From the NCBI GenBank assembly GCA_965112735.1, contig OZ218961.1, forward strand, positions 496,001-560,000: a stretch of DNA of 64,000 bases, given 5' to 3'. The notes beneath the pieces are model-generated. The model did not search any database. It worked only from the letters and a program-made list of their open reading frames with translations, and was not told where the DNA came from. The first letter of the stretch is position 1. Each line of letters opens with the position of its first letter. Of the stretch, positions 1-64,000 are shown piece by piece. This DNA is from Phaeosaccion multiseriatum (lineage: Eukaryota; Protista; Ochrophyta, other classes). The position numbers and the translations under genes were made by a program.

Positions 1-3000
1 AGGAAGGAAGGAAGGAAGGAAGGAAAGAACGAAGGGAGGGAGGGAGGGAGGGAAGGAGGGAGGGTGGGTGCGTAGGAGGGAGGGAGAGAAGAGGGAGGTA
101 GAGGCAGAGACAGAGATAGAGGGACAACCTCCCCATATGCACTCTAATCTGTCCCTCCCTCCTCCCCGTTTCTCCATCCCCCGCCCTTCCCATATACCTC
201 TCATCTCTCTCCCTCAAATGACGACAGCAACACACCTCTCCTAGGTCGCTCCTCCTCCAGGCTTAAGTCCCTCTCCGCTCTCAAGGAGGAAGAGGAGGAG
301 GAGGACGGGGAGGAGGGGGAGGAGGGGGAGGAGGGGGGAGGGCAGGGGCGGAACGAGGAGGAGGAGGTGAAGGAGGAGTTGATAGAGAGCGAGGACGAAG
401 CGACTCTTGTCAGCGGGGCCGCCCGGAGGTCCCCGGAGGGCACCCTCGCTCTCAGGCCGCAGTCAGCGCAACCTCACGGCCAAAGCACTTCCCACCAAAG
501 TAGTAGCGGAAACTTGTCCGCCAACAACAACTCCCCTCGGCACGGAAGCAGCAGCAGCGCGATGGGGAGCATCGGCGGCGGCGGCGGCGGCGGCGGCGGA
601 GGCGGCAGCGGCAGCAAGAGCAGAGTGTCTACCCATATGCTCTTCCCTAAAGAACCAAGCACCTCGTCCCGCAACAACCCCAAGCGGCTGTTTCAGAAAG
701 ATAGTACCGTCTCCTCCTCCAGCAGCAAGAGCTTTACCAGGGGGAGCACCTCCAGCTATAGCACTTGGTCGTCCAACTCTTCCCTCGTCAGCCCTGCATC
801 ATCACCGCATCATGTGTCTTTTAAAGGAGCAAGTCCGAAGGCGTCGCTGAATGAGCAAGTCCAGAGAGGCAGTGACGGGGGCGCGGCGTTGCGAAGGCAG
901 TCGCTGGGTAAGTGTGTGTATGAGTGCGTGTGTGTGTGCGTGTGTGTGTGCGTGTGTGTATGTGTGTGCGTGTGTGTGCGTGTGTGTGTGTGTGCGGGGG
1001 GGGGGGGGTTGGCTCTGCTCTGTATCACCAACTGCTCTGCTATGCTGTGTCTCTCTTCTACTGACGCTTTCTGGCCTTCCCTCCCCCTCTCTATGACTCT
1101 CCCTGCTCTCCGGCTCTCTTTGATACTCCCCCTCTGTCCCCATATGCCTCTATCCATGACCCCTGTAGGCCAATCCCCGCCCCTCGGGGCTGCTGCCAAG
1201 GACTTTGACATATTAGACGAGGCTCGAATGAGGTGAGGGGAACGGAAAATGGCTTGAGGCCATAGCTTAGCTTAGGGCAGTTCAGTTCACACTCGAATCC
1301 GTTACAGAGTAGACCGACACCGCGCCTAAAGAGCTGCCCACTCTCCCGCATATATCCATGTGTTGCAGAGGGTAAGGCAAGGATCACAGAAAGTCGTATC
1401 AAATTGTTCAAAGGGATTAAATTCTGCCCTGTCGAGGGTATATGAAGGATAGAAGGAGGAGAGAAGGGTACGGTACGCAAGGCTTGCTTCCCTAATGTGC
1501 CTATCCCCCAGCCGTGCTCTCCTCAGTAGGCTGGGACGTCCTCCACCCCTGTCTTGTTCCCCTTCACCTCACTTACCCTCTAGCTGCTGTCAATTTTCTC
1601 TTTTTTTCTGTTCTAACTCTCCCGATCTGTGTAACTGTATGTAACTGACAGGGCGGTGTCCACCCCATGGACTGACGGCCTTGACGTCCCTGAAGATGAC
1701 GCGGGCAGCATAGAGGACAGGTGCGTGCGTCACCCCATCCCGTCTATGCCTGTGTGTGCGAGTGTGTGTGTGAAAAGTTTATGTGCGTGTGTGTGAGTGT
1801 GAGTATGTATGTGTGTATGTGTGTGTGCGTGTGCGTGCGTGTGTGTGCGTGTGTGTGCGTGTGTGTGCGTGTGTGTGCGTCTGTGTACGTGTGTGCGTGT
1901 GTGCATGTGTGTGTGCGTGTATAAGGGTATGTGTACTGACAAAGGGGGGGGAGGTGTGTGAAATTGGCAAAATCTTTCTTCACCCTATTCATTCCACAGT
2001 AACAAGTTCTCTTTTCTGACCCCTCTCCTTCAACGACCCACAACAACAGCACTACGAAGAGAGCCAATAGGCTTGAAGAGGCACTCCAACGGGCAAAGAA
2101 GGAAGCCGCCCTCAGCCCCGACTGCCAGGAGGAGCTGGAGGACGGCCGTCTTAGGATACTCCACTCACTTCGGGCTCAGCTACTTGCTCTTCAGGCAGAT
2201 GGAGGGCTGAGTAGCGGCGGTCTACGAGTGCTGAACAGTGCGATTGACTGGTCGATTGACGATGCTGAGGAGGGAAAGCCGCTGGACCCTTGGGCCGTGG
2301 TGCAGAGAGAAGACTTGCCGATGGACTGGATGCTGACCGTGGGAAGGTACACCAATTGGTGGCCCATCAGCCACTTATCACAGATGGTTTTGTCGAAGAA
2401 GCTGAGTTTTATCTTGGAGGTGGGATGGAATTTCCACAGAGCCATGGAGGGTATCGATCTTGTTGACCTGCTGCAGCCTACCTCAGGGGAGGATGATGAC
2501 GACGACGACTGCCTTTCTATGGTGAGTTGAGTGATTGAGTGAGAGCGTGAGGAGGAGAGGGGGGGAGGGATAGAGTTGGGTGGGTGGGTGGGTGAGTGGG
2601 TGGGTGGGTAGGTGAGTGAGTGAGTGAGTGAGTGAGTGAGTGGGTGAGTGAATGAATGAGTGAGTGAGTGAGTGAGTGAGTAAGTGAGTGAGTGGGTAGG
2701 TGAGTGAGTGGGTAGGTGAGTGAGTGGGTAGGTGAGTGAGTGAGGGAGTGAGTGAGTGAGTGAGTGAGTCAGTGAGTGAGTGCGTGAGTGAGTGAGTGAC
2801 TGAGAAGCGTTGGGCTCTGCGCTGCTTAAGCTTGGCTTTTACTTTGCTCCTCGGCTGTCCAACCAACCAACTAACCAACCAACCAACCAACCAACCAACC
2901 AACCAACCAACCAACCAACCAACCAACCAACCAACCAACCAACCAACCAACCACATAACCAAATACCCACCCAACCAATACCCACCCAAACCAACCAATC

Positions 3001-4873
3001 CTCCTCCCCCAAATAGGACGATGAACAAGAGCCATACAGCACAAACCCCACTGTTGATGATGAGACAGATGCACAAGCCGCCGACCGCGTCAACGCTGTA
3101 GCCCGACGGCACCTCAGAGCCCAGCAGCAGCGCACCGACATGAGTCGATCTGCTTACACAATCCTTCAGGCCGAGGTTAGGCAGCAAGTGATGGCCTCCG
3201 CGTGTGATATGGAGCGGATCAGCACCATGAGCCCTATGCTGAGCCGCTCTTTGAAGACCAGGTGCGTGTGGTTGATTACGTAGAGTTTCGTGTGGCTACG
3301 TGTGTGTCTGCGTGTGCGTGTGTGTGTGTGTGTGTGTTTTGTGCCTCGGGACCACCACCACCACCACCACCACCACCACCACCACCACCACCACCACCAA
3401 GCCGCAACAGAAGCAGCAGCAGCAGCCTCAGCTCAGTGCCCCCGCCCCTCACCCTCTCTCTCTCTCTCCCTCCCTCCCACCACCCTCTCGGACAGATACG
3501 CTGCCCGCATCATGCTTGCTGGAGCCATGGACCATGTTCGAGAGCTTGTGGCTCAGGGACACTTACACGAGTCCGAGGAGAAACGGCTGCAGAGCAAGCT
3601 TGTCTCTTCCTTCATCAAGCTCGGTACGATACATGATGATGACAAGGAGTGTGGTCTGGATTTTTTGGTTTGAGACTTTTATTGTAGAAGGAAGGAAGGA
3701 AGGAAGGAAGGAAGGAAGGAAGGAAGGAAGGCTTCTTTCAGTACACTCTCGAACGCCTAGTGTATTCACCGGATAGCTACGATAGCATACTCGTACTGAC
3801 ATGCTCTCTCTCTCTCTCACTCTCACTCACAGACCACCACCCGCTTACCGAGAAGAGTGTCAGCGTGCTCAATGTGTTGAAGCGGATCGAGTTCTTGTAC
3901 AAGCTTCCAGAGGAGGATATGGAACGGCTGATAGACATGGGAGCGGTGAGTCGGGGGGGGTAGTAAGCCAATGGGTGGGTGGGTGGTTGGGTGAGTTGGT
4001 GGGTGGTTGGGTGGGTATTCAGTCAGCCAGGTATTCAGTCAGTCACTCCATCACTCACGCACTCAGCCGCCTCCTGCACAGCTCCTCCCATACGCCTCTA
4101 CATGTATATACTCCCCTCCCCCTCCGTCCACTTCCACCCATCCACTGCCATCCATCCCATTTACTGACATAAATCTCATCCACTGCCATCCATCCACTGC
4201 CATCCATCCACTGCCATCAGGTCCGCGTGGAGAAGGTGGTGGGTGCCGTCGCATTGGCCAAGGTTGGGGAAAGAGGTGTCAGGATCTATTCCCACGGACA
4301 CCACACCATCACCAAGGGCTTCTTCTACTTGCTGAGGGGCAGCGTGGCAAAGCAAACACCCGAGGTTACTCCAGACCAGTTGGCGGCGGTCAGCGAGACG
4401 GTGCCCGAGGACAGTGAGGTGAGGGTGTGTGAGGGTGTGAGGGTGTGAGGTGTGAGGTGTGAGGGTGTGAGGGTGTGAGGTGTGAGGTGTGAGGGTGTGA
4501 GGGTGTGAGGTGTGAGGTGTGAGGTGTGAGGTGTGAGGGGTGAGGTGTGAGGTGTGAGGGGTGAGGGGTGAGGTGTGAGGTAGGAGGGGTGAGGTGTGAG
4601 GGGTGAGGTGTGAGGTGTGAGGTGTGAGGGGTGAGGTGAGCAGAGGGGTACGCTTTGCGTGCGTGCTTGCTTACTTGTTTGCTTGCTTCTCTCTCATCAT
4701 GGTGCTTATCCGCATGGGTTGTACATGAGCCCCTTGCTCTCTCGCGTTTGCTATGTATAGTCCTCTTCTTCATCATATTAAACGCCCATACAACCACCCC
4801 ATACCCACCCACCCACATCCATCACTTCTGCCTCATCAAAATACACGCACACACACACACGCACACACCAACG

Positions 4874-4966
<93 letters not shown>

Positions 4967-7900
4967 ACCGAGCAGCGCCACGCCCTGAAGTCGAAGATCT
5001 CTCGTCTGCAGCGGCGCGGATTGGGCAAGGACCCGCTGGCCAATAGCTTGGAGGTGCTGCACCACATGGGACTGCTCTTCGGGATTACAGACTGCATGCT
5101 CAACTCGTACGTATTGTGAAGTAGGCCTACGTATTGTTATGTGTGTGGTTGCGTGTGTGGGAGTCATATGAGACTACTCTTCGGCGTTTCAGACTGCATG
5201 CTCGACTCGTACGTATGAGGCTTACTTTGGTTACATGCGTGTATGTGCGTGACGGTGGGGTGGGTTGACGGACGGACGGGTGGATGGCTGACTTACCGAC
5301 CGGCCGACAGACCGACGGACTGATTGGCAACTGACCCCCCTCCCTCCCTCCCCACCACCCCCCAGACCAAACCACGCGTCGTACAAGACGTCGACGTTCT
5401 GTGAAGTGCTCTTCTTCGACAAGGAGAAGCTCCTCAGTGCTGCAGAGGAGATGCCCGCACTCAAACAGGTCGGGAGGGAGGAGGAGGAGGAGAAGGAGGA
5501 GGAGGATGATGGTGATGATGATGATGGTAGTGATGATGATGAGGAGGAGGTGGGGGAGGAGGAGGATGATACCAGGGGATGGAGCAGGAGGGGGAGGATG
5601 ATCCTGGACCCGCGAACGGAAGTGAACTGAAATGAACTGAATTGTTCGTCTTGTCTGTCTCGTCCTCTCTCCGTCCGTCCGTCCCTCCCTCCCTCCCTCA
5701 GGGCATCTGGACTACCGTTGGAGCGCACGTCCTGCGGCGATCTCGGCGCTTCAAGGGGCTGCCTCTGCCCAAGATACACTCCCTCTTGGACAAGGGTACA
5801 CTAGAGCAGGTACAGTTTCAGGTTATTAGAGCAGATACAGTTTCAGGTTATTAGGGCACACTAGAGCAGGTACAGTTTCAGGTTATTAGGGCACACTAGA
5901 GCAGGTACAGTTTCAGGTTATTAGGGCACACTAGAGCAGGTACAGTTTCAGGTTATTAGGGCACACTAGAGCAGGTACAGTTTCAGGTTATTAGAGCAGG
6001 TACAGTTTCAGGTTATTAGGGCACACTAGAGCAGGTACAGTTTCAGGTTATTAGGGCACACTAGAGCAGGTACAGTTTCAGGTTATTAGGGCACACTAGA
6101 GCAGGTACAGTTTCAGGTTATTAGGGCACACTAGAGCAGGTACAGTTTCAGGTTATTAGGGCACACTAGAGCAGGTACAGTTTCAGGTTATTAGGGCACA
6201 CTAGAGCAGGTACAGTTTCAGGTTATTAGGGCACACTAGAGCAGGTACAGTTTCAGGTTATTAGAGCAGGTACAGTTTCAGGTTATTAGGGCACACTAGA
6301 GCAGATACAGTTTCAGGTTATTAGGGCACACTAGAGCAGGTACAGTTTCAGGTTATTAGGGCACACCAGAGCAGGTACAGTTTCAGGTTATTAGGGCACA
6401 CCAGAGCAGGTACAGTTTCAGGTTATTAGAGCAGGTACAGTTTCAGGTTATTAGGGCACACTAGAGCAGGTACAGTTTCAGGTTATTAGGGCACACCAGA
6501 GCAGGTACAGTTTCAGGTTATTAGGGCACACTAGAGCAGGTACAGTTTCAGGTTATTAGGGCACACCAGAGCAGGTACAGTTTCAGGTTATTAGAGCAGG
6601 TACAGTTTCAGGTTATTAGGGCACACTAGAGCAGGTACAGTCTCAGGTTATTAGGGCACACCAGAGCAGGTACAGTTTCAGGTTATTAGGGCACACTAGA
6701 GCAGGTACAGTTTCAGGTTATTAGGGCACACCAGAGCAGGTACAGTTTCAGGTTATTAGAGCAGGTACAGTTTCAGGTTATTAGGGCACACTAGAGCAGG
6801 TACAGTCTCAGGTTATTAGGTATTCAACATTCACTTGTTTGTAACAACGCGAACGTACGACCGGGAGGGAGGGAGGGAGGGAAGGAAGGAGGAAGGGAGG
6901 GAGGGAGAGAGTGAGGGAGTGAGGGAGAAGGGAAAGTATGAGTGAGTGAGTGAGTGAGTGAGTGAGTGAGTGAGTGAGAGTAGGGAGGGTTTAGCCTCCT
7001 TCGACTTCGAACTGCAGGTGGGGTATCTGGGACCAAAACGGAAGCTCCTCAACGAGGACAAAAACATGATATCTGATTATCTGATATCGAATGCTTCTAC
7101 GTCTCTGGCGTCAACTCTTGTCGATCACTCGAACCACCAACAGGTACAGGAGGAGGGCGGCAAGACCTTCCATATCAAGCCGTACAGCAAGCTCCTCGTT
7201 GTGGTGGGGAGCATCTCAGAGGCGCTGCAAGGTGTGTGAAGGGGGGGAGGAGCTCTTGGCACCTGTTGGGGGAGTTGAGGGAAAGGGATGGCAGTTGATG
7301 GTTCTCCCCTGACCACGAATTTTCCCCTATTCCCCTCCTCTCCCCTCCTCTCCCCTCCTCTTCCCTCGGCTCCCGTCCCCTCCCCTCCCCCCTTCTCTCC
7401 TCCCCTCCTCCCCTCCTCCAATATCCATACAGGTGGTGTGATGCAGCCCCTTGGTCACCCGGACCCCCTCTCCGGCCCCTCCATCGCTTACAACACCACC
7501 GACGATACCAAAGACATGCACGTCAGCAAGGGCTCCTTATGCTTCACCCTCGAACAGGAGCTCATTAAGGCTGTGTGTAACGACATGTTTGAGACCATCG
7601 CCACGTAAGTATCACCCCCATCATTTTGTCGGCACATGTCATCGTCTGTTGTCATCATTATGTCAGTGGTAGTGCTACGTATCACCAACTGCTGCTGCTG
7701 GTGTTGGTGGTGCTGGTGGTGCTGGTGGTGCTGGTGGTACTAACTTGTCCCCACGGTGCAATGCCCCTGCCTCTATTCGTTTCTGTCCGGCACTCATTCC
7801 TTCAAACCCCCTCCCCTCCCCTTCCCTTCCCTCCCCTCGTCCCCCACACCCACCCACCCACCCACCCAAACCCACCCACCCGTGGTTGGGACCCCCCCCC

Positions 7901-8712
7901 CCCCCCCAACCCCACCTTCACCCCAATGCAGAGAGGCGACCTTCCGGAGAGGCACACTGCTCAACGCCATGTCCTCTGTGCGACCCTTCTCTTCCAAGGT
8001 CAAGCAGCCCAGACTCTTGGACAGCGAAGGTCTCATCCTCCCCGAGGGTCTTCCTCGAGACCACCGAGAGAGCCTCGAGCTGCCCAGAGGTATTCAGAGA
8101 GTGGACAGCGAGGGCCTGCTGCCCAGTGAGGTGGAAGCTGCAGCAGGAGGAGGAGGAGGAGGAGGAGGAGGAGGAGGAGGAGGAGGAGGAGGAGGAGGAG
8201 GAGGAGGAGGAGGAGGAGGAGGAGGAGGAGGAGGAGCGGGAGGAGGAGGAGGAGGAGTAGGAGGAGGAGGAGGTCGACGCTCTTCTGCGTCTTCGAGGGG
8301 AAGCCTACGTCCTCGCCCCTCCTCCCGGAGAGTTTCTGGCGACGACCCCGAGTCACAGGCCATGATGGCGTCAGCGAGAAGAAGTATCGCCGCTCCGATG
8401 GGAAGGCCGTTAGGGTCTCAGAGTTTAAGCGGCGCTGCCCTTAGGGGGGGGAGGGGAGGAGGAGGAGGAGGTCAAAGGGGACCCTATCTAGGAGGAGGAG
8501 GAGGAGGAGGAGGAGGAGGAGGAGACGGAGGAGGAGGAAGAGGAGGAGACGGAAGAGGAGGAGACGGAAGAGGAGGAGGAGAAGGAGATGGAAGAGGAGG
8601 GGTGAGGCGAGAGTCTCTTGGAGGGCGGACGGCGCCAAGTACTCCAGGGCATGCTCACCTCAATGAGAGGGAAGCTCGATTTTCTATCTCGAGGGCGGGT
8701 TCTATGCTGTGA
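1..8712 (+). CDS. 3' portion of a multi-exon SOS1/SLC9C-like Na+/H+ antiporter with cyclic-nucleotide-binding domains; 5' end lies upstream of the window
   Basis: GT-AG exons join into [42 protein letters not shown] and [16 protein letters not shown], which resemble the SOS1 cytosolic tail. CNBD-like segments: [58 protein letters not shown]. Gly-rich last exon 7933-8712 ends in TGA. Confidence 0.65.
2525..3000. repeat. Intronic (GGGT/GAGT)n tract followed by (CCAA)n tract
   Basis: Directly visible simple repeats inside intron ~2522-3017. Confidence 0.95.
4415..4963. repeat. Intronic (GTGAGG/GTGT)n tract and (CA)n microsatellite
   Basis: Directly visible; GTGAGG-type repeat ~4415-4640, (CA)n ~4845-4963. 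Confidence 0.95.
5794..6821 (+). repeat. Minisatellite, ~31 copies of a 35-bp unit (GGGCACACTAGAGCAGGTACAGTTTCAGGTTATTA) interspersed with a 25-bp deletion variant
   Basis: Counted 31 TTTCAGGTTATTA/TCTCAGGTTATTA cores; no spacers; first unit overlaps the exon end (DKGTLEQ|GTACAG). Confidence 0.95.
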
Positions 8713-8875
8713 GTGCGTGGGAGCGTGCGTGTGCGCGTGTGTGCGTGCGTGCGTGCTGGCGTACGCCTAGAACATGAGAGAGGTAATTTTTATACGCTGT
8801 AGCATATTTAAAAATTAATTATGATGCTTATTATTACGAACGATAAAAAAGGCAAGGTATACACAGCAGCGTATC

Positions 8876-8975
8876 GCCTGATAAGAGGTGCTCCTGATAA
8901 GAGGTGCTCCTGATAAGAGGTGCTCCTGATAACAGGTGCTCCTGATAAGAGGTGCTCCTGATAACAGGTGCTCCT
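8876..8975. repeat. 16-bp tandem repeat (CCTGATAAGAGGTGCT) x ~6
   Basis: Directly visible. Confidence 0.9.
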
Positions 8976-9057
8976 CCTCCCACTTCCCCGTGCCCACTTC
9001 TTCTGATCAAAGTACCGCCCCATCCCCCCCAAACACAAGAGCAAAGGTCACAGACAT

Positions 9058-9612
9058 ACCACCAGCTGCTCCATGTCCGCGCTCTCCTCGTAGCCGTGCA
9101 GCGCAGCCATGACCCTCGAGTCGCGAGCGTCGAACATGGCCAGCAGAGCCGCCCCGCCGCCGGAGAGGGCACAATGGCGTTCTTCACCAAGTCCGCCACG
9201 AGCGTCTGGAACAAGCTCTCCCGGCCCGCAGACGTCATGTCCACCCCTCGTGCTCTGCCTCCCTCCTCCCCTCCCTCCTCCTCCTCGCCCTCCTCTTCGT
9301 GCCCTGCTGATGCCGCTCCTCCCCCTCCCGAAAGCGGCACTCCCCGCGAGGAGGAGGAGGAGGCGGAGGAGGAGGCGGAGGAGGAGGCCTGCAGCTGCTC
9401 CAGCGTCACCCTGGCCAGCCGCCGGAGAGTGTCATTACAGTCGGTCTCGTCCTTCTCTAGACGGAACACCTTAAGAGCGGCGGCTATGGACGGATCCGAC
9501 CTCTGCACACACAGCTGCAGGGCAGTGCTCTCCAGATCGGAAAGATGCATGCTTGCCACCATCTCGCCGAAGCGCCGGTCCACAATGTGCGACAGCTCCT
9601 TGTCGTCGTAGC
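9058..9612 (-). pseudogene. Fragment of an unknown helical protein gene, copy 1 (frameshifted)
   Basis: Near-identical to 12089-12690 but with a 1-bp deletion (GAGCCGCCCCGCC vs GAGCCGCCCCCGCC) shifting the frame after SPAAG. Confidence 0.7.
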
Positions 9613-9770
9613 CGGGCCATAGGCCATAGGCACCGCAATCAACCTACTACTAATCTCCTCCACTCCTCCCCTCCTATCCCCTTTTCCTCTTGCCCCTCCC
9701 TCCCGCCGTCCTCCTCCTTCATATCATCAGTGTGTCCGCTTCGCCTTAAGAGTACTCCTCCTCCTTCTAC

Positions 9771-11621
9771 TCAATAATCCTCACTCTCACAACCTTCTTC
9801 GAAGAACTCCACTTGAAGGCCCTCGGGCAGCTGAGCAGGGAGCTTGTATCTGTATTCCTCAGAAACCTCGAGTTGCTCCAGACCTGCAGGCAGATGTGGG
9901 AGCCGCTGCTTGTACTCGAACCCCAGCTTCAGAGTCCGAAGAGAGGCAGGCAGGGTTAACGGGTGATGAAACTTCGAGCCATAGGGAAATTCCAGCTCCT
10001 TCAGCCCGTCCGGCAGATCTGATAGAGGCTGGCTATACTCCTTTCCCAGCTCCAGAGTCCGAAGAGAGGCAGGAAGGACCAACGGATCATTAAACTCCGA
10101 CTTATCGGAAAATGACAGCTCCTTCAGTCCGTCCGGCAGATCCGATAGGGGCTGGTTATAAACATTTCCCAGCTCCAGAGTTCGAAGAGAGGCAGGCAGG
10201 GCCAATGGATGATTAAACCTCGAGCCATAGGCAAATCTCAGCTCCTTCATCCCGTCTGGCAGATCCGATAGGGGCTGATTATACTCGTCTCCCAGCTGCA
10301 GAGTCCGAAGAGAGGCAGGCAGGGTTAACGGATGATTAAACCTCGAGCCATAGGAGGCAAATTTCAGCTCCTTCAGCCCGTCCGGTAGATCCGATAGGGG
10401 CTGGTTATAAATCTTTCCCAGCACCAGAGTCCGTAGAGAGGCAGGAAGGACTAAAGGATGATTAAACTTCGAGACACCGGAAAATCTCAGCTCCTTCATC
10501 CCGTCCGGCAGATCCAATAGGGGCACAATGTAATTCCACCCCAGCTCCAGCGTCCGAAGAGAGGCAGGCAGGGTTAACGGGTGATTAAACCTCGAGATAT
10601 AGGAGGCAAATTTCAGCTCCGTCAGCCCGTCCGGCAGATCCGATAGGGGCTGGTTATACACCTCTCCCAGCTCCAGCGTCCGAAGAGAGGCAGGAAGGAC
10701 CAAAGGATGATTAAACTTCGAGTCAGAGGCAAATCTCAGCTCCTCCATCCCGTCCGGCAGATCCGATAGGGGCACAATGTAATTCCACCCCAGCTCCAGT
10801 GTCCAAAGAGAGGCAGGAAGCTTCAATGGACGATTGAAGCAACACCAATCGTCGCCAAACTTCAGCTCTTCAAGAGAGCTGGGAAGAGTCACGTCATGGT
10901 TAAACCATCTCCCAAGCGTGATCTTCCGCAGCGATGGGGGGAGGTCCAAAGGATGATTGTAAATGGACCCAGGATCAAAGCTCAACTCTCTCAAGGCGTG
11001 CGGAAGTTTGACCTCTCCCGAAAACTCTCTCCCAAAATGTACACTCTCCAGCCCGTCAGGAAGACGCAGGCCACGACAGTTGAAATCATATCCCAAGCGA
11101 ACGTGCTTCACCGAGGGAGGGAGCACTCTCAGCCCTTCCTGGACAAGGGCAATGTCCGTCGCCCGAGTAGCACCAGATGAAATCCACCGTGCAAGGCCCA
11201 GCGTGACAGCGCTGACTGGAAAGTGTCTTTCGTCGGGAATCTCCCCTCCTCCCTCTCCACACTCCTGTGCCCGCTGCTGCTCCTCCTGGACGCATGGTCT
11301 TTGTCCATCCACAGCAGCAGAGGATTCTCCTCCTTCCCGAGATGGCTCAAGCTCAAGCCACTGCTGGAGCATCTTCAGCATTCTCTGCTGGACCGCTTTA
11401 GGCACTTCGCAGTGTAGAACAACTCGCCTCCCCACGACTGCATCCACCACTCTGGACAAACCCCACAGACTCTTGACGGAGCCCACGTTTGCAACAATGA
11501 GGGTCAGCACCTTCACTCCATCCCAGTCTGCTGCCTCGGTAACGGGTTCTCCTGAGTGCTTCTTTGAAGCACGCGAAGAGCGAATGTTTTTCGCTGCTGC
11601 TCGTGTCATTTCCCCCTCCAT
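9771..11621 (-). CDS. Intronless FNIP/LRR-like repeat protein, copy 1 (616 aa), F-box-like N-terminal segment
   Basis: Seven 41-42 aa units LPDGxxELxF...FNHPLxLPASLRTLxLGxxYNQPLSD match the FNIP-type LRR pattern (FNQPL..LP.SL..L.LG); N-terminal VLTLIVANVGSVKSLWGLSRV is F-box-like. Confidence 0.85.
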   Translation of the reverse strand: MEGEMTRAAAKNIRSSRASKKHSGEPVTEAADWDGVKVLTLIVANVGSVKSLWGLSRVVDAVVGRRVVLHCEVPKAVQQRMLKMLQQWLELEPSREGGESSAAVDGQRPCVQEEQQRAQECGEGGGEIPDERHFPVSAVTLGLARWISSGATRATDIALVQEGLRVLPPSVKHVRLGYDFNCRGLRLPDGLESVHFGREFSGEVKLPHALRELSFDPGSIYNHPLDLPPSLRKITLGRWFNHDVTLPSSLEELKFGDDWCCFNRPLKLPASLWTLELGWNYIVPLSDLPDGMEELRFASDSKFNHPLVLPASLRTLELGEVYNQPLSDLPDGLTELKFASYISRFNHPLTLPASLRTLELGWNYIVPLLDLPDGMKELRFSGVSKFNHPLVLPASLRTLVLGKIYNQPLSDLPDGLKELKFASYGSRFNHPLTLPASLRTLQLGDEYNQPLSDLPDGMKELRFAYGSRFNHPLALPASLRTLELGNVYNQPLSDLPDGLKELSFSDKSEFNDPLVLPASLRTLELGKEYSQPLSDLPDGLKELEFPYGSKFHHPLTLPASLRTLKLGFEYKQRLPHLPAGLEQLEVSEEYRYKLPAQLPEGLQVEFFEEGCESEDY

Positions 11622-12088
11622 CTCTTTCCCTTTTGCCTTCCGTCTCCCCCCCTCCCTGAAGTTTCTCTCCCTCTCCCCTCTTGAGCTCTCCGTCCTCCCC
11701 CCTCCTAGCTCTCGTTGTCTACACAGCTAAGGAGCTCGGGACTGCACAGACTCGCGTTGAGTTATTTTCAACGCGAAGTGGGCCCTTCTACGTCAATTAA
11801 CCCCGATAAGGCCCACCGCCTCCCCCATTGACATACTACATCGTCACACGCACCCACGCGATTCCCCACGCGCCTCTCTTACAATAAAAGGAGTCTTTGT
11901 ATTCTTAGCCAATTTATAAATAAAACCTTTCCTGCTATACAACAAAGGCGTGGGGGCTTTCCCTCTCCCTCGCCTTCTCCTCCTCCTCGTCCTCCTCCTC
12001 CGCCTCCTCCTCCTCCTCCTGCTGCTGCTATCCTGCACTACCTGCCAGTGGTGGTTAACAGTGCCCACCTCCCCTCTGCCCTCCAGAG

Positions 12089-12706
12089 CTACTGCTGCAC
12101 GGCCCCCAACACAGCGTGCAGGTCCACCACCAACTGCTCCATGTCCGCGCTCTCCTCGTAGCCGTGCAGCGCAGCCATGACCCTCGAGTCGCGAGCGTCA
12201 AACATGGCCAGCAGAGCCGCCCCCGCCGCCGGAGAGGCCACAATGGCGTTCTTCACCAAGTCCGCCACGAGCGTCTGGAACAAGCTCTCCCGGCCCGCAG
12301 ACGTCATGTCCACGCCTCGTGCTCTGCCTCCCTCCTCCCCTTCCTCCTCCTCCTCGCCCTCCTCTTCGTAGCCTGCTGATGCCGCTCCTCCCCCTCCCGA
12401 AAGCGGCACTCCCCGCGAGGAGGAGGAGGAGGAGGAGGAGGAGGAGGAGGAGGAGGAGGGGGACTGCAGCTGCTCCAGCGTCACCCTGGCCAGCCGCCGG
12501 AGAGTGTCCTTAAAGTCGGTCTCGTCCACCTCCAGACGGAACACCTCAAGAGCGGCGGCTATGGACGGATCCGACCTCTGCACACACAGCTGCAGGGCAG
12601 TGCCCTCCAGATCGGAAAGGCGCATGCTTGCCACCATCTCACCAAAGCGCCGGTCCACAGTGCAACAGCCTTTTGTCGTCGTAGCCGGGCCTTGCAGGCA
12701 CTGCAA
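12089..12706 (-). CDS. Fragment of an unknown helical protein gene, copy 2 (open ~205 aa, probably lacking its true 5' end)
   Basis: Open ORF ending VDLHAVLGAVQQ*; duplicated at 9058-9612 and 14797-14962. Confidence 0.45.
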   Translation of the reverse strand: MQCLQGPATTTKGCCTVDRRFGEMVASMRLSDLEGTALQLCVQRSDPSIAAALEVFRLEVDETDFKDTLRRLARVTLEQLQSPSSSSSSSSSSSSSSRGVPLSGGGGAASAGYEEEGEEEEEGEEGGRARGVDMTSAGRESLFQTLVADLVKNAIVASPAAGAALLAMFDARDSRVMAALHGYEESADMEQLVVDLHAVLGAVQQ

Positions 12707-12839
12707 TCAACCTGGGTACAACTCATCTCCTCAACTCGTCCCGTCATAACCCCTTTTACTCTTCCCCCTCCCTCCCGCCGTCCTCCTCCTTTATATCATC
12801 ACTGTGTCCGCTTCGCCTTAAGAGTAATCCTCCTCCTAC

Positions 12840-14297
12840 TCAATAATCATCACCCTCACAACCTTCTTTGAAGAACTCCACTTCAAGGCCCTCGGGCAGC
12901 TGAGCAGGGAGCTTGTATCTGTATTCCTCCCAAACCACGAGTCGCTCCAGACCTGCAGGCAGATCTGGGAGCGGCTGCTCGTACTCGCACCCCAGCTGCA
13001 GAGTCCGAACAGAGGCAGGCAGGGCCAATGGATGATTGAACAAAGAGTACTGGGCAAACTCCAGCTCCTTCATCCCGTCCGGCAGATCCGATAGGGGCTG
13101 ATTATACTCGTCTCCCAGCTGCAGAGTCCGAAGAGAGGCAGGCAGGGTTAACGGATGATTAAACTTCGACCACCTGAAAAATCTCAGCTCCTTCAGCCCG
13201 TCCGGCAGATCCGATAGGGGCTGACTATACCTCCCTCCCAGCTCCAGAGTCCGAAGAGTGGCACGCAGAATCAACGGATGATTAAACCTCGAGCACTCGG
13301 AAAACTTCAGCTCCTTCAGCCCGTCCGGCAGATCCGATAGGGGCTGATAATACTCGTCTCCCAGCTGCAGAGTCCGAAGAGAGGCAGGAAGGACCATCGG
13401 ATGATTAAATACCGAGCCAGAGGCAAATCTCAGCTCCTTCAGCCCGTCCGGCAGATCCGATAGGGGCTGGCTATACTCCTCTCCCAGCTCCAGGGTCCGA
13501 AGAGAGGCAGGAAGCTTCAATGGACGATTGAACCAACACCATACATAGCCGCCAAACTTCAGCTCTTCAAGAGAGCTGGGAAGAGTCACGTCATGCTTAA
13601 ACGAGCTCCCAAACGATGCCTTCCGCAGCGATGGGGGGAGGTCCAAAGGATGATTGTACATGGACTCAGGAGAGAAGCTCAACTCTCTCAAGGCGTGCGG
13701 AAGTTTGACCTCTTCCGAAAACTCTCTCCCAAAATGTACACTCTCCAGCTCGTCAGGAAGACGTAGGCCACGACAGCTGAAATCATCTCCCAAGCGAACG
13801 TGCTTCACCGAGGGAGGGAGCACTCTCAGCCCTTCCTGGACAAGGGCAATGTCCGCCGGTGTACACCGCGTATTGGCAACGCCCAGCGTGACAGCGCTGA
13901 CGCGAAAATGCCTTTCATTGGGAATGTCCCCTCCCCCCTCCCCACGCTGCTGGGCCCGCTGCTGCTCCTCCTGAACGCATGGTCTTTGTCCATCCTCAGC
14001 GGCAGAGGATGCTCCTCCTTCCCCAGATGGCTCAAGCTCAAGCCGTTGCTGGTGCTCAAGCATCTTCAGTATTCTCTGCTGGACCGCTTTAGGCACATGG
14101 CAGTGCAGAACAACTCGCCTACCCACGACTGCATCCACCACTCTGGACAAACCCCACACACTCTTGACGGAGCCGATATTTTGAAAAATACAGGTCAGCA
14201 CCTTCACTCCATCCCAGTCTGCTGCCTCGGTAACGGGTTCTCCTGAGGAGAGCTTCGAAGAGGGAATATTTTCCGCCCGTGTTCTTCCCCCGTCCAT
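12840..14297 (-). CDS. Intronless FNIP/LRR-like repeat protein, copy 2 (485 aa)
   Basis: Paralog of 9771-11621 with four LPDG units instead of seven; same N- and C-terminal caps (LPAQLPEGLxVEFFxEGCExxDY*). Confidence 0.85.
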   Translation of the reverse strand: MDGGRTRAENIPSSKLSSGEPVTEAADWDGVKVLTCIFQNIGSVKSVWGLSRVVDAVVGRRVVLHCHVPKAVQQRILKMLEHQQRLELEPSGEGGASSAAEDGQRPCVQEEQQRAQQRGEGGGDIPNERHFRVSAVTLGVANTRCTPADIALVQEGLRVLPPSVKHVRLGDDFSCRGLRLPDELESVHFGREFSEEVKLPHALRELSFSPESMYNHPLDLPPSLRKASFGSSFKHDVTLPSSLEELKFGGYVWCWFNRPLKLPASLRTLELGEEYSQPLSDLPDGLKELRFASGSVFNHPMVLPASLRTLQLGDEYYQPLSDLPDGLKELKFSECSRFNHPLILRATLRTLELGGRYSQPLSDLPDGLKELRFFRWSKFNHPLTLPASLRTLQLGDEYNQPLSDLPDGMKELEFAQYSLFNHPLALPASVRTLQLGCEYEQPLPDLPAGLERLVVWEEYRYKLPAQLPEGLEVEFFKEGCEGDDY

Positions 14298-14491
14298 CTC
14301 TTTCCCTTTTGCCTTCTCTCCCCCCTTTCTTGAAGCTTCTCTCCCCCTCCCCTCTTGAGCTCTCCGTCCTCCCCCCTAAGCTCTTGTTGTCTACACAGGT
14401 AAGGGGCTCGGGACTGCACAGACTCGCGTTATCGTGACTTCGCGGCGCGTAGACTTTAAACAAGACTTCAAAACAGAGAGAGAGAGAGATA

Positions 14492-14550
<59 letters not shown>

Positions 14551-14796
14551 GAAGGCCGATCGCGATTACATTGTAAGTGGCCCGCCTCCCCCATTGACAT
14601 ACTACATCGTCACACGCGCCCACGCGCCCACGCACCACCAATACCACCTGGGGGAGTCTTCGTATTCCTTCATCAATTCTCACATAAAAAACCTTTCCTG
14701 CTATACAACAAAGGCATGGGGCCTCTCCCTCTCTCTCGCCTCCTCCTCCTCCTCCTCCTCCTCCTCCTCCTCCTCCTCCTCCGCCTGCCCTCCAGA

Positions 14797-14962
14797 GCTA
14801 CTGCTGCACGGCCCCCAACACAGCGTGCAGGTCCACCACCAATTGTTCCCTGTCCGCGCTTTCCTTGTAGCCGTGCAGCGCAGCCATGACCCTCGAGTCG
14901 CGAGCGTCGAACATGGCCAGCAGAGCCGCCCCCGCCGCCGGAGAGGGCATGGTGGCGTTCTG
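14797..14962 (-). pseudogene. Third, truncated copy of the helical gene fragment
   Basis: Matches the 3' end of 12089-12260, then breaks off. Confidence 0.7.
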
Positions 14963-15100
14963 GAAGAGGCTTTCCCCGGCTCGCGAACGTCATACCTATC
15001 GATCTTCCTCGTACGTAGGCCTCTCTCTCTTTCTCGCCCTGTCTGTCTCTCTCTCCATCTGCATCTCTCTCTATATCTCTCTTTTCAGCGTATTCCCCTC

Positions 15101-16005
15101 TCAGTCCTGGCAGTTGCAGGGGTGGCCCTTGGTGTGTACCCATCGCGTCGTCTCCTCAAAGGTGTCGCCACTGATTTCCCATTCGGCAGCTCGACCGCAC
15201 CGTTGTTCATACGCTCTTTCCCTGATGACGTGGGGACAAGCTCTCTCGTTCAAGTCCGACCGGAGCCATTTCAGCACGGCAGGGCTCATACCGTCCATGA
15301 TTGCCTCCTTACAGACCACCGCATCCCAACCACAGATGTGGCGAGCATTGGCATAGAGGAGCTGCAGTCCCTCGATGCGCCCCCCTCTAGATGCCATGCA
15401 AGCGCCAATACATGCCGTATTCGTCCCCTTCATGTTCTTCCAGCAAGACCCTCGTGTGAGGATGCTCAAGAAGCCATCTCACGATGATACACCCACTGTA
15501 GCAGGCGTGGCTCCACAACTCGGCACGATAGTCCACATCAGCGGCCTGCGATAGCAACCATTTGACCCCCCCCCAAGCGCCCGTCCTCTACAGCATGGGA
15601 AGCTATGATGAAGCCGTTATTGTGCCATGGGGCACTGGTGGTTGTGGGGTGGTTGTGGGGAATGTCCTCTGAGCGCAGTCACTTCAATACGCTGAGGCCA
15701 TGTGTTTTGTTCTTGGATGCTGCATCACTCATAAATACATCCCAGGGAAAATTCTTAACGTGGAGGGCCTTGAAGACCGAGGTCCTTGCATACCTCGACA
15801 TCTCTGTGTCAGGCAGCAGCGTCACAGAGCTCCTCACTTAGCTCGAGGCCCTGCTGGCCCAGTTCACGCACTCAATACAGAGCTGACGAGCCACAGATAA
15901 GTATGATGTCTCCACTGCTGGATAGAAAGCGGTGTAGCTGGCCTCCCACTCCTCATTCACACGAGCCACGAAGCACAAGTGTCCCTTTTCCCAAATGGAC
16001 GTGGC
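15101..16005 (-). pseudogene. Degenerate ankyrin-repeat gene of the same family as 33707-62417
   Basis: Retains HLGKG, LLYANARHICGWD, LKWLRSD, CPHVIRE, WVHTKGHPCNCQD* but is broken by frameshifts and stops. Confidence 0.85.
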
Positions 16006-16228
16006 AGAGCTCAGCAGCCCATCCCCTCCTGAGCACGAAGCAGAAGCAGCACGCAGCCGGAGCGGCAGGTGCTGTTGGACGTAGTTCCATCCTGCTCCGG
16101 TACTGTAGAGAGGGGGGGAGGGAGATTAGGAACGCCAGTTTCAGTTCCAGTTTCCCATTTTGGGGTGCGGCTCTGGCCACCTTTGGGTCGAGTCGCCGTC
16201 TTCTTAGAGCACCTCTCGGCACAGCAGG

Positions 16229-17161
16229 ATGAGACCCCTTACCGAAGAGGAGACGAAGGTCCTCTTCGAGAAGCTGGCCAACTACATTGGCAAGAACATT
16301 GAGCAGCTCGTGGTGCGACCAGACGAGCCCTACTGCTTCCGTCTGCAGCGAGAGCGCGTCTTTTACGTGAGCGAGAAGATAATGCGGCAGGCGACCAACA
16401 TCAACAGAGACGACTTGCAATCACTGGGTACCTGCTTCGGGAAGTTCACCAAGTCCAGGAAGTTTAAGCTACACGTGACTTGCCTGGACTACATAGCCCA
16501 ATACGCCAAGGTGAGTGTGTGGGAGGGCAAAGGATAGTGAAGGTGGGGAGGCAGAGAGAGAGAGGGAGAGTTAAGCATACAAGGAGGGAGTATGGACGGC
16601 TCTTGCACTGGGCTTTGGGTGGACCGCCCGAGAGAAGGGCGTCTTCAAGGCTTTGGCTAGGGACACTTCTCCATGAGTAAGCGTCCTAAGGCTGGGTCAC
16701 AGGAGAGACGCAAGTGGATTGAGATACGTGCTGATACCGTGCCCGTCTCTCCCTCCCGCGCCCCTCGCTGTGTGCCCCCTCCGGAAATCCTTCCCATCCG
16801 TCTGTCCTTCCCACCCGCCTTCCCGTCCCTCCACTTTCCCCTTGATTCCTTTCTACACACACTGATTCCTTCTGCACCCCTCCAAAACAACCCCCTCCAG
16901 CACAAGGTGTGGCTCAAGCCGAACGCAGAAATGTCCTTCCTCTATGGTAACCACATTACCAAAGCCGGCCTCGGTCGCATGACTGACGCCACGCCGCAGT
17001 ACGCCGGTGTAGCCGTCTTTAGCATGAGTGACGTCCCCCTCGGCTTCGGAGTGGCTGCTCAGCCTACTGAGTATTGCAAGGACCTCGATCCGACGGCGGT
17101 GGTGGTGCTCCACCAGGCCGATGTGGGCGAGTACCTGCGGACGGAGGACGAGCTGACTTGA
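16229..17161 (+). CDS. NIP7: 60S ribosome subunit biogenesis protein NIP7 (exons 16229-16510, 16901-17161; 180 aa)
   Basis: [21 protein letters not shown]..., [39 protein letters not shown] are NIP7 signatures; GT-AG intron in phase 0. Confidence 0.95.
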
Positions 17162-17839
17162 GCTGCCTTGAGAGATCTGGCTTGAGCTGGCTGGAGCTGA
17201 CTCACATAGAAGGGAGGAGGAGGGAGAACAGAGAGGATAGAATCTCTGAGTATGTATGTACTATCCACATTTAGTGTCCTAATCTTGACAGGGTATTTGT
17301 GCCGCACCAGCGTGTCGAGCAGTACATGTATGTACATGTCGAGCAGTTCATGTCAAGCGCAGCAGTCCATGTCAAGCAGGGTTTGTAGGGAGGTACTTTG
17401 GAGAGCTGTGCCACCGTATGCCCATGTGATACTTTAAAACTATTTCGAAGTACCGATTTATCGACCCTCAAGGGAAGGAAACAACGTCAAGTGTCCGATG
17501 CAGGGGTTAGATCATAGCTGAACAGAAGAGCGAAGAGGCAAACATTCAGTCATGTCTCTCATATTGATTATTGCACTCCTTACGTAAGTATTCAAGACGC
17601 TAAGAGATGGGGTACATGTGTGAGTCTTATGGGTGAGGAGGTACCATACGAAACGTGCCGCAACATTGCTAAAGCCCCTGCACGCACGCACGCACACACA
17701 AACAAGGAAGAGGCGCCATGCGCAACGTCCAACTTGCTCCTCTTCACACACCAACTAACGAAGTTGAACTTGCGCTCCTCACAATGGGTGACGTAGGAAG
17801 ACTGAAGGGGTGTATTGTCTCTGTGCTTCTTCATCCTCC

Positions 17840-18776
17840 TCAAATGAGGGGTGTGATGCGGTACTTCTTCATAAACTCCTCGTCCCCGTCATCTTCATCA
17901 TCATCATCATCGTCATCATCATCACCCTCACCACCACCACCACCTCCCTCACCCTCCTCCTCGTCGTCATCGTCGAAAAAGTCCCCCACAATGTCAAAGC
18001 CTTCCTCCTCGTCCTCCTCCTCCTCCTCCTCCTCCTCCCCCCCATACCCCCCTTCCTCATCCTCCCCGTACACTTCATAATCCATGTAGTACTCGTCGTT
18101 CTCCTGATACTCCACCGGGTACTCATCCTCGTCGGTGGATGCCATGTAACGCTTCCTTGCCTCCTCCTCCTCTTCCCGACTCCCAAACGCCGCCTCTAAC
18201 TCGGCAATCTCCGCCACCAACCTCCTCGCCAGCAGCGTCTCGTTCGCGCCCTCACCCTCCCCCTCCCCCATCTGCAGACTGTTGTAGAACGCCTCTTCCT
18301 CAGCCTCATCGTACAACTCCTCGTCGCCGATCTCTAGACCCTCTTCATCCACGTCATCATCATCATCCTCCTCCTCCTCACCACCACCACCCTGCTGCCT
18401 CCTCTTCTTCCCTGCCTTACTTTGCATGTCATCATCCTCATCGTCATCGTCGTCGCTCCTCCCTGCCGCCGCAGAGGCAAACATGGCATCAAAAGCCTCT
18501 GAATCGAACTCGGCATCCTGATCGTACTCCTCCTCTATAGACGAGGCATACTCATCGAATTCGACCAAGCCGTCGTCGTCATCTGCATCCACGAACTCCA
18601 TCCCTCCGATGACCTGCTTGCTCGCCCCGCCTCCCATGCCGCCTGTGGCGCGAGTCTACGGGGCAGGGACCGAACAGAAGACACAGAAACATAGAGAGAG
18701 AAGAGAAAGAGAGAAAGAGAGAGAGAGGGGGAGAGGAGAGAGAGAGAGAGAGAGGGAGAGAGGAGAGAGGAGAGAG

Positions 18777-18814
<38 letters not shown>

Positions 18815-20074
18815 GGAGGGAGAGAGAGTGAGTGAGTGGACGGAGGGGGTAGTGAGATGGTGGGAAAGGGAATGGGGAAGGGGATTGGCAAAAAAGCAGC
18901 GACAGATCATAAAGCGAGCACAATCGTTCCACGCACCATTTCGATGAGCCCCGACATATCCACAGCCGCCGACACATCGTACTGCTGAAAGTGCAGCGTG
19001 GGCACGCCTTTCATCCCTCTCAGGCTCCGAGCAAGGGCAGAGCGGATGCGACGGCCGTTTTTGACCATCCACGCGTAGGCCTGGCGCTTCTCGCGAGGGT
19101 CCCCATACACCTGCAAATGGTGGGTGGGTGGGCAGGGTGGGGGGGGTGGGGTGGATGGAGGGGATGGGTGAGTGGGTGGATGGACGCGGGGTGGGGGTTC
19201 AATGGCTGGTGTATTTGGCTGGTTGGGTTGGTGGAGAAGTGGAGTCACTACTCACCGACACCATAACTCTCGCGTGGCGGAGGTCTGGGCTCATCACGAC
19301 ATCGACGATAGAGATCTTACTGCGAATGTCGTCAGAGAGATGTTTGGTGGTCTTGACGGGATGGCCGGCGAGGATGATGTCACTGAGCTCTCCTTGCACT
19401 ACTTGGGCCACCCGAGCCTGTTTTTGGGGGGGGGGGGGAGAGGGGGGAGGTAAGTGAAGTAAGTGTAGGAGTAGGTCCAAGGAGGGAAGGGGTGGGGGAG
19501 GAGAGGAAGGGCAGGAGGTGTGCAGAGAGAGGGAGAGGGAGAGGGAGAGAGGGGGTGGGGGCTGGATTGAGTACCACTCATCAAAGAACTTAACGATGGT
19601 GGACAGTCATGTCTTTGAGGCCTTCTGACTCTACTTGTGTTCGCTCTCGACAACCCGCATTGCCGGTAGGGCTTGAAATCTCATAGGTAGGACAGGAGAG
19701 AAAGAATTCCCCTAACCAACAGTGCCTGGCCTCACCATTCTCTTGGACTCGTCTTCGGGTCGGAAGGGGCTGTCCCCCCGCCCCATGAGGAGGGGCTGCG
19801 CTGGCCGCCGCCGCAGGTTGTTGTGTCTACTAATGCTGCTGCTGCTGCTGCTGCTGCGGCTGCTGTGAATACTCCGTCGGCTATTGGTACTGCTACTAGC
19901 AGAGGCTGGACAGCACACGTGCTGGGGAGCCGTAGATGCGCTGCTCCTTGTGCTCCTGCCCTCTGCGCCACTGCTGGCTCCCCTGCCGCCCCCACCGCTG
20001 CTGATAACGAATGGCCGTGCCGTTGGCGCTGTGGCCAAGATAGCCAAGAATCCGCAGCTCAGAGCGCCCTTCAT
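17840..20074 (-). CDS. rbfA: Plastid-targeted ribosome-binding factor A with long acidic C-terminal tail (exons ~20074-19736, 19417-19256, 19110-18937, 18655-17840)
   Basis: RMARVAQVVQGELSDII, ISIVDVVMSPDLRHARVMVSVYG and IRSALARSLRGMKGVPTLHF match RbfA; N-terminus MKGALSCGFLAILATAPTARP-F resembles a signal peptide plus heterokont transit peptide; all exons in frame. Confidence 0.85.
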
Positions 20075-20348
20075 CGTCCTGCTGCGCGGGATTCCCCAAG
20101 CTTTCTTCTTGCCCTCCACAGGCTTCAAGTGGTGTGGCGACCTCCCCTTTCTTCCTCCACTGTGGCGCTACTCCCACTAATCTTCGAGGGAAAACGGCAG
20201 CACCAACTCCTTGTGCTGTCCTAGTACCCTTGTAATAGGAAGCGAGGGGGAGGTGGCAGCAACAGGGCGGCTTAACTGGAACGTGCTATAACCTCAAACC
20301 AAATCCATTCCAGCTAGTTGTGTTTGGGTCCCCCCCAAGTGTGCTTTG

Positions 20349-22429
20349 ATGAAGGCGGGACCGATTCGATTTCCAAAGTCAGAGGGGGCGGAAGGAAGTA
20401 TGGGGAAGACAGCGGGAGGCATGTGGCTGTTAGCAGCGGCAACGCTTGCTTGCTCCGTTGGGGAGGGAGTGCTGGTGCGGGGGGGAGAAGTCGGGGCTGC
20501 AGCAGCGGCGACTGCTCCTACCCAGAGACAGCGACAGCAGCACACGTGGGAGGGACAGGACCGGCGGCAGGATGGGGAGGGGGACATCGAGCAGAAGCAG
20601 CAGCAGCGAATGTCGCAGGCGTCGGCGTGGGTGACGGGAGCCGGCAAGGGCAACAAGGTTACTGTGGAAGACACGGGAATACCTGGCGTATCCATTGTGC
20701 GCGTCGGAGGCGGAGGAGGAGGAGGAGGAGGAGGAGAAGGGGGAGGAGCCGACGAGTGTGAGGAGGAGGAGCAGCAGCTAGAGGGCGAGTACACTGACGG
20801 CATTGTTGGCCGGGCTCAGGAACCAGTTGTAGCCGCTGATGATGAGACGGGAGGAAGGGCGGCGGCAGCTCGGGGGGAGCCAGTGGTACCGGGAACTGTG
20901 GAAGAAGGGGCGAAAGAGTCACCGCTGCCTTCCATCACCTCCTATGGGCTGCCGTTCGGGTTTCTAGGAAGACGTCGTCGGGAAGCCCAAGAGAAGAAGC
21001 GGGCACAGCAGAAGGTCAAGCAACTGCAGCAGCAGAAGCAGCAGCGAGAGCGAGAGCTGCAGCGAGAGCAGCTGCGGGCCCGGAATAGGCTGAGCGAGAG
21101 GGGAGTCTTGGAGAGGGGGGAGGAGAAGAAGAAGGAGGATGATAAAGATGGCGTCTCGGATAGCCTCAGCTTGGACGAAGAGGAGGAGGAGAAGTACAAG
21201 TCGAAGAACAAGGGCAAGGGGAGTGCGGTCGGTCACGGTGGGGATGACGATGATGATGACGACGAGGATGACGACAGTGAGGGCACAGAGGATGGAGACG
21301 ACACAGATGGCAGCGACGCCGACGATTTGGGCGACTACAACGGCGGTAAGATGATGAGCATGTTGTGTGGGGGGAGGAGGGGGTGGGGGTTCCAGGGTTT
21401 GGTTGATTCAAGGCAAACACAGCCCTCCATCTCTCTCACATCCTCACGACGCCTGGCTTGACAAGTGTCCTACGCATCCACTGCCATCCCTCTCCCCTCC
21501 TTCCCACTCCGCACTCCCTTCCAAGCAGGGTTTGGCAGCGGTAACGGCGGTGGTGGCGGCGGTGACAGAGGCCGCGGAGGGACAGGAGGGGGGGGGGATG
21601 GCAGTGGACGGGGAGGGCTGCGCAGCGTGGGGGGGAGGCGCGGAGGCCTCCTGAAGAAGAAGGCCTCCACCGCCAGACCGAGCAAGGAGCCCGCTTCGGA
21701 GCAGGAGGACGAGGAGGTGTGTAGCGTGGGGGAGCGTAGGGGAGGGAGGGGAGGGGAGCGGAGGGGAGGGGAGGGGAAGGGAGGGGAGGGGAGGGTGGTG
21801 TAGGATAGGGTAAGGTGTGTAGGGTAGGGCAAGATGGGGTAGGGAAGGGTCAGGTAGGGTATAGGGTATGGTAGAGTAGGGTAGGGTAGGTTGGGGTAGG
21901 TTTCATCGCCCCTCTGCTCTCTTTTGTCATTTTTATCTTCACTTGGAGGCCCCCGAGCGCTGTTTCTTCCTGTGTCTTCCCTCGGCGCTTCCCACCCATC
22001 CACTGCCATCCCCCTCCTCTCGTCCTATCTCTCTATCCCCAATCTGATCTTATGTTTTGTTCTGTTGCCCTGCCCATAGGCTTCCATCCGTTGCGTGAAA
22101 CAGCACTGGCGATCTCTCATTGTGGTGCCTCCTTCCCAGGACAAGCTCAGTAAGTCACAAAGAGTGTCACTCAAGTCAAACCACCCACACTCCGATGAAG
22201 GAAGTGGTTCCCGTCCACACTCCGACAAAGGAAGTGGTTCCACCCACACTCCGACAAAGGAAGTGGTTCCCGTCCACACTCCGACAAAGGAAGTGGTTCC
22301 CGTCCCGGGGACTGTAGCAGTGCGCCCCCCTCCTTCCTCCTGCACACCTACCCACGAACACACACATACACACACGCCCCCCCCCCCCCACGCACAAAGA
22401 ACACACACTCACACACATGAACACACACG

Positions 22430-22460
<31 letters not shown>

Positions 22461-22536
22461 ATACACACATGCCCACACACACACACACAAACACACACTC
22501 GCACACACACACCTACCCACTCACATGCACACGCCC

Positions 22537-22569
<33 letters not shown>

Positions 22570-25500
22570 ACACACGGTCCCTACAGATGCCACCCTGCAT
22601 GGTGTGCTTGACGATCAGGACAAGTACGCATACGGCCCCGGGGTGGACTTCACCCTGGCAGAGAAGGACGCTGAGGCAGGGGCAGGGGCAGGGGGGGGCG
22701 GGGGAGGGCTGCCCAGCAGGTGAGTGAGTTGGTGATACAGAGAGAGGGAGGGAGGGAGGGAGGGAGGGAGGGGCAAGAAGGAGGGTTTATTTCTTAGCTA
22801 TCTTTCTCTCCTTCCCCCGCAGCCTCCCCTCCCCCGCAGCCCTCTCGTCCCTTCTGTCTTGTAACCCCCGCCTTCTCTTCTCTCTCTTTGTGTGTGTGTC
22901 TGTTGTCGTGTTGGTTGTCCGCTCACAGATCGACCGACGCCAAGTCCCCGTTCTACAAAATGCTCCTCACAGAGCTGCTCATGGATGGGATTGCAGGACC
23001 GCCTTCCCACTGGGGTATCGCGGGGGGGGGGTGGCAGCACAACAGCACAAGTACTAGCGTTAGTACGAGTGGTTGTGGCAAGAAGAGTGGGAGTGGAAGC
23101 ATCCATCGGCAGTGGTTCGAGAAGGACACGCTCTTGCAGCTGAGGGGAGCAGCCATGCTTGCTCACCATCCGGAGGTACGTCCCTCTCTCTCTGCCTCTC
23201 TGTGGTGTGTGTGTGCTTCTCTGTCTCTGTGTGTGGTGTGTATGTGTGTGCTTCTCTGTCTCTGTGTGTGGTGTATATGCGTGTGCTTCTCTTTCTCTGT
23301 GATGTGTGTGTTGTGCTTCTCTCTCTCTCTCTCTGTGGTGTGTGCGTGTATGTGCGGATGGGTAGGAGAGAGCATGTTTCTCTGTGTGTGCGAAGTGTGG
23401 TATGCGTCTGTATCTGTGATGTGTGTGTGAGACGAGAAGAGAGTGTGTGCCTGGGCGTCCCCCCCCCTGCAAATACACTAAAAACTGACCTAACTCCCCT
23501 CCCTCCCTCCCTTCCTCCCTCCCTCTCCCCCCCTCTCTCAGTTTCTCAAGCACACCCAGAAGCTTCCCCGCATCAGCCGCGGCCTGCGACTCGTGTCTCC
23601 CCAGGTACTGAATGGACAGACAGAGTATTCACTCTCCTGACACCCCTGACCGAGTGATCTGTCCCGACACCTCTGACTGACTAACCTACCTTTCCTGACA
23701 CCTTTGACTGACTAACCTTTCCTGACAGCTTTGACTGACTACCCTGTCCTGACACCTTTGACCGACTAACCTGTCCCGACACCTCTGACTGACTAACCTG
23801 TCCCGACACTGATTGACCCGTCCCTTGACTGACCCCTCCTCCTGACACCCTTGACTGCTGACCTGTCCTGACACCAGGCGACGCACAGCATGCAAGAGGC
23901 CCTCGCCCGGGCGGTGGGACACGCCACAGGGGCGCAGGTGGTGAACCTGGACGACAAGTGAGTTCGTTGGTGATACAGAGGGAGAGAGGGAGGGAGGGTG
24001 AGAGGGAGGAAGGGAGGGGATGAGCTACACTAACACAAACTTTGAACTGCCCCTTCTCACCCTATTCCGCACCCTCACCCCATCTTTTGCTCCTGCCCCC
24101 ACCCCCCACCCAAAAGGGCGTTTGAAGATGTGCGTAACGCAGCGGAGTCGGAGGGAGTGTCCCCCGATCTGCTCACACGGGCCCGCCTCCTCGACTCCCT
24201 CCTTGAGACCGCGGCAGAGGACGACACTCCTCTTGTTGTCTTCCTTAGGGACAAAGGAGGGGCTATATTCAACTCCAGAGGTGGGGTTGGGCAAGAGCAG
24301 GGGCATTGCATAGGGCAAGGGTAGGGGCATTGCATAGGGCAAGGGTAGGGGCAGAGGGTAGTGATTGGAGCTTCACGGTAGAGGGTGGTGACGGGGTTGG
24401 TCCCTCCCTGCATCTTCCTCCCCCCCCCCCCCCCTAACTATCCATCCACTCTACCCACCCACTCACCCACCCACACGTACCCACACACACACACACACCA
24501 CTCTCTCAGGCGCGTGCGAGCGCATCGCTGAGGAGCTGAAGAACGCCGACAGTCGTGTGCTCTTTGTGCTGTCCACCTTGAGTGACCCGTACGAGCACGG
24601 GGCGCAGGGCATGCTGTCCAGTTTGAAGCGCCAGCAGGTGGGTTAGGGTAGAGTGGAGGGTGGAGGGTGGTTGGTTAACTGGTTGGTTAACTGGTTGGTT
24701 GGTTGGGTGGGTGAGTTGGTTGGTTCGTTGCTGGGTTGGTTGGGTTGGTTGGGTTGGTGGGGGGGGTTAGCACGGGTGGTTAGTGCGTTGAGCCAGCACG
24801 CGGGTTTAGGTACTCACTCATTCTCTCTCTCTGTCTCACACAAACACACACACACACTTGCACACACATACACACATACACACAGGCGGAGCAGCAAGCT
24901 GGGCAGGGGCAGCATCCCCCGGGGAGCGGCCCCCCTGGACAGCAGCCCCCCGGGGGCAGCAATCGGCCCAACATGGGCATGGGCGGACTGCCGTTTCACC
25001 CGAGCCAGCTCGGACAGGGCTCGCAACTGCCTCCCGGGATGAATGGTATGTAAATTGAGTGAGTGAGAGAGTGAGTGAGTGGAGTGAGTGAATGGAGAGA
25101 GTGAGTGGGTGTAGTGAGTGAGTGAGTGATTGAAGGGAGTGAGTGATTGAAGGGAGTAAGTGAGTGAGTGAGTGAGTGAATGTAATTGAATTCATGCGGA
25201 CGCAAGGAAGGTGAAGACCTCAGTCCTTTTCGATGTCGACATGGATATGGATTTTGATGTTTTGATGCCTCTTACACTTGTCATTCACTCACACGCTGTC
25301 ACTCACTCACTCACTCACTCGCTCACTCACTGGTTCTCACGCATCCTCACTGTTTGTCGCCCACACTCACTGTCGATGACCCACCCAACCCCACTCTCTC
25401 AGGCATGCCTCGTTTCCTCCACCAACTCCCTCCCGACCCCAACGACCCCACCAAGAAGAACTTCGTTATCCTCAGCCCCCAGCAGCAGCCCCCGCCGGGT

Positions 25501-27351
25501 CATCCCCACCAAGGAGGAGGGCAGGGAGGGCATCCGGGGCAGCCGGGGGGGAGCTTCAATGGACAGGGACAGCCGCCACCCTTCATGCTGCCACCGCCCC
25601 ATGTGGTCCAGCAGGTGAGCGGGTTATGGGGGTGAGAGTGGGGGTGGGGTTGGCGTTCGGCACTCACTCACTCACTCACTCACTCACTCACTCACCCGCT
25701 CACTCCCCACTCACTCCCAACTCACTCCTCACTCACCTTTCACCCACCTTTCTGTATGTCTCCTTTTTCTTCTCCCCCACATCACATACCTCCCTCCCTC
25801 CCTCCCTCCCTGTCTCCCTCCCTCCCTCCCTCCCTCCCTCCCTGCCTCCCTCCCTCCATTCATCCCTCCCTGCCTGCCTCCCTCCCTGGCTCCCTCCCTC
25901 CCTGCCTCCCTCCCTCCCCTTCCCTCCCTCCCCCTTCCCCTCTATTTCAGATGCTGAAAGACGCTCTGAAGGAGATGCAGGACCTCAACCTCCTCCCCAA
26001 GGGCGAAGAAGCCAACGGCAGCAGCAGTTGGTCATACACAAGCAGCGCCAGTCCCGACACCAGCACCAGAGTCACAGATGGCAAGGGCAAGGGCAAGGGC
26101 AAGCATATGGGCAAGGCCAGCAAGAAGAGGGGCAGTAGCAGCGCTGAGGAGACAGAGGACGACAGCAGTGATGATTATGAGGAAGAGGAGGAGGAGGACG
26201 GGAGCGAGGACGAAGAGGACGGAGGGGAAAGCATCACGACTGGCGACGACGACGACGACGACGCCCGTACTACCTCCCCCTCAAGCAGTAGCAGCAAGAG
26301 CAGGAAGAGGAAGTCTGGGGGCTCACGGAAGAAAGGCAGCAGCAGCAGCAGCAGCGTGGATTCGAACGGGGGTGGTGAGGGTGATGGACAGTTTGGAGGC
26401 ATCCCTCCCAAGGCTCTGATGGACATGCTTGGAGAGGCCCTGCAGGATGAGGAAGTCAAGCGCTTATTGGACAATGTGGGTGCTGAGGTTTGGGTGGGGT
26501 GGTTTGGGTCGTTGATTGGGTCACTGGGGTGCTGGCCCATATGCGCGCCCGCCTGCCCATATGCCTGCCCTTGTGTGCGTGCGGGCTCTCCGGGCTCTCC
26601 CTTTTACCCCACTTGTCTCTCTTTCCCCTATCCTCTTATTAATCATGTCCGTATACCTGTATCGCCCATCTCGTACCCATACGCCTCTATCTGCCTCTCA
26701 GCTGGGACAGGACGGGCAGCAGCAGGGCTTCAGCATCATGTTCACCACGTCCGCGCCTCAAGCGGTAAGAGGAAGAGGGAAGAGGAAGAGGGTAGACGCT
26801 AGGGAGAGATAGAAGAGGAAGGAATGAAAGAAAGAGAGAACCATGGAGAGTACTCACTCACTCACTCACTCCCTCTGTCACCTACTCACTCACTCACTCC
26901 CTCTTTCACCTACTCACTCACTCACTCACTCACTCCCTCTGTCACCTACTCACTCACTCACTCACTCACTGTGTCCTCTCTCTCGCCAATTCACTCACTC
27001 ACTCAGTCACTCACTCATTCACTCAGTCACTTACTCATTCACTCACTCACTCATTGCTTTATCTGCTGTTTGTTGGTGGATTATCCTTGTCCTTCTCTTC
27101 TCCCTACACTCCTACTTATCTTATCTTGTCTTACTTATTGTCCCCCCTTCTCAGGACGGGAGCCCTTCTCCTCCGTTCCACCACTCCTTCCACCACAGCT
27201 TCAATGGAGACGACTCATCATCAAGCGGTAACGGACTCAGCGAAGACGGTGAGGATGATGAGCTTCGATGAGGGTTGCTGCTGTTGTTCTTAGTCATGAT
27301 ATATATGGTGGTGTTGTTGTATATATGGGGATGTTGTTGTTTTCCTTGCGG

Positions 27352-27386
<35 letters not shown>

Positions 27387-28691
27387 CAAGCCTTACTAAA
27401 AGAAAAAAGCTGAGTGCATTGATCTCTTTAACTGGGGAAGGGGGGATCAATGCTCTGAGGCCACCCCCTTAGCAGCTCGAGGGGCGGGCTTATGCAGTCA
27501 TGTTTGGCTGGATACGTATGTACACTTACGTACACTACTATAGACACCCTTCAATGCGTTACATGTATTTCAGTGCACGTGCCCTTATTCTGTCCTCCAC
27601 GCCCTCCTCTCTCTCCTCTCTCTCCTCTCTCTCTACTCTCACCCCTGCACTCTCTACCAACGAACACAAGCAGGAGACAGCAATGGGAGCAGCAGCAGCG
27701 GCACAAACAGCGGCACTTTGCAAGGATGGATCTCCAACATACGCAAGTCAATGAATAACAAGGATGGGGAAGGGGGAGGAGGAGGAGGAGGAGGAGGAGG
27801 AGAAGGAGGAGAAGGGGACTCCTCGGGAAGGAGTGGTAGCACCGGCAGCGAGGGTCAGTCCTCACAGGCTGGCAGGAGGGGCGGCAGTATTCGACCCCGG
27901 AATGTGACAGGAAGGCACCCTGCCCTTGGAGGAGGAGGCGGCGGCGGCGGAGGAGGAGGAGGAGGTGACTCTTCGGACCTTCCACCCTCGGGGAACGAGG
28001 CCCGTGCACTGCATAATTTGTTTGAGGACTTGGCGGTGAACCCTCCCAACGACGCGGTACTGCGGAAGCACTGGTGAGGGGAGGGGATGGCAATGGATGG
28101 CAGTGGATGGGTGGATGGGGAGGGGAGGAGGAGGGGGAGATTGGGAGACGGGAGGGGAGGGGAGGGGAGGGGATGAGAGAGCCAGGGAGGGGAGGGGAGG
28201 GAGTGGGAGGGGAGGAGAGAGTACTAGAGGAAGAGAGGCGAGAAGAGCATACAACATGCCTTGCATCTGAGTCTTCATGATACCATAGCAGTTCCCCTCT
28301 CCCCCTTGAACCCCTAATATGCCGTGCCCCGCCACTTTCTCCCATATGCCTCCACTCGCTCCCTCCCACATGCCTCTCTATACTCTCTCGCCCCCCATAC
28401 GCCTCTACCGCCCCTCCCCCCCAGGGACAAGTGGGTAGACGAGGACGTCGGGAGGCACAACGCCCGGCACAATAAGGAGCAGCTCACACACTACCTCAGG
28501 AGAAACGATCTCGTGAGTAGAGGGGGCGTTAGAGGCATACATACATACGGGGTGTTGGTTGGAGGCATATGGGGTATAAGAAGCATGTGGGGACGGGAGG
28601 TGCGCGGTGCCTGGGGACAAGGGACAGGGGAAAGGAAAGATTTTCGACACTTCTTTGCTGTCACTGTTGCTGCTGCTGTTCCTGCTGTGTC

Positions 28692-28737
<46 letters not shown>

Positions 28738-31700
28738 GGTGGTGGTGGTGGTTGTCTTACGAAAGGGTCTGGTCGTGTTCTCGCGTATGCGTTGCCTACC
28801 CCCCCCCCCCCCCCTCGCTACTTCCATCCTATCCTCCATCTAAACCTTCTACCCCTACCCCCTTTTCTCTCTCCTCCCCTCCCCTCCTCCCACCCCCCCC
28901 CCCCTCTCTCCTCTCCCCCTCCCCCTCCCCTCTCCCCCTCCCCTCTCCCTCTCCTCTCCCCTCCCCTCAGGTGTGCCCGGCCCTTAGCCAAATCTACCCT
29001 CTCCTCTCCAAGCACTGTCTCACTCACGCCGAGACAGGCAACGTGGTCCTCACAGCTCTCAAAGTAGAGGTCTCCAAGGGAGGTCAGGAGCAGGGTCAAG
29101 TTGGGGCCCCAACAGTGGACCCCTCGGGCAGGCTGGTCATCAGCAGAAGCAGCATGGAGACGGCCTTTGGGGTGGTGTGCAAGGCCTTTGTGGCTCGGCC
29201 CGGTCAGCCGCTGAGCAGGACAAAGGAGGAGGTAGCGGCTCTGGCACAGCATGACAGGTGAGAGAGAATGACCGGGTGTTACCCATCGTGGTTGGGTGCG
29301 TGTTAGTGTGTGTATGTGTATGTGTTTGTGTGTGTAACATATCCTTGGCGTCTTGGTGTATGAATGCGTGAGCGTGTCTTCTCTTTCTCTCTCTATATAT
29401 ATATGTATATTATATATATCGCCTCCCTCCCTCTCCCTCCCTCTCTGTCCCCCTCTCTCTCTCTCTGTAACACACACACGCTCCCTCTCCCTGTCCACCC
29501 CCCACCCCTTCAGACACGAGCAGGCCCTGGTGACGAACGTCATCGTGCCCAAGGACATTGGCGTAACGTATGACATGATCGGCGGCTTACAACAAGCCAA
29601 AGACCTCCTCCGTCAATGCATCACCTACCCCCTCAAGTTCCCTCATCTCTACTCGGAGGGTATCGCCAAGGAGGCGGTTAAAGGAGTGTTGCTCTTCGGC
29701 CCACCGGGGACGGTACGTAACGTTTGCGTACGACTGCCAACGCCGGGGGGGGGGGGGGGTGTGTGTCTCCTCTCTCTATCGTCTCTTCTCTTTGTCCTCT
29801 CTCTCCCCTCTCCTCTCCTCTCTCCTCTTCTCTCCTCTCTCGTCTCTCTCCTCTCTCTCTCTCCTCCCCTCTCTCCTATCCCCTCTCGTCTCTCTCTCCT
29901 CCCTATCCTCTCTCTCCTCTCTCCTGCCTACTATACCACCTCGTGGTCTCCTACATCCAACACTTACGACCCCACCCACGCCCCTTATCCCAAACACCCA
30001 CGGAACACTCACCTCAGGGCAAGACCATGCTTGCCAAAGCCGTGGCCACGGAGGGCGGAGCGACCTTCCTGACAGTGGACGCGAGCGTGATTGAGAACAA
30101 ATGGCTGGGAGAGAGCGAGAAGAACGCCCGAGCGGTAGGTGGTATGCTTTGCCAACTGTGGATCAACCGCTAAACTCGCTAAGCTAGGAACTAGTCAGCG
30201 CTGGTTAGCCATGTTTATAGATGGGTCTGCTCTTTGTCTCCCATCGTATCCTCTCCTCTGGTCTGCTCTGCTCCGATCTGTTGCTGCTTGCTTCTTGGTA
30301 TCACCAAGTACCCTCCGAGAGGCCCTCATTCTCTCTCTCACTTTCTCACACACACACACACTCTCTCTCTCTATTGTAATCGTCGATTCCCTCCCTCTCT
30401 TCCCTCCCTTCCCTCCCTCCTTCCCAACCCCCCCCTTTTATTACTATGACGCCATCAGGTGTTCACTCTTGCCCGTCGGCTTGCCCCGTGCGTCATCTTC
30501 CTGGACGAGGTGGACTCCGTGCTCTCATCAAGGGAGAAGTATGATGACACCACCCACGGAACACTCACCTCCGTCAAGACCACCATCATGCAGGTATATG
30601 GGTATACGGGCATAGAGGAATATGGGTGTATGGGCATCAAAAAGCATGTGTGTGTGAACTTCGGGCACTCCTCAGTTTCTTTCTCCCTCCCTCCCTCGCT
30701 CCCTCCCTCCCTCCCTCCCTCCCTCCCTCCCTCCCTCCCTCCCTCCCCTCTGTATCACCAACAGGAGTGGGACGGTCTCCGTACTACAGGTGACCGAGTG
30801 GTGGTAATCGGCAGCACCAACCGCCCCTTCGACCTCGACGAGGCAGTGCTGAGGAGACTCCCGAGGCGCATCATGGTGGACCTGCCGGACGCGGAAACCA
30901 GAGAGGAGATTCTGAAGGTACGTACGTAAGCTTAACCTCCTTACTTATGTATTGGTGAACACTTGCTAAAGGAGAAGACGTATTCTGTGAGGCTCCCTCG
31001 TTGGGGGGTGAGGCAGCTCCCTCTCTGTTCCCTTTCTCTCTCTCTCTCGTTCTCTCTCTTGTCTTCCCGAACACTTTTTTTTACCCTCCCTCCCTCCCTC
31101 CCTCCCTCCCTCCCTCTCTCCCTCTCTCCCTTCCTCCCCCCCTCCCTCCCTCTGTATCACCAACAGGTGAGCATGGCCAACAACCGTGTGGACCCCTCCG
31201 TGAACTTCACCACCATCGCTACAGACATGCTTGACGGTTTCACGGGCAGTGATATCAAGGAGGTGTGCAGGGAGGCCGTGGTGCGCATCGCACACGAGAA
31301 GGTGAGGAGCGAGGGAGGGAGAAGAGGGAGGGAGGGGGGGAGGGAGTGAAGGGAGGGAGGGAGGGAGGGAGGGAGGGAGAGGGAGGGAGGGAGGGATATT
31401 TGCGGGGTAGAGGAGAGAGGGAGGGATGGAGATGAACCAAGCTCTTGCTTGAGGCCCATAGAGGAGAGAGGGAGGGATGGAGATGAACCAAGCTCTTGCT
31501 TGAGGCCCATAGAGGAGAGAGGGAGCGATGGAGATGAAGCAAGCTCTTGCTTGAGGCCCATAGAGGAGAGAGGGAGCGATGGAGATGAAGCAAGCTCTTG
31601 ATTGAGGCCCATACTTGACTACTCGCTTGTCTCCTTGCTTGTGTGGACCTCTCTCAGGCTCGGGAGCTTGAGAGCAATGCCGACGCGGAGGCCGACTTGA

Positions 31701-32163
31701 CCGGCAGGCTGCGACCAGTCACCATGGAGGACTTCAAGGAGGCGGGCAAGCGACTGACGGCCAGCGTGGACGAAAAGGTGCGTCCCTGTGTGCCCTCCGC
31801 GGGGCAGGAGAGGAGAAGAGAGATTGGGATGGGGTAGGGTGTATATATATATATGTATACATATGTATATAATGAATGTATGTATGTATGTTTATGTATC
31901 ATTCATGGAATGGCGTATGTAGCTATGCAGAGGGGTAGAGATGAGGGTGGGGCTGGCACATTCACACATGTAGATGTGGGGGCGTCCGCTTTGCGAATCT
32001 ATGTTGTGTTCTGTGGAACCATTGATTAAGTGTCTGTGGAGCACTCTCTTGTCTACCTCTGTCTCTTCTCCCGCCCCTACTGTATTGCCGCCCTGCCCCC
32101 GCCTTACTGTCTTCTCTCTCTAAATCCCCCTTTCTCTCTCTCTATCCCTCGCTCTCGCTCTCG

Positions 32164-32199
<36 letters not shown>

Positions 32200-32344
32200 C
32201 GCTCCGGTTTCTGCCGTATCCCGTGGCCACCGCTTGAGACAGGGCCGCGAGCTTGCGAGGGTGTGGGACTGGAACGAGCAGTACGGAGAGATCAAAAAGA
32301 AGCGGGACGACCCCAGCAGGCACCACCTCTCCATGTACCTCTAA
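20349..32344 (+). CDS. Large multi-exon AAA+ ATPase, ATAD1/Msp1/spastin clade, with low-complexity N-terminal region
   Basis: VTYDMIGGL, Walker [11 protein letters not shown]|GKTMLAKA split by an intron, KWLGESEKN, Walker [43 protein letters not shown]-terminal WNEQYGE. 5' exon structure less certain. Confidence 0.85.
22187..22303. repeat. ~29-bp intronic tandem repeat (CACTCCGACAAAGGAAGTGGTTCCCGTCCA) x 4
   Basis: Directly visible. Confidence 0.9.
23635..23875. repeat. Degenerate ~25-27-bp intronic repeat (CTGACTAACCTGTCCYGACACCT..)
   Basis: About eight diverged copies visible. Confidence 0.75.
31408..31612. repeat. 51-bp intronic tandem repeat x 4 (TAGAGGAGAGAGGGAGGGATGGAGATGAACCAAGCTCTTGCTTGAGGCCCA)
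   Basis: Directly visible. Confidence 0.9.
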
Positions 32345-33344
32345 CATGCACCTTTAGCGACGTGCGTGGGAGTGTCTGGCTGTGGCTGACACCAGGCACT
32401 GACTGACACCAGGCACCGCCAGTTGTGGGCTGGGCCATGCTTGGGACTCAGGACTCCGTGTCTACGCATTCTTCTACTTAGCTTAGCTGGAGAGCGTGCA
32501 TCCCTCGCGAAGGGTCGGGCAGAACGGCGTCGCTCGCTGGGGCGTTTTGAGGCAGGAGATGGTGTGGGCAGGGTTGGGTGTTGGACCCAACCCAAGGAGA
32601 GCTACTTGTTGTTGTCGAGGAGCATGGAGGCGTGTGGGGCTAATTTGCGAGGACCGATCCATCGCGTGAGGGGAAAGAAAGGAAAGATGATGCGGCATAC
32701 CTCTGCAGCATGCTCTGCTGCTTGCTGCTCTTCTTTTTGGAGGAGATGACGGGCGGAGATGAAGGAGCGGCGGCGAGTGACGACTGATATAAGCACGTGT
32801 GGGGAGGGGAGGGCATGGGAGGTCATGGGAGGGCATGGGACCTGGAGAGGAGGCGGAAGATAGGGACAGGGAGGGAGAAGGAGAAGGAGAAGGAGAAGGA
32901 GGGGGCTTCTCGTGTATGTACAAAGGCGTACGTAAGCGTACGTAATCGCGTGGGCGGTGCCGTGTGATGTACTGCGACAGAGGGAGAGGGGACATTCAGC
33001 AGGGAGAGGCATGTGGAAGGAGAGGACCGAGAGATGGGAGGGAGATGCTTGGTTTGATCCGAGAGAAGGCTGCTTTCGAGGGGAAGACGGGGTGGCTGGG
33101 TGTGCTGGAGTGCTGAAGAAGAGGATGAAGACAGTGAAGAACAAGAAGAAGAAGAAGAAGAAGGAGGAGGAGGAGGAGCAGCAGCAGTAGGAGCAGGAGG
33201 AGAAGAAGAGGGGCTTATCGCGTGTACGTATAAATGCGTGTTTCTGGCGGTGCGAGAGAATAATTAAAAATTAAATACTCCGTGCTCCTCCTCCTCCTCC
33301 TCCTCCTCCTCCTCCTCCTCCTCCTCCTCCTCCTCGCTACTCCT

Positions 33345-33520
33345 CCTCAATGAGTATCTTCGCCTTTAAGGCCGTCCGGCAAGTCAGTAAATAGTAGGGA
33401 GCTCGAATCCCTCCGGAAGAACGACTCGCTCCAGACCTGTAGGCAGATGCGGCAGGGGCTGCATGTACGCACGTCCTCCCCAGCTTCAGGTACCCAAGAG
33501 ACGCAGGCAGGGCCAATATA
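33345..33520 (-). pseudogene. Remnant of an FNIP-repeat gene C-terminus
   Basis: LALPASLGYLKLG, then a frameshift, then YMQPLPHLPTGLERVVLPEG; DNA aligns with the last repeat of the FNIP genes (CCAGACCTGxAGGCAGATG). Confidence 0.75.
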
Positions 33521-33706
33521 CCACCCCTCACCGCCCCTCGCAGCGAGCCAAACCCAGCCGGTCACCAAAGTACGATATCCGCTGACCCGCCATCATTGAC
33601 AGGAGACCCCGCAAAGCAGTCAGTGAGGCAGCCAAGGGCAGTGTCGCACTCTTTCCCGCCCGCCTCGTCTCCCTCTGTCCTCTCTCAGTGCCAACTCAAC
33701 CCCGTC

Positions 33707-34654
33707 TCAGTCCTGGCAGTTGCAGGGGTGTCCATTGGCGTGCACCCACTGCTTCATCTCCTCAAACCTTTCGGGTTCGATAACCCATTCCGCGCCCTGG
33801 CCACCATACTCTTCTTGATAAACACTGTCCCTGATGACCTGTGGGCACGACCTTTCGTCCCACTCGCACCGCACTTCCTCTGATCGGAGCCACTTCAGCA
33901 CAGCAAGGCTCTTACCCTGCACGACTGCATCCATGCAAACCTCCTCATTCCAGTCACAGAGGTGGCGAGCATTGGAGTGGAGGAACTGCAGTACCTCGAG
34001 GCGGCCACACCAAGCCGCATACGAAGGCCCATTGCGACAATTGCCGTCTTGATTCTCTTCCAGCAAGGCTCTCGAGGGAGGATGGTCGAGAAGCCATTCC
34101 ACGACGGGAACATGCCCACCTTCACATGCGCCGTGCCAGGATTCGGAGGAAAACTCTGCACGGGCCTCCTCCGACATGAGCCACTTGAGCATCTCCAAGT
34201 GTCCTGCCTTTGCAGCCCGGCCACACATATAGGAGCCGGTAGCGTACCATGGGCACTGCTCCTTGTCGGGAAGGTCCTCTGAGCGCAGCCACTTGAGTAC
34301 GCTCAGGCCATGCTCTCTGTTCTGCGCTGTTCCGTGACACACATTTCGATCCCAGGGACAGTCCTTGCCATGGAGGGCCTTGCATACCTCGACATCACCG
34401 TGCTCGGCAGCGGCCCTGAAGAGCTTGACACTCAGCTCGAGGCCCTGCCGACCTGTCGCCCAGTTCACGCACTCCAATGAGCTGACCACAGATGAGTAGG
34501 CTGTCTCCAATGCTGGATACAAAGTGGTGTAGTTTGTCTTCCACTCCTCACACACTTCAGCCACGAAGCAGAAGTGCCCCTTTCCAACGTGCTCCAAGAT
34601 AGCGCTGACCAGCTCGGGCTGTGCCAAGGCCTCGTGGCAAGCCTCAAATAGCAT
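33707..34654 (-). CDS. Intronless F-box-like/ankyrin-repeat protein ANK1 (315 aa, lacks the basic leader of its paralogs)
   Basis: ELVSAILEHVGKGHFCFVAEVCEEWK (F-box-like), repeated AA..GHLE.LKWL / CPW / CDW motifs typical of algal and giant-virus ankyrin proteins; ends GHPCNCQD*. Confidence 0.8.
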   Translation of the reverse strand: MLFEACHEALAQPELVSAILEHVGKGHFCFVAEVCEEWKTNYTTLYPALETAYSSVVSSLECVNWATGRQGLELSVKLFRAAAEHGDVEVCKALHGKDCPWDRNVCHGTAQNREHGLSVLKWLRSEDLPDKEQCPWYATGSYMCGRAAKAGHLEMLKWLMSEEARAEFSSESWHGACEGGHVPVVEWLLDHPPSRALLEENQDGNCRNGPSYAAWCGRLEVLQFLHSNARHLCDWNEEVCMDAVVQGKSLAVLKWLRSEEVRCEWDERSCPQVIRDSVYQEEYGGQGAEWVIEPERFEEMKQWVHANGHPCNCQD

Positions 34655-35620
34655 ACCGCCCCCTCCTTCATCTGAAGCAGTAGTAGCACTGGCACATCTG
34701 CCTGACTGTCTGTCAGCTCACGTTACTGTTACCTCCGGCTCCGAAGTTCTCCTTGAAGCCTCTTTGAGAGGAGGATGAGAGCTGCAGCACAGCACAGCAA
34801 GCACACCACAGCAGCTACTGCACTCTCCGTAGGCGTCACAGCGTCAAGTTGTCGCCTATGGTAGTCACGGTGAGGGTCAGAGCATAGCTGGATCGAAAGG
34901 AGGCTAACCCGGACGACGTCTGGACCAGCGACAACTGTGAAGGTGCTGAGCTTCGATCTCGGCTTCTGGTGGTACACACCCCTCGCTAACCGCTTCGTGT
35001 AGCAGTCCTTCCCGCAGAGGGATGTTCCCTTGTGCTTGGGGACTCCACGCTCGCAATGTGTGTGTTCACTAGAACGTAATCGCCACGTAATCGGTACGTA
35101 ATCGGATGTCAGATTGCGTGATGGTGGTTCTTTACTCCCTCTCTCCCGCCCTCTCTCTCACTCTCTCTCTGTCTTTGCCACCTCCTTGTTCTCTCCCTCT
35201 CCCTCCCTCTATCATTCCCTCTCTCCCTTCCTCTCACGCTCTCTCCGTTTCGTTTCTCCTCCCCTCGCCCTCCCGCACTCTCTCTCTCTCCTCCCTTCTC
35301 CCTCCCTCCGCCTCTCTCCACCTCTCTCTCTCCCGTCCCCCAAACACTATTCTCCCTGCGCTGCTCGTTTAGGTATGGCCCTTCTGTCTGCACTCCCTCA
35401 GAAACGTTCAAACGCGTGGAAAGAAAGAACACTGATATATATTACACTCTTAAGTGCCATCTATGTGGAAGAAAGAAAGAAGAGGAAGAGGAGGAAGAGG
35501 GGGGTTGGTGGTACACGAGCAAGGTGTGGGCATCTGTGACTCTTTGGTTTCATCGGTTTCTACCTCCTTCCTCCCCTCTCCACTGCCATCCTCCTCCTCC
35601 CCCCCCCATATGCCCCCAAC

Positions 35621-35827
35621 AGCGACTGGCACGTGCTGGTAGCGGACGATCTCTACCCCGACGTGGAGCTTGCTTGGGGCAGGGCCTTGAGCAGCGGGCT
35701 GGTGCGGGATACGCCCCCCCGGGAGGTGGAGGCCCTTATGCATGGGCACGATGTGCGCTTCGGAGGGGTCATGGACACCGCCCGGGTGGGGCTGGGTGTA
35801 TATGTACCCCGGGGGGTCGGGGTTTGA
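35621..35827 (+). other. Orphan terminal-exon-like coding fragment (DWHVLVADDLYPDVELAWGRALSSG...GVGV*)
   Basis: Preceded by a pyrimidine tract and CAG acceptor; protein-like composition; upstream exons not identified. Confidence 0.3.
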
Positions 35828-36433
35828 GTGTCAGCTTCCTTGAATAGACCTGTCTCAGTTTCATGTTTCACCCCATCCTGCTGCCGCTGTTTTGAGTTTC
35901 AGCTTCAGTTTCAGCTTCAGTTCTATGGAGCATACGTGGAGCTCTTCTTCAAGAGTGCTGCACCTGTAACGGCCCAAGCACAAGCAAGCAGCAGGCCGGT
36001 CTGGTACCTTTTTTTCTTCTTGTATGCTTATTTCTTAATATTACTCAATCACAACCCGTCTGCCAGAGGGAAGCGGACGGCGGGCAGTGAGGAACACCAA
36101 GGGGTCTGTGTCCACGGCAGCCCCTGACTCACTCAGTATGAAGCCACGCCGAGGCCACCCCACCGTGCTCGTCAATCGCTTCCAAAGCCTCCTACACACA
36201 CTTTCAGTTTCTTAGGTGATTCCTATCAAAAAAGCCTCCGGAAGGATATGCATGTCTTCAATCTCTTCCAAAGTTCCCTTCCCATGCGGCCGTGTGGCCG
36301 TGTGGACGTGTGGATGGGCATTTCCCGCATCTCAATCTCAATGCCATGAACGGAGGGGAGCAAGTCGAGGCTTCCATCTGCCCCCCCTGGGTGCATACCT
36401 CTCTCTCCCGATCTGTGCAAGCTTATTCTCTCC

Positions 36434-37507
36434 TCAGTCCTCGCAGTCGCAGGGGTGCCCATTGGCGTGCACCCACTTCTTGATGTCCTCAAAGGTTTTG
36501 GCGTCGATGTCCCATACCCCGCCCTCCCCTGCCCAATACACTCTGTCCCTGATGACTTGTGGGCACGACTGTTCGTCCCACGCACACTGCACGTCTTCCG
36601 ATCTGAGCCACTTGAGCACAGCAAGGTTCTTACCATACATGACTGCATACTTACAGACCCGAGCATCCCAATCACAAAGGTGGGGAGCATTGGCGTGGAG
36701 CAACTGCAGTACCTCGAGGCGGCCACGTAAAGCTGCATAACAAGCCCCATCGCGCCACTCGTCACAACCATTCCAGTCCAGCAAGGCTCTCGTGGGAGGA
36801 TGCTCGAGAAGCCATTCCACGACGGGAACATGTCCACCTTTACATGCGAGGTTCCAAGAGACGACATCAAAGTCTGCCCCACCGTCGTCCGACAGCAACC
36901 ACTTGAGCATATCTAAGCGCCCTTCAAGTGCAGCTCGGCAACACATACAGGAGCCGTCCCATGGGCACTGCTCCTTGTCGGGAAGGTCCTCTGAGCCCAG
37001 CCACTTGAGTACGCTCAGGCCATGCTCTCTGTTACGCACTGTTGCAGTACACACATACTCATCCCAGGGACAGTCCTTGCCGTGGAGGGCCTTGCATACC
37101 TCGACATCTCCGTGCTCGGCAGCGGCCTCGAAGAGCTCCTCAGTTAGCTCGAGGCCCTGCCGACTTGTCGCCCAGTTCAAGCACTCCACTGAGCTGACCA
37201 CAGACGAAAACGCTGTCTCCACTGCTGGATACAAAGCGGTGTAGCTGGCCTTCCACTCCTTGCTCACACCAGCCACGAAGCAGAGGTGCCCCTTTCCCAA
37301 GTGCGCCAAGATGGCACGAAGCAGCTCGAGATTTTCCAGGGCCTCGTGGCAAGCTTCAAAGAGCAGCCCATTCACTGAGGGCGTAGCACTGGCACCCCCA
37401 CATGCTGTTGTTGCCGGAGACCGTCTCAGCCTCCTTCCCTGTGCAGAGTCATGTGGCGCCTCCCCGTGCCCCAATGCCATTCTCCTCCGCTGCAGCCTCG
37501 TCTCCAT
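36434..37507 (-). CDS. Intronless F-box-like/ankyrin-repeat protein ANK2 (357 aa from METRLQRRR)
   Basis: Paralog; start chosen from the shared METRLQRRR leader; ends GHPCDCED*. Confidence 0.85.
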   Translation of the reverse strand: METRLQRRRMALGHGEAPHDSAQGRRLRRSPATTACGGASATPSVNGLLFEACHEALENLELLRAILAHLGKGHLCFVAGVSKEWKASYTALYPAVETAFSSVVSSVECLNWATSRQGLELTEELFEAAAEHGDVEVCKALHGKDCPWDEYVCTATVRNREHGLSVLKWLGSEDLPDKEQCPWDGSCMCCRAALEGRLDMLKWLLSDDGGADFDVVSWNLACKGGHVPVVEWLLEHPPTRALLDWNGCDEWRDGACYAALRGRLEVLQLLHANAPHLCDWDARVCKYAVMYGKNLAVLKWLRSEDVQCAWDEQSCPQVIRDRVYWAGEGGVWDIDAKTFEDIKKWVHANGHPCDCED

Positions 37508-37924
37508 TGTCTCGTCGATTTGGGTCTCGGGATAAATGCGAGTAAGTAAGCACCCTAGTAGGAGGAGAAGAAGGTGTTGAAGAAGGGGGGTGGAAGGAAA
37601 GGCGGAGCGGAGCAGCGAGACAGAGAGAGAGTGTGAGGGGCCGTGGAGGAGGGGCAGCAGCAGAGAGACCAGATGGCCAGCATGATTCACACATCTGTTG
37701 TAACTCCTCCCACTCCTCTTCCCCGCAGCTGCTTCCCCGCTTCCCCCGTCTTGCTCCCCCCTCAAGAACAAGGGGCGGGCTATCTCCGGTAGCAGGCACT
37801 TACCAGCGCCAGCAGAATCCTTTCTTTCTATCAGCCTCACCCCCTTCCTTATGCTTCCTACTTTATTCACGCGTGGGAGGTCTTGCGGCCCGTATGGAGC
37901 TCCGGATAGCCAGACCCACCATCT

Positions 37925-38550
37925 ATTTTCTCCCTAATTAAGTGCCATCTATGGTTGTCTAAAAGTAATGTCTCACCGCCCCGGGGAACTTAGCCCTCGA
38001 GGTCGTGTCCCTCTGACTCATCAGTTCTCCCCATCGGCACAAAGTTGATGCCAGCCAGGATCCTATGTCGAATCGACCTTTCGTGTCGGGCCCGCTGGAG
38101 CGCAACGGCCAAGCGCCGAATGACGCAAACAGCCCTCGCATAAGCCCTCATGTCCAGATGTTCGTGCCCCCCAGCCATGTGGGTGGCGAGTGTTTTAATA
38201 AACACCTGGGCAGACGGACCAAATGCGCCTTGTTGTTCCATACCGAAAGGGACGAGGTGGTACCTCGTGGGGTCATAGTGGATATCTCCACCCTGGCCTT
38301 CCGTGCCGGCTTGTGGCACCCCATACTTGGTGCGCTTGGTTGCTTCAGCCTTCTTGGCTGCCGCGAGTGCCTCCTTCGATGCCTTACCACGATTGGTGGT
38401 GTTAGTGGCATCAGTGAGCGTGATGTCGATCATCAGGGACTTGTGTGGCCGTCCCCATATTCGCTCGTGGTCGGATGGAAGCTCGAACATCCTGGGAGGG
38501 GTCACGATGTCCATCTCCATTTGCTTGGCCACGTGGGCGTCACCCCTCAC
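37925..38550 (-). mobile_element. 5'-truncated fragment of a CRE/R2-type non-LTR retrotransposon (C-terminal restriction-like endonuclease region)
   Basis: ORF 37990-38580 contains MDIV..SLMIDITLTD..AKKAEATKRTKY..HLVPFGMEQQGAFGPSA..FIKTLA..LAVALQR, the REL-domain pattern of CRE-clade elements; the segment is absent at the equivalent position upstream of ANK3 (~40860-40900). Confidence 0.75.
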
Positions 38551-38641
38551 GCAGCAAAGGCCCAACAAGATCAGTGCCATGCTGCAACCTCCTACACCTT
38601 CCCTCGACCAACCCCCATGGCCACCGTTGACAGCCCTTCAC

Positions 38642-38643
<2 letters not shown>

Positions 38644-38715
<72 letters not shown>
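38644..38715. repeat. (CA)n microsatellite
   Basis: Directly visible. Confidence 0.95.
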
Positions 38716-38717
<2 letters not shown>

Positions 38718-39368
38718 ACACACATTGTAGGTGTATGGGCAGGACATCGACATTAGGTATCGACAAGGTCTATTTTGGTCTAATTCGGGACTGTGGGCGG
38801 GAGGTTATCGGGTCAGTGACAAGGCCGTGCAGTAGGCAAAGGGGATAAGGCCAAAGGGCATACAGGACATTGGGTATGGAGCATACGTGGAGCTCTTCTT
38901 CGAGAGTATGGATGACTTTTCTGTGCTTATTTCTTATTATTGCTCAATCACAACCCTTCTGCCAGAGGGAAGCGGACGGCGGGCAGTGACGAACACCAAG
39001 GGGTCCACGGCAGCCCGTGACTCACTCAGTATGAAGCCCCTCACTCACTCACTCACTCACTGAATCACTCAGTATGAAGCCACGCCGAGGCCACCCCACC
39101 GTGCTCATCAATCGCTTCCAAAGCCTCCTCCTACACACACTTTCTGATACCTATCAAGTCAGTAAAAAGCCTCCGGAAGGATATGCATGTCTTCAATCTC
39201 TTCCAAAGTTCCCTTCCCATGCGGCCGTGTGGACGTGTGGACGTGTGGATGGGCATTTCCCGCATCTCAATCTCAATGCCATGAACGGAGGGGAGCAAGT
39301 CGAGGCTTCCGTCTGCCCCCCCTGGGTACATACCTCTCTCTCCCGATCTGTGCAAGCTTATTCTCTCC

Positions 39369-40448
39369 TCAGTCCTCGCAGTCACAGGGGTGCCCATTGG
39401 CGTGCACCCACTTCTTAATGTCCTCAAAGGTTTTGGCGTCGATATCCCATTCCTCCTCGTAATACTCTTCATACACTCCTCTGTCCCTAAGGATCTGTGG
39501 GCACGACTGTTCGTCCCACTCGCACTGCACTTCCTCCGATCTGAGCCACTTGAGCACAGTAAGGCTCTTACCCCTCAAGACTGCATACATACAGACCTCC
39601 TCATCCCAGTCACAGAGGTGGCGAGCATTGGCGTGGAGGAACCGCAGTACCTCGAGGCCGCCCCAGCCAGCTGCATAACAAGCCCCATAGCACCAAGAGC
39701 CGCTTTCATTCTCTTCCAGCAAGGCTCTCGTGGGAGGATGCTCGAGAAGCCATGCCACGACGGGGATGTGCCCGCCTATGCATGCACTGCTCCAAGAGCC
39801 GGAATCAAAGTCTACCCCACCGTCGTCCGACAGCAACCACTTGAGCATATCCAAGCGCCCTTCACGTGCAATAGCACACGTAGTGGAGCCGTCCTCGTAC
39901 AATGGGCACTGCTCCTTGTCGGGAAGGTCCTCTGAGCGCAGCCACTGCAGTACTCTCAGGCCATGCTTATTGTTAAACGCTGTTGCCTCACACACATTTT
40001 TATTCCAGGGACAGTCCTTGCCATGGAGGGCCTTGCATACCTCGACATCTCCGTGCCGGGCAGCGGCCCTGAAGAGCTTGACACTCAGCTCGAGGCCCTG
40101 CCGACTTGTCGCCCAGTTCACGCACTCCACTGAGTTGACCACAGACGAAAGCGCTGTCTCCACTGCTGGATACAAAGCGGTGTAGCTGGCCTTCCAATCC
40201 TTGCTCACACCAGCCACGAAGCAGAAGTGCCCCTTTCCCAAGCGCTCCAAGATGGCACGAAGCAGCTCGAGATTCTCCAGGGCCTCATGGCAAGCTTCAA
40301 AGAGCAGATCATTCACTAAGGGCGTAGCACTGGTACCCCCACATGCTGTAGTTGCTGGAGAGCGTCTCAGCCTCCTTCCCTGCGCAGAGTCATGTGGCGC
40401 CTCCCCGTGCCCCAATGCCGTTCTCCTCCGCTGCAGCCTCGTCTCCAT
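39369..40448 (-). CDS. Intronless F-box-like/ankyrin-repeat protein ANK3 (359 aa)
   Basis: Paralog with intact ORF METRLQRRR...GHPCDCED*. Confidence 0.85.
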   Translation of the reverse strand: METRLQRRRTALGHGEAPHDSAQGRRLRRSPATTACGGTSATPLVNDLLFEACHEALENLELLRAILERLGKGHFCFVAGVSKDWKASYTALYPAVETALSSVVNSVECVNWATSRQGLELSVKLFRAAARHGDVEVCKALHGKDCPWNKNVCEATAFNNKHGLRVLQWLRSEDLPDKEQCPLYEDGSTTCAIAREGRLDMLKWLLSDDGGVDFDSGSWSSACIGGHIPVVAWLLEHPPTRALLEENESGSWCYGACYAAGWGGLEVLRFLHANARHLCDWDEEVCMYAVLRGKSLTVLKWLRSEEVQCEWDEQSCPQILRDRGVYEEYYEEEWDIDAKTFEDIKKWVHANGHPCDCED

Positions 40449-41501
40449 TGTTTCGTCGAAACAGGAGACCTTGGGATAAATGCGAGGAAGTAAGCACCTC
40501 TAGTAAGCCCTGCTGGCCGGAGCAGGTAAGTTGCTGAAGAAGGGGGGAGTGGAAGGAAAGGTGGAGGGGAGAGGGAGAGAGAGAGAGAGAGAGAGAGAGT
40601 GAGCGGCTGTGGAGGAGGGGCAGCAGCCGAGAGACCAGATGGCCAGCATGATTCATACATCTGTTGTAACTCCTCTCACTCCTCTTCCCCACAGCTGCTT
40701 CCCCGCTTCCCCCGTCGTGCTCCCCCCTCAAGAACAGAGGGGCGGGCTATCTCCGGTAGCAGGCACTTACCAGCGCCAGCAGAATCCTTTCTTTCTATCA
40801 GCCTCGCCCCCTTCCTTATGCTTTTACGCAGCTGTAAGAGCTCCCGGGTTTGTCTGCCAGGCCCGCCATCTGTGAGTCTGGATGTCGAGGGCCTGAGGCA
40901 ACAAAGGCCCAACAAAACATCCTCCCTGATCAGTGCCATGCTACGCTCCAATCTCAACCCCCCCTGGCCACCGTTGACAGCCCTTCACTAGCCCCCCCCT
41001 GACACACAAAATTCTTAGGTTCGACCGCTGACGTGTTATTGCTATCGACCACATTCTCGATAGCAGATACAGTTGTAGCACGCCGGCTGGCGCCGGCCAT
41101 AGCAGATAGCAAGGAAGGTGCCGATTAGGTTGATTGATTCCTGTAAGTTACCAAAATAATAAAATGCCCTCCACTTACTTCCCTCAATCTCAGTCTGACA
41201 CGTCTCGCTGCTGAAGTCCTCGTCGAACCATATATACGTATTCACTGAAGCCTCCCACCAGCCGAAGGGCGCAAAGTGTCCCGCGAACATGCCACAGACA
41301 CGATGATGAGGGCACCTCCCTCTGCTGATAGACCGCTTGTAACAAACATTCACAGCAGCGCCTCGAAGCGCGACAGCCACAGCCGTCCATCCTGCTCTGT
41401 ACTGACCCACGCTCACCGGAAGCCTCCCCAAACGTACGCTAACTGCCCCCCCACCCCTCCCGCCATGTCTCTCTCTCCATCTGTGCGAGCTTGTTCCCCT
41501 C

Positions 41502-42599
41502 TCAGTCCTGGCAGTCGCAGGGGTGCCCATTGGCGTGCACCCACTGCTTGATATCCTGAAAAGTTTTGGCGTCGATGTCCCATTCCTCCTCGTAATACTC
41601 TTCATACACTCCTCTGTCCCTGATGACCTGTGGGCACGACTCTTCGTCCCACTCGCACTGCACTTCTTCCGATCTGAGCCACTGGAGCATGGCAAGGTTC
41701 TCACCAGCCAAGACTGCATTCATACAGATCTCCGTATCCCATTTACAGAGGTGGCGAGCATTGGCGTGGAGCAACTGCAGTACCTCGAGATGGCCCCAGC
41801 GAGCTGCACACCAAGCCCCGTCGCGCCACTTGCCGTCTTCATTTTCTTCCAGCAAGGCTCTCGTGGGAGGATGCTCGAGAAGCCATTCCACGACGGGAAT
41901 ATGCCCACCGTCACATGCGTCGTTCCAAGAGGCGGCATCAAAGTCTACACCACCGTCGTCCGACAGCAACCACTTGAGCATATCTAAGCGCCCTTCACTT
42001 GCAGCGAAGGCACACATATAGGAGCCGTTACGGTCCCATGGGCACTGCTCCTTGTCGGGAAGGTCCTCTGAGCGGAGCCACTTGAGAACGCTCAGGCCAT
42101 GCTTGCTGTTCTTCGCGGCTGCCTGACACACATACTCATTCCAGGGACAGTCCTTGCCATGGAGGGCCTTGCATACCTCGACATCTCCGTACCGGGCAGC
42201 GGCCTCGAAGAGCCTGACACTTAGCTCGAGGCCCTGCTGACTTGTCGCCCAGTTCACACACTCCACTGAGCTGACCACAGACGAAAACGCTGTCTCCACT
42301 GCTGGATACAACGCGGTGTAGCTGGCCTTCCACTCCTTGCTCACACCAGCCACGAAGCAGAGGTGGCCCTTTCCCAAGTGGGCCAAGATGGCACGAAGCA
42401 GCTCGAGATTCTCCAGGGCCTCGTGGCAAGCTTCAAAGAGCAGCCCATTGTATCCGGAACTTGAAGCAGTGGTAACACTGGCACCCCCACATGCTGTTGT
42501 TGCTGGAGACCGTCTCAGCCTCCTTCCCTGCGCAGAGTCATGCGGCGTCTCCCCGTGCCCCAATGCCGTTCTCCTCCTCCGCTGCAGCCTCGTCTCCAT
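41502..42599 (-). CDS. Intronless F-box-like/ankyrin-repeat protein ANK4 (365 aa)
   Basis: Paralog with intact ORF METRLQRRRR...GHPCDCQD*. Confidence 0.85.
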   Translation of the reverse strand: METRLQRRRRTALGHGETPHDSAQGRRLRRSPATTACGGASVTTASSSGYNGLLFEACHEALENLELLRAILAHLGKGHLCFVAGVSKEWKASYTALYPAVETAFSSVVSSVECVNWATSQQGLELSVRLFEAAARYGDVEVCKALHGKDCPWNEYVCQAAAKNSKHGLSVLKWLRSEDLPDKEQCPWDRNGSYMCAFAASEGRLDMLKWLLSDDGGVDFDAASWNDACDGGHIPVVEWLLEHPPTRALLEENEDGKWRDGAWCAARWGHLEVLQLLHANARHLCKWDTEICMNAVLAGENLAMLQWLRSEEVQCEWDEESCPQVIRDRGVYEEYYEEEWDIDAKTFQDIKQWVHANGHPCDCQD

Positions 42600-43085
42600 T
42601 GTTTCGTCGAAATGGGCCTTGGGATAAAGGCGAGTAAGTAAGCACCCTAGTAGGCCCTGCTGGCCGGAGCAGATAAGTTGCTGAAGAGGGGGGGAGTGGA
42701 AGGAAAGGCGGAGCGGAGAGGAGAGAGAGAGTGAGCTGTGGAGGAAGGGCATCATCCACACATCTGTTGTAACTCCTCCCACTCCTCTTCCCCGCAGCTG
42801 CTTCCCCGCTTCCCCCGTCTTGCTCCCCCCTCAAGAACAGAGGGGCGGGCTATCTCCGGTAGCAGGCACTTACCAGCACCCCCTTCCTTTCCGTCAGGGT
42901 GGAGCCAGACCCGCCATCTGTGAGTCTGGATGTATAAAATGCCCACTCAGCCAGCCAAGATTCGACGGCCTGTCCATTGAACTTGCGGCGCTTCCCTGCC
43001 CACTCATGTGCGTCATCCATCGTCCTCGCCAAGAAGGGAAGAGGAAGGAATAAGTCAAGCGGGGTTCTATGTACGAAGTAGCTAA

Positions 43086-43292
43086 TAAGACGCTTTCCCA
43101 CCCCTACCAAGTTCAACATCTTCTCTCTGTTATCACAACACTACAATTGTCGTAGGAAACCTCATGTACATTAGTGCGGCAGTGTTGATGCGGACTAACG
43201 TATATTAGATTTCCTACGACAATTGTCGTGTTGTGATGTCTCCCTCTACGGGATCCAATGTCGAACTTGCACGGGTGTGGGAAAGCGCCTTA
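43086..43292. ncRNA. Long imperfect fold-back hairpin (candidate miRNA precursor or decayed MITE)
   Basis: TAAGACGCTTTCCCACCCCTACCAAGTTCAACAT pairs with ATGTCGAACTTGCACGGGTGTGGGAAAGCGCCTTA; ATCACAACACTACAATTGTCGTAGGAAA pairs with TTTCCTACGACAATTGTCGTGTTGTGAT; short central loop near 43180-43188. Confidence 0.55.
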
Positions 43293-43631
43293 GAAGCGTA
43301 TACGTCTCACCATACGTGAACGGACAAGGGGAGACAGAGATAGATACCCAGTGTCGACATCGATATATTCGCTCCTGACTGCACTTCGCTAGGAGGACAG
43401 CTCTGTGACCCCTCCTCCCGCGGTGGTTATGTCTTCACTGTGTCCGCCTGTCGTGGCATTGGGCAGTGGTGGATGTGGATTTGCACCAAGGTCGATCGGA
43501 AAGCGTGGAAGGCAGAGGGGGAAAGTCTTTTGAGCGAGAGTACAGACAGGCGTGGCAAACACTCGCATGCCCGAAGCACTTACCGCCCTTTCTTTCCACC
43601 TTACAGCCCTGTTACAATCTGTCTCTTCCCC

Positions 43632-45005
43632 TCACTTTCTTTCCCGCTCTCTGTAGTCTCCTTCTTCCCCCTCCTGTGCCCCCCCAGCGGAGAGGAACTT
43701 ACCATTCGCTAGATAGGAGTGATCGAAGCCCAGTGACGCCATTTCCTTGGGGAACATTCCCATGAGGAATCTTGTGGCAACATTGCTGTAATCTCTGCTC
43801 GGGGGGGGGGCAGTTTGGGGCAAGCAGTCGAACGGTTGAGGACAGGCGGCAGGCAGAATTGTCAGACATGGGAGGAAGGAAGTGACCTCCCTACCCATCC
43901 CCACCGGGGGCAGGCAGGACGGCCAACACAATCTCCACATGATGTTTGTGCGTGAGAGAGGGAGAGAGAGAGAGAGAGCGATACATAGAGAGAGCCGCAA
44001 GGACTCGCCCACGCACTCACGCACGCACACACACACGCACACACGTCTGCACACACGTCTGCACACACACACGTACCTATTCATGTAGTACACGAGGGCG
44101 GCAAAGGCGACGCTGTACATGACCACATCAACGCACTTGGTGAGCGTACCACCACCTCCACCTCCACCTCCACCACCACCTCCACCACCAGCAGCAGCAA
44201 AGCCTGACCCTCCTCGAGGAATCCCTCCTTCCTTTTCTCTCCTGAGCTCCGCTTTGGCCTCTCGAATGGCCTCCCGCACCTCCTCCTGACTAATGCCGAG
44301 CAGCTTTTGCGCTCTGCTTGATGTGAACCTTGCCACAATGGCGTCGTCGTCAATGTCACGGTCGGGATTGAACTCCTTCTCCTCCTTCTCCTCCTCATCT
44401 CCGTCCTTCTCGCCTCCCTTACCATCTTTATTCTTCCCCTCCCTCCTCTCTTCTGTTGATCTTGCTTCTTCTCCTGCTGTTGTTGCGCCCGCTCTTGTCC
44501 GTCGTCTCAGTCCCTCCACACTGCTCTTGCTGCTGTGGCTACTACCGCTACTGCCCTTATTCTCCCGTTCTCTATATTTCCCCCCCACAGTGACCTCCTC
44601 GCCGTCTTCCTTCTTCCCCGCTGCCGCCCCAGCCCTCCTCCTCGCCTCCACCTCCTCCTTCCCCCCTCCCCTCAGCTCTTCTGGCAGGGGCCCATCCACA
44701 GTGCTGAAGTCGATCGGCTCTCCTGGATTGAAGCTCAGCCACACTAGTACGCAGATACCAAGCACTGCCCCCACCCCCAGGCTCTTGACCGTGTCTGACC
44801 GCAGATTGATGCCCAGGAAGTAGCTCCAGAGCAGCTGGAGCTGAGCCTCCGCCCGCCCTGCCCACTCCTCAGCGCACGCCCAGGATAGAGTTGCACAGAA
44901 ACTACTAGCCTCGCTGCTACTACTGCTGCTGTTACTGCTACTGCTGCCACTGACAGTCCCAACCTCGCCGTCGTAATCGGACGGAGTTACCGTAATGGTC
45001 TCCAT
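43632..45005 (-). CDS. Uncharacterised membrane protein (two hydrophobic segments), spliced; 3' end uncertain
   Basis: METITVTPS start; TM-like LGVGAVLGICVLVWLSF and VDVVMYSVAFAALVYYM; intron ~44076-43795 is read through in the ORF track; GTAAGT donor near 43700 suggests another exon. Confidence 0.55.
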   Translation of the reverse strand: METITVTPSDYDGEVGTVSGSSSSNSSSSSSEASSFCATLSWACAEEWAGRAEAQLQLLWSYFLGINLRSDTVKSLGVGAVLGICVLVWLSFNPGEPIDFSTVDGPLPEELRGGGKEEVEARRRAGAAAGKKEDGEEVTVGGKYRERENKGSSGSSHSSKSSVEGLRRRTRAGATTAGEEARSTEERREGKNKDGKGGEKDGDEEEKEEKEFNPDRDIDDDAIVARFTSSRAQKLLGISQEEVREAIREAKAELRREKEGGIPRGGSGFAAAGGGGGGGGGGGGGGTLTKCVDVVMYSVAFAALVYYMNRYVCVCRRVCRRVCVCVCVRECVGESLRLSLCIALSLSLPLSRTNIMWRLCWPSCLPPVGMGREVTSFLPCLTILPAACPQPFDCLPQTAPPPSRDYSNVATRFLMGMFPKEMASLGFDHSYLANGKFLSAGGAQEGEEGDYRERERK

Positions 45006-45326
45006 GGGGTATTGTTGGCTCTCAGAGTGAGCAAGACTGCTGCACGGCAAAACCAGCGCGAAATATCAGAGGAGACCACACAGCAGAGAGGTGGGGGGGA
45101 GGACAGATGTTTTCCTCTTCTGTTTGCTCTTCAAATAGATGAAATATGAGAAGAGGGGAGTGGGGGTGCGCCCGTTGAGTTGAGAACGATCGATTTTCAA
45201 AATCGATGACTAAAAGTAATGTTCGGGATCGGCTACGTCGCTACGTGCAGGCAAAGGGGGATTGGAGCAGCAGAAAAGCTGCGAGGTAGAGGCAGGGAGT
45301 GAGAGGGGAGCGAGCGGGTCAGGAAC

Positions 45327-47238
45327 ATGAACGCCCCCACGATCCGAGTAAAGCCGGTGGCATCCTCTGTGATAAGCAGAGGGGCACCAGCAGGAGCTTA
45401 CGAGGCCCTACAGGGGAAGGAGCTGGTGCTAGTCATCGGAAGTGGCGGCAAGGCTTCCACGCCAGAAGTAGCAGCAGTCGGGGCCGCTTTGCAAGGCCTC
45501 CTGACGAATAGTGGCAGCAGCGGCGATTTTGTGCATGCTGTGGCAAAGACAGGAGAAGATGCGGCGCGCCGGCTTCTAGCGAGTGGAAAGACGTCTACTG
45601 TGGTCTTGCTCGTGGCCGGCATAGCAGGGGAAGATCTTGAAGGGCTCCTTGAGGCGGCGCAGCGGGCTCAGCATCAAGTGGTGATGGTGTACTGCAGCGA
45701 CGCAGGGTGAGTCGGGTCAAGGGGGGGAGATGTCCGCTTGTTATGTTCAGCCTCAAGGTTGTCCTTAACCGGCATTGCCAGCTCCGCTCTTTTGTGGCCT
45801 GCTTCTCTGCTCTTACTCCCCCTCTCTCTCTCACTTGCTCAATCCTTGCCCATTGCAGGGTCGTGTTTGAGGGACGAGACCTCAAGGGCGTGACGGAGGA
45901 GGAGGTGCAAGGGGCGAAGACGCCCTTCCAACAGAGCTTACAACCCATCGCACAAGCAGAGCGAGCAGTCTTGGCTAGCAACTCTGGTGAGGAGAGAGAT
46001 TAGGGGATGGAGGAGGACGAGGAGGAGGGAGGCGCGATGTCTTTTACCGACGCCTTTTATTGCCAGAGAGGAGAACAAGGGTCGTCTCTTTTTATCGTCA
46101 GAGATGGGCAGAGGTGCCTCCTTTGAGTCATGGATAGAGCTGGACCCCTACAATTGGGTAGTGTTTTGTGTTGGACAATGCAGAGGCGGAATCTGCGTGT
46201 GTGTCCTCTCTCGCTCTGGCGCACCTCTCCTCCTGACTCATGAACCCCACGCCTGCATGCGTGCCTCCATCCCGTTCAGACAAGGTCAAGACGTGTGCTG
46301 TCCGCCCTGCCGGCCTCTACGGCCCCACTCCAGCAGCGACAGTTGGTGATACAGCGGCAAACGGCAATGGGAAAGGGCAGCAAGGAATGCTGTATAGTTG
46401 GGTACGGGCAGGGGCCCAAGGAACCGTGCGCAGAGTCGGAGGCGGGGCCAACGTCGCGGACTTTACTTTTGCGGGCAACGCTGCCCACGCCATGCTCCTT
46501 GCAGCAGCTAGGCTCTCGGAAGGGGGCCATGGCGGGGGCGGGGATGGCAGTGGACGGGGTGGGGATGGCACTGGAGGGCGGGCCTTCTTTGTATCGGACG
46601 GTGAGCCCACACCCTTCTGGGACAAGGTGGGGCAAGTGCTAATGGGTGTGGGGTACTTCCCTGGAGGGGTGGGGACAACAACAACAACAGCAACAGCAAC
46701 AGCAACGAGCCTTCCAAGCCTACCGGTGTGGCTGGCGCTGCTCCTGTCATTCCTTCTACGGCTCCTGTCAGCCCTTTGCCCCCCCCTCTTCCGGCCGCCG
46801 TCTGTGTTCTTGAACGCAGAGGGCGTGACTCTGTCCACCGCGTATCGATACTTTAGCATTGCCCGCGCCACGGGCGTACTTGGCTACACCCCCCTGTGGA
46901 CAGGTGCAGAAGGGCTCGACATTACCCTGCAGACTATGACGAAGCGGAACGGGGAGGAGGGGGAGGGTCAGCAGTGGAGGAATCCCAAGGCTGTTGTGGA
47001 GTACGTGGGGCCATTCTCTCGGGAAGAGGTGTCTAAACACACGACTGAGGACGATGTGTGGATCATCGTAAACAATAGGGTCTTCGATGTGACGCCATTT
47101 GTTGAAATGCACCCGGGGGGGGAGGCCATTCTCCGCTATGCAGGAGGCGACTCCACGAAGGCAATGGATGGCCCGCAGCACCCGGCTCAGGCCAGGGAGA
47201 TCCTGGAGAGTCACTTTATAGGGGAACTGGCAGACTGA
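45327..47238 (+). CDS. NSDHL/ERG26-like 3-beta-hydroxysteroid dehydrogenase-fold protein fused to C-terminal cytochrome b5 (exons 45327-45706, 45859-45986, 46280-47238)
   Basis: YCSDAGVVFEGRDL, AERAVLASN, TCAVRPAGLYGP, DFTFAGNAAHAMLLAA, GRAFFVSDGEPTPFW, YFSIARATGVLGYTP; b5 domain FSREEVSKH..WIIVNNRVFDVTPFVEMHPGG..H..FIGEL; splice phases consistent. Confidence 0.85.
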
Positions 47239-47378
47239 TCAGCTGGTATACTCGAGAGTCACTTTATAGGGGAACTGGCCGATTCTCGAGAGTCACTTTG
47301 TAGGGGAACTGGCAGACTGATCAGCTGATACTCGAGAGTCACTTTATAGGGGAACTGGCAGACTGATCAGCTGATACG
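47203..47378 (+). repeat. Four tandem copies of the gene's last codons, three of them including the stop (GAGAGTCACTTTATAGGGGAACTGGCAGACTGATCAGCTG)
   Basis: Copies start ~47203, 47251, 47285, 47331. Confidence 0.9.
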
Positions 47379-47879
47379 AGACGAGGAAGATGTACTTGAA
47401 CTACGTCACGCACCCATTGTGACAGCACGTGTTGTAGTAGTAGTAGAGCGTGCACTGTCTTTTTCTTGAGCAAACTCGATCGAACATAGATTTCAGTGAT
47501 CGTCAGTACCCAATTCAGTGCTCTTTTTCGCCTCTTTCTGGGCACTGGGCACTGGACTTTTTTAGGAGCAGCGCCCGACACTGAGCACTGGGCGCTGGAC
47601 AAAGATTTGAGTACTGACGATCCCTGATTTGAATTTATAAATTTGCTTTTGTGAGACATTACAATACCCCAACTCTATGTACAAGTGCTAATTACACTGC
47701 TACAAAGAACACAACGAAGCCTCTTACCGATTTGTTGTCAGCGTCCATGGAAATGGCACTAAGGCCCAACGCTAACACTTCCCTCCATCCTTATCCGTCT
47801 CCATCCTTCACTCGTCTGGAGCACACTCCCACGGGGATCCCCCTCCCCTCCCTCTCTCCCTTCCTCCCTCCCTAACTAT

Positions 47880-50800
47880 CTACGTGGCTGCACGTCGCTC
47901 AGGACCCTCAGCGATGGCAGTGAGGGCCGAAACCAACTCCGCGTGTGTGTAATACTTCAAGTCCTTCTCCTTCTGTACTTCTGCTGCTGTATCACCAACA
48001 GCTGCAGCAGCGGCCCTTGTCCCCCACGCGAGGCCATCCATCAAGACCCTCAGCTCCTCGGTGGAGAGGCTGGGGATAGAACCCGCGGCGTATAGGTGAT
48101 TGAGCTCAGCCATTCTCTCCTTGTGCTCCTTCTTCCTCCTGCTCTGCAAGCCCCGACACCTCTTTCCGTCCTTGAAGGAGGCAATGAACGTGTCCAAAGG
48201 GGCCACTTCCCATGCACCGGTATACCGCACCGCTGTCCGCACATCTCCATCACAGATGATGGCAAAGGTCACACCCCCTCCTCCTCCTCCTCCTCCTCCT
48301 CCTCCTCCTCCTCTCTGCCTCTGCTGCTGCTGCTGCTGCTCGTCCCCGTGTGGGATCTTTTCGAGGCTTGCGGACAGAGTGTCAAAGGTACTTCTGCGCC
48401 ACCCCCCTCGCCGCCCGCTCACCTGTGAATGCATTACACCAAGGAGGAGGAGGAGGAGGAGGAGGAGAACGAGGATGAGAAGGAAGGGGAGACGAAGAGG
48501 AGGAGGAGGAGGAGGGGAAGGAGGAGGAGGAGGAGGAGGAGGAGGAGGAGGAGGAGGAGGAGGAGGAGGAGGAGGAGGAGGAGGGGGAGACGAAGAGGAG
48601 AAAGAAGAAGGAGGAGGAGGGAGGAGGAGGAGGAGGGTGGTGGTCGAAAAGCAAAAGAAAACGGGCAATCTACCCACCCCTCCTCACCTCCGCCATGGGC
48701 ATCTTGTCTTGAAATCGATAAGCCGCCGACGCCAGGATCGGCCGAAGCCGCTCCATCTCCGAGCTGTAGGCAAAGCTCGGTGGGAAGAACACCCCGCACA
48801 CACCCCACTTGGCTTTCTGTCGGTTACCACCACCACCACCACCACCACCACAGGGACCAGCCGGTGCGGATAGGTAAGTGTGCAAGTCGTCTCGATTGCT
48901 CACCACCGTCACGAGGTCCAGGGGAAGTTGCTGAGTGGTAAAGTCTCGGAGGGAAGATACATCACCTCTGCCGGTGAGAGAGCCAGAGAAGAGCGTTTGA
49001 GAATTGCCCACCACCTTCCGTGTGTCCGTGGTGCAATGTGCGGTGAGCAATGGGGGTTATTAGTGAGAGAGGTGAACGTTGATTGACACGTGGAAGGTAC
49101 GTGAGGACGGAGACGGACCGACCGAGGGTGGGGACGGAGAGCAGGGTGAGGGGGGGTGAGGACCAAGCGACTACTATTACTGCTAGGTGTTGTAACTGTT
49201 GAAGCAGTTCCGTCCTTCCACTGACGTGCATACAGAGGAGGGCGGATGGCAGCGTATGGCAGTGGAGCAGGGCAAGTAGGGAGCAGAGAATGGTATGTTT
49301 CCGAGCGGAGGTGGGGGGAAAGGAGGTAAGAGTGCCCGCTCCGCTCCTCTTGGGGCTGGGGGCCAAACCCATGACGTAATCTTACGTACCATGATGATGG
49401 ATGGGTAGTGCTTGACGCCCACGGCTGCGCACAGCTTACCCTCCTCCGCGCAGTTCACAGAGCCCACCACCACGCTCTCTCTGAACTCCTCCGCCACGGT
49501 CTCCATCGGTTTGACCCACGCTTTGCAATCCGGACACCCGGGTACCCAGAACTCGACCAACCACAGGTGCTTGCTCGGCTTGCCTCCTCCTCCCATCACT
49601 TGGGGGAACTCTTTGCGGGTCAAGTTTCTCCTCAACGCACCGCCAGGCTTCTCTACGAACAGTTCCTCCTCCCCGTCCTCCTGGTCCCCACTGCCATAGC
49701 CGCTGAATTGCCCCCAGGCGAAGTAGAAGCCTGCGGAGACAAAGTCCCTCCACCAATTGAAGAGGTACGCCACGTGTGCTCGGATCTCATCCCCCTTGCT
49801 AAAGCGGTGAATCTGGTCCGCCTTCTTCACCTTTCGGAGGCGAAGCAAGACAAAACAAAGGAGGGAAGGTAAAGTATTGAGACCCTTATGAGCGGGGTAA
49901 GACAAACGGTGATAAAAGGTGGAGGGGCGTTGCAATGGTGCTCAGCTCACAGGAGACAAGAGAAGGAGATCGATACATGCGGATCGATTAAACTGTCTAT
50001 TGAAGTGAAGCTGAAACGGACCTTTCTAAAGCCGTCGTCCATGAGCGTTTCATAGGCGTGCACCACATCGTGGAATTGGCTCTCCGCGGCGGCTCTGTCC
50101 AGCCTGTGAGTGGGTGTGGGTTCGTGTGCGTGCGTGCGTGGGTAGATGGGAGGAGGAAAGACAGATGAAGTCGCTTTAGGTTGGGCGGCGGGCACGACGG
50201 GAGTCTGAAAGCAGCACAGATGATGATATACAGGCATAGACCATCGTTAGGAAAGAGGAGAGGTAGGGTGGGGTTGAAGTGGACCTTCTGTGGGTGCGGT
50301 GGGGATGAATTGGGGCGTCTGTGGAGGGAAGGGCACCCGCCCAACTCTCTGCGCTCTTCGTCTGTCGTACTATAAATAGCTCTTGGGTGGTGGATTCAGT
50401 CAAGTGTTGTCGCTTCCACCTTTTAATCTTACCTTTCGGGCTTTCTGTCCTGTTTGTCTGGATGAAGCTCCAGAGCCCTGGCATGGAAGGCCTGGGGAGG
50501 CAGGGGAGGGGGAGGTAGGTACAAGGGAGTGTGTGTGAGTGATGTGCGCGTCAGAGAATGGGAGGAAGAGGAGGGACAGACAGACGTGGAGGGAGAGAGG
50601 GAGAGGGGTAGAAGAGGAAGAGAGGGAGCCAGTAGAAAGAGAGAGGGAGAGAGACAGAAGAGGGAGAGAGACAGAAGTGGGAGAGGGACAGAAGAGAAAG
50701 AGAAGATAGAAGGCGGGGAAGAGAAAGAGAGAGCGAGAGGGAGAAGAGAGAGAGGTGGGTCGCACTTTTTCCGCCCCACTCCGATGCAGCGCGGGATGGG

Positions 50801-51083
50801 CGATCATAGCTAAGAAGTGCGGCAGAACTGCGTCTCCCAAAGCGGACTGTCACGGGCTTAGTAAGCGTTGGAGTCCATCACCGCCACTGCGCCCCTATCC
50901 ACAGCACCCCAAGAACACCTTTACTTCGCTTTACCCATCTCTACCCACCTTCTTGAGCTCCTTGACTGTATGGTCGGGTTTGATGCCGAGAGTCTTCAGC
51001 AGCTGGGGCTTCTCCGTTCTCTTCTCGCCACTGGCGCCTCGCAGAAGCAGGACGAGAGCGATCAGCCGCAGCAAGGAGGACAT
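47880..51083 (-). CDS. Secretory-pathway DnaJ + thioredoxin-domain protein (ERdj5/DNAJC10/DNAJC16-like), multi-exon
   Basis: Signal peptide MSSLLRLIALVLLLRGASG; J-domain ELKK|AFHARALELHPDK and FHDVVHAYETLMD; thioredoxin WLVEFWVPGCPDCK..VGSVNC..LCAAVGVKHYPSI. Confidence 0.8.
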
Positions 51084-51382
51084 AGTGGAGCCGAGCCTGA
51101 ATATAAAGGTTTGAAAAACTCGTGGGTCCGGGGAGCAAGAGAATGCTATGCCATTGGGCCTTCCTCTTCCGGATGCTTCTGACTAGCAACAAAGTCGCGG
51201 TGTGCAGCCTCTACCTTCCTTTTCCTTTCCTCTCCTTTCTTCGTCTTGCGTCTCCTCTCTCTCCGCCCGGTTTGAGTTTGCACCCCGATTTTTGGCCGTT
51301 GGTGATATAACCACGAAGCGCAGAGGGGGAGAATGAGCTGAGTGCAGTAGCAGAAGGGGAAAACTGGGAGATACGCGCAGGC

Positions 51383-54300
51383 ATGGAGGCAAGCGTGGAG
51401 GCAAGCGTGGAGGCGTGGGTAGCGTCCTTCCCCGGCTTTGAGGGCGCGACCCTCCGAGGCTTGGCCGACGATGCTGAAGGGAAGGGCATGCTCGAGCTCA
51501 TGGGGCACTTGGTACCGTCCTCCAGGCCATCCGACGAAGAGGATGAAGAAGGAGAAGAGTACCAACAGAAGATGCAGGACGAGGAGCAGGGTGGAGGAGG
51601 CTGGGGCTGGACGAGAGTGAATGCTCTGCTTATGAGTGTGGGTGCTCCGACCATCAAGACGAGCGGGGAGACGGAGACTGGCATTACGACCGTTGCAGTG
51701 TGCAGCTGTCTCGAAGCACTACTGGGCTATGCCGTAAGCGAGGCATGTGAGACGAGGGCAGAGCTCATTGGACGGATCATGGAACTGGAGGAGAAGGCGC
51801 AGGACCACATCCGCCAGATCATCGAGGAGCAGATGAGAAGAGGCAGCTCTGCTACCACCGGTAGCGGTCAGGAGGCAGGGAGTGATGACGCAGACCCCGC
51901 AGCAGACGACGCCGAGCAGGAGATAAATGACGAGAACCTGCCGGCGGCAGCCCCCTTGCCACCAAACTATTCCACCCCCGCAAAGCCAACCCCCAAGCGA
52001 AAGAGGCGTCGCAGCAACGCCGAGTTTTTCACCCCTCTCAAAGACAAAGGCGTGCTCCAAGGTGAGTACGGGGTAGAAAGAAAGATAGAGAGAGAGTAGT
52101 GGAGGAAGAGAGGGGGTGCGCTTCTCACTGCCCCGCTGCAACCTCTGCCACCAGCCCTCGCTGTCTCCCTCTCTCTCTCTCGCCTTACGGAGAGCCTGCG
52201 TCCCTTTCCCCCTCTTTGCTTGTCAACTTTGCTGACGCCAAGTCGCGCCTTTCTCCTCCTCCTCCTCCTCCTCCTCCTCCTCCTCCTCCTCCTCCTCCTC
52301 CTCCTCCTCCTCCTCCTCCTCCTCCTCCTCCTCCTCCTCCTCCTCCTCCTCCTCCTCCTCCTCCTCCTCCTCCTCCTCCTCCTCCTCCTCCTCCTCCTCC
52401 TCCTCCCCCTCCCCCTCCTCCTCCCCCTCCTCCTCCCTCCCACCCCCTTTGCACATCATGCCTGCGTGCCCCTCACAACAGGGGGCAATGCTCTGCAATC
52501 CCCCCTCAGTCGGACTGCCAACGTCAGCACCAACGACGTCGCCAGTAGCAGTGGCCAATCCTCAGAGGCCCATACCCTGTCCCAAGCAAGATACACCGCC
52601 CTGGAGACCAAGTACCTGGTGTCACAGGACCGTTTCGCCCGCCTCGAGGCCGATCTGCAGCAGACCAAGAGCGACCACGAGCAGGTTAGGCACGAAGTGT
52701 GAAGTGAAGGGAACGGATAGGAGGTGCACACGTGCCCTCTCTATCCCTCCCTCTCCCTCTTTCTCGATCTCTTTGTCTCGCTCTGTCTCTCGGTCTCTCT
52801 GTTACATCTCTCTCCTTCTGTCTCTCTCTCTCTGCTCTGTCGCTCTGCCCCTCTCTCCTGTGTTTGTGTGTGTTCCTCTCGCTCCTTCCTTCTCTCTCTG
52901 ACACTATGTCCCTCTTCTCTATCCATACCCGACACACACACACACACAGACGCTCTTGCGAATGGAAGTGGAGCGCATCGAAGCCGAGGGCGCTCTGAGA
53001 GCCACGTACGAAAAGCAAGCCGAGGAAGTAAGCAGCCGTGGGCCTCCAGCGCTAATCCCAGCCCTTAACTTCGACAGAAGCCACCGCAGACGCATTGACT
53101 TTCACCCCTCAACCCTCTCTCCTCCCTATCCACTGCCATCCCTGTACTTGTTTATGAAGACGCGACAGAAGCTGCTGCAGGCGCACAGCCGGCTGGAGCA
53201 GCTTGCCCCCCTGGAGGAGGAGGTGGAGGGACTCCGCGACGAGGTGGACGTGTTGGGACACAAACAGAAGCACGTGCTCAAGACAGAGGAGGCGTTGCAG
53301 AGGGTAAGTGCGGTCGGGCTGGACTTGACGGGTTGGTTGGTTGGTTGGTTGGTTGGTGGGTAGGTGGGTGAGGGTGGGATGTGGGAGGGACGGGGGAGAG
53401 GCGGTGGTTATGGCGATGTGTGATGGGGTTGGTTGGGAGGATGTGTAAGAGATGTTCGTTGTATTGTAGTGTGTTTTGTTTAGTTGGTGGGTTGGTTGGG
53501 GGATCAAGGGCTGGATGGGTGAGGGGCAGTGGTTGTGGTGTGCTTGGGTTGCATATATATAACATGTGTTGTTATATATGCTTGTGTTGTTTGGGAAAGG
53601 GGGGGGAGGGGTGGTGGCTGTACAGAGACAAGGGCGCTGTAGAGAGAAGGTGCGGTTCCCTCCCCCCCTCAATCGGTTCGTTTGGAGTACTTACCTTATA
53701 CCATCGTGTTCGTCTTCCAATGTAGGCCCGAGCCCGTCTAGAGGAGCTGTCGGATCTACAGACTCAGTTCAAGAGCCAGGAGGAGGCCCACGCCTCTCTG
53801 CTGGACAGGAACTTTGAGCTTGAGAAGGAGGTGGCCACCATACCCACCCTCAAGAAGCAGCTGGAGGGCTACAAGCGCACCAAGGTAGGGCAGGGAGGGG
53901 GGGGGGAGGCAGGTCGGTGGGTTGGTAAACAGGTAGATGGGTAGGTGCGGCAAGAGTAGCACACTCACCCATATGCCTCCACCCACCGTGTACCTCTCTG
54001 TACGCCTCCACTAGACGGACCTGGAGGTGCAGATGCGCGACGTTCGAGCCGAACTGCTCCAGGCACGCTCCAAGGCCGAGACTCTCGGAGCGGAAACCAG
54101 AGAGCTTTCTCGAGGGGGAGAGGCCGCCCGAGGGGAATGTCTTCGTCTGCAGGCAGGTGGAGGTGTCGGCGTGGGTCAGAGGGAGGTTATGGATCGATTG
54201 AGAGAGAGAGCGAAAGATTTCAGCTGACCTTCCAATTGTCACTCCCTCGTTCGTCCCCGTCTCAACTTGCCCCGCCCCCCCTCTCCATCCACTGCCATCG

Positions 54301-57300
54301 TCCCCTACCTCTCTCCCCCTCCCCTCTCTCTCCTCTCTACTCTCTCTCTCGTTCTCTCTCTTTCCTCAGGCGCAGCAGCAATCGCTTGCCTCGGTCCTGC
54401 AGCAGCAGGAGAGTGACCAACTCGGCGGTATCGGGGCCGGTGTGACTGAGATGAACCCTGCCGTGGCAGAGCAGCTGGGCAGGCTCAAGCACGACAATGA
54501 CACGCTGAGAGCTGCCCTCAACCTCAACACTGTCGACCAGGTGAGTCCAGGGGGAGCAGGAGGGAGGATGGGAGGAGGGAAGGGGAGGGGGGAGGAGAAT
54601 AGAGGAGAGCGGAGGGACCTACCGCAGGTACTTCCATCATCTTCTTTCCGTACCTTTACGTAAGTCTTACTTATCTATCCCAACCCACACGCACACACAC
54701 AGGTGACCAAAATGGGCGAAGACATCGACGACGCCAACCGTCTCGCAGACACGTACCAAACAAGCCTGCAGGAGACTCGCGCTACCCTCAAGGGTAGGGA
54801 GGAGGAGCTGAGTCGGGCCAAGAAGACCATTGCCTCCTTAGAGGGAGAGCTGGCTGAGTGGAGGGCGAGGTATGAGAGTACTGTGGAGGAGTGGACCGCT
54901 AAGCATCAAGAGGCGATGGAGGACGCGGCGGCGAGGCTGGAAGCCGAGGTGGCGGCGAGGGAGAAGCAGTTTAAGGATGAAGTGGAGAGGTGGACCCTGA
55001 AGCTGGCGGATGAAGTAGAGGCCAGAGAGAAGCAGCTCCAGGACGAGGTGCGTGGGATGGAGGAGGGTGGGAGGAAGGAAGAGGGGCGAGGGGAAGTGAG
55101 AGAGGTTGGGTCTGATTGGGTCTAAGCTGCCGACGGCGGTGCCTGCCTATGTACACTCACACACACACACACACACATGCACGCACGCACACACGTACAG
55201 GTCAGCAGATGGGCCACGAAATACTCGGACGAGGTGTCCCGGAGACAGAGACAGCTCGACGACGAAGTGGAGCGATGGGAGAGGAAGTACAACGACGAGG
55301 GGGAGAGGCAGAGCAAGCTGCACGACGACGAGGTGAAGCGGTGGACCAACAAGTTTAGCAGCGAAGTGGAGCGCTGGGAAGCCAAGCTGCTGACCGAGGA
55401 GCAGGCTCACAGCAAAGACAATCAAGAGGGCGAGGAGAGGCTGTTACGGGCGGGTGTGGAATGGAGTGCCAAGTGGGAGAGGAGTGAGGCGGAGTGGAGT
55501 GCAAAGTACGCGCTGGCGACGACTGAACTTCACAACCTGCAGAAGCTGTTGGAGAAGACAGTTGCGGACTTGGAGGAGGCACACTCCACCAAGGTTTCCG
55601 AGCTGGAACAGGCTCATACTGTCAAGGTGGAGGAGATGGAGGAGGCGCTGCTTCGTACAACGGAGGAGTGGGGCACCAAGTACGATGTTAAGGTCCAGGC
55701 CTTAGAGGAGGAGAGAGTCCGTGCCGTGGCGGCCTTGGAGGAGGAGAGAGACAGCGCTGTAGCGGCTTTGGAGGAGCGGCTGAGCGAGGCTGTGGCACAG
55801 TGGGATACCAAATACCGCACCAAGGTGGGGCAGATGGAGGAGGAAGCGGAGAAGCTTCGAAGTGACTTACGGGAGGAGCAGGAGGAGCGTGAGCGCGTGA
55901 GTGGGGCGTACAAAGAGGGGGAGGTGCGGCTTCGAGAGACGGGGCAACTGCTCCAAGAAGAGAGGGAAGCGTCGAAGAGGATTGGTCTGGAGGGGCAAGG
56001 GGCTTTGGCGAGGGAGAGGGAGGAGCATGAAGCCGCTGTCAAGGCGGTGAGGGAGAGCGCGGATGAGGCGCTGAAGGAGGCGAGGGAAAGGGCAGATGAA
56101 GCGATGAAGGGGAAAGTGGCCGAGCTGGAGCGGAGTTTGGTGGAGGCGGAGGCGGCGAGGGAGGACAAGAGAACGACGATTGCGACCATCATGGCACAGG
56201 GAGAGGCCGTGGTGCAGGCAGTGAATCGCGAGGCAGATGAGAGAATCCAAGCAGTGAGGACAGAGAGCACAGCACAGCTTGAGAAGGAGAGAGAGGAGGC
56301 TCAGGTGAAGCTTCACGAGGAGAGAGAGGAGGGCCTCGCTATGTTGGAGAGGGAGAGGGCCGAAGGGGCACAGCGGCTGAGGCAGGAGCAAGGGCGAGCG
56401 GAGGCACTCCTCCGGGAGAAGGAAGAGGAGCACCTGCAAGCAAGAACCGACGCGGAAACCCGACTCAATGAGATGCGTACCATGGGGGAGGGAGTGATTG
56501 AGCGCCTCAAGAAGAAGGCGTCGGAGTACCAACAGACGCATTCTGTGACAAATGACAAGTACGAGAGCGATGTGGAGCGCCTGCAGCATAGCCTGACGGT
56601 GGAAAGGGCGAAGGTCTCCAAGCTGGAGGAGGAGGGAGAGGACCTGAGGGCCAGCGAGAAGAAGATGCGGAAGGAGAAGGTGCGATCCAGGCCACTTCAA
56701 AGAGGGAGGGAGGGTGATGGATGGATGGGCGATGGTAGTGGAGGTGATGGTGGTCTGGTGTTGCTGCAGTGCCGCTACTGCCAGTCGGCTCGGCTTGACT
56801 GACTCGGCTTGTTGGATGTGTCGGTAATGGTGGATGTATGCCTGGGCGTGCGTGTCGATCGCAGAATGTCTCTTGTCGGTGTGTGTACGTGCGCTTCTCA
56901 CTTGCCGATTTCTCTTTCTCAAAACCGATATGCCCATGTGCCTCCACTTTTTGTGTTGTGTGTACTGTTCTTTCCTGTTTTCACCCCGTCTCTTCTTGCC
57001 CTCCTTGGGGTCCCCCTTTGCCCGTCCGCGCCCCAACTCACTCCTTATTACACACACGCACAGGGTATGATGTGGGAGGAGAACGACCACCTTCGGCGCC
57101 AGTTGGGAGTACGCACGGGAGGGGGCGGCGCGAGCGACGCTCAGCTGGCGACGATCCACAAAGAGCTCAAATCCATGGCCAAGGAGCTGAAGAGGAGCAA
57201 GGATAAACTCAAACTGGCCGAGCAGATGGCAGCAGAAGGGGGGGAGGAGGGGAGAGGGGAGTTGGCGTCGCTGCCAGTTGGAGGTGGGGGGGGTGCAGTC

Positions 57301-58774
57301 AGAGTACCAACACGCAGAGGAGGGGGAGGGGCCGAGTACGGGGACATGGTGCGCGAATACGAAGCGCAAATTGAGAGCGCGCAGACTGAGAAGCAGGTGA
57401 GGGAGTGAGGTGGAGGGGGAGGGGATGGGTCGGAGTTTGGATGTGATTGTCCCTCTTCTTGTTGTGAGTAGGCATACCTCCTGGTGAGGAGGAGAGTAGG
57501 TCAGAGGGGAGAGAGAGAGAGAGCGCGTGTGTGTGTGTGCGTTCACTCTCCATCATGAACAAACAAACGAACAACACCCACCCCCAAAATACAAACGAAA
57601 CCATCTCTCTCTCTCTCTCCCTGTCTCCCTGTCTCTCTCTCACACAGGACTTCCTGATGAAATACACGGCAGAGGCGTGTGAGAAGAACAAGTTGCAACA
57701 GCGGCTCTCCGAGCTCCTTCAGGAGAACAGAGAGGCCAACCAACGAGTGCAGTCCTTCCAGCTCCAGCTGCTGCGCTACCAGCGACAGGAGGAGGACGGC
57801 AGTGGCTCCCACGGCAGCACCAGCGGCAACTACAGCAGCACTGCAAACTACATTGAGGCGACCACCCAGACCGATCTAGGAGCTCCAGGTCCGAGCAGCA
57901 AGAACAAGAAGGCTGCTGCTGCTGCTGCTACGGCAAAGAGAGCGTGTTCGTCTTCATGCTTGGCGACAGACTTGTGCACTGCCTGGCCTTGTGGATCACC
58001 AACATGCCCTGGGAATAAGGAGAACAACGGCGGCAACAACCAAGAGAACGCCAGCAAGAACGCTGCTGCCCTTGCTGCCTCTCCGGGTGTCGGGGCAGGG
58101 CGTAAGAGCAAGGGGCCGAGCTCAGCGCTGAGAACCATGAGGTACGAGCGAGGGAGATGTATATTATATATATATATATATATATATGGAGGGGGGGAGA
58201 GAGAGAATGGGAGGGAGAGACAACAGAGAGGGACGGAGACACAAAGAGAGAGAGAGCCAAGAAGCTAGCGTTCTTCGAGGAGGGTCGTGAAAAGCATGTA
58301 CGAGGGGTTTGTTTAGTGGCGTTTTCCTTTGTTGGAGCGTGGGTGTGGACAGGCATGTGGTGAAGAGGTGCATGCACGGGACGGAGAGCTGCGGCCACTC
58401 CCTTGCTTCCTCCAATGCCTCCTCGTGCTTCCTTCCTCTCTTACTCTCCATCTCCTCCCTTCCTCTGTGGCGCCCTCTCTACCCTCCTCCCCACTCTCCC
58501 TTCCCACTCCTCCCCCATACATCTGGCCCTCATCCTCCTCCTTCTTCTCGCCCCCCTTCTCGTCCTCCTCCTAAGGCGCCAACAACGAGAATCAAACGAG
58601 AACTACTCCTCAGAGGGGGAGGAAGACGCCCCCGCCAAGCAGTCGAGAAGATTGGGCATCGCAGGTGACCCCAAGAGCAAGAAGCAGCCTGCCCACCTAT
58701 CTGCGCCTGCCCCCCCTGGGCGAGAGAGCAGTGCCGTGACTGATGGAGACGCCCCGGAGTGTAATCAGATGTAA
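51383..58774 (+). CDS. HOOK-family coiled-coil protein, multi-exon
   Basis: N-terminal HOOK/CH-like segment (LLGYAVSEACETRAELIGRIMELEEKAQDHIRQIIE), LRDEVDVL, ELEKEVATIPTLKKQLEGYK, EMNPAVAEQLGRLKHDN; long coiled coil; ends PECNQM*. Confidence 0.75.
52254..52440. repeat. Intronic (CCT)n tract
   Basis: Directly visible. Confidence 0.95.
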
Positions 58775-59529
58775 AGCTGGTTTGTGTCAGTTTCAGTGTC
58801 AGTTCCTGTGTGTGTATTTGTGTATTTAGGAAGAAGTTTTAAAGAAGAAACATTGGACGGAGCGTGAGCTACAATAGCCCTGTGCTTTTGTGTTTTGTGT
58901 AAGAGAGTCATTGGCGTCAGGTGATGGGTAAGCCTTTCGCGGGAGAGAGAGAGAGGGAGAGACAGCGACGCACAGCCGTGCTACTGTCGACTGCAGACTA
59001 CCGTAAAGCGAACTCCTGCATGTGGGGGTGTGCTTCTTGTTTCATCGCCTGTGGGCGTGAGAGCAGTCATCAGTGGTCGGTGGTCTGTCGCGCAGTCCCT
59101 CTATAAAAAAAAAAAGCTGTTTACGCCCAAACTCTCCCCTTTTTTGAGTATCTGTCATCTAGACACTCACCCTCTTTGGGGCTTGGTATGTGGATGAGTG
59201 TGCGCTTTGGGTGTAGGGTGCCCCACGGCATCATAGCCTTACTAGCAATCCCAAAGATGCTCGAAGGTTGGCTGTGCGGGGGTGGGTGTGTCGTGGCATG
59301 GGCCCTCGGGACGAAGCTGTGTTTCCCGCCAAGATCGGCCCGAAAACAAGGACGATTTTTGATATGGAGGGGCCTCTGTGTGTGTTGTTAGGGAAGGTAC
59401 ACACTAACTTCTCATATCTACCGATCCTCCCGCACTTCTCTTGCAAGCCGACACAAACACTGACCCTCACAAACCAACCAGCAGTAGCAGCCAGCCCAAC
59501 CACAGCTCAAAACAAACAAAGCTCTTATC

Positions 59530-60496
59530 ATGTTCTCTTCATCCACCATCAAGACCACCATGATCGCCGCTCTCCTCGGCGCAGCTACCACTGGCGCGGC
59601 CGCCAAGGAGTGCGAGGGAACCTACAGAGTCTCCGTAGACAACCTCACCTTCCGCCAGCCCTTCAGCCCCGTCGTGGCGGTGGCGCACAACAAGGGATTC
59701 AAGGTCTTCGAGCCCATGGTGCCGGCGTCTGGACCTCTCCAGTCTGTCGCCGAGGACGGCGATGCCAGTGCCCTGGTGGAGCTCCTGGGATCCAACGACC
59801 TCGTGTGCGGCTACACGGTCGGGGAGGGGCCTCTCTTCCCTGGAGAGACGTGGGAGGGCATGCTTACGGTGTCCGAGGACTGCGATTGCGACACGCTGTC
59901 CTTCTCCACTGTGACCATGCTCATCAACACCAACGACGCCTTCATGGGAGTCAGCGCCATGCCCTTGGGCTATGAGGGGCTCTCCACCATGGCGCCTGCC
60001 TGGGACTCTGGAACGGAGGCGAACACTGAGATGGTGAGTGCGTCGTGAGGTGGGCAAGCAACTGGTACGCGTGTGTGGGGGCTCTCTTCTTCCGTCGTCT
60101 TATGTGCTGATGTTGCATGTGCTTTAGCGTATGAGGCAGAGGTCACGAGGCAGGGTGGCGGCCAACAGCAGCGCTCTCTCGTCTATCTTGTCAAGAAGCC
60201 CTTGTTACTGCGCTGACAAACATCCCCCCCCGCCCTTTTCGTCCTGTCATCCCTGCCCTTCTGCACCTCCTCCCCCCCTCCACCCTCCCCCCCCTCCCAC
60301 TCTCACGCGTTGGATACGCCAGTGCTCGGACATGCCCGGCCCTGCCTGCCCCTCCGATTCGGGCAACGTGTCCGGAGGGACTGGAGAGGGCTTTGTCCAC
60401 ATCTCCCGAGGCTTCCACGGAGTGGGATCCCTTGTGGAGCAGCGTTACGACTGGAGGAACCCCGTGTCCAGCATCAACGTGGAGCTGTACAAATAA
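59530..60496 (+). CDS. Secreted spondin-N domain protein, copy 1 (exons 59530-60033, 60323-60496)
   Basis: Signal peptide; NLTFRQPFSPVVAVAH, LQSVAEDGD, TMLINTNDAF, AWDSGTEANTE, GFVHISRG, YDWRNPV are spondin_N signatures. Confidence 0.85.
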
Positions 60497-61316
60497 AGTG
60501 TTGATTTTGTGTAAATAACCATCCGAGGACAGAGTGCAGCAGCAAGACACATACGTAGCGAGGGCGGCGGTAGGCATAGCCTGTTGGGTAAGGCCGGGCG
60601 GGGCAAGGGGAGGATACTTAAATTGATAAGGAGAGCCTTGGCAACCTTATTCAATTTATATGTAATTACACACAAAGCCATCATCTTCTGTGTACATTCG
60701 CTTCTTCAGTGCCTGCTGCAGCCTCGTCGATGCCTTGCGGCGCACACACGCACACACACACACACACACTTCTTAGGTTTCGATAGGTTGATTTCCTCAG
60801 TCAGATGGCATAGCTCGCTCGCCAACCGTCCATCGCAGATTGCTTCCCCCATGCCTCCTTCTCTACGCACATCACCTCTCTTCTGAGCTGCGTGGCGAGC
60901 TCCTACTTCCCTTCTCTCTGCCTCCCAAACGAAAGGAAGGGTTGGTGGTACGACATAGTTGTTGCCAAGAAGGGTTGCTTACGAAAGCACTACGTAAGAT
61001 TATGTCTTTGCAACTTTCCTCTCTTCTTGTAAGTAAGTGTGTGTCCCGGATCAAGACGGAACAAGTAAGACCACTCCAAAGAACATTGGCGCCTCTCTTT
61101 GGGGGGGGGGCATCTGGGAAAATTCCTCCTTGTGTTAGCTATCACTCCTTTCCTCCATGCCCCCTCATTGCCCCCCCCCCCCCCCCCTGCTTCGCTCCCG
61201 CCCTGCTGCTGCTGCCCCCGCTCAGAAGATCACCGGCTCGCAGGCAGTCGATTCGTGCGTGTCAGCAAGAGCGGATAGGCATCCCTTGCTTTCCAAGGCT
61301 GAACTTGGGCAACGCT

Positions 61317-62417
61317 ATGGAGACGAGGCTGCAGCGGCGCAGGGCTTTGGGGCAGCACGGGGAGGCAGCGCGTGACTGTGGGCAGGGGAGGAGGTGGATG
61401 AGACAGTCTTCAGCAGCATCATCAGCGGGAGGAGGTGGTGCCAGTGCTACTGTTTCATGCGTAGGAGGGAGTGGGCTGCTCTTTGAAGCTTGCCACGAAG
61501 CTTTGGCACAGCTCGAAGTGCTCCGTATCATCTTAGAGTACGTGGAAGAAGGGCGCTTCTGCTTCGTGGGAGGTGTGAGCACGCAGTGGAGGGCCAGCTA
61601 CACCGCTTTGTATCCAGGAGCGGAGACATCATTTTCATCCGTGGTCAGCTCTGAGGAGTGCTTGAACTGGGCGACAAGTCAGCAAGGCCTCGAGCTGAGT
61701 GTCAAGCTCTTCAAGGCCGGTGCCCTGTACGGAGATGTCGAAGTATGCAAGGCCCTCCATGGCAAGGACTGTCCCTGGGTTGAAGCTGTGTATCACGAAA
61801 CAGCGTTCAATAGAAAGCATGGCCTGGGAGTACTGAAGTGGCTGCGCTCGGAGGACGTTCCCAGCAAGGAGCCGTACCCATGGAGCAGGAACGGCACCGA
61901 CATGCTAAGCTTGGCTGCGAAGGAAGGGCACCTGGAGATGCTCAAGTGGCTCATATTGGAGGGTCATGCATCATTTTATGAGCAGTGTTGGAACGACGCA
62001 TGTTGGGGTGGGCATATTCCCGTCGTGGAATGGCTTCTGGACCATCCTCCCACGAGAGCCGTGCTGGAAGATAATGATTATGAAGAGTGGCGCCATGGGG
62101 CTTGGTTTGCAGCTGCAAAGGGCCGCCTCGAGTTGCTGCAGTTCCTCCACGCCAATGCTCGCCACCTCTGTGATTGGGATGCGGTGGTCTGTATATATGC
62201 AGTCATGTATGGTAAGAACCTTGCCGTGCTGAAATGGCTCCGTTCGGAGGAAGTGCAGTGTGAGTGGGACCAAGGCTCGTGCCCACAGGTCATCAGGGAC
62301 ACGGGGTACGAATGCTTTTGCGGGGAGGATGAGGAGTGGGACATCGACGCCAAACCCTTTGAGGAGATAAAGCAGTGGGTGCACGCCAATGGGCACCCCT
62401 GCGACTGCCAGGACTGA
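61317..62417 (+). CDS. Intronless F-box-like/ankyrin-repeat protein ANK5 (366 aa), dispersed and inverted relative to the main array
   Basis: METRLQRRR...GHPCDCQD*; 3' flank resembles that of ANK4. Confidence 0.85.
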   Translation: METRLQRRRALGQHGEAARDCGQGRRWMRQSSAASSAGGGGASATVSCVGGSGLLFEACHEALAQLEVLRIILEYVEEGRFCFVGGVSTQWRASYTALYPGAETSFSSVVSSEECLNWATSQQGLELSVKLFKAGALYGDVEVCKALHGKDCPWVEAVYHETAFNRKHGLGVLKWLRSEDVPSKEPYPWSRNGTDMLSLAAKEGHLEMLKWLILEGHASFYEQCWNDACWGGHIPVVEWLLDHPPTRAVLEDNDYEEWRHGAWFAAAKGRLELLQFLHANARHLCDWDAVVCIYAVMYGKNLAVLKWLRSEEVQCEWDQGSCPQVIRDTGYECFCGEDEEWDIDAKPFEEIKQWVHANGHPCDCQD

Positions 62418-63461
62418 AAGGAGAACACGCTGGCGCGGAAGTGACAGAAAGACGCGAGACAGATGGCAAAGAGCCCGCTTTCTCTTTCACTGCCTTACCA
62501 AAGGCTGGGCGGGCGAGTGCCAGTAAGTCAGTAAGTGCGGGTCAGTGGAGAGCTGGATGGACGGTCGTGGCTGGTTCCCTTCGAGGAGCTGTAGATGTGC
62601 TATCATGCGGCTCTAACAGCATCACAGCAGAGGCAGGCACGTGAAGACATCCTCGCTGTGGTATCTTCGCCGGACACCTTGCGCTCTCCGGCTGGTGGGC
62701 TGGGGGCACTCATTCGAGCCAGGCAGGCAAGAGGGTAGTACAAGTATACGACCATTGGAGAGCTGGGCAGCGAGCGAAGAGTGCCTGACTCAGTGAGTGT
62801 GTGGGGCCGTCCACGTGCCTGCCGCTGCTCCAGTTGCTCTGCTCGCGCCCCTCGCTGCCCCCCTTGCGTACCTTTGCCCTGGCTGGTGAACACGTTGGTG
62901 CTACGGCTGCTTTAGAAGCGCTACGGCATGCTGAGGAGGGGCTAGGCCACGCAGAAGCGGGCACCGAGCGAGGGCTAGCTTCAAGTGGTCTATATATATA
63001 TATATATACAAACAGTACACCGCAGCTTAAAAAAAAAACTTTCCTTTGAATGTAGCCACTTAAATTACTACAATCATCTGACCGGCTCTCTTCGTCTGCT
63101 CTTGCACACCTTCCCCCCTCCCCTTGAACTGTAGTGCTTCATCCAATCAACGCTGCCTCGGCCCTTCTAGGAATCCAAAGATGCTCGAAGGTTGGCTGTG
63201 TGGGGGTGGGTGTGTCGTGGCACGGGCCCTCGGGACGAAGCTGTGTTTCCCGCCAAGATCGGCCCGAAAACAAAGGCATGATTTGCTGAAACGGGGGCAG
63301 TGGCATCCATGGAAAGGCCTGTTGTTAGCGAAGGTACACACTAACTTCTCATATCTACCGATCCTCCCGCCCTTCTCTTGCAAGCCTACACAAACACTGA
63401 CCCTCACAAACAAACCAACAGCAGCCAACCACAACTCAAAACAAACAACAAAGCTCTCACC

Positions 63462-64000
63462 ATGTTCTCTTCATCCACCATCAAGACCACCATGATTGCC
63501 GCTCTCCTCGGCGCAGCTACCACTGGCGCGGCGGCCAAGGAGTGCGAGGGAACCTACAGTGTTTCCGTGGACAACCTCACCTTCCGCCAGCCCTTCAGCC
63601 CCGTCGTAGCTGTGGCACACAACAAGGGATTCAAGGTCTTCGAGCCCATGGTGCCGGCGTCTGGACCTCTCCAGTCTGTCGCCGAGGACGGCGATGCCAG
63701 TGCCCTGGTGGAGCTCCTGGGATCCAACGACCTCGTGTGCGGCTACACGGTCGGGGAGGGGCCTCTCTTCCCTGGAGAGACGTGGGAGGGCATGCTTACG
63801 GTGTCCGAGGACTGCGATTGCGACACGCTGGCCTTCTCTACTGTGACCATGCTCATCAACACCAACGACGCCTTCATGGGAGTCAGCGCCATGCCCTTGG
63901 GCTATGAGGGGCTCTCCACCATGGCTCCTGCCTGGGACTCTGGAACGGAGGCGAACACTGAGATGGTGAGTGCGTCGTGAGGTGGGCAAGCAACTGGTAT
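63462..64000 (+). CDS. Secreted spondin-N domain protein, copy 2 (exon 1 63462-63965; continues beyond window)
   Basis: Nearly identical to 59530-60033, including ~280 bp upstream and the intron start. Confidence 0.85.

What the first reader, a model, noticed from the sequence alone, without database searches (positions are those of the whole stretch)
9771..14297. FNIP/LRR genes with shuffled modules and two hypervariable windows per repeat
Seen: each 41-42 aa unit has an almost invariant DNA scaffold and two variable windows. After ELxF: ASDSK, ASYISR, SGVSK, AYGSR, SDKSE, PYGSK, ASGSV, SECSR, FRWSK, AQYSL. After LxLG: WNYIV, EVYNQ, KIYNQ, DEYNQ, NVYNQ, KEYSQ, GRYSQ, CEYEQ. Unit number differs between paralogs (7 vs 4). 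Whole half-modules recur (LGWNYIVPL twice in copy 1; LQLGDEYNQPLSD in both genes). Established: these positions flank the LRR beta-strand binding face. Inference: combinatorial diversification by unequal crossover or conversion between repeats, analogous to variable LRR receptors in other lineages.
Basis: partly seen in the sequence, partly recalled or inferred. Interest (0 to 1): 0.8.

Follow-up and report, generated by a model that had tools for sequence, protein, structure and literature searches.

The report
Fast-evolving FNIP leucine-rich-repeat gene pair
Two tandemly duplicated genes of a brown-alga-like protist encode FNIP-type leucine-rich-repeat proteins whose repeats keep a constant framework but change quickly at the loop positions beside the binding face, a pattern already described for this protein family.

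Summary
Two intronless minus-strand ORFs (9771-11621, 616 aa; 12840-14297, 485 aa) are FNIP/FGxxFN leucine-rich-repeat proteins (Pfam PF05725, E 2.8e-73 and 3.6e-50). The predicted fold is closest to CroV588 (PDB 6NYR). Each has a 123-nt (41-42 aa) unit made of two half-repeats, with 7 versus 4 core units. Variation is concentrated just after each beta-strand. With synonymous branch lengths shared with the scaffold, omega is 3.6-4.5 in the windows and 0.44 in the scaffold. Simulated nulls give p = 0.007 and 0.024. Two mosaic tracts and a 249-nt higher-order repeat point to unit duplication and short conversion.

The DNA scaffold is about 90% identical between units, not invariant. Most window diversity consists of unique point variants rather than re-used modules. 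No donor cassettes occur in the 64 kb, so nothing suggests VLR-like programmed assembly.

Huyton et al. [quoted passage not shown] FNIP expansions in brown algae are also known. I file this as a new member of a known kind. It is most likely a cytosolic binding protein evolving under germline diversifying selection. Its ligand is unknown.

The parts
9771..11621 (-). FNIP gene 1, uninterrupted ORF of 616 aa
   Evidence: ORF list. Pfam PF05725 E 2.8e-73. AF2 LRR part has pLDDT above 90, and the top PDB match is 6NYR CroV588 at E 8e-19.
11124..11621 (-). Gene 1 N-terminal region (aa 1-166) with no detectable relatives and a low-confidence predicted structure
   Evidence: No Pfam hit at E<=10. No hits among 1.84 billion representatives. 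pLDDT mostly below 50.
10887..11123 (-). Gene 1, four irregular FNIP half-repeats (aa 167-245) forming the N-terminal part of the solenoid
   Evidence: Register. Compared with gene 2: dS 0.056, dN 0.088.
10761..10886 (-). Gene 1 leader unit u0. Its A-half scaffold is identical to gene 2 u0, and its W2 (WNYIV) is identical to gene 1 u2.
   Evidence: Mosaic tract over columns 31-41, p<=0.0005.
9894..10760 (-). Gene 1 core array of 7 units of 123/126 nt, with a 249-nt higher-order period. W1 windows at 10716-10730, 10590-10607, 10467-10481, 10341-10358, 10218-10232, 10095-10109, 9972-9986. W2 windows at 10650-10664, 10524-10538, 10401-10415, 10275-10289, 10152-10166, 10029-10043, 9906-9920.
9771..9893 (-). 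Gene 1 C-terminal cap (two degenerate half-repeats and an acidic tail) plus the stop codon
   Evidence: Compared with gene 2: 7.5 non-synonymous and 0.5 synonymous differences.
12840..14297 (-). FNIP gene 2, uninterrupted ORF of 485 aa
   Evidence: ORF list. Pfam PF05725 E 3.6e-50. 80-81% protein identity to gene 1.
12963..13583 (-). Gene 2 leader unit (13455-13583) and 4 core units (12963-13454). W1 windows at 13533-13553, 13410-13424, 13287-13301, 13164-13178, 13041-13055. W2 windows at 13467-13481, 13344-13358, 13221-13235, 13098-13112, 12975-12989.
9058..11758 (.). Copy 1 of the tandem segmental duplication (small downstream ORF, FNIP gene and about 140 bp upstream)
   Evidence: blastn 9058-10448 vs 12126-13514 at 88.9%, and 10258-11758 vs 12958-14430 at 85.9%. 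Sliding identity 0.86-1.0 outside the array.
12126..14430 (.). Copy 2 of the tandem segmental duplication
14582..14961 (.). Third, partial copy of the duplicated segment (intergenic part and 3' part of the small ORF only; no FNIP gene)
   Evidence: blastn 11816-12022 vs 14582-14788 at 83%, and 12065-12252 vs 14775-14961 at 93%.

Best explanation
These are two young tandem paralogs of the FNIP/FGxxFN class of leucine-rich-repeat proteins in the nuclear genome of an ochrophyte close to brown algae. Each protein has an orphan N-terminal region of about 160 aa followed by an LRR solenoid. It has no signal peptide or membrane segment, so it is probably cytosolic. The central array grew and shrank in the germline by unequal crossing-over or slippage in the 123-nt and 249-nt registers, with occasional short conversion between units and between paralogs. 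On that framework, the residues leaving each concave-face beta-strand (repeat position 5 and the stretch between the F/L-G and F/Y-N motifs) have been replaced faster than synonymous sites. This points to diversifying selection for new binding specificities.

Shown: family membership, fold, register, unit-number difference, excess non-synonymous change in the windows, and two mosaic tracts. Inferred: that the variable edge binds a ligand, and that the ligand is a fast-changing partner such as a viral or pathogen protein or a polymorphic self protein. The ligand and the downstream action are unknown.
For: Family and fold: Pfam, phmmer to CroV588 at E 2.6e-57, and Foldseek to 6NYR and many giant-virus FNIP proteins.

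Window position: the windows start 1-2 residues after each predicted strand. [quoted passage not shown]

Rates:
- NG86 gives scaffold dS 0.26 and dN 0.04, W1 dN 0.72, and W2 variable sites dN 0.96.
- ML with shared synonymous branch lengths gives omega 4.5 for the windows (2dlnL 109) and 0.44 for the scaffold. It stays at 3.6-4.3 with an alternative indel placement or with the indel columns removed.
- Observed pN(window)/pS(scaffold) is 1.91. The null with omega=1 in the windows gives p=0.007. The all-neutral null with windows picked post hoc gives p=0.024.
- In nearest-neighbour unit pairs, 49/156 window nucleotides differ against 29/465 scaffold nucleotides (Fisher p=3e-14).

Array dynamics: 7 vs 4 units; the 249-nt period scores better than the 123-nt period in gene 1; weak positional clustering, with bootstraps of 16-59; PHI p=0.0008 for 13 units; two significant shared tracts.

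Gene-level context: segmental duplication at 86-89% identity. Paralog differences in the irregular repeats and cap are mostly non-synonymous (22.5 vs 3.5).
Against: Only 13 units from two genes of one genome were available. No other paralogs, strains or orthologs could be found. The windows were defined after looking at the sequence, and under the harshest post hoc null p is only 0.024. Recombination among units breaks the single-tree assumption and inflates omega when dS is fixed from the scaffold. Conversion that homogenises the scaffold would lower scaffold dS and mimic omega>1. PHI is not significant for the 11 core units alone (p=0.12). Expression is not shown, and no FNIP protein has a known ligand. 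Low GC3 (0.58-0.60 vs 0.66-0.83 in neighbouring genes) fits weak expression.
Confidence: 0.7

Rival explanations
1. The pattern reflects relaxed constraint only. The window residues are solvent-exposed loop positions that drift neutrally while the structural scaffold is under purifying selection. Concerted evolution keeps scaffold synonymous divergence artificially low, and no selection for novelty is involved.
For: Positions 8-9 are variable in every FNIP protein regardless of biology (PMC9525666). The sample is small, and the post hoc null gives only p=0.024. Mosaic tracts show that conversion occurs. Within-window synonymous differences are also high (W2 pS 0.55).
Against: Window dN exceeds scaffold dS about 3-4-fold, with 2dlnL 65-109 against omega=1. 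The null with omega=1 in the windows is rejected at p=0.007. Conversion tracts long enough to homogenise a 123-nt unit would also erase 15-nt windows unless selection kept them different. The unit pair g1_u4/g2_u3 differs at 2 of 108 positions outside W1 (2 of 93 scaffold, 0 of 15 in W2) but at 8 of 15 positions in W1.
Confidence: 0.2
2. The array is diversified by a programmed mechanism, either somatic or targeted to the germline. Candidates are cassette-based assembly as in lamprey VLRs, or targeted mutagenesis of the windows. Somatic recombination has been speculated for Ectocarpus ROCO-LRR genes.
For: Differences are sharply confined to short windows in otherwise near-identical units. A W2 block is copied between units. 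Zambounis et al. raised somatic recombination for brown-algal LRR genes (PMC3341825).
Against: Both genes are complete ORFs. No orphan unit or half-unit cassettes occur anywhere else in the 64 kb. The whole-window Rfam scan gave no match, and Pfam was run only on the larger ORFs; neither turned up a candidate mutator enzyme or template repeat. Re-use of windows is rare (2 cases). The pattern is explained by ordinary duplication plus selection.
Confidence: 0.03
3. The genes are of giant-virus origin, captured from an NCLDV. Their fast evolution reflects a former or continuing role on the viral side, for example binding host factors, rather than a host recognition function.
For: FNIP proteins are a hallmark of mimivirus-like viruses, and the closest structures are viral. 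The literature treats brown-algal FNIP genes as possibly virus-derived (PMC4421812; PMC2373305; bioRxiv 10.64898/2026.04.27.720984). The genes lack introns in a genome that has introns, and their GC3 is lower than that of neighbouring genes.
Against: The flanking genes are ordinary host genes with introns, such as NIP7, an AAA ATPase, thioredoxin and cytochrome b5. No viral core genes were seen among the ORFs examined. Overall GC matches the surroundings. No viral contig carries a relative of this subfamily. The named sequence hits are dictyostelids, Tribonema and Ascophyllum, not viruses.
Confidence: 0.15
4. The locus is an assembly artefact or a pair of dead genes, with repeat copy number or order wrong in the assembly.
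For: Tandem 123-nt repeats at 80-86% identity are prone to mis-assembly from short reads. The co-duplicated small ORF is frameshifted in one copy.
Against: ORFs of 616 and 485 codons stay open across the arrays. Scaffold codons show purifying selection (omega about 0.1-0.4). The units are different enough (14-20%) to be placed uniquely.
Confidence: 0.04

Closest known systems
FNIP/FGxxFN leucine-rich-repeat proteins of Cafeteria roenbergensis virus (CroV588, PDB 6NYR; CroV539, PDB 7ZAL), mimiviruses and Dictyostelium (Pfam PF05725; Huyton et al. 2022, PMC9525666)
   Same: Same repeat class by sequence (E 2.6e-57 to CroV588) and by predicted fold. The units are near-identical within a protein. 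[quoted passage not shown] Many paralogs occur per genome.
   Different: The repeats alternate between two half-types. The B-half is LxxLxLGxxYxQPLSD, with F replaced by L and Y and a poorly conserved ladder Asn. The A-half has G replaced by A/S and 2-3 extra residues in the variable loop (F-xxxxx(x)-FNHPL). The half-repeats are 20-22 aa. The N-terminal region is an orphan with no detectable F-box. The host is a stramenopile nuclear genome.
FNIP gene expansions in brown algae (121 proteins in Saccharina japonica, also Ectocarpus; Ye et al. 2015, PMC4421812)
   Same: Same domain family in a closely related lineage, where it forms a large multi-copy family.
   Different: The best database identity is only 28-40%, so this subfamily and its N-terminal region are not represented. 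Among the papers read here, none reported site-wise selection or unit-level analysis for the brown-algal FNIP genes.
Ectocarpus ROCO-LRR and NB-ARC-TPR candidate immune receptors (Zambounis et al. 2012, PMC3341825; PMC11378527)
   Same: The repeat domain varies in unit number. Unit phylogeny is scrambled relative to position. Positive selection acts on residues of the concave face. Gene families turn over by birth and death in a brown-algal lineage.
   Different: There, each repeat is a separate exon and shuffling is exon shuffling. Here the array is one uninterrupted ORF. There is no ROC-COR, NB-ARC or kinase signalling domain, and the LRR class is different.
[quoted passage not shown]
   Same: An LRR solenoid in which diversity is concentrated on and beside the concave beta-sheet, with a variable number of LRR modules.
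   Different: VLR genes are assembled somatically from flanking cassettes into an incomplete germline gene. Here the genes are complete, no cassettes were found, and the variation seen is between germline paralogs and repeat units.
F-box plus FNIP proteins of giant viruses and dictyostelids, and fast-evolving F-box adaptor families generally
   Same: A variable repeat domain follows a short N-terminal module. Many structural neighbours are annotated as F-box and FNIP proteins.
   Different: No F-box is detected here by Pfam even at E<=10, and the N-terminal region has no homologs at all.

Membership tests
FNIP / FGxxFN LRR family (Pfam PF05725) | Match to the FNIP profile above the curated cut-off | tested here: met
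   242.3 and 168.3 bits against a cut-off of 21.
FNIP / FGxxFN LRR family (Pfam PF05725) | Tandem repeats of about 22 residues with the LxxLxFGxxFNQ(P)(I/L) consensus | tested here: met
   The B-halves read LxxLxLGxxYxQPL. The A-halves read LxxLxF(A/S)xxx(x)xFNHPL, a variant with a longer loop. They align residue by residue to CroV588 repeats.
FNIP / FGxxFN LRR family (Pfam PF05725) | LRR solenoid fold like CroV588/CroV539 | tested here: met
   In the AF2 model, pLDDT is above 90 over most of residues 170-600. Foldseek to 6NYR gives E 8e-19 and to 7ZAL E 3e-8. This is a prediction, not a solved structure.
FNIP / FGxxFN LRR family (Pfam PF05725) | Highest variability at positions 8-9 (and 5) of the repeat | tested here: met
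   Per-column omega is above 1 at columns 8, 10, 11, 13, 14, 16, 22, 34, 35 and 37. For the family-wide statement see PMC9525666.
VLR-like somatically assembled LRR receptors | Incomplete germline gene flanked by donor LRR cassettes | tested here: not met
   Both ORFs are complete. All matches to scaffold DNA and peptide motifs lie inside the two genes, across the 64 kb.
VLR-like somatically assembled LRR receptors | Array sequence differs among cells of one individual or clone | not testable with these tools
   This needs long-read amplicon or single-cell data.
Ectocarpus-type exon-shuffled LRR receptors (ROCO, NB-ARC-TPR) | One repeat per exon | tested here: not met
   Each array lies in a single uninterrupted ORF.
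Ectocarpus-type exon-shuffled LRR receptors (ROCO, NB-ARC-TPR) | ROC-COR GTPase, NB-ARC or kinase signalling domain | tested here: not met
   FNIP is the only Pfam family above the curated cut-off in either protein.
F-box/LRR ubiquitin-ligase adaptors (including viral F-box-FNIP proteins) | N-terminal F-box domain | tested here: not met
   No Pfam family at E<=10 in residues 1-166 or 1-159. No homologs by phmmer in 1.84 billion proteins. A very divergent F-box cannot be excluded, because the AF2 confidence there is low.

The most novel reading that the evidence does not exclude
This FNIP subfamily could be part of a cytosolic LRR-only recognition repertoire in the brown-algal lineage. In this reading it is a sensor or adaptor set whose loop windows are kept diverse by an arms race with viruses or other pathogens, with array length and window content reshuffled by intra- and inter-gene conversion. 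Functionally it would parallel plant NLR LRR domains, but it is built on the FGxxFN fold and lacks a known signalling domain. A stronger version, in which the windows are diversified by a targeted or somatic mechanism, is not excluded but has no positive evidence.
Probability: 0.15. Interest if true: 0.6.

Novelty: new member of a known kind. Interest (0 to 1): 0.3.

Why it matters
FNIP proteins are among the largest gene families in brown algae, dictyostelids and giant viruses, yet no ligand or function is known for them. A locus where the repeat framework is nearly constant and the changes are confined to mapped loop positions gives a clean natural set of specificity variants. The window residues could be swapped between units to test what these proteins bind. 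For evolutionary biology it adds a small, quantified case of diversifying selection on the FGxxFN fold in a stramenopile, but it does not reveal a new mechanism.

Tried and rejected
1. Closer relatives, other paralogs and other strains. None was found, so cross-strain variation and a genome-wide unit tree could not be done.
   - The word-indexed search of 5.8 billion proteins gave only generic FNIP hits at 28-40% identity.
   - phmmer of the N-terminal region against 1.84 billion representatives gave nothing.
   - Two metagenome scans, one protein-derived and one with a degenerate scaffold DNA pattern, gave nothing.
   - The viral contig scan gave nothing.
   - Exact-protein look-ups of both genes gave nothing.
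2. F-box hypothesis for the N-terminus. It was rejected at Pfam sensitivity.
3. Synteny of the co-duplicated small ORF. Its only relative, in Discosporangium, has no FNIP neighbour.
4. IQ-TREE codon fits per partition. They gave omega 2.26 for the windows and 0.46 for the scaffold, but with free branch lengths and too few codons to test. I replaced this with a shared-dS likelihood fit and with simulations.
5. Rfam scan of the window. It found nothing.
6. Model coordinates. They were not available to scripts, so solvent exposure of the window residues could not be computed. Their position rests on the DSSP strand positions, the alignment to CroV588 and the published structures.
Full report
**What is there.** The window is nuclear DNA of a eukaryote. 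It has about 57% GC, introns and many microsatellites.
- A NIP7 exon at 16.9-17.2 kb is most similar to brown-algal and related ochrophyte sequences, at 84% to Discosporangium mesarthrocarpum.
- The only relative of a neighbouring small ORF is also from Discosporangium.
- The source is therefore a stramenopile close to brown algae. Its proteins are not in the searched collections.

On the minus strand lie two uninterrupted ORFs: 9771-11621 (616 aa) and 12840-14297 (485 aa). Both match Pfam FNIP (PF05725) at E 2.8e-73 and 3.6e-50. They lie in a tandem segmental duplication, 9058-11758 versus 12126-14430, at 86-89% identity. The duplication also carries a small downstream ORF. A third, partial copy lies at 14582-14961.

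**Checking the observation.** TRF reports a 123-nt period over 9922-10817 (7.2 copies) and 12991-13533 (4.4 copies). In gene 1 a 249-nt period scores better, with 86% against 80% matches. Each protein has four parts:
- an N-terminal region of about 160 aa;
- four irregular half-repeats;
- a leader unit followed by 7 (gene 1) or 4 (gene 2) core units of 41-42 aa;
- a two-half-repeat cap with an acidic tail.

Each unit is an A-half, LPDG(L/M)xELxF + W1 (5-6 aa) + FNHPLx, followed by a B-half, LPASLRTLxLG + W2 (xxYxQ) + PLSD. Two scaffold DNA motifs occur 13 and 11 times, all inside the two genes, against none expected. So are the repeated LGWNYIVPL in gene 1 and LQLGDEYNQPLSD in both genes. One correction is needed: the scaffold is almost invariant as protein, but as DNA the units differ by about 9-12% (scaffold dS 0.2-0.26).

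**Is the window variability more than chance or drift?**
- Pooled Nei-Gojobori estimates over the 11 core units give a strict-scaffold dS of 0.26 and dN of 0.04. W1 dN is 0.72, and the three variable W2 codons give dN 0.96.
- I fitted a codon likelihood in which branch lengths and kappa come from the scaffold and only omega is free. It gives omega 0.44 for the scaffold and 4.5 for the windows (2dlnL 109 against omega=1), with 7.3 for W1 and 2.7 for W2.
- Moving the indel in W1 or dropping the indel-prone columns leaves omega at 3.6-4.3.
- Per column, omega is above 1 with 2dlnL above 6.4 at columns 8, 10, 11, 13, 14, 16, 22, 34, 35 and 37. Ser15, Tyr36 and Gln38 inside the windows are fixed.
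- The windows were chosen by eye, so I simulated two nulls on the fitted tree. The observed pN(window)/pS(scaffold) is 1.91. The null with omega=1 in the windows has mean 0.88 and gives p=0.007. An all-neutral null with the best 7+5 codon windows picked post hoc has mean 1.25 and gives p=0.024.
- In nearest-neighbour unit pairs, 49 of 156 window nucleotides differ against 29 of 465 scaffold nucleotides (Fisher p=3e-14).
- Between the paralogs, the non-array LRR parts also differ mostly by replacements. Those replacements mostly fall at the equivalent loop positions: 15 non-synonymous versus 3 synonymous in the irregular repeats, and 7.5 versus 0.5 in the cap.

The excess of replacement change is therefore real. 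It rests on 13 units from one genome. A single tree is assumed although the units recombine.

**Shuffling.**
- A nucleotide tree of the units resolves only the leaders and the terminal units. Internal bootstraps are 16-59.
- The A-half and B-half distance matrices disagree. For example, g1_u7 and g2_u4 are closest in the B-half but not in the A-half.
- 59% of informative site pairs are incompatible. PHI gives p=0.0008 for all 13 units, 0.036 for the core-unit scaffold alone and 0.12 for the 11 core units.
- A run-length test finds two tracts at the permutation floor (p<=0.0005, under the Bonferroni threshold of 0.00064). The first is g1_u0/g1_u2 over columns 31-41: the WNYIV block with its linked GGG and TAC synonymous variants, in a unit whose A-half scaffold is identical to the leader of gene 2. 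The second is g1_u4/g2_u3 over columns 16-42.
- Together with the 3-unit length difference and the 249-nt higher-order period, this supports unit duplication and short-tract conversion over evolutionary time.
- Re-use is rare. All 13 W1 sequences and 11 of 13 W2 sequences are distinct, so most diversity is substitution rather than recombination of a fixed module set.

**Structure and position of the windows.** AlphaFold2 with a 50-sequence alignment gives pLDDT above 90 for most of residues 170-600 and below 50 for residues 1-130. Foldseek puts CroV588 (6NYR) first at E 8e-19 and CroV539 (7ZAL) fourth. In the viral library the top hits are giant-virus FNIP proteins, many of them annotated as F-box plus FNIP. 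The predicted strands are the xLxF and xLxL tetrapeptides, and each window begins one or two residues after a strand. phmmer aligns LG-EV-YNQPL to FG-RN-FNQQI of CroV588, so W2 residues 1-2 are positions 8-9 of the FGxxFN repeat. Compared with the consensus, the A-half has A/S in place of G and two or three extra residues in that loop. The B-half has lost strict conservation of the ladder asparagine (column 37).

**What is already known.**
- Huyton et al. 2022 (PMC9525666) solved CroV588 and CroV539. [quoted passage not shown] Position 5 is the only variable residue on the concave face of CroV588. The CroV588 repeats are almost identical otherwise. The authors suggest the family may recognise many ligands and say it is 'not quite as diverse' as VLRs.
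- Ye et al. 2015 counted 121 FNIP proteins in Saccharina japonica and noted them in Ectocarpus.
- A 2026 preprint lists FNIP among the largest brown-algal orthogroups and calls the domain putatively virus-derived.
- Zambounis et al. 2012 showed scrambled repeat phylogenies and positive selection on the concave face of Ectocarpus ROCO-LRR exons. They did not treat FNIP genes.
This report adds the alternating half-repeat variant, the quantified omega, the mosaic tracts and the orphan N-terminus.

**Mechanism.**
- I commit to ordinary germline evolution. Tandem gene duplication came first. The array then expanded and contracted by unequal crossing-over in the 123/249-nt register, with occasional short conversion. 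Diversifying selection acted on the loop residues at the concave edge.
- The proteins lack a signal peptide or membrane segment (read from the sequence) and any signalling domain. They most likely act as cytosolic binding or adaptor proteins.
- An F-box, common in viral and dictyostelid relatives, is not detectable.
- What they bind is unknown. A fast-changing partner such as a viral protein is an inference from the selection pattern only.

**Rivals.**
- Pure drift plus concerted evolution remains possible at about 0.2.
- A programmed, VLR-like process has no support. The ORFs are complete, there are no cassettes in 64 kb, and few windows are re-used.
- A viral origin of the family is plausible from the literature, the lack of introns and the lower GC3. 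However, the locus sits among ordinary host genes, and no viral contig carries this subfamily.

**Verdict.** I file the locus as a new member of a known kind. Interest is modest: it is a tidy example of a known property of FNIP repeats, limited by having a single genome and no functional data.

Noticed in passing
33707-34654(-), 36434-37870(-), 39369-40448(-), 41502-42782(-), 60840-62417(+); fragment 15101-15998(-): A second intronless repeat-protein family is present: at least five ankyrin-repeat paralogs plus a C-terminal fragment lying directly upstream of FNIP gene 2. They share an N-terminal METRLQRRR... region and a C-terminal WVHANGHPC(N/D)C(Q/E)D tail, and are 72-82% identical at the DNA level. 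No F-box was detected by Pfam.
   Followed up: partly
8834-9643(-), 12089-12706(-), 14582-14961: A small ORF of unknown function is co-duplicated downstream of each FNIP gene. Copy 1 is frameshifted after ...SPAAG relative to copy 2, and a third copy is partial. Its only database relative is an unnamed Discosporangium mesarthrocarpum protein (30% identity, E 3.6e-8), which has no FNIP gene beside it.
   Followed up: partly
59488-60045(+) and 63345-63977(+): Two near-identical ORFs carry a Spondin_N domain (E 7e-6 each), which indicates another recent local duplication.
   Followed up: no
9771-11621 and 12840-14297 compared with 16229-17158, 46660-47235, 49300-49800, 59527-60045: The FNIP genes have GC3 of 0.58-0.60, against 0.66-0.83 in neighbouring conserved genes. 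The ankyrin paralogs are intermediate at 0.66-0.67. This fits weak codon bias from low expression, or a younger or foreign origin.
   Followed up: partly
9774-10886(-): The repeats give significant sequence matches to the LRR domains of bacterial type III effectors (SspH2 E 3e-13, SlrP, YopM, SspH1, IpaH). This is short-repeat LRR class similarity only, and no E3-ligase (NEL) domain is present.
   Followed up: no
16229-16537(+) and 16895-17158(+): A NIP7 ribosome-biogenesis gene, split by at least one intron, lies about 1.9 kb from FNIP gene 2. It was used to place the organism near brown algae (84% to Discosporangium).
   Followed up: yes
8145-8273, 8490-8600, 11973-12020, 12417-12463, 14475-14547, 14739-14786: Dense trinucleotide and dinucleotide microsatellites ((AGG)n, (GAG)n, (CCT)n, (AG)n) flank and separate the duplicated segments. 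They could have promoted the tandem duplication.
   Followed up: no

Follow-up and report, generated by a model that had tools for sequence, protein, structure and literature searches.

Site-specific diversifying selection on the predicted binding face of F-box-like ankyrin paralogs in an ochrophyte alga

What maintains a cluster of paralogous genes whose products share a scaffold and differ in short, regularly spaced patches, and what would such proteins do? We address this question for a locus of the ochrophyte alga Phaeosaccion multiseriatum, in a window of 64,000 nucleotides (contig OZ218961.1, positions 496,001 to 560,000; coordinates below are those of the window). An earlier note had singled out a family of F-box-like ankyrin paralogs with variable patches, and our analysis confirms that observation: the window holds five intact single-ORF paralogs (c1 to c5) and one broken copy, and the family's products combine six ankyrin-type repeats with an F-box-like domain at the N-terminus and, after the repeats, a conserved Cys/His tail. 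Judged from the sequences, this is the pattern expected of a germline-encoded repertoire of proteins that act as binders or as ubiquitin-ligase receptors, and whose predicted target-binding surface diversifies under strong selection while the remainder is conserved.

Gene copies and their arrangement

All five open reading frames were found where the earlier note had placed them, and three of them form a tandem array. These are c2 (36434-37507, minus strand; 357 aa from a METRLQ start), c3 (39369-40448, minus strand; 359 aa) and c4 (41502-42599, minus strand; 365 aa), the last of which served as the reference copy for models and residue numbering. They belong to three duplicated units with shared flanks, spanning 36025-42880 on the minus strand: upstream homology continues for about 300-370 nt beyond the start codons in all three, a 3' flank of about 400 nt (92% identical) is common to c2 and c3 only, and the 3' flank of c4 is unrelated to theirs past about 35 nt. 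The shared noncoding flanks are 89-94% identical and the coding sequences 88%, so that it is the coding sequences that have diverged more. A high-copy repeat lies within the array at 37894-38490.

The remaining intact copies are dispersed. Paralog c1 (33707-34654, minus strand; 315 aa) begins at the F-box-like region, i.e., it lacks the 50-residue Arg-rich extension with which c2 to c5 open, and c5 (61317-62417, plus strand; 366 aa), the most divergent of the intact copies, lies 19 kb off on the opposite strand. The sixth copy (approximately 15086-15998, minus strand) is a pseudogene with about 68% nucleotide identity and several stop codons and frame changes, open only in a C-terminal ORF of 122 aa (15101-15469). 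Such a cluster, in which two dispersed copies and a pseudogene accompany three units in tandem, is of the birth-and-death kind.

Four sequencing runs hold the locus, in contigs of about 100 nt that cover genes and intergenic DNA alike, and hence these runs behave like genomic DNA; a further search, confined to RNA-Seq, listed no run. The depth of the read contigs suggests that many related fragments occur elsewhere in the genome.

Ankyrin fold, variability and selection

That the repeats are of ankyrin type, as the earlier note had proposed, is supported by profile and by structure. A Pfam scan covered c1, c3, c4 and c5, and in all four the matches to Ank_4 (1e-13 to 8e-13; 7.9e-13 in c1) and Ank_2 (2e-11 to 6e-8) exceed the gathering scores; the AF2 model consists of paired helices, with pLDDT 80-96 throughout the repeats; and the top Foldseek matches are ankyrin structures (Espin-AR, FEM1C and DARPins). 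The stack of helix-turn-helix units of about 33 residues seen in the model and its matches has its counterpart in the variability, which recurs with a period of 33-34 residues. In c4 the domain (residues 121-320; 41640-42239, minus strand) comprises a cap repeat and five further repeats. The repeats are non-canonical in both the TPLH motif and the beta-hairpin finger: TPLH is absent from every repeat, and in R1, R3 and R5 only three residues separate the CPW-type loop from helix 1. No NACHT or NB-ARC domain was matched in Pfam at E values up to 1, in proteins of just 315-366 aa. The C-terminal tail (c4 residues 321-365; 41505-41639, minus strand) ends in an invariant WVHANGHPC.C motif and gave no F-box or PRANC match in the Pfam search; it is also conserved in the closest homolog with the full architecture, P0028 of Chrysoparadoxa australica (40% identity). 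A contig of that species (L002, GC 52.6%) gave no match to the window at the nucleotide level, and a housekeeping ORF of the window has just about 42% identity with proteins of Ectocarpus and Phaeothamnion. A metagenome scan for family members returned one weak fragment with 35% identity (L001), and neighbours in the ESM Atlas include ankyrin clusters from Nucleocytoviricota.

If these paralogs were decaying neutrally, substitutions would be spread uniformly and dN/dS would lie near 1 throughout. Instead, the variability is patchy and periodic. Of 18 columns in which four or more different residues occur, 16 belong to the 68 columns of the five helix-1 segments and two to the remaining 247 (Fisher p = 5e-10). 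The motifs and patch sequences quoted in the earlier note agree with our alignment of the paralogs; its near-identical scaffold is apt for those motifs but too strong for the whole, mean pairwise identity being only 78% outside the patches, as compared with 50% in the helix-1 segments. Variability is autocorrelated most strongly at lags of 3-4 and of 33-34, and in the range of lags 28-38 the observed value was not attained in any of 5000 permutations. At the level of codons, each variable site is one codon, flanked by invariant codons and 3-4 away from the next such site, and in each of the five repeats the residue that ends helix 1 (DARPin position 13) is in essence random, being saturated (pN 0.62-0.94) even where dS is 0.17.

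Codon-likelihood tests, run on the five intact paralogs with our own implementation, reject neutrality: the likelihood-ratio statistic (LRT) is 84.5 for M2a against M1a, 89 for M8 against M7 and 84 for M8 against M8a, whereas it reached at most 4.7 in 12 null simulations (the omega estimates, about 35, are imprecise). The diversifying sites lie in the ankyrin segments, as the earlier note's reading would have it. Helix-1 segments, delimited from the structure, have an omega of 2.24 (significantly above 1, p = 6e-4), as opposed to 0.27-0.75 in the remaining partitions, and at positions 13 and 14, chosen a priori from DARPins, dN/dS is 2.1-5.3 in all ten pairs of paralogs. Eleven residues of c4 have a posterior above 0.9 for omega greater than 1 (159, 163, 190, 198, 201, 227, 230, 255, 257, 267 and 298), and all 15 sites with a posterior above 0.5 fall outside the head; i.e., positive selection is confined to the ankyrin segments and the adaptor-like head is conserved. 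These results support diversifying selection on the variable positions in and just before helix 1. By analogy with the DARPin register, and given the helical periodicity, the face that they occupy is probably a ligand-binding groove.

The head domain, its proposed function and the alternatives

The core of the head (c4 residues 62-99; 42303-42416, minus strand) consists of three short helices and has an omega of 0.48, a merely moderate constraint. Among Pfam families, F-box scores highest on the N-terminal segments, with 14.8 bits (E = 0.028, in c2) against a gathering score of 20.5, and F-box-like similarly falls short (12.5 against 24.3 bits); c1 and c5 have no Pfam F-box match whatever. In wider comparisons, 12 of the 25 aligned homologous N-termini match PF00646 (best 6e-7), and a family profile that includes three F-box-annotated homologs matched F-box proteins among PDB sequences in 21 of 21 cases (FBXO22, E = 6.6e-4). 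Without those three homologs all six matches were again F-box proteins, the best E being only 0.08; the PDB matches were aligned at the F-box of each protein. The model of the 77-residue head (pLDDT 76) has the three-helix F-box fold, with helices at 13-23, 28-32 and 36-45, and superposes on the F-box of Skp2 with an rmsd of 1.8 Å over 40 of 41 residues. Ten of its top 11 structural matches in a VIA comparison with 48,161 chains are F-box domains, the small size of the domain keeping the Z scores down to 3.0-3.5, and the F-box of Legionella AnkB (5k35) is among the top matches; Foldseek with the same head model returned nothing significant. The L-P dipeptide at the start of helix 1 of an F-box is a Skp1 contact. 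It is absent from its usual place in all five copies: the residues there are E-N in c2 to c4 and A-Q in c5, and in c1 a proline is shifted by one position. The F-box claimed in the earlier note is supported as an F-box-like domain, at the level of fold and profile; the Pfam scores and the missing dipeptide tell against a standard one.

We consider a role as substrate receptors to be the most likely function, and would put the probability at roughly 0.55 that this is a birth-and-death family of interchangeable SCF substrate receptors with a diversifying ankyrin groove. Each protein would comprise a short, basic, disordered N-terminus, the divergent F-box-like three-helix domain, an ankyrin stack made up of a cap and of five repeats of non-canonical type, and the Cys/His-rich tail. 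New copies would arise by tandem and dispersed duplication; purifying selection would preserve the outer helices and the loops between repeats within the ankyrin stack, and the F-box-like domain and the tail on either side of it; and strong diversifying selection would, in every repeat, exchange residues of the turn before the inner helix (helix 1) and of one face of that helix, with the proposed result that each paralog acquires a different ligand-binding groove. The predicted F-box-like domain would dock on Skp1/Cul1, and the variable groove would choose the protein to be ubiquitinated. Such targets may be fast-changing partners, e.g., proteins of viruses, parasites or selfish elements. Whether the array is one arm of a genome-wide, germline-encoded intracellular repertoire, in which ankyrin grooves mounted on cullin adaptors ubiquitinate proteins of viruses, parasites or selfish elements, is a bolder proposition that we hold to be doubtful; if true, that repertoire would parallel, on an ankyrin basis, the systems of F-box and of MATH-BTB proteins that have been proposed for nematodes and plants.

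The alternative that survives best retains diversifying ankyrin binders and dispenses with Skp1: the proteins would be stoichiometric binders, inhibitors, scaffolds or sensors, or would use some other partner, reached through the conserved head and the Cys/His tail, and no ubiquitination would follow. The absence of the LP motif and the sub-threshold Pfam scores fit this model, as does the lack of the proline in roughly half of the aligned homologs from outside the window, P0028 among them; moreover, the omega of 0.27 in the tail shows that there is a second conserved functional module. However, the head retains the helix pattern and the core hydrophobics of an F-box, superposes on the F-boxes of Skp2 and AnkB, and has been under purifying rather than relaxed selection, and nine more distant relatives have LP, IP or MP in register. 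We regard loss of Skp1 recruitment as a tentative second choice, clearly less probable than the SCF reading.

It is also conceivable that the patches are short gene-conversion mosaics drawn from a larger and older family, or products of locally targeted mutation, in a scaffold homogenised by concerted evolution. Because the best topologies differ among gene segments, some recombination or gene conversion must be present, and such exchange can inflate site-model tests. Pairwise identity profiles are mosaic, hypervariable codons differ by two to three nucleotides in nearly every pair, and the related fragments suggested by read-contig depth could represent the larger family. Nevertheless, synonymous divergence at invariant codons is equal inside (0.133) and outside (0.141) the helix-1 segments, which means that the patches are not older tracts, and we reject that version of the model. 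Nor can tracts alone yield variable codons that stand singly between invariant neighbours. The tests stay significant when every segment is given its own best topology and gap-adjacent columns are left out (LRT 29.3 in the middle and 20.5 in the C-terminal part; 1.6, not significant, in the N-terminus) and under gamma-distributed site rates (LRT 32), and selection would still be needed to retain the diversity at the hypervariable codons. We therefore judge this explanation improbable.

An origin from a virus or mobile element, e.g., an integrated giant virus with host-manipulating F-box/ankyrin proteins, is more improbable still. The family genes are single-exon (the term intronless, as applied to them, refers to uninterrupted ORFs only) and stand amid genes with short C/T-rich introns, of a type reported for Chrysoparadoxa australica (10.1101/2024.02.19.579948); the repeat inside the array and the Nucleocytoviricota neighbours would also suit such an origin. 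However, a scan of a viral contig collection found no relative of the family, the GC content of the genes is that of their surroundings, and ordinary host genes (3-beta-HSD/cytochrome b5, Spondin_N and AAA ATPase) are interspersed with the array. Furthermore, P0028 is a nuclear gene, and its range of 954 nt for a product of 292 aa implies an intron.

Finally, that redundant duplicates have simply drifted under relaxed constraint, with surface residues free to vary, is scarcely credible: whole-gene dN/dS is high (0.53-0.75) and one copy is already a pseudogene, but neutral decay is rejected by the omega above 1 in helix 1 and the preference for M8 over M8a, by five ORFs that have remained intact with in-frame indels only, next to flanks with many indels, and by the saturation of position 13 at low dS.

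Significance and known systems

The earlier note had spoken of an undescribed recognition system. This overstates the case, in that the idea of adaptive F-box receptors or hypervariable ankyrin receptors is not new (PMC8120010, PMC4986451), and candidate receptors of LRR/TPR type are known from brown algae (PMC3341825); in the literature, we found no host F-box-ankyrin repertoire described for an ochrophyte alga. If the proteins are SCF receptors, a repertoire of diversifying ubiquitin-ligase receptors with ankyrin repeats as scaffold would have evolved independently in a stramenopile alga. The connection of adaptive E3 adaptors with immunity would then reach past animals and plants, and there would be a candidate layer of intracellular defence in a lineage about whose immunity almost nothing is known. 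Function aside, the family provides a clean natural case of codon-precise diversification of an ankyrin surface, at position 13 of every repeat and with omega well above 1, and is informative about which ankyrin positions nature varies for specificity.

Adaptive families of F-box substrate receptors have expanded in nematodes and plants, e.g., in C. elegans (PMC8120010). Like the genes described here, they are multi-copy, clustered and subject to birth and death; they combine a conserved head (Skp1-docking in their case) with positive selection in the substrate-recognition domain (a predicted one in ours); and they have been proposed to track fast-changing targets. In contrast to those families, variation here resides in an ankyrin stack rather than in an FTH/FBA, kelch or LRR module, the divergent F-box-like head lacks LP, the host is an ochrophyte alga, and the evidence is a comparison of paralogs only, not population data. 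Hypervariable ankyrin repeats, and also TPR and WD40 repeats, occur in fungal NLR/STAND proteins (Dyrka et al. 2014, PMC4986451). The algal family differs from these in having neither NACHT nor NB-ARC, in a constant repeat number, and in that its diversity lies among paralogs at fixed positions and does not come from the shuffling of near-identical repeats within a gene.

The likeness to DARPin libraries is in the fixed scaffold with variation at set positions. Seven of the 11 sites with posterior above 0.9 coincide with positions randomised in DARPins (position 13 in five repeats, 2 in one and 3 in another), an overlap with a probability of about 1e-3 by chance according to our own binomial estimate (6 of 33 positions randomised). 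Unlike DARPins, the algal repeats lack TPLH and have a long helix 1, beta-hairpins are short or absent in three of them, and they vary additionally at positions 6, 9 and 10 of the same helix face and are unlike each other inside one protein.

A further set of ankyrin proteins (AnkB, ANK/PRANC, ASB and FEM1) likewise combines an ankyrin stack as substrate-binding module, a role that is predicted in our case, with a small cullin-adaptor box. Of the two animal groups, ASB proteins have a SOCS box and work with Cul5, and FEM1 has a VHL-box and works with Cul2. To our knowledge, no paralog array with site-specific hypervariability is known for AnkB, PRANC, ASB or FEM1. The poxviral ANK/PRANC proteins are ankyrin proteins that feed cullin-RING ligases (PMC4353913); they and AnkB are pathogen effectors and not host genes, and the PRANC box is C-terminal, whereas the F-box-like domain here is N-terminal.

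Closest in the choice of host are the candidate immune receptors of brown algae, i.e., LRR-ROCO and NB-ARC-TPR proteins with exon shuffling (PMC3341825). They too belong to stramenopile algae, possess fast-diversifying, repeat-based ligand-binding domains and have been proposed to recognise pathogens. They differ in repeat type and signalling domain, and in how diversity is generated: by shuffling of repeat exons in the brown algae, and by codon-level replacement in single-exon paralogs here.

Variable positions in the ankyrin repeats

The five intact F-box-like/ankyrin paralogs, which were found by listing open reading frames and by a tblastn search of one copy against the window, lie at 33707-34654 (c1), 36434-37507 (c2), 39369-40448 (c3) and 41502-42599 (c4) on the minus strand and at 61317-62417 (c5) on the plus strand. 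All scaffold motifs and variable patches quoted in the earlier note occur in these copies. The patchy pattern that it described is real, although its term 'near-identical' somewhat overstates the similarity of the scaffold: mean pairwise identity is 78% outside the helix-1 segments vs. 50% within them. These segments (i.e., helix 1 of each of the five repeats that follow the cap repeat, R1-R5, plus the three preceding residues, as delimited by the AlphaFold model's secondary structure) cover 68 of the 315 aligned columns. Four or five different residues occur in 18 columns, of which 16 lie in the segments (Fisher p = 5e-10); of the other two, one is the residue directly after helix 1 of R4. 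Variability is autocorrelated, with peaks at lags 3-4, which is one helix face, and at lags 33-34, which is the repeat period, and the observed autocorrelation was reached in none of 5000 permutations.

Over whole genes, the NG86 method gives a dS of 0.17-0.39 and a dN/dS of 0.53-0.75. Site models, run on the 315 shared codons of the five sequences in a purpose-written GY94/F3x4 codon-likelihood program, favored M2a over M1a (LRT 84.5), M8 over M7 (LRT 89; the comparison named in the earlier note) and M8 over M8a (LRT 84). About 5% of sites fall into the positively selected class. Its omega estimate (~35) is high and loosely constrained, magnitudes of omega being imprecise with only five sequences. 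In 12 simulations under the fitted M1a, the LRT ranged from 0 to 4.7, and therefore the program performs as it should when the null is true.

Because site-model tests for selection can be misled by recombination, three further analyses were performed. When columns adjacent to gaps were dropped and the gene was divided into three parts, each fitted with the best of all 15 topologies, the LRT was 1.6 (not significant) for the N-terminal F-box-like domain (the head) and cap, 29.3 for R1-R3, and 20.5 for R4 to the tail; the best topology was not the same in all three parts, implying some exchange between copies. When gamma rate variation across sites was allowed in both models, the LRT was still 32 (p = 1e-7) and the sites were unchanged. 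Finally, tree-free estimates and a-priori partitions gave an omega of 2.24 for the helix-1 segments, significantly above 1 (p = 6e-4), vs. 0.48 for the F-box-like core, 0.75 for the linker and cap, 0.54 for the remaining ankyrin domain and 0.27 for the tail. At positions 13 and 14 of the DARPin repeat numbering (ten codons), dN/dS is 2.1-5.3 in all ten pairs, and at position 13 alone pN is 0.62-0.94, including among c2, c3 and c4 (dS 0.17). The selection tests reject neutral drift, and the diversifying selection that the earlier note attributed to the patches is borne out by the site models and the helix-1 omega. That the patches are older DNA is ruled out, since synonymous divergence at codons for invariant residues is no higher in helix-1 segments (0.133) than elsewhere (0.141). 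A further neutral yardstick, the duplicated noncoding flanks of c2-c4, agrees: these flanks show 89-94% identity, vs. 88% for the coding sequences.

Eleven sites have a posterior above 0.9 (residues 159, 163, 190, 198, 201, 227, 230, 255, 257, 267 and 298 of c4, the reference copy). All are situated in helix 1 or the preceding turn; helix 2, the loops between repeats, the head and the tail have none. The DARPin register was obtained for R2-R4 from a HMMER alignment to a DARPin, and for R1 and R5 by anchoring on the conserved glycine that follows helix 1. Every one of the five repeats is selected at position 13, where helix 1 ends, which is a likeness to DARPins; selection also falls on positions 2 and 3, in R2 and R4, and the other selected sites (positions 1, 9 and 10) are on the same face as 13, one or two helical turns off. 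Given the known geometry of ankyrin repeats, we infer that the selected face would be the concave ligand-binding groove.

Ankyrin domain, head and tail

In the four copies scanned, the Pfam families above threshold were Ank_4, Ank_2, Ank_5, Ank and Ank_3, with no significant family besides these ankyrin ones. The c4 model has a cap repeat and five helix pairs (pLDDT 80-96), with residues 1-60 disordered, and its Foldseek matches are ankyrin structures (e.g., Espin-AR, FEM1C and DARPins). The repeats are non-canonical: they lack the TPLH motif and have a long helix 1, and in three of them the loops are very short.

When the N-terminal 77 residues were scanned alone, the top Pfam family was F-box in c2, c3 and c4 (E 0.028-0.2; 12-15 bits, under the Pfam cut-off of 20.5 bits), and the heads of c1 and c5 had no Pfam match. 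When 1.84 billion representatives were scanned exhaustively with HMMER, 8436 relatives were returned, nearly all matched through the ankyrin part; the sole one spanning head, repeats and tail was a protein of the ochrophyte Chrysoparadoxa australica (P0028, 40% identity). About 20 of the fetched relatives also carry the N-terminal motif, as detected by an HMM built from the five heads. In the head alignment, 12 of 25 heads match PF00646 (best 6e-7), and nine of the more distant relatives have LP, IP or MP at the exact F-box place, a feature absent from the window copies and P0028. Searched against all PDB sequences, the profile of this alignment matched F-box proteins in 21 of 21 cases, aligned at the F-box (FBXO22, E 6.6e-4); without three F-box-annotated relatives, the matches were again all F-box proteins (6 of 6), with a best E of only 0.08. 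Modeled on its own by AlphaFold, the head (pLDDT 76) displays the three F-box helices. Foldseek returned no significant match for this model; in an exhaustive VIA comparison, F-box domains occupied 10 of the top 11 ranks (FBH1, COI1, Skp2, FBXO42, FBXL17, Legionella AnkB, FBXL2, Fbw7 and FBXL5), with an rmsd to Skp2 of 1.8 A over 40 residues and a Z of only 2.7-3.5 for all these matches, low values being expected with 40 residues. The F-box-like reading of the earlier note is thus upheld in fold and favored by the profile matches, but not upheld in its Pfam scores, which are sub-threshold, or in the LP contact, which is lost. From profiles and models we conclude that, in descent as well as in fold, the head appears to be a divergent F-box-like domain; the loss of the LP contact leaves its binding to Skp1 in doubt.

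The tail (c4 residues 321-365; window 41505-41639, minus strand) is strongly conserved (omega 0.27), has an equivalent region in every copy and is common to the window copies and P0028. It ends in an invariant W-V-H-A-N-G-H-P-C-x-C, has another invariant Cys in S-C-P-Q, and might serve to bind a metal or a partner. An Arg-rich N-terminal extension of 50 residues, present in c2-c5 and absent from c1, is disordered, contains RRR and RRLRR clusters, and precedes the F-box-like domain (e.g., window 42450-42599, minus strand); it may act as a nuclear localisation signal.

Gene copies and their surroundings

A sixth, divergent copy (~15086-15998, minus strand) is a pseudogene, since its reading frame is broken by several stop codons and frame changes, only the last 122 codons being open (a C-terminal 122-aa ORF at 15101-15469). 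This decayed copy shows birth-and-death turnover in the family. It is adjoined by an FNIP-repeat gene (12840-14297, minus strand; Pfam FNIP 3.6e-50) in which no F-box match was found at E<=0.01; in amoebae and giant viruses, F-boxes are frequent on FNIP-repeat proteins.

Copies c2, c3 and c4 are tandem units, and their upstream homology reaches 300-370 nt before the start codons. A 3' flank of about 400 nt is common to c2 and c3 only, that of c4 being unrelated past about 35 nt. Between c2 and c3 sits a high-copy repeat (37894-38490), whose summed contig depth is 10-50x that of its surroundings in the four sequencing runs containing the locus (X1-X4); its 196-aa ORF (37990-38580, minus strand) has no Pfam match, and it is probably a mobile-element fragment. 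Copy c5 is flanked by two copies of a Spondin_N-like secreted-protein gene (59236-60067 and 63161-63999, plus strand; 92.8% identical), which indicates local segmental duplication.

The window is eukaryotic (GC 0.52-0.61 in 2-kb windows), and its genes are split by short C/T-rich introns. An AAA-ATPase gene (29353-30929, plus strand) is interrupted by short C/T-rich introns that translate as SLSLS/PPSL stretches, as happens elsewhere in the window. Similar introns are described for C. australica (10.1101/2024.02.19.579948), and a contig of that species (L002, GC 52.6%) shares no DNA with the window. Long purine/pyrimidine trinucleotide tracts at 48100-48941 and 51967-52702, which translate as poly-Arg, poly-Gly, poly-Pro, poly-Leu or poly-Glu depending on frame, form low-complexity intergenic DNA.

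Candidate function and known systems

The genes are well explained as a birth-and-death family of modular binders, with a putative ankyrin groove under diversification and an F-box-like head and a tail that are conserved. As the best mechanistic reading, we put forward, at a probability of roughly 0.55, that the family members are interchangeable SCF substrate receptors. That the same binders act without coupling to Skp1 is the main rival and a minority possibility, on which the lost LP contact and the F-box-like fold bear from opposite sides. An origin of the patches as a conversion mosaic, or by targeted mutation, is unlikely: the topologies that differ among gene parts do point to exchange between copies, but a mosaic is opposed by the synonymous divergence of invariant codons, which is not raised in helix-1 segments. 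A viral origin of the genes has little support. For the proposed receptors, an immune or antiviral role can be hypothesized.

An ankyrin stack is coupled to a cullin adaptor in Legionella AnkB and in ASB and FEM1 proteins. The same joining occurs in poxviral ANK/PRANC proteins (PMC4353913); in C. elegans, expanded F-box families evolve adaptively in their substrate-binding parts (PMC8120010), positive selection acts on inner helices and on hairpins in the ankyrin repeats of fungal NLRs (PMC4986451), and LRR and TPR candidate receptors diversify fast in brown algae (PMC3341825). Neither for algae nor for other organisms did our literature search find a host-encoded repertoire of F-box-ankyrin paralogs whose hypervariability is codon-precise.
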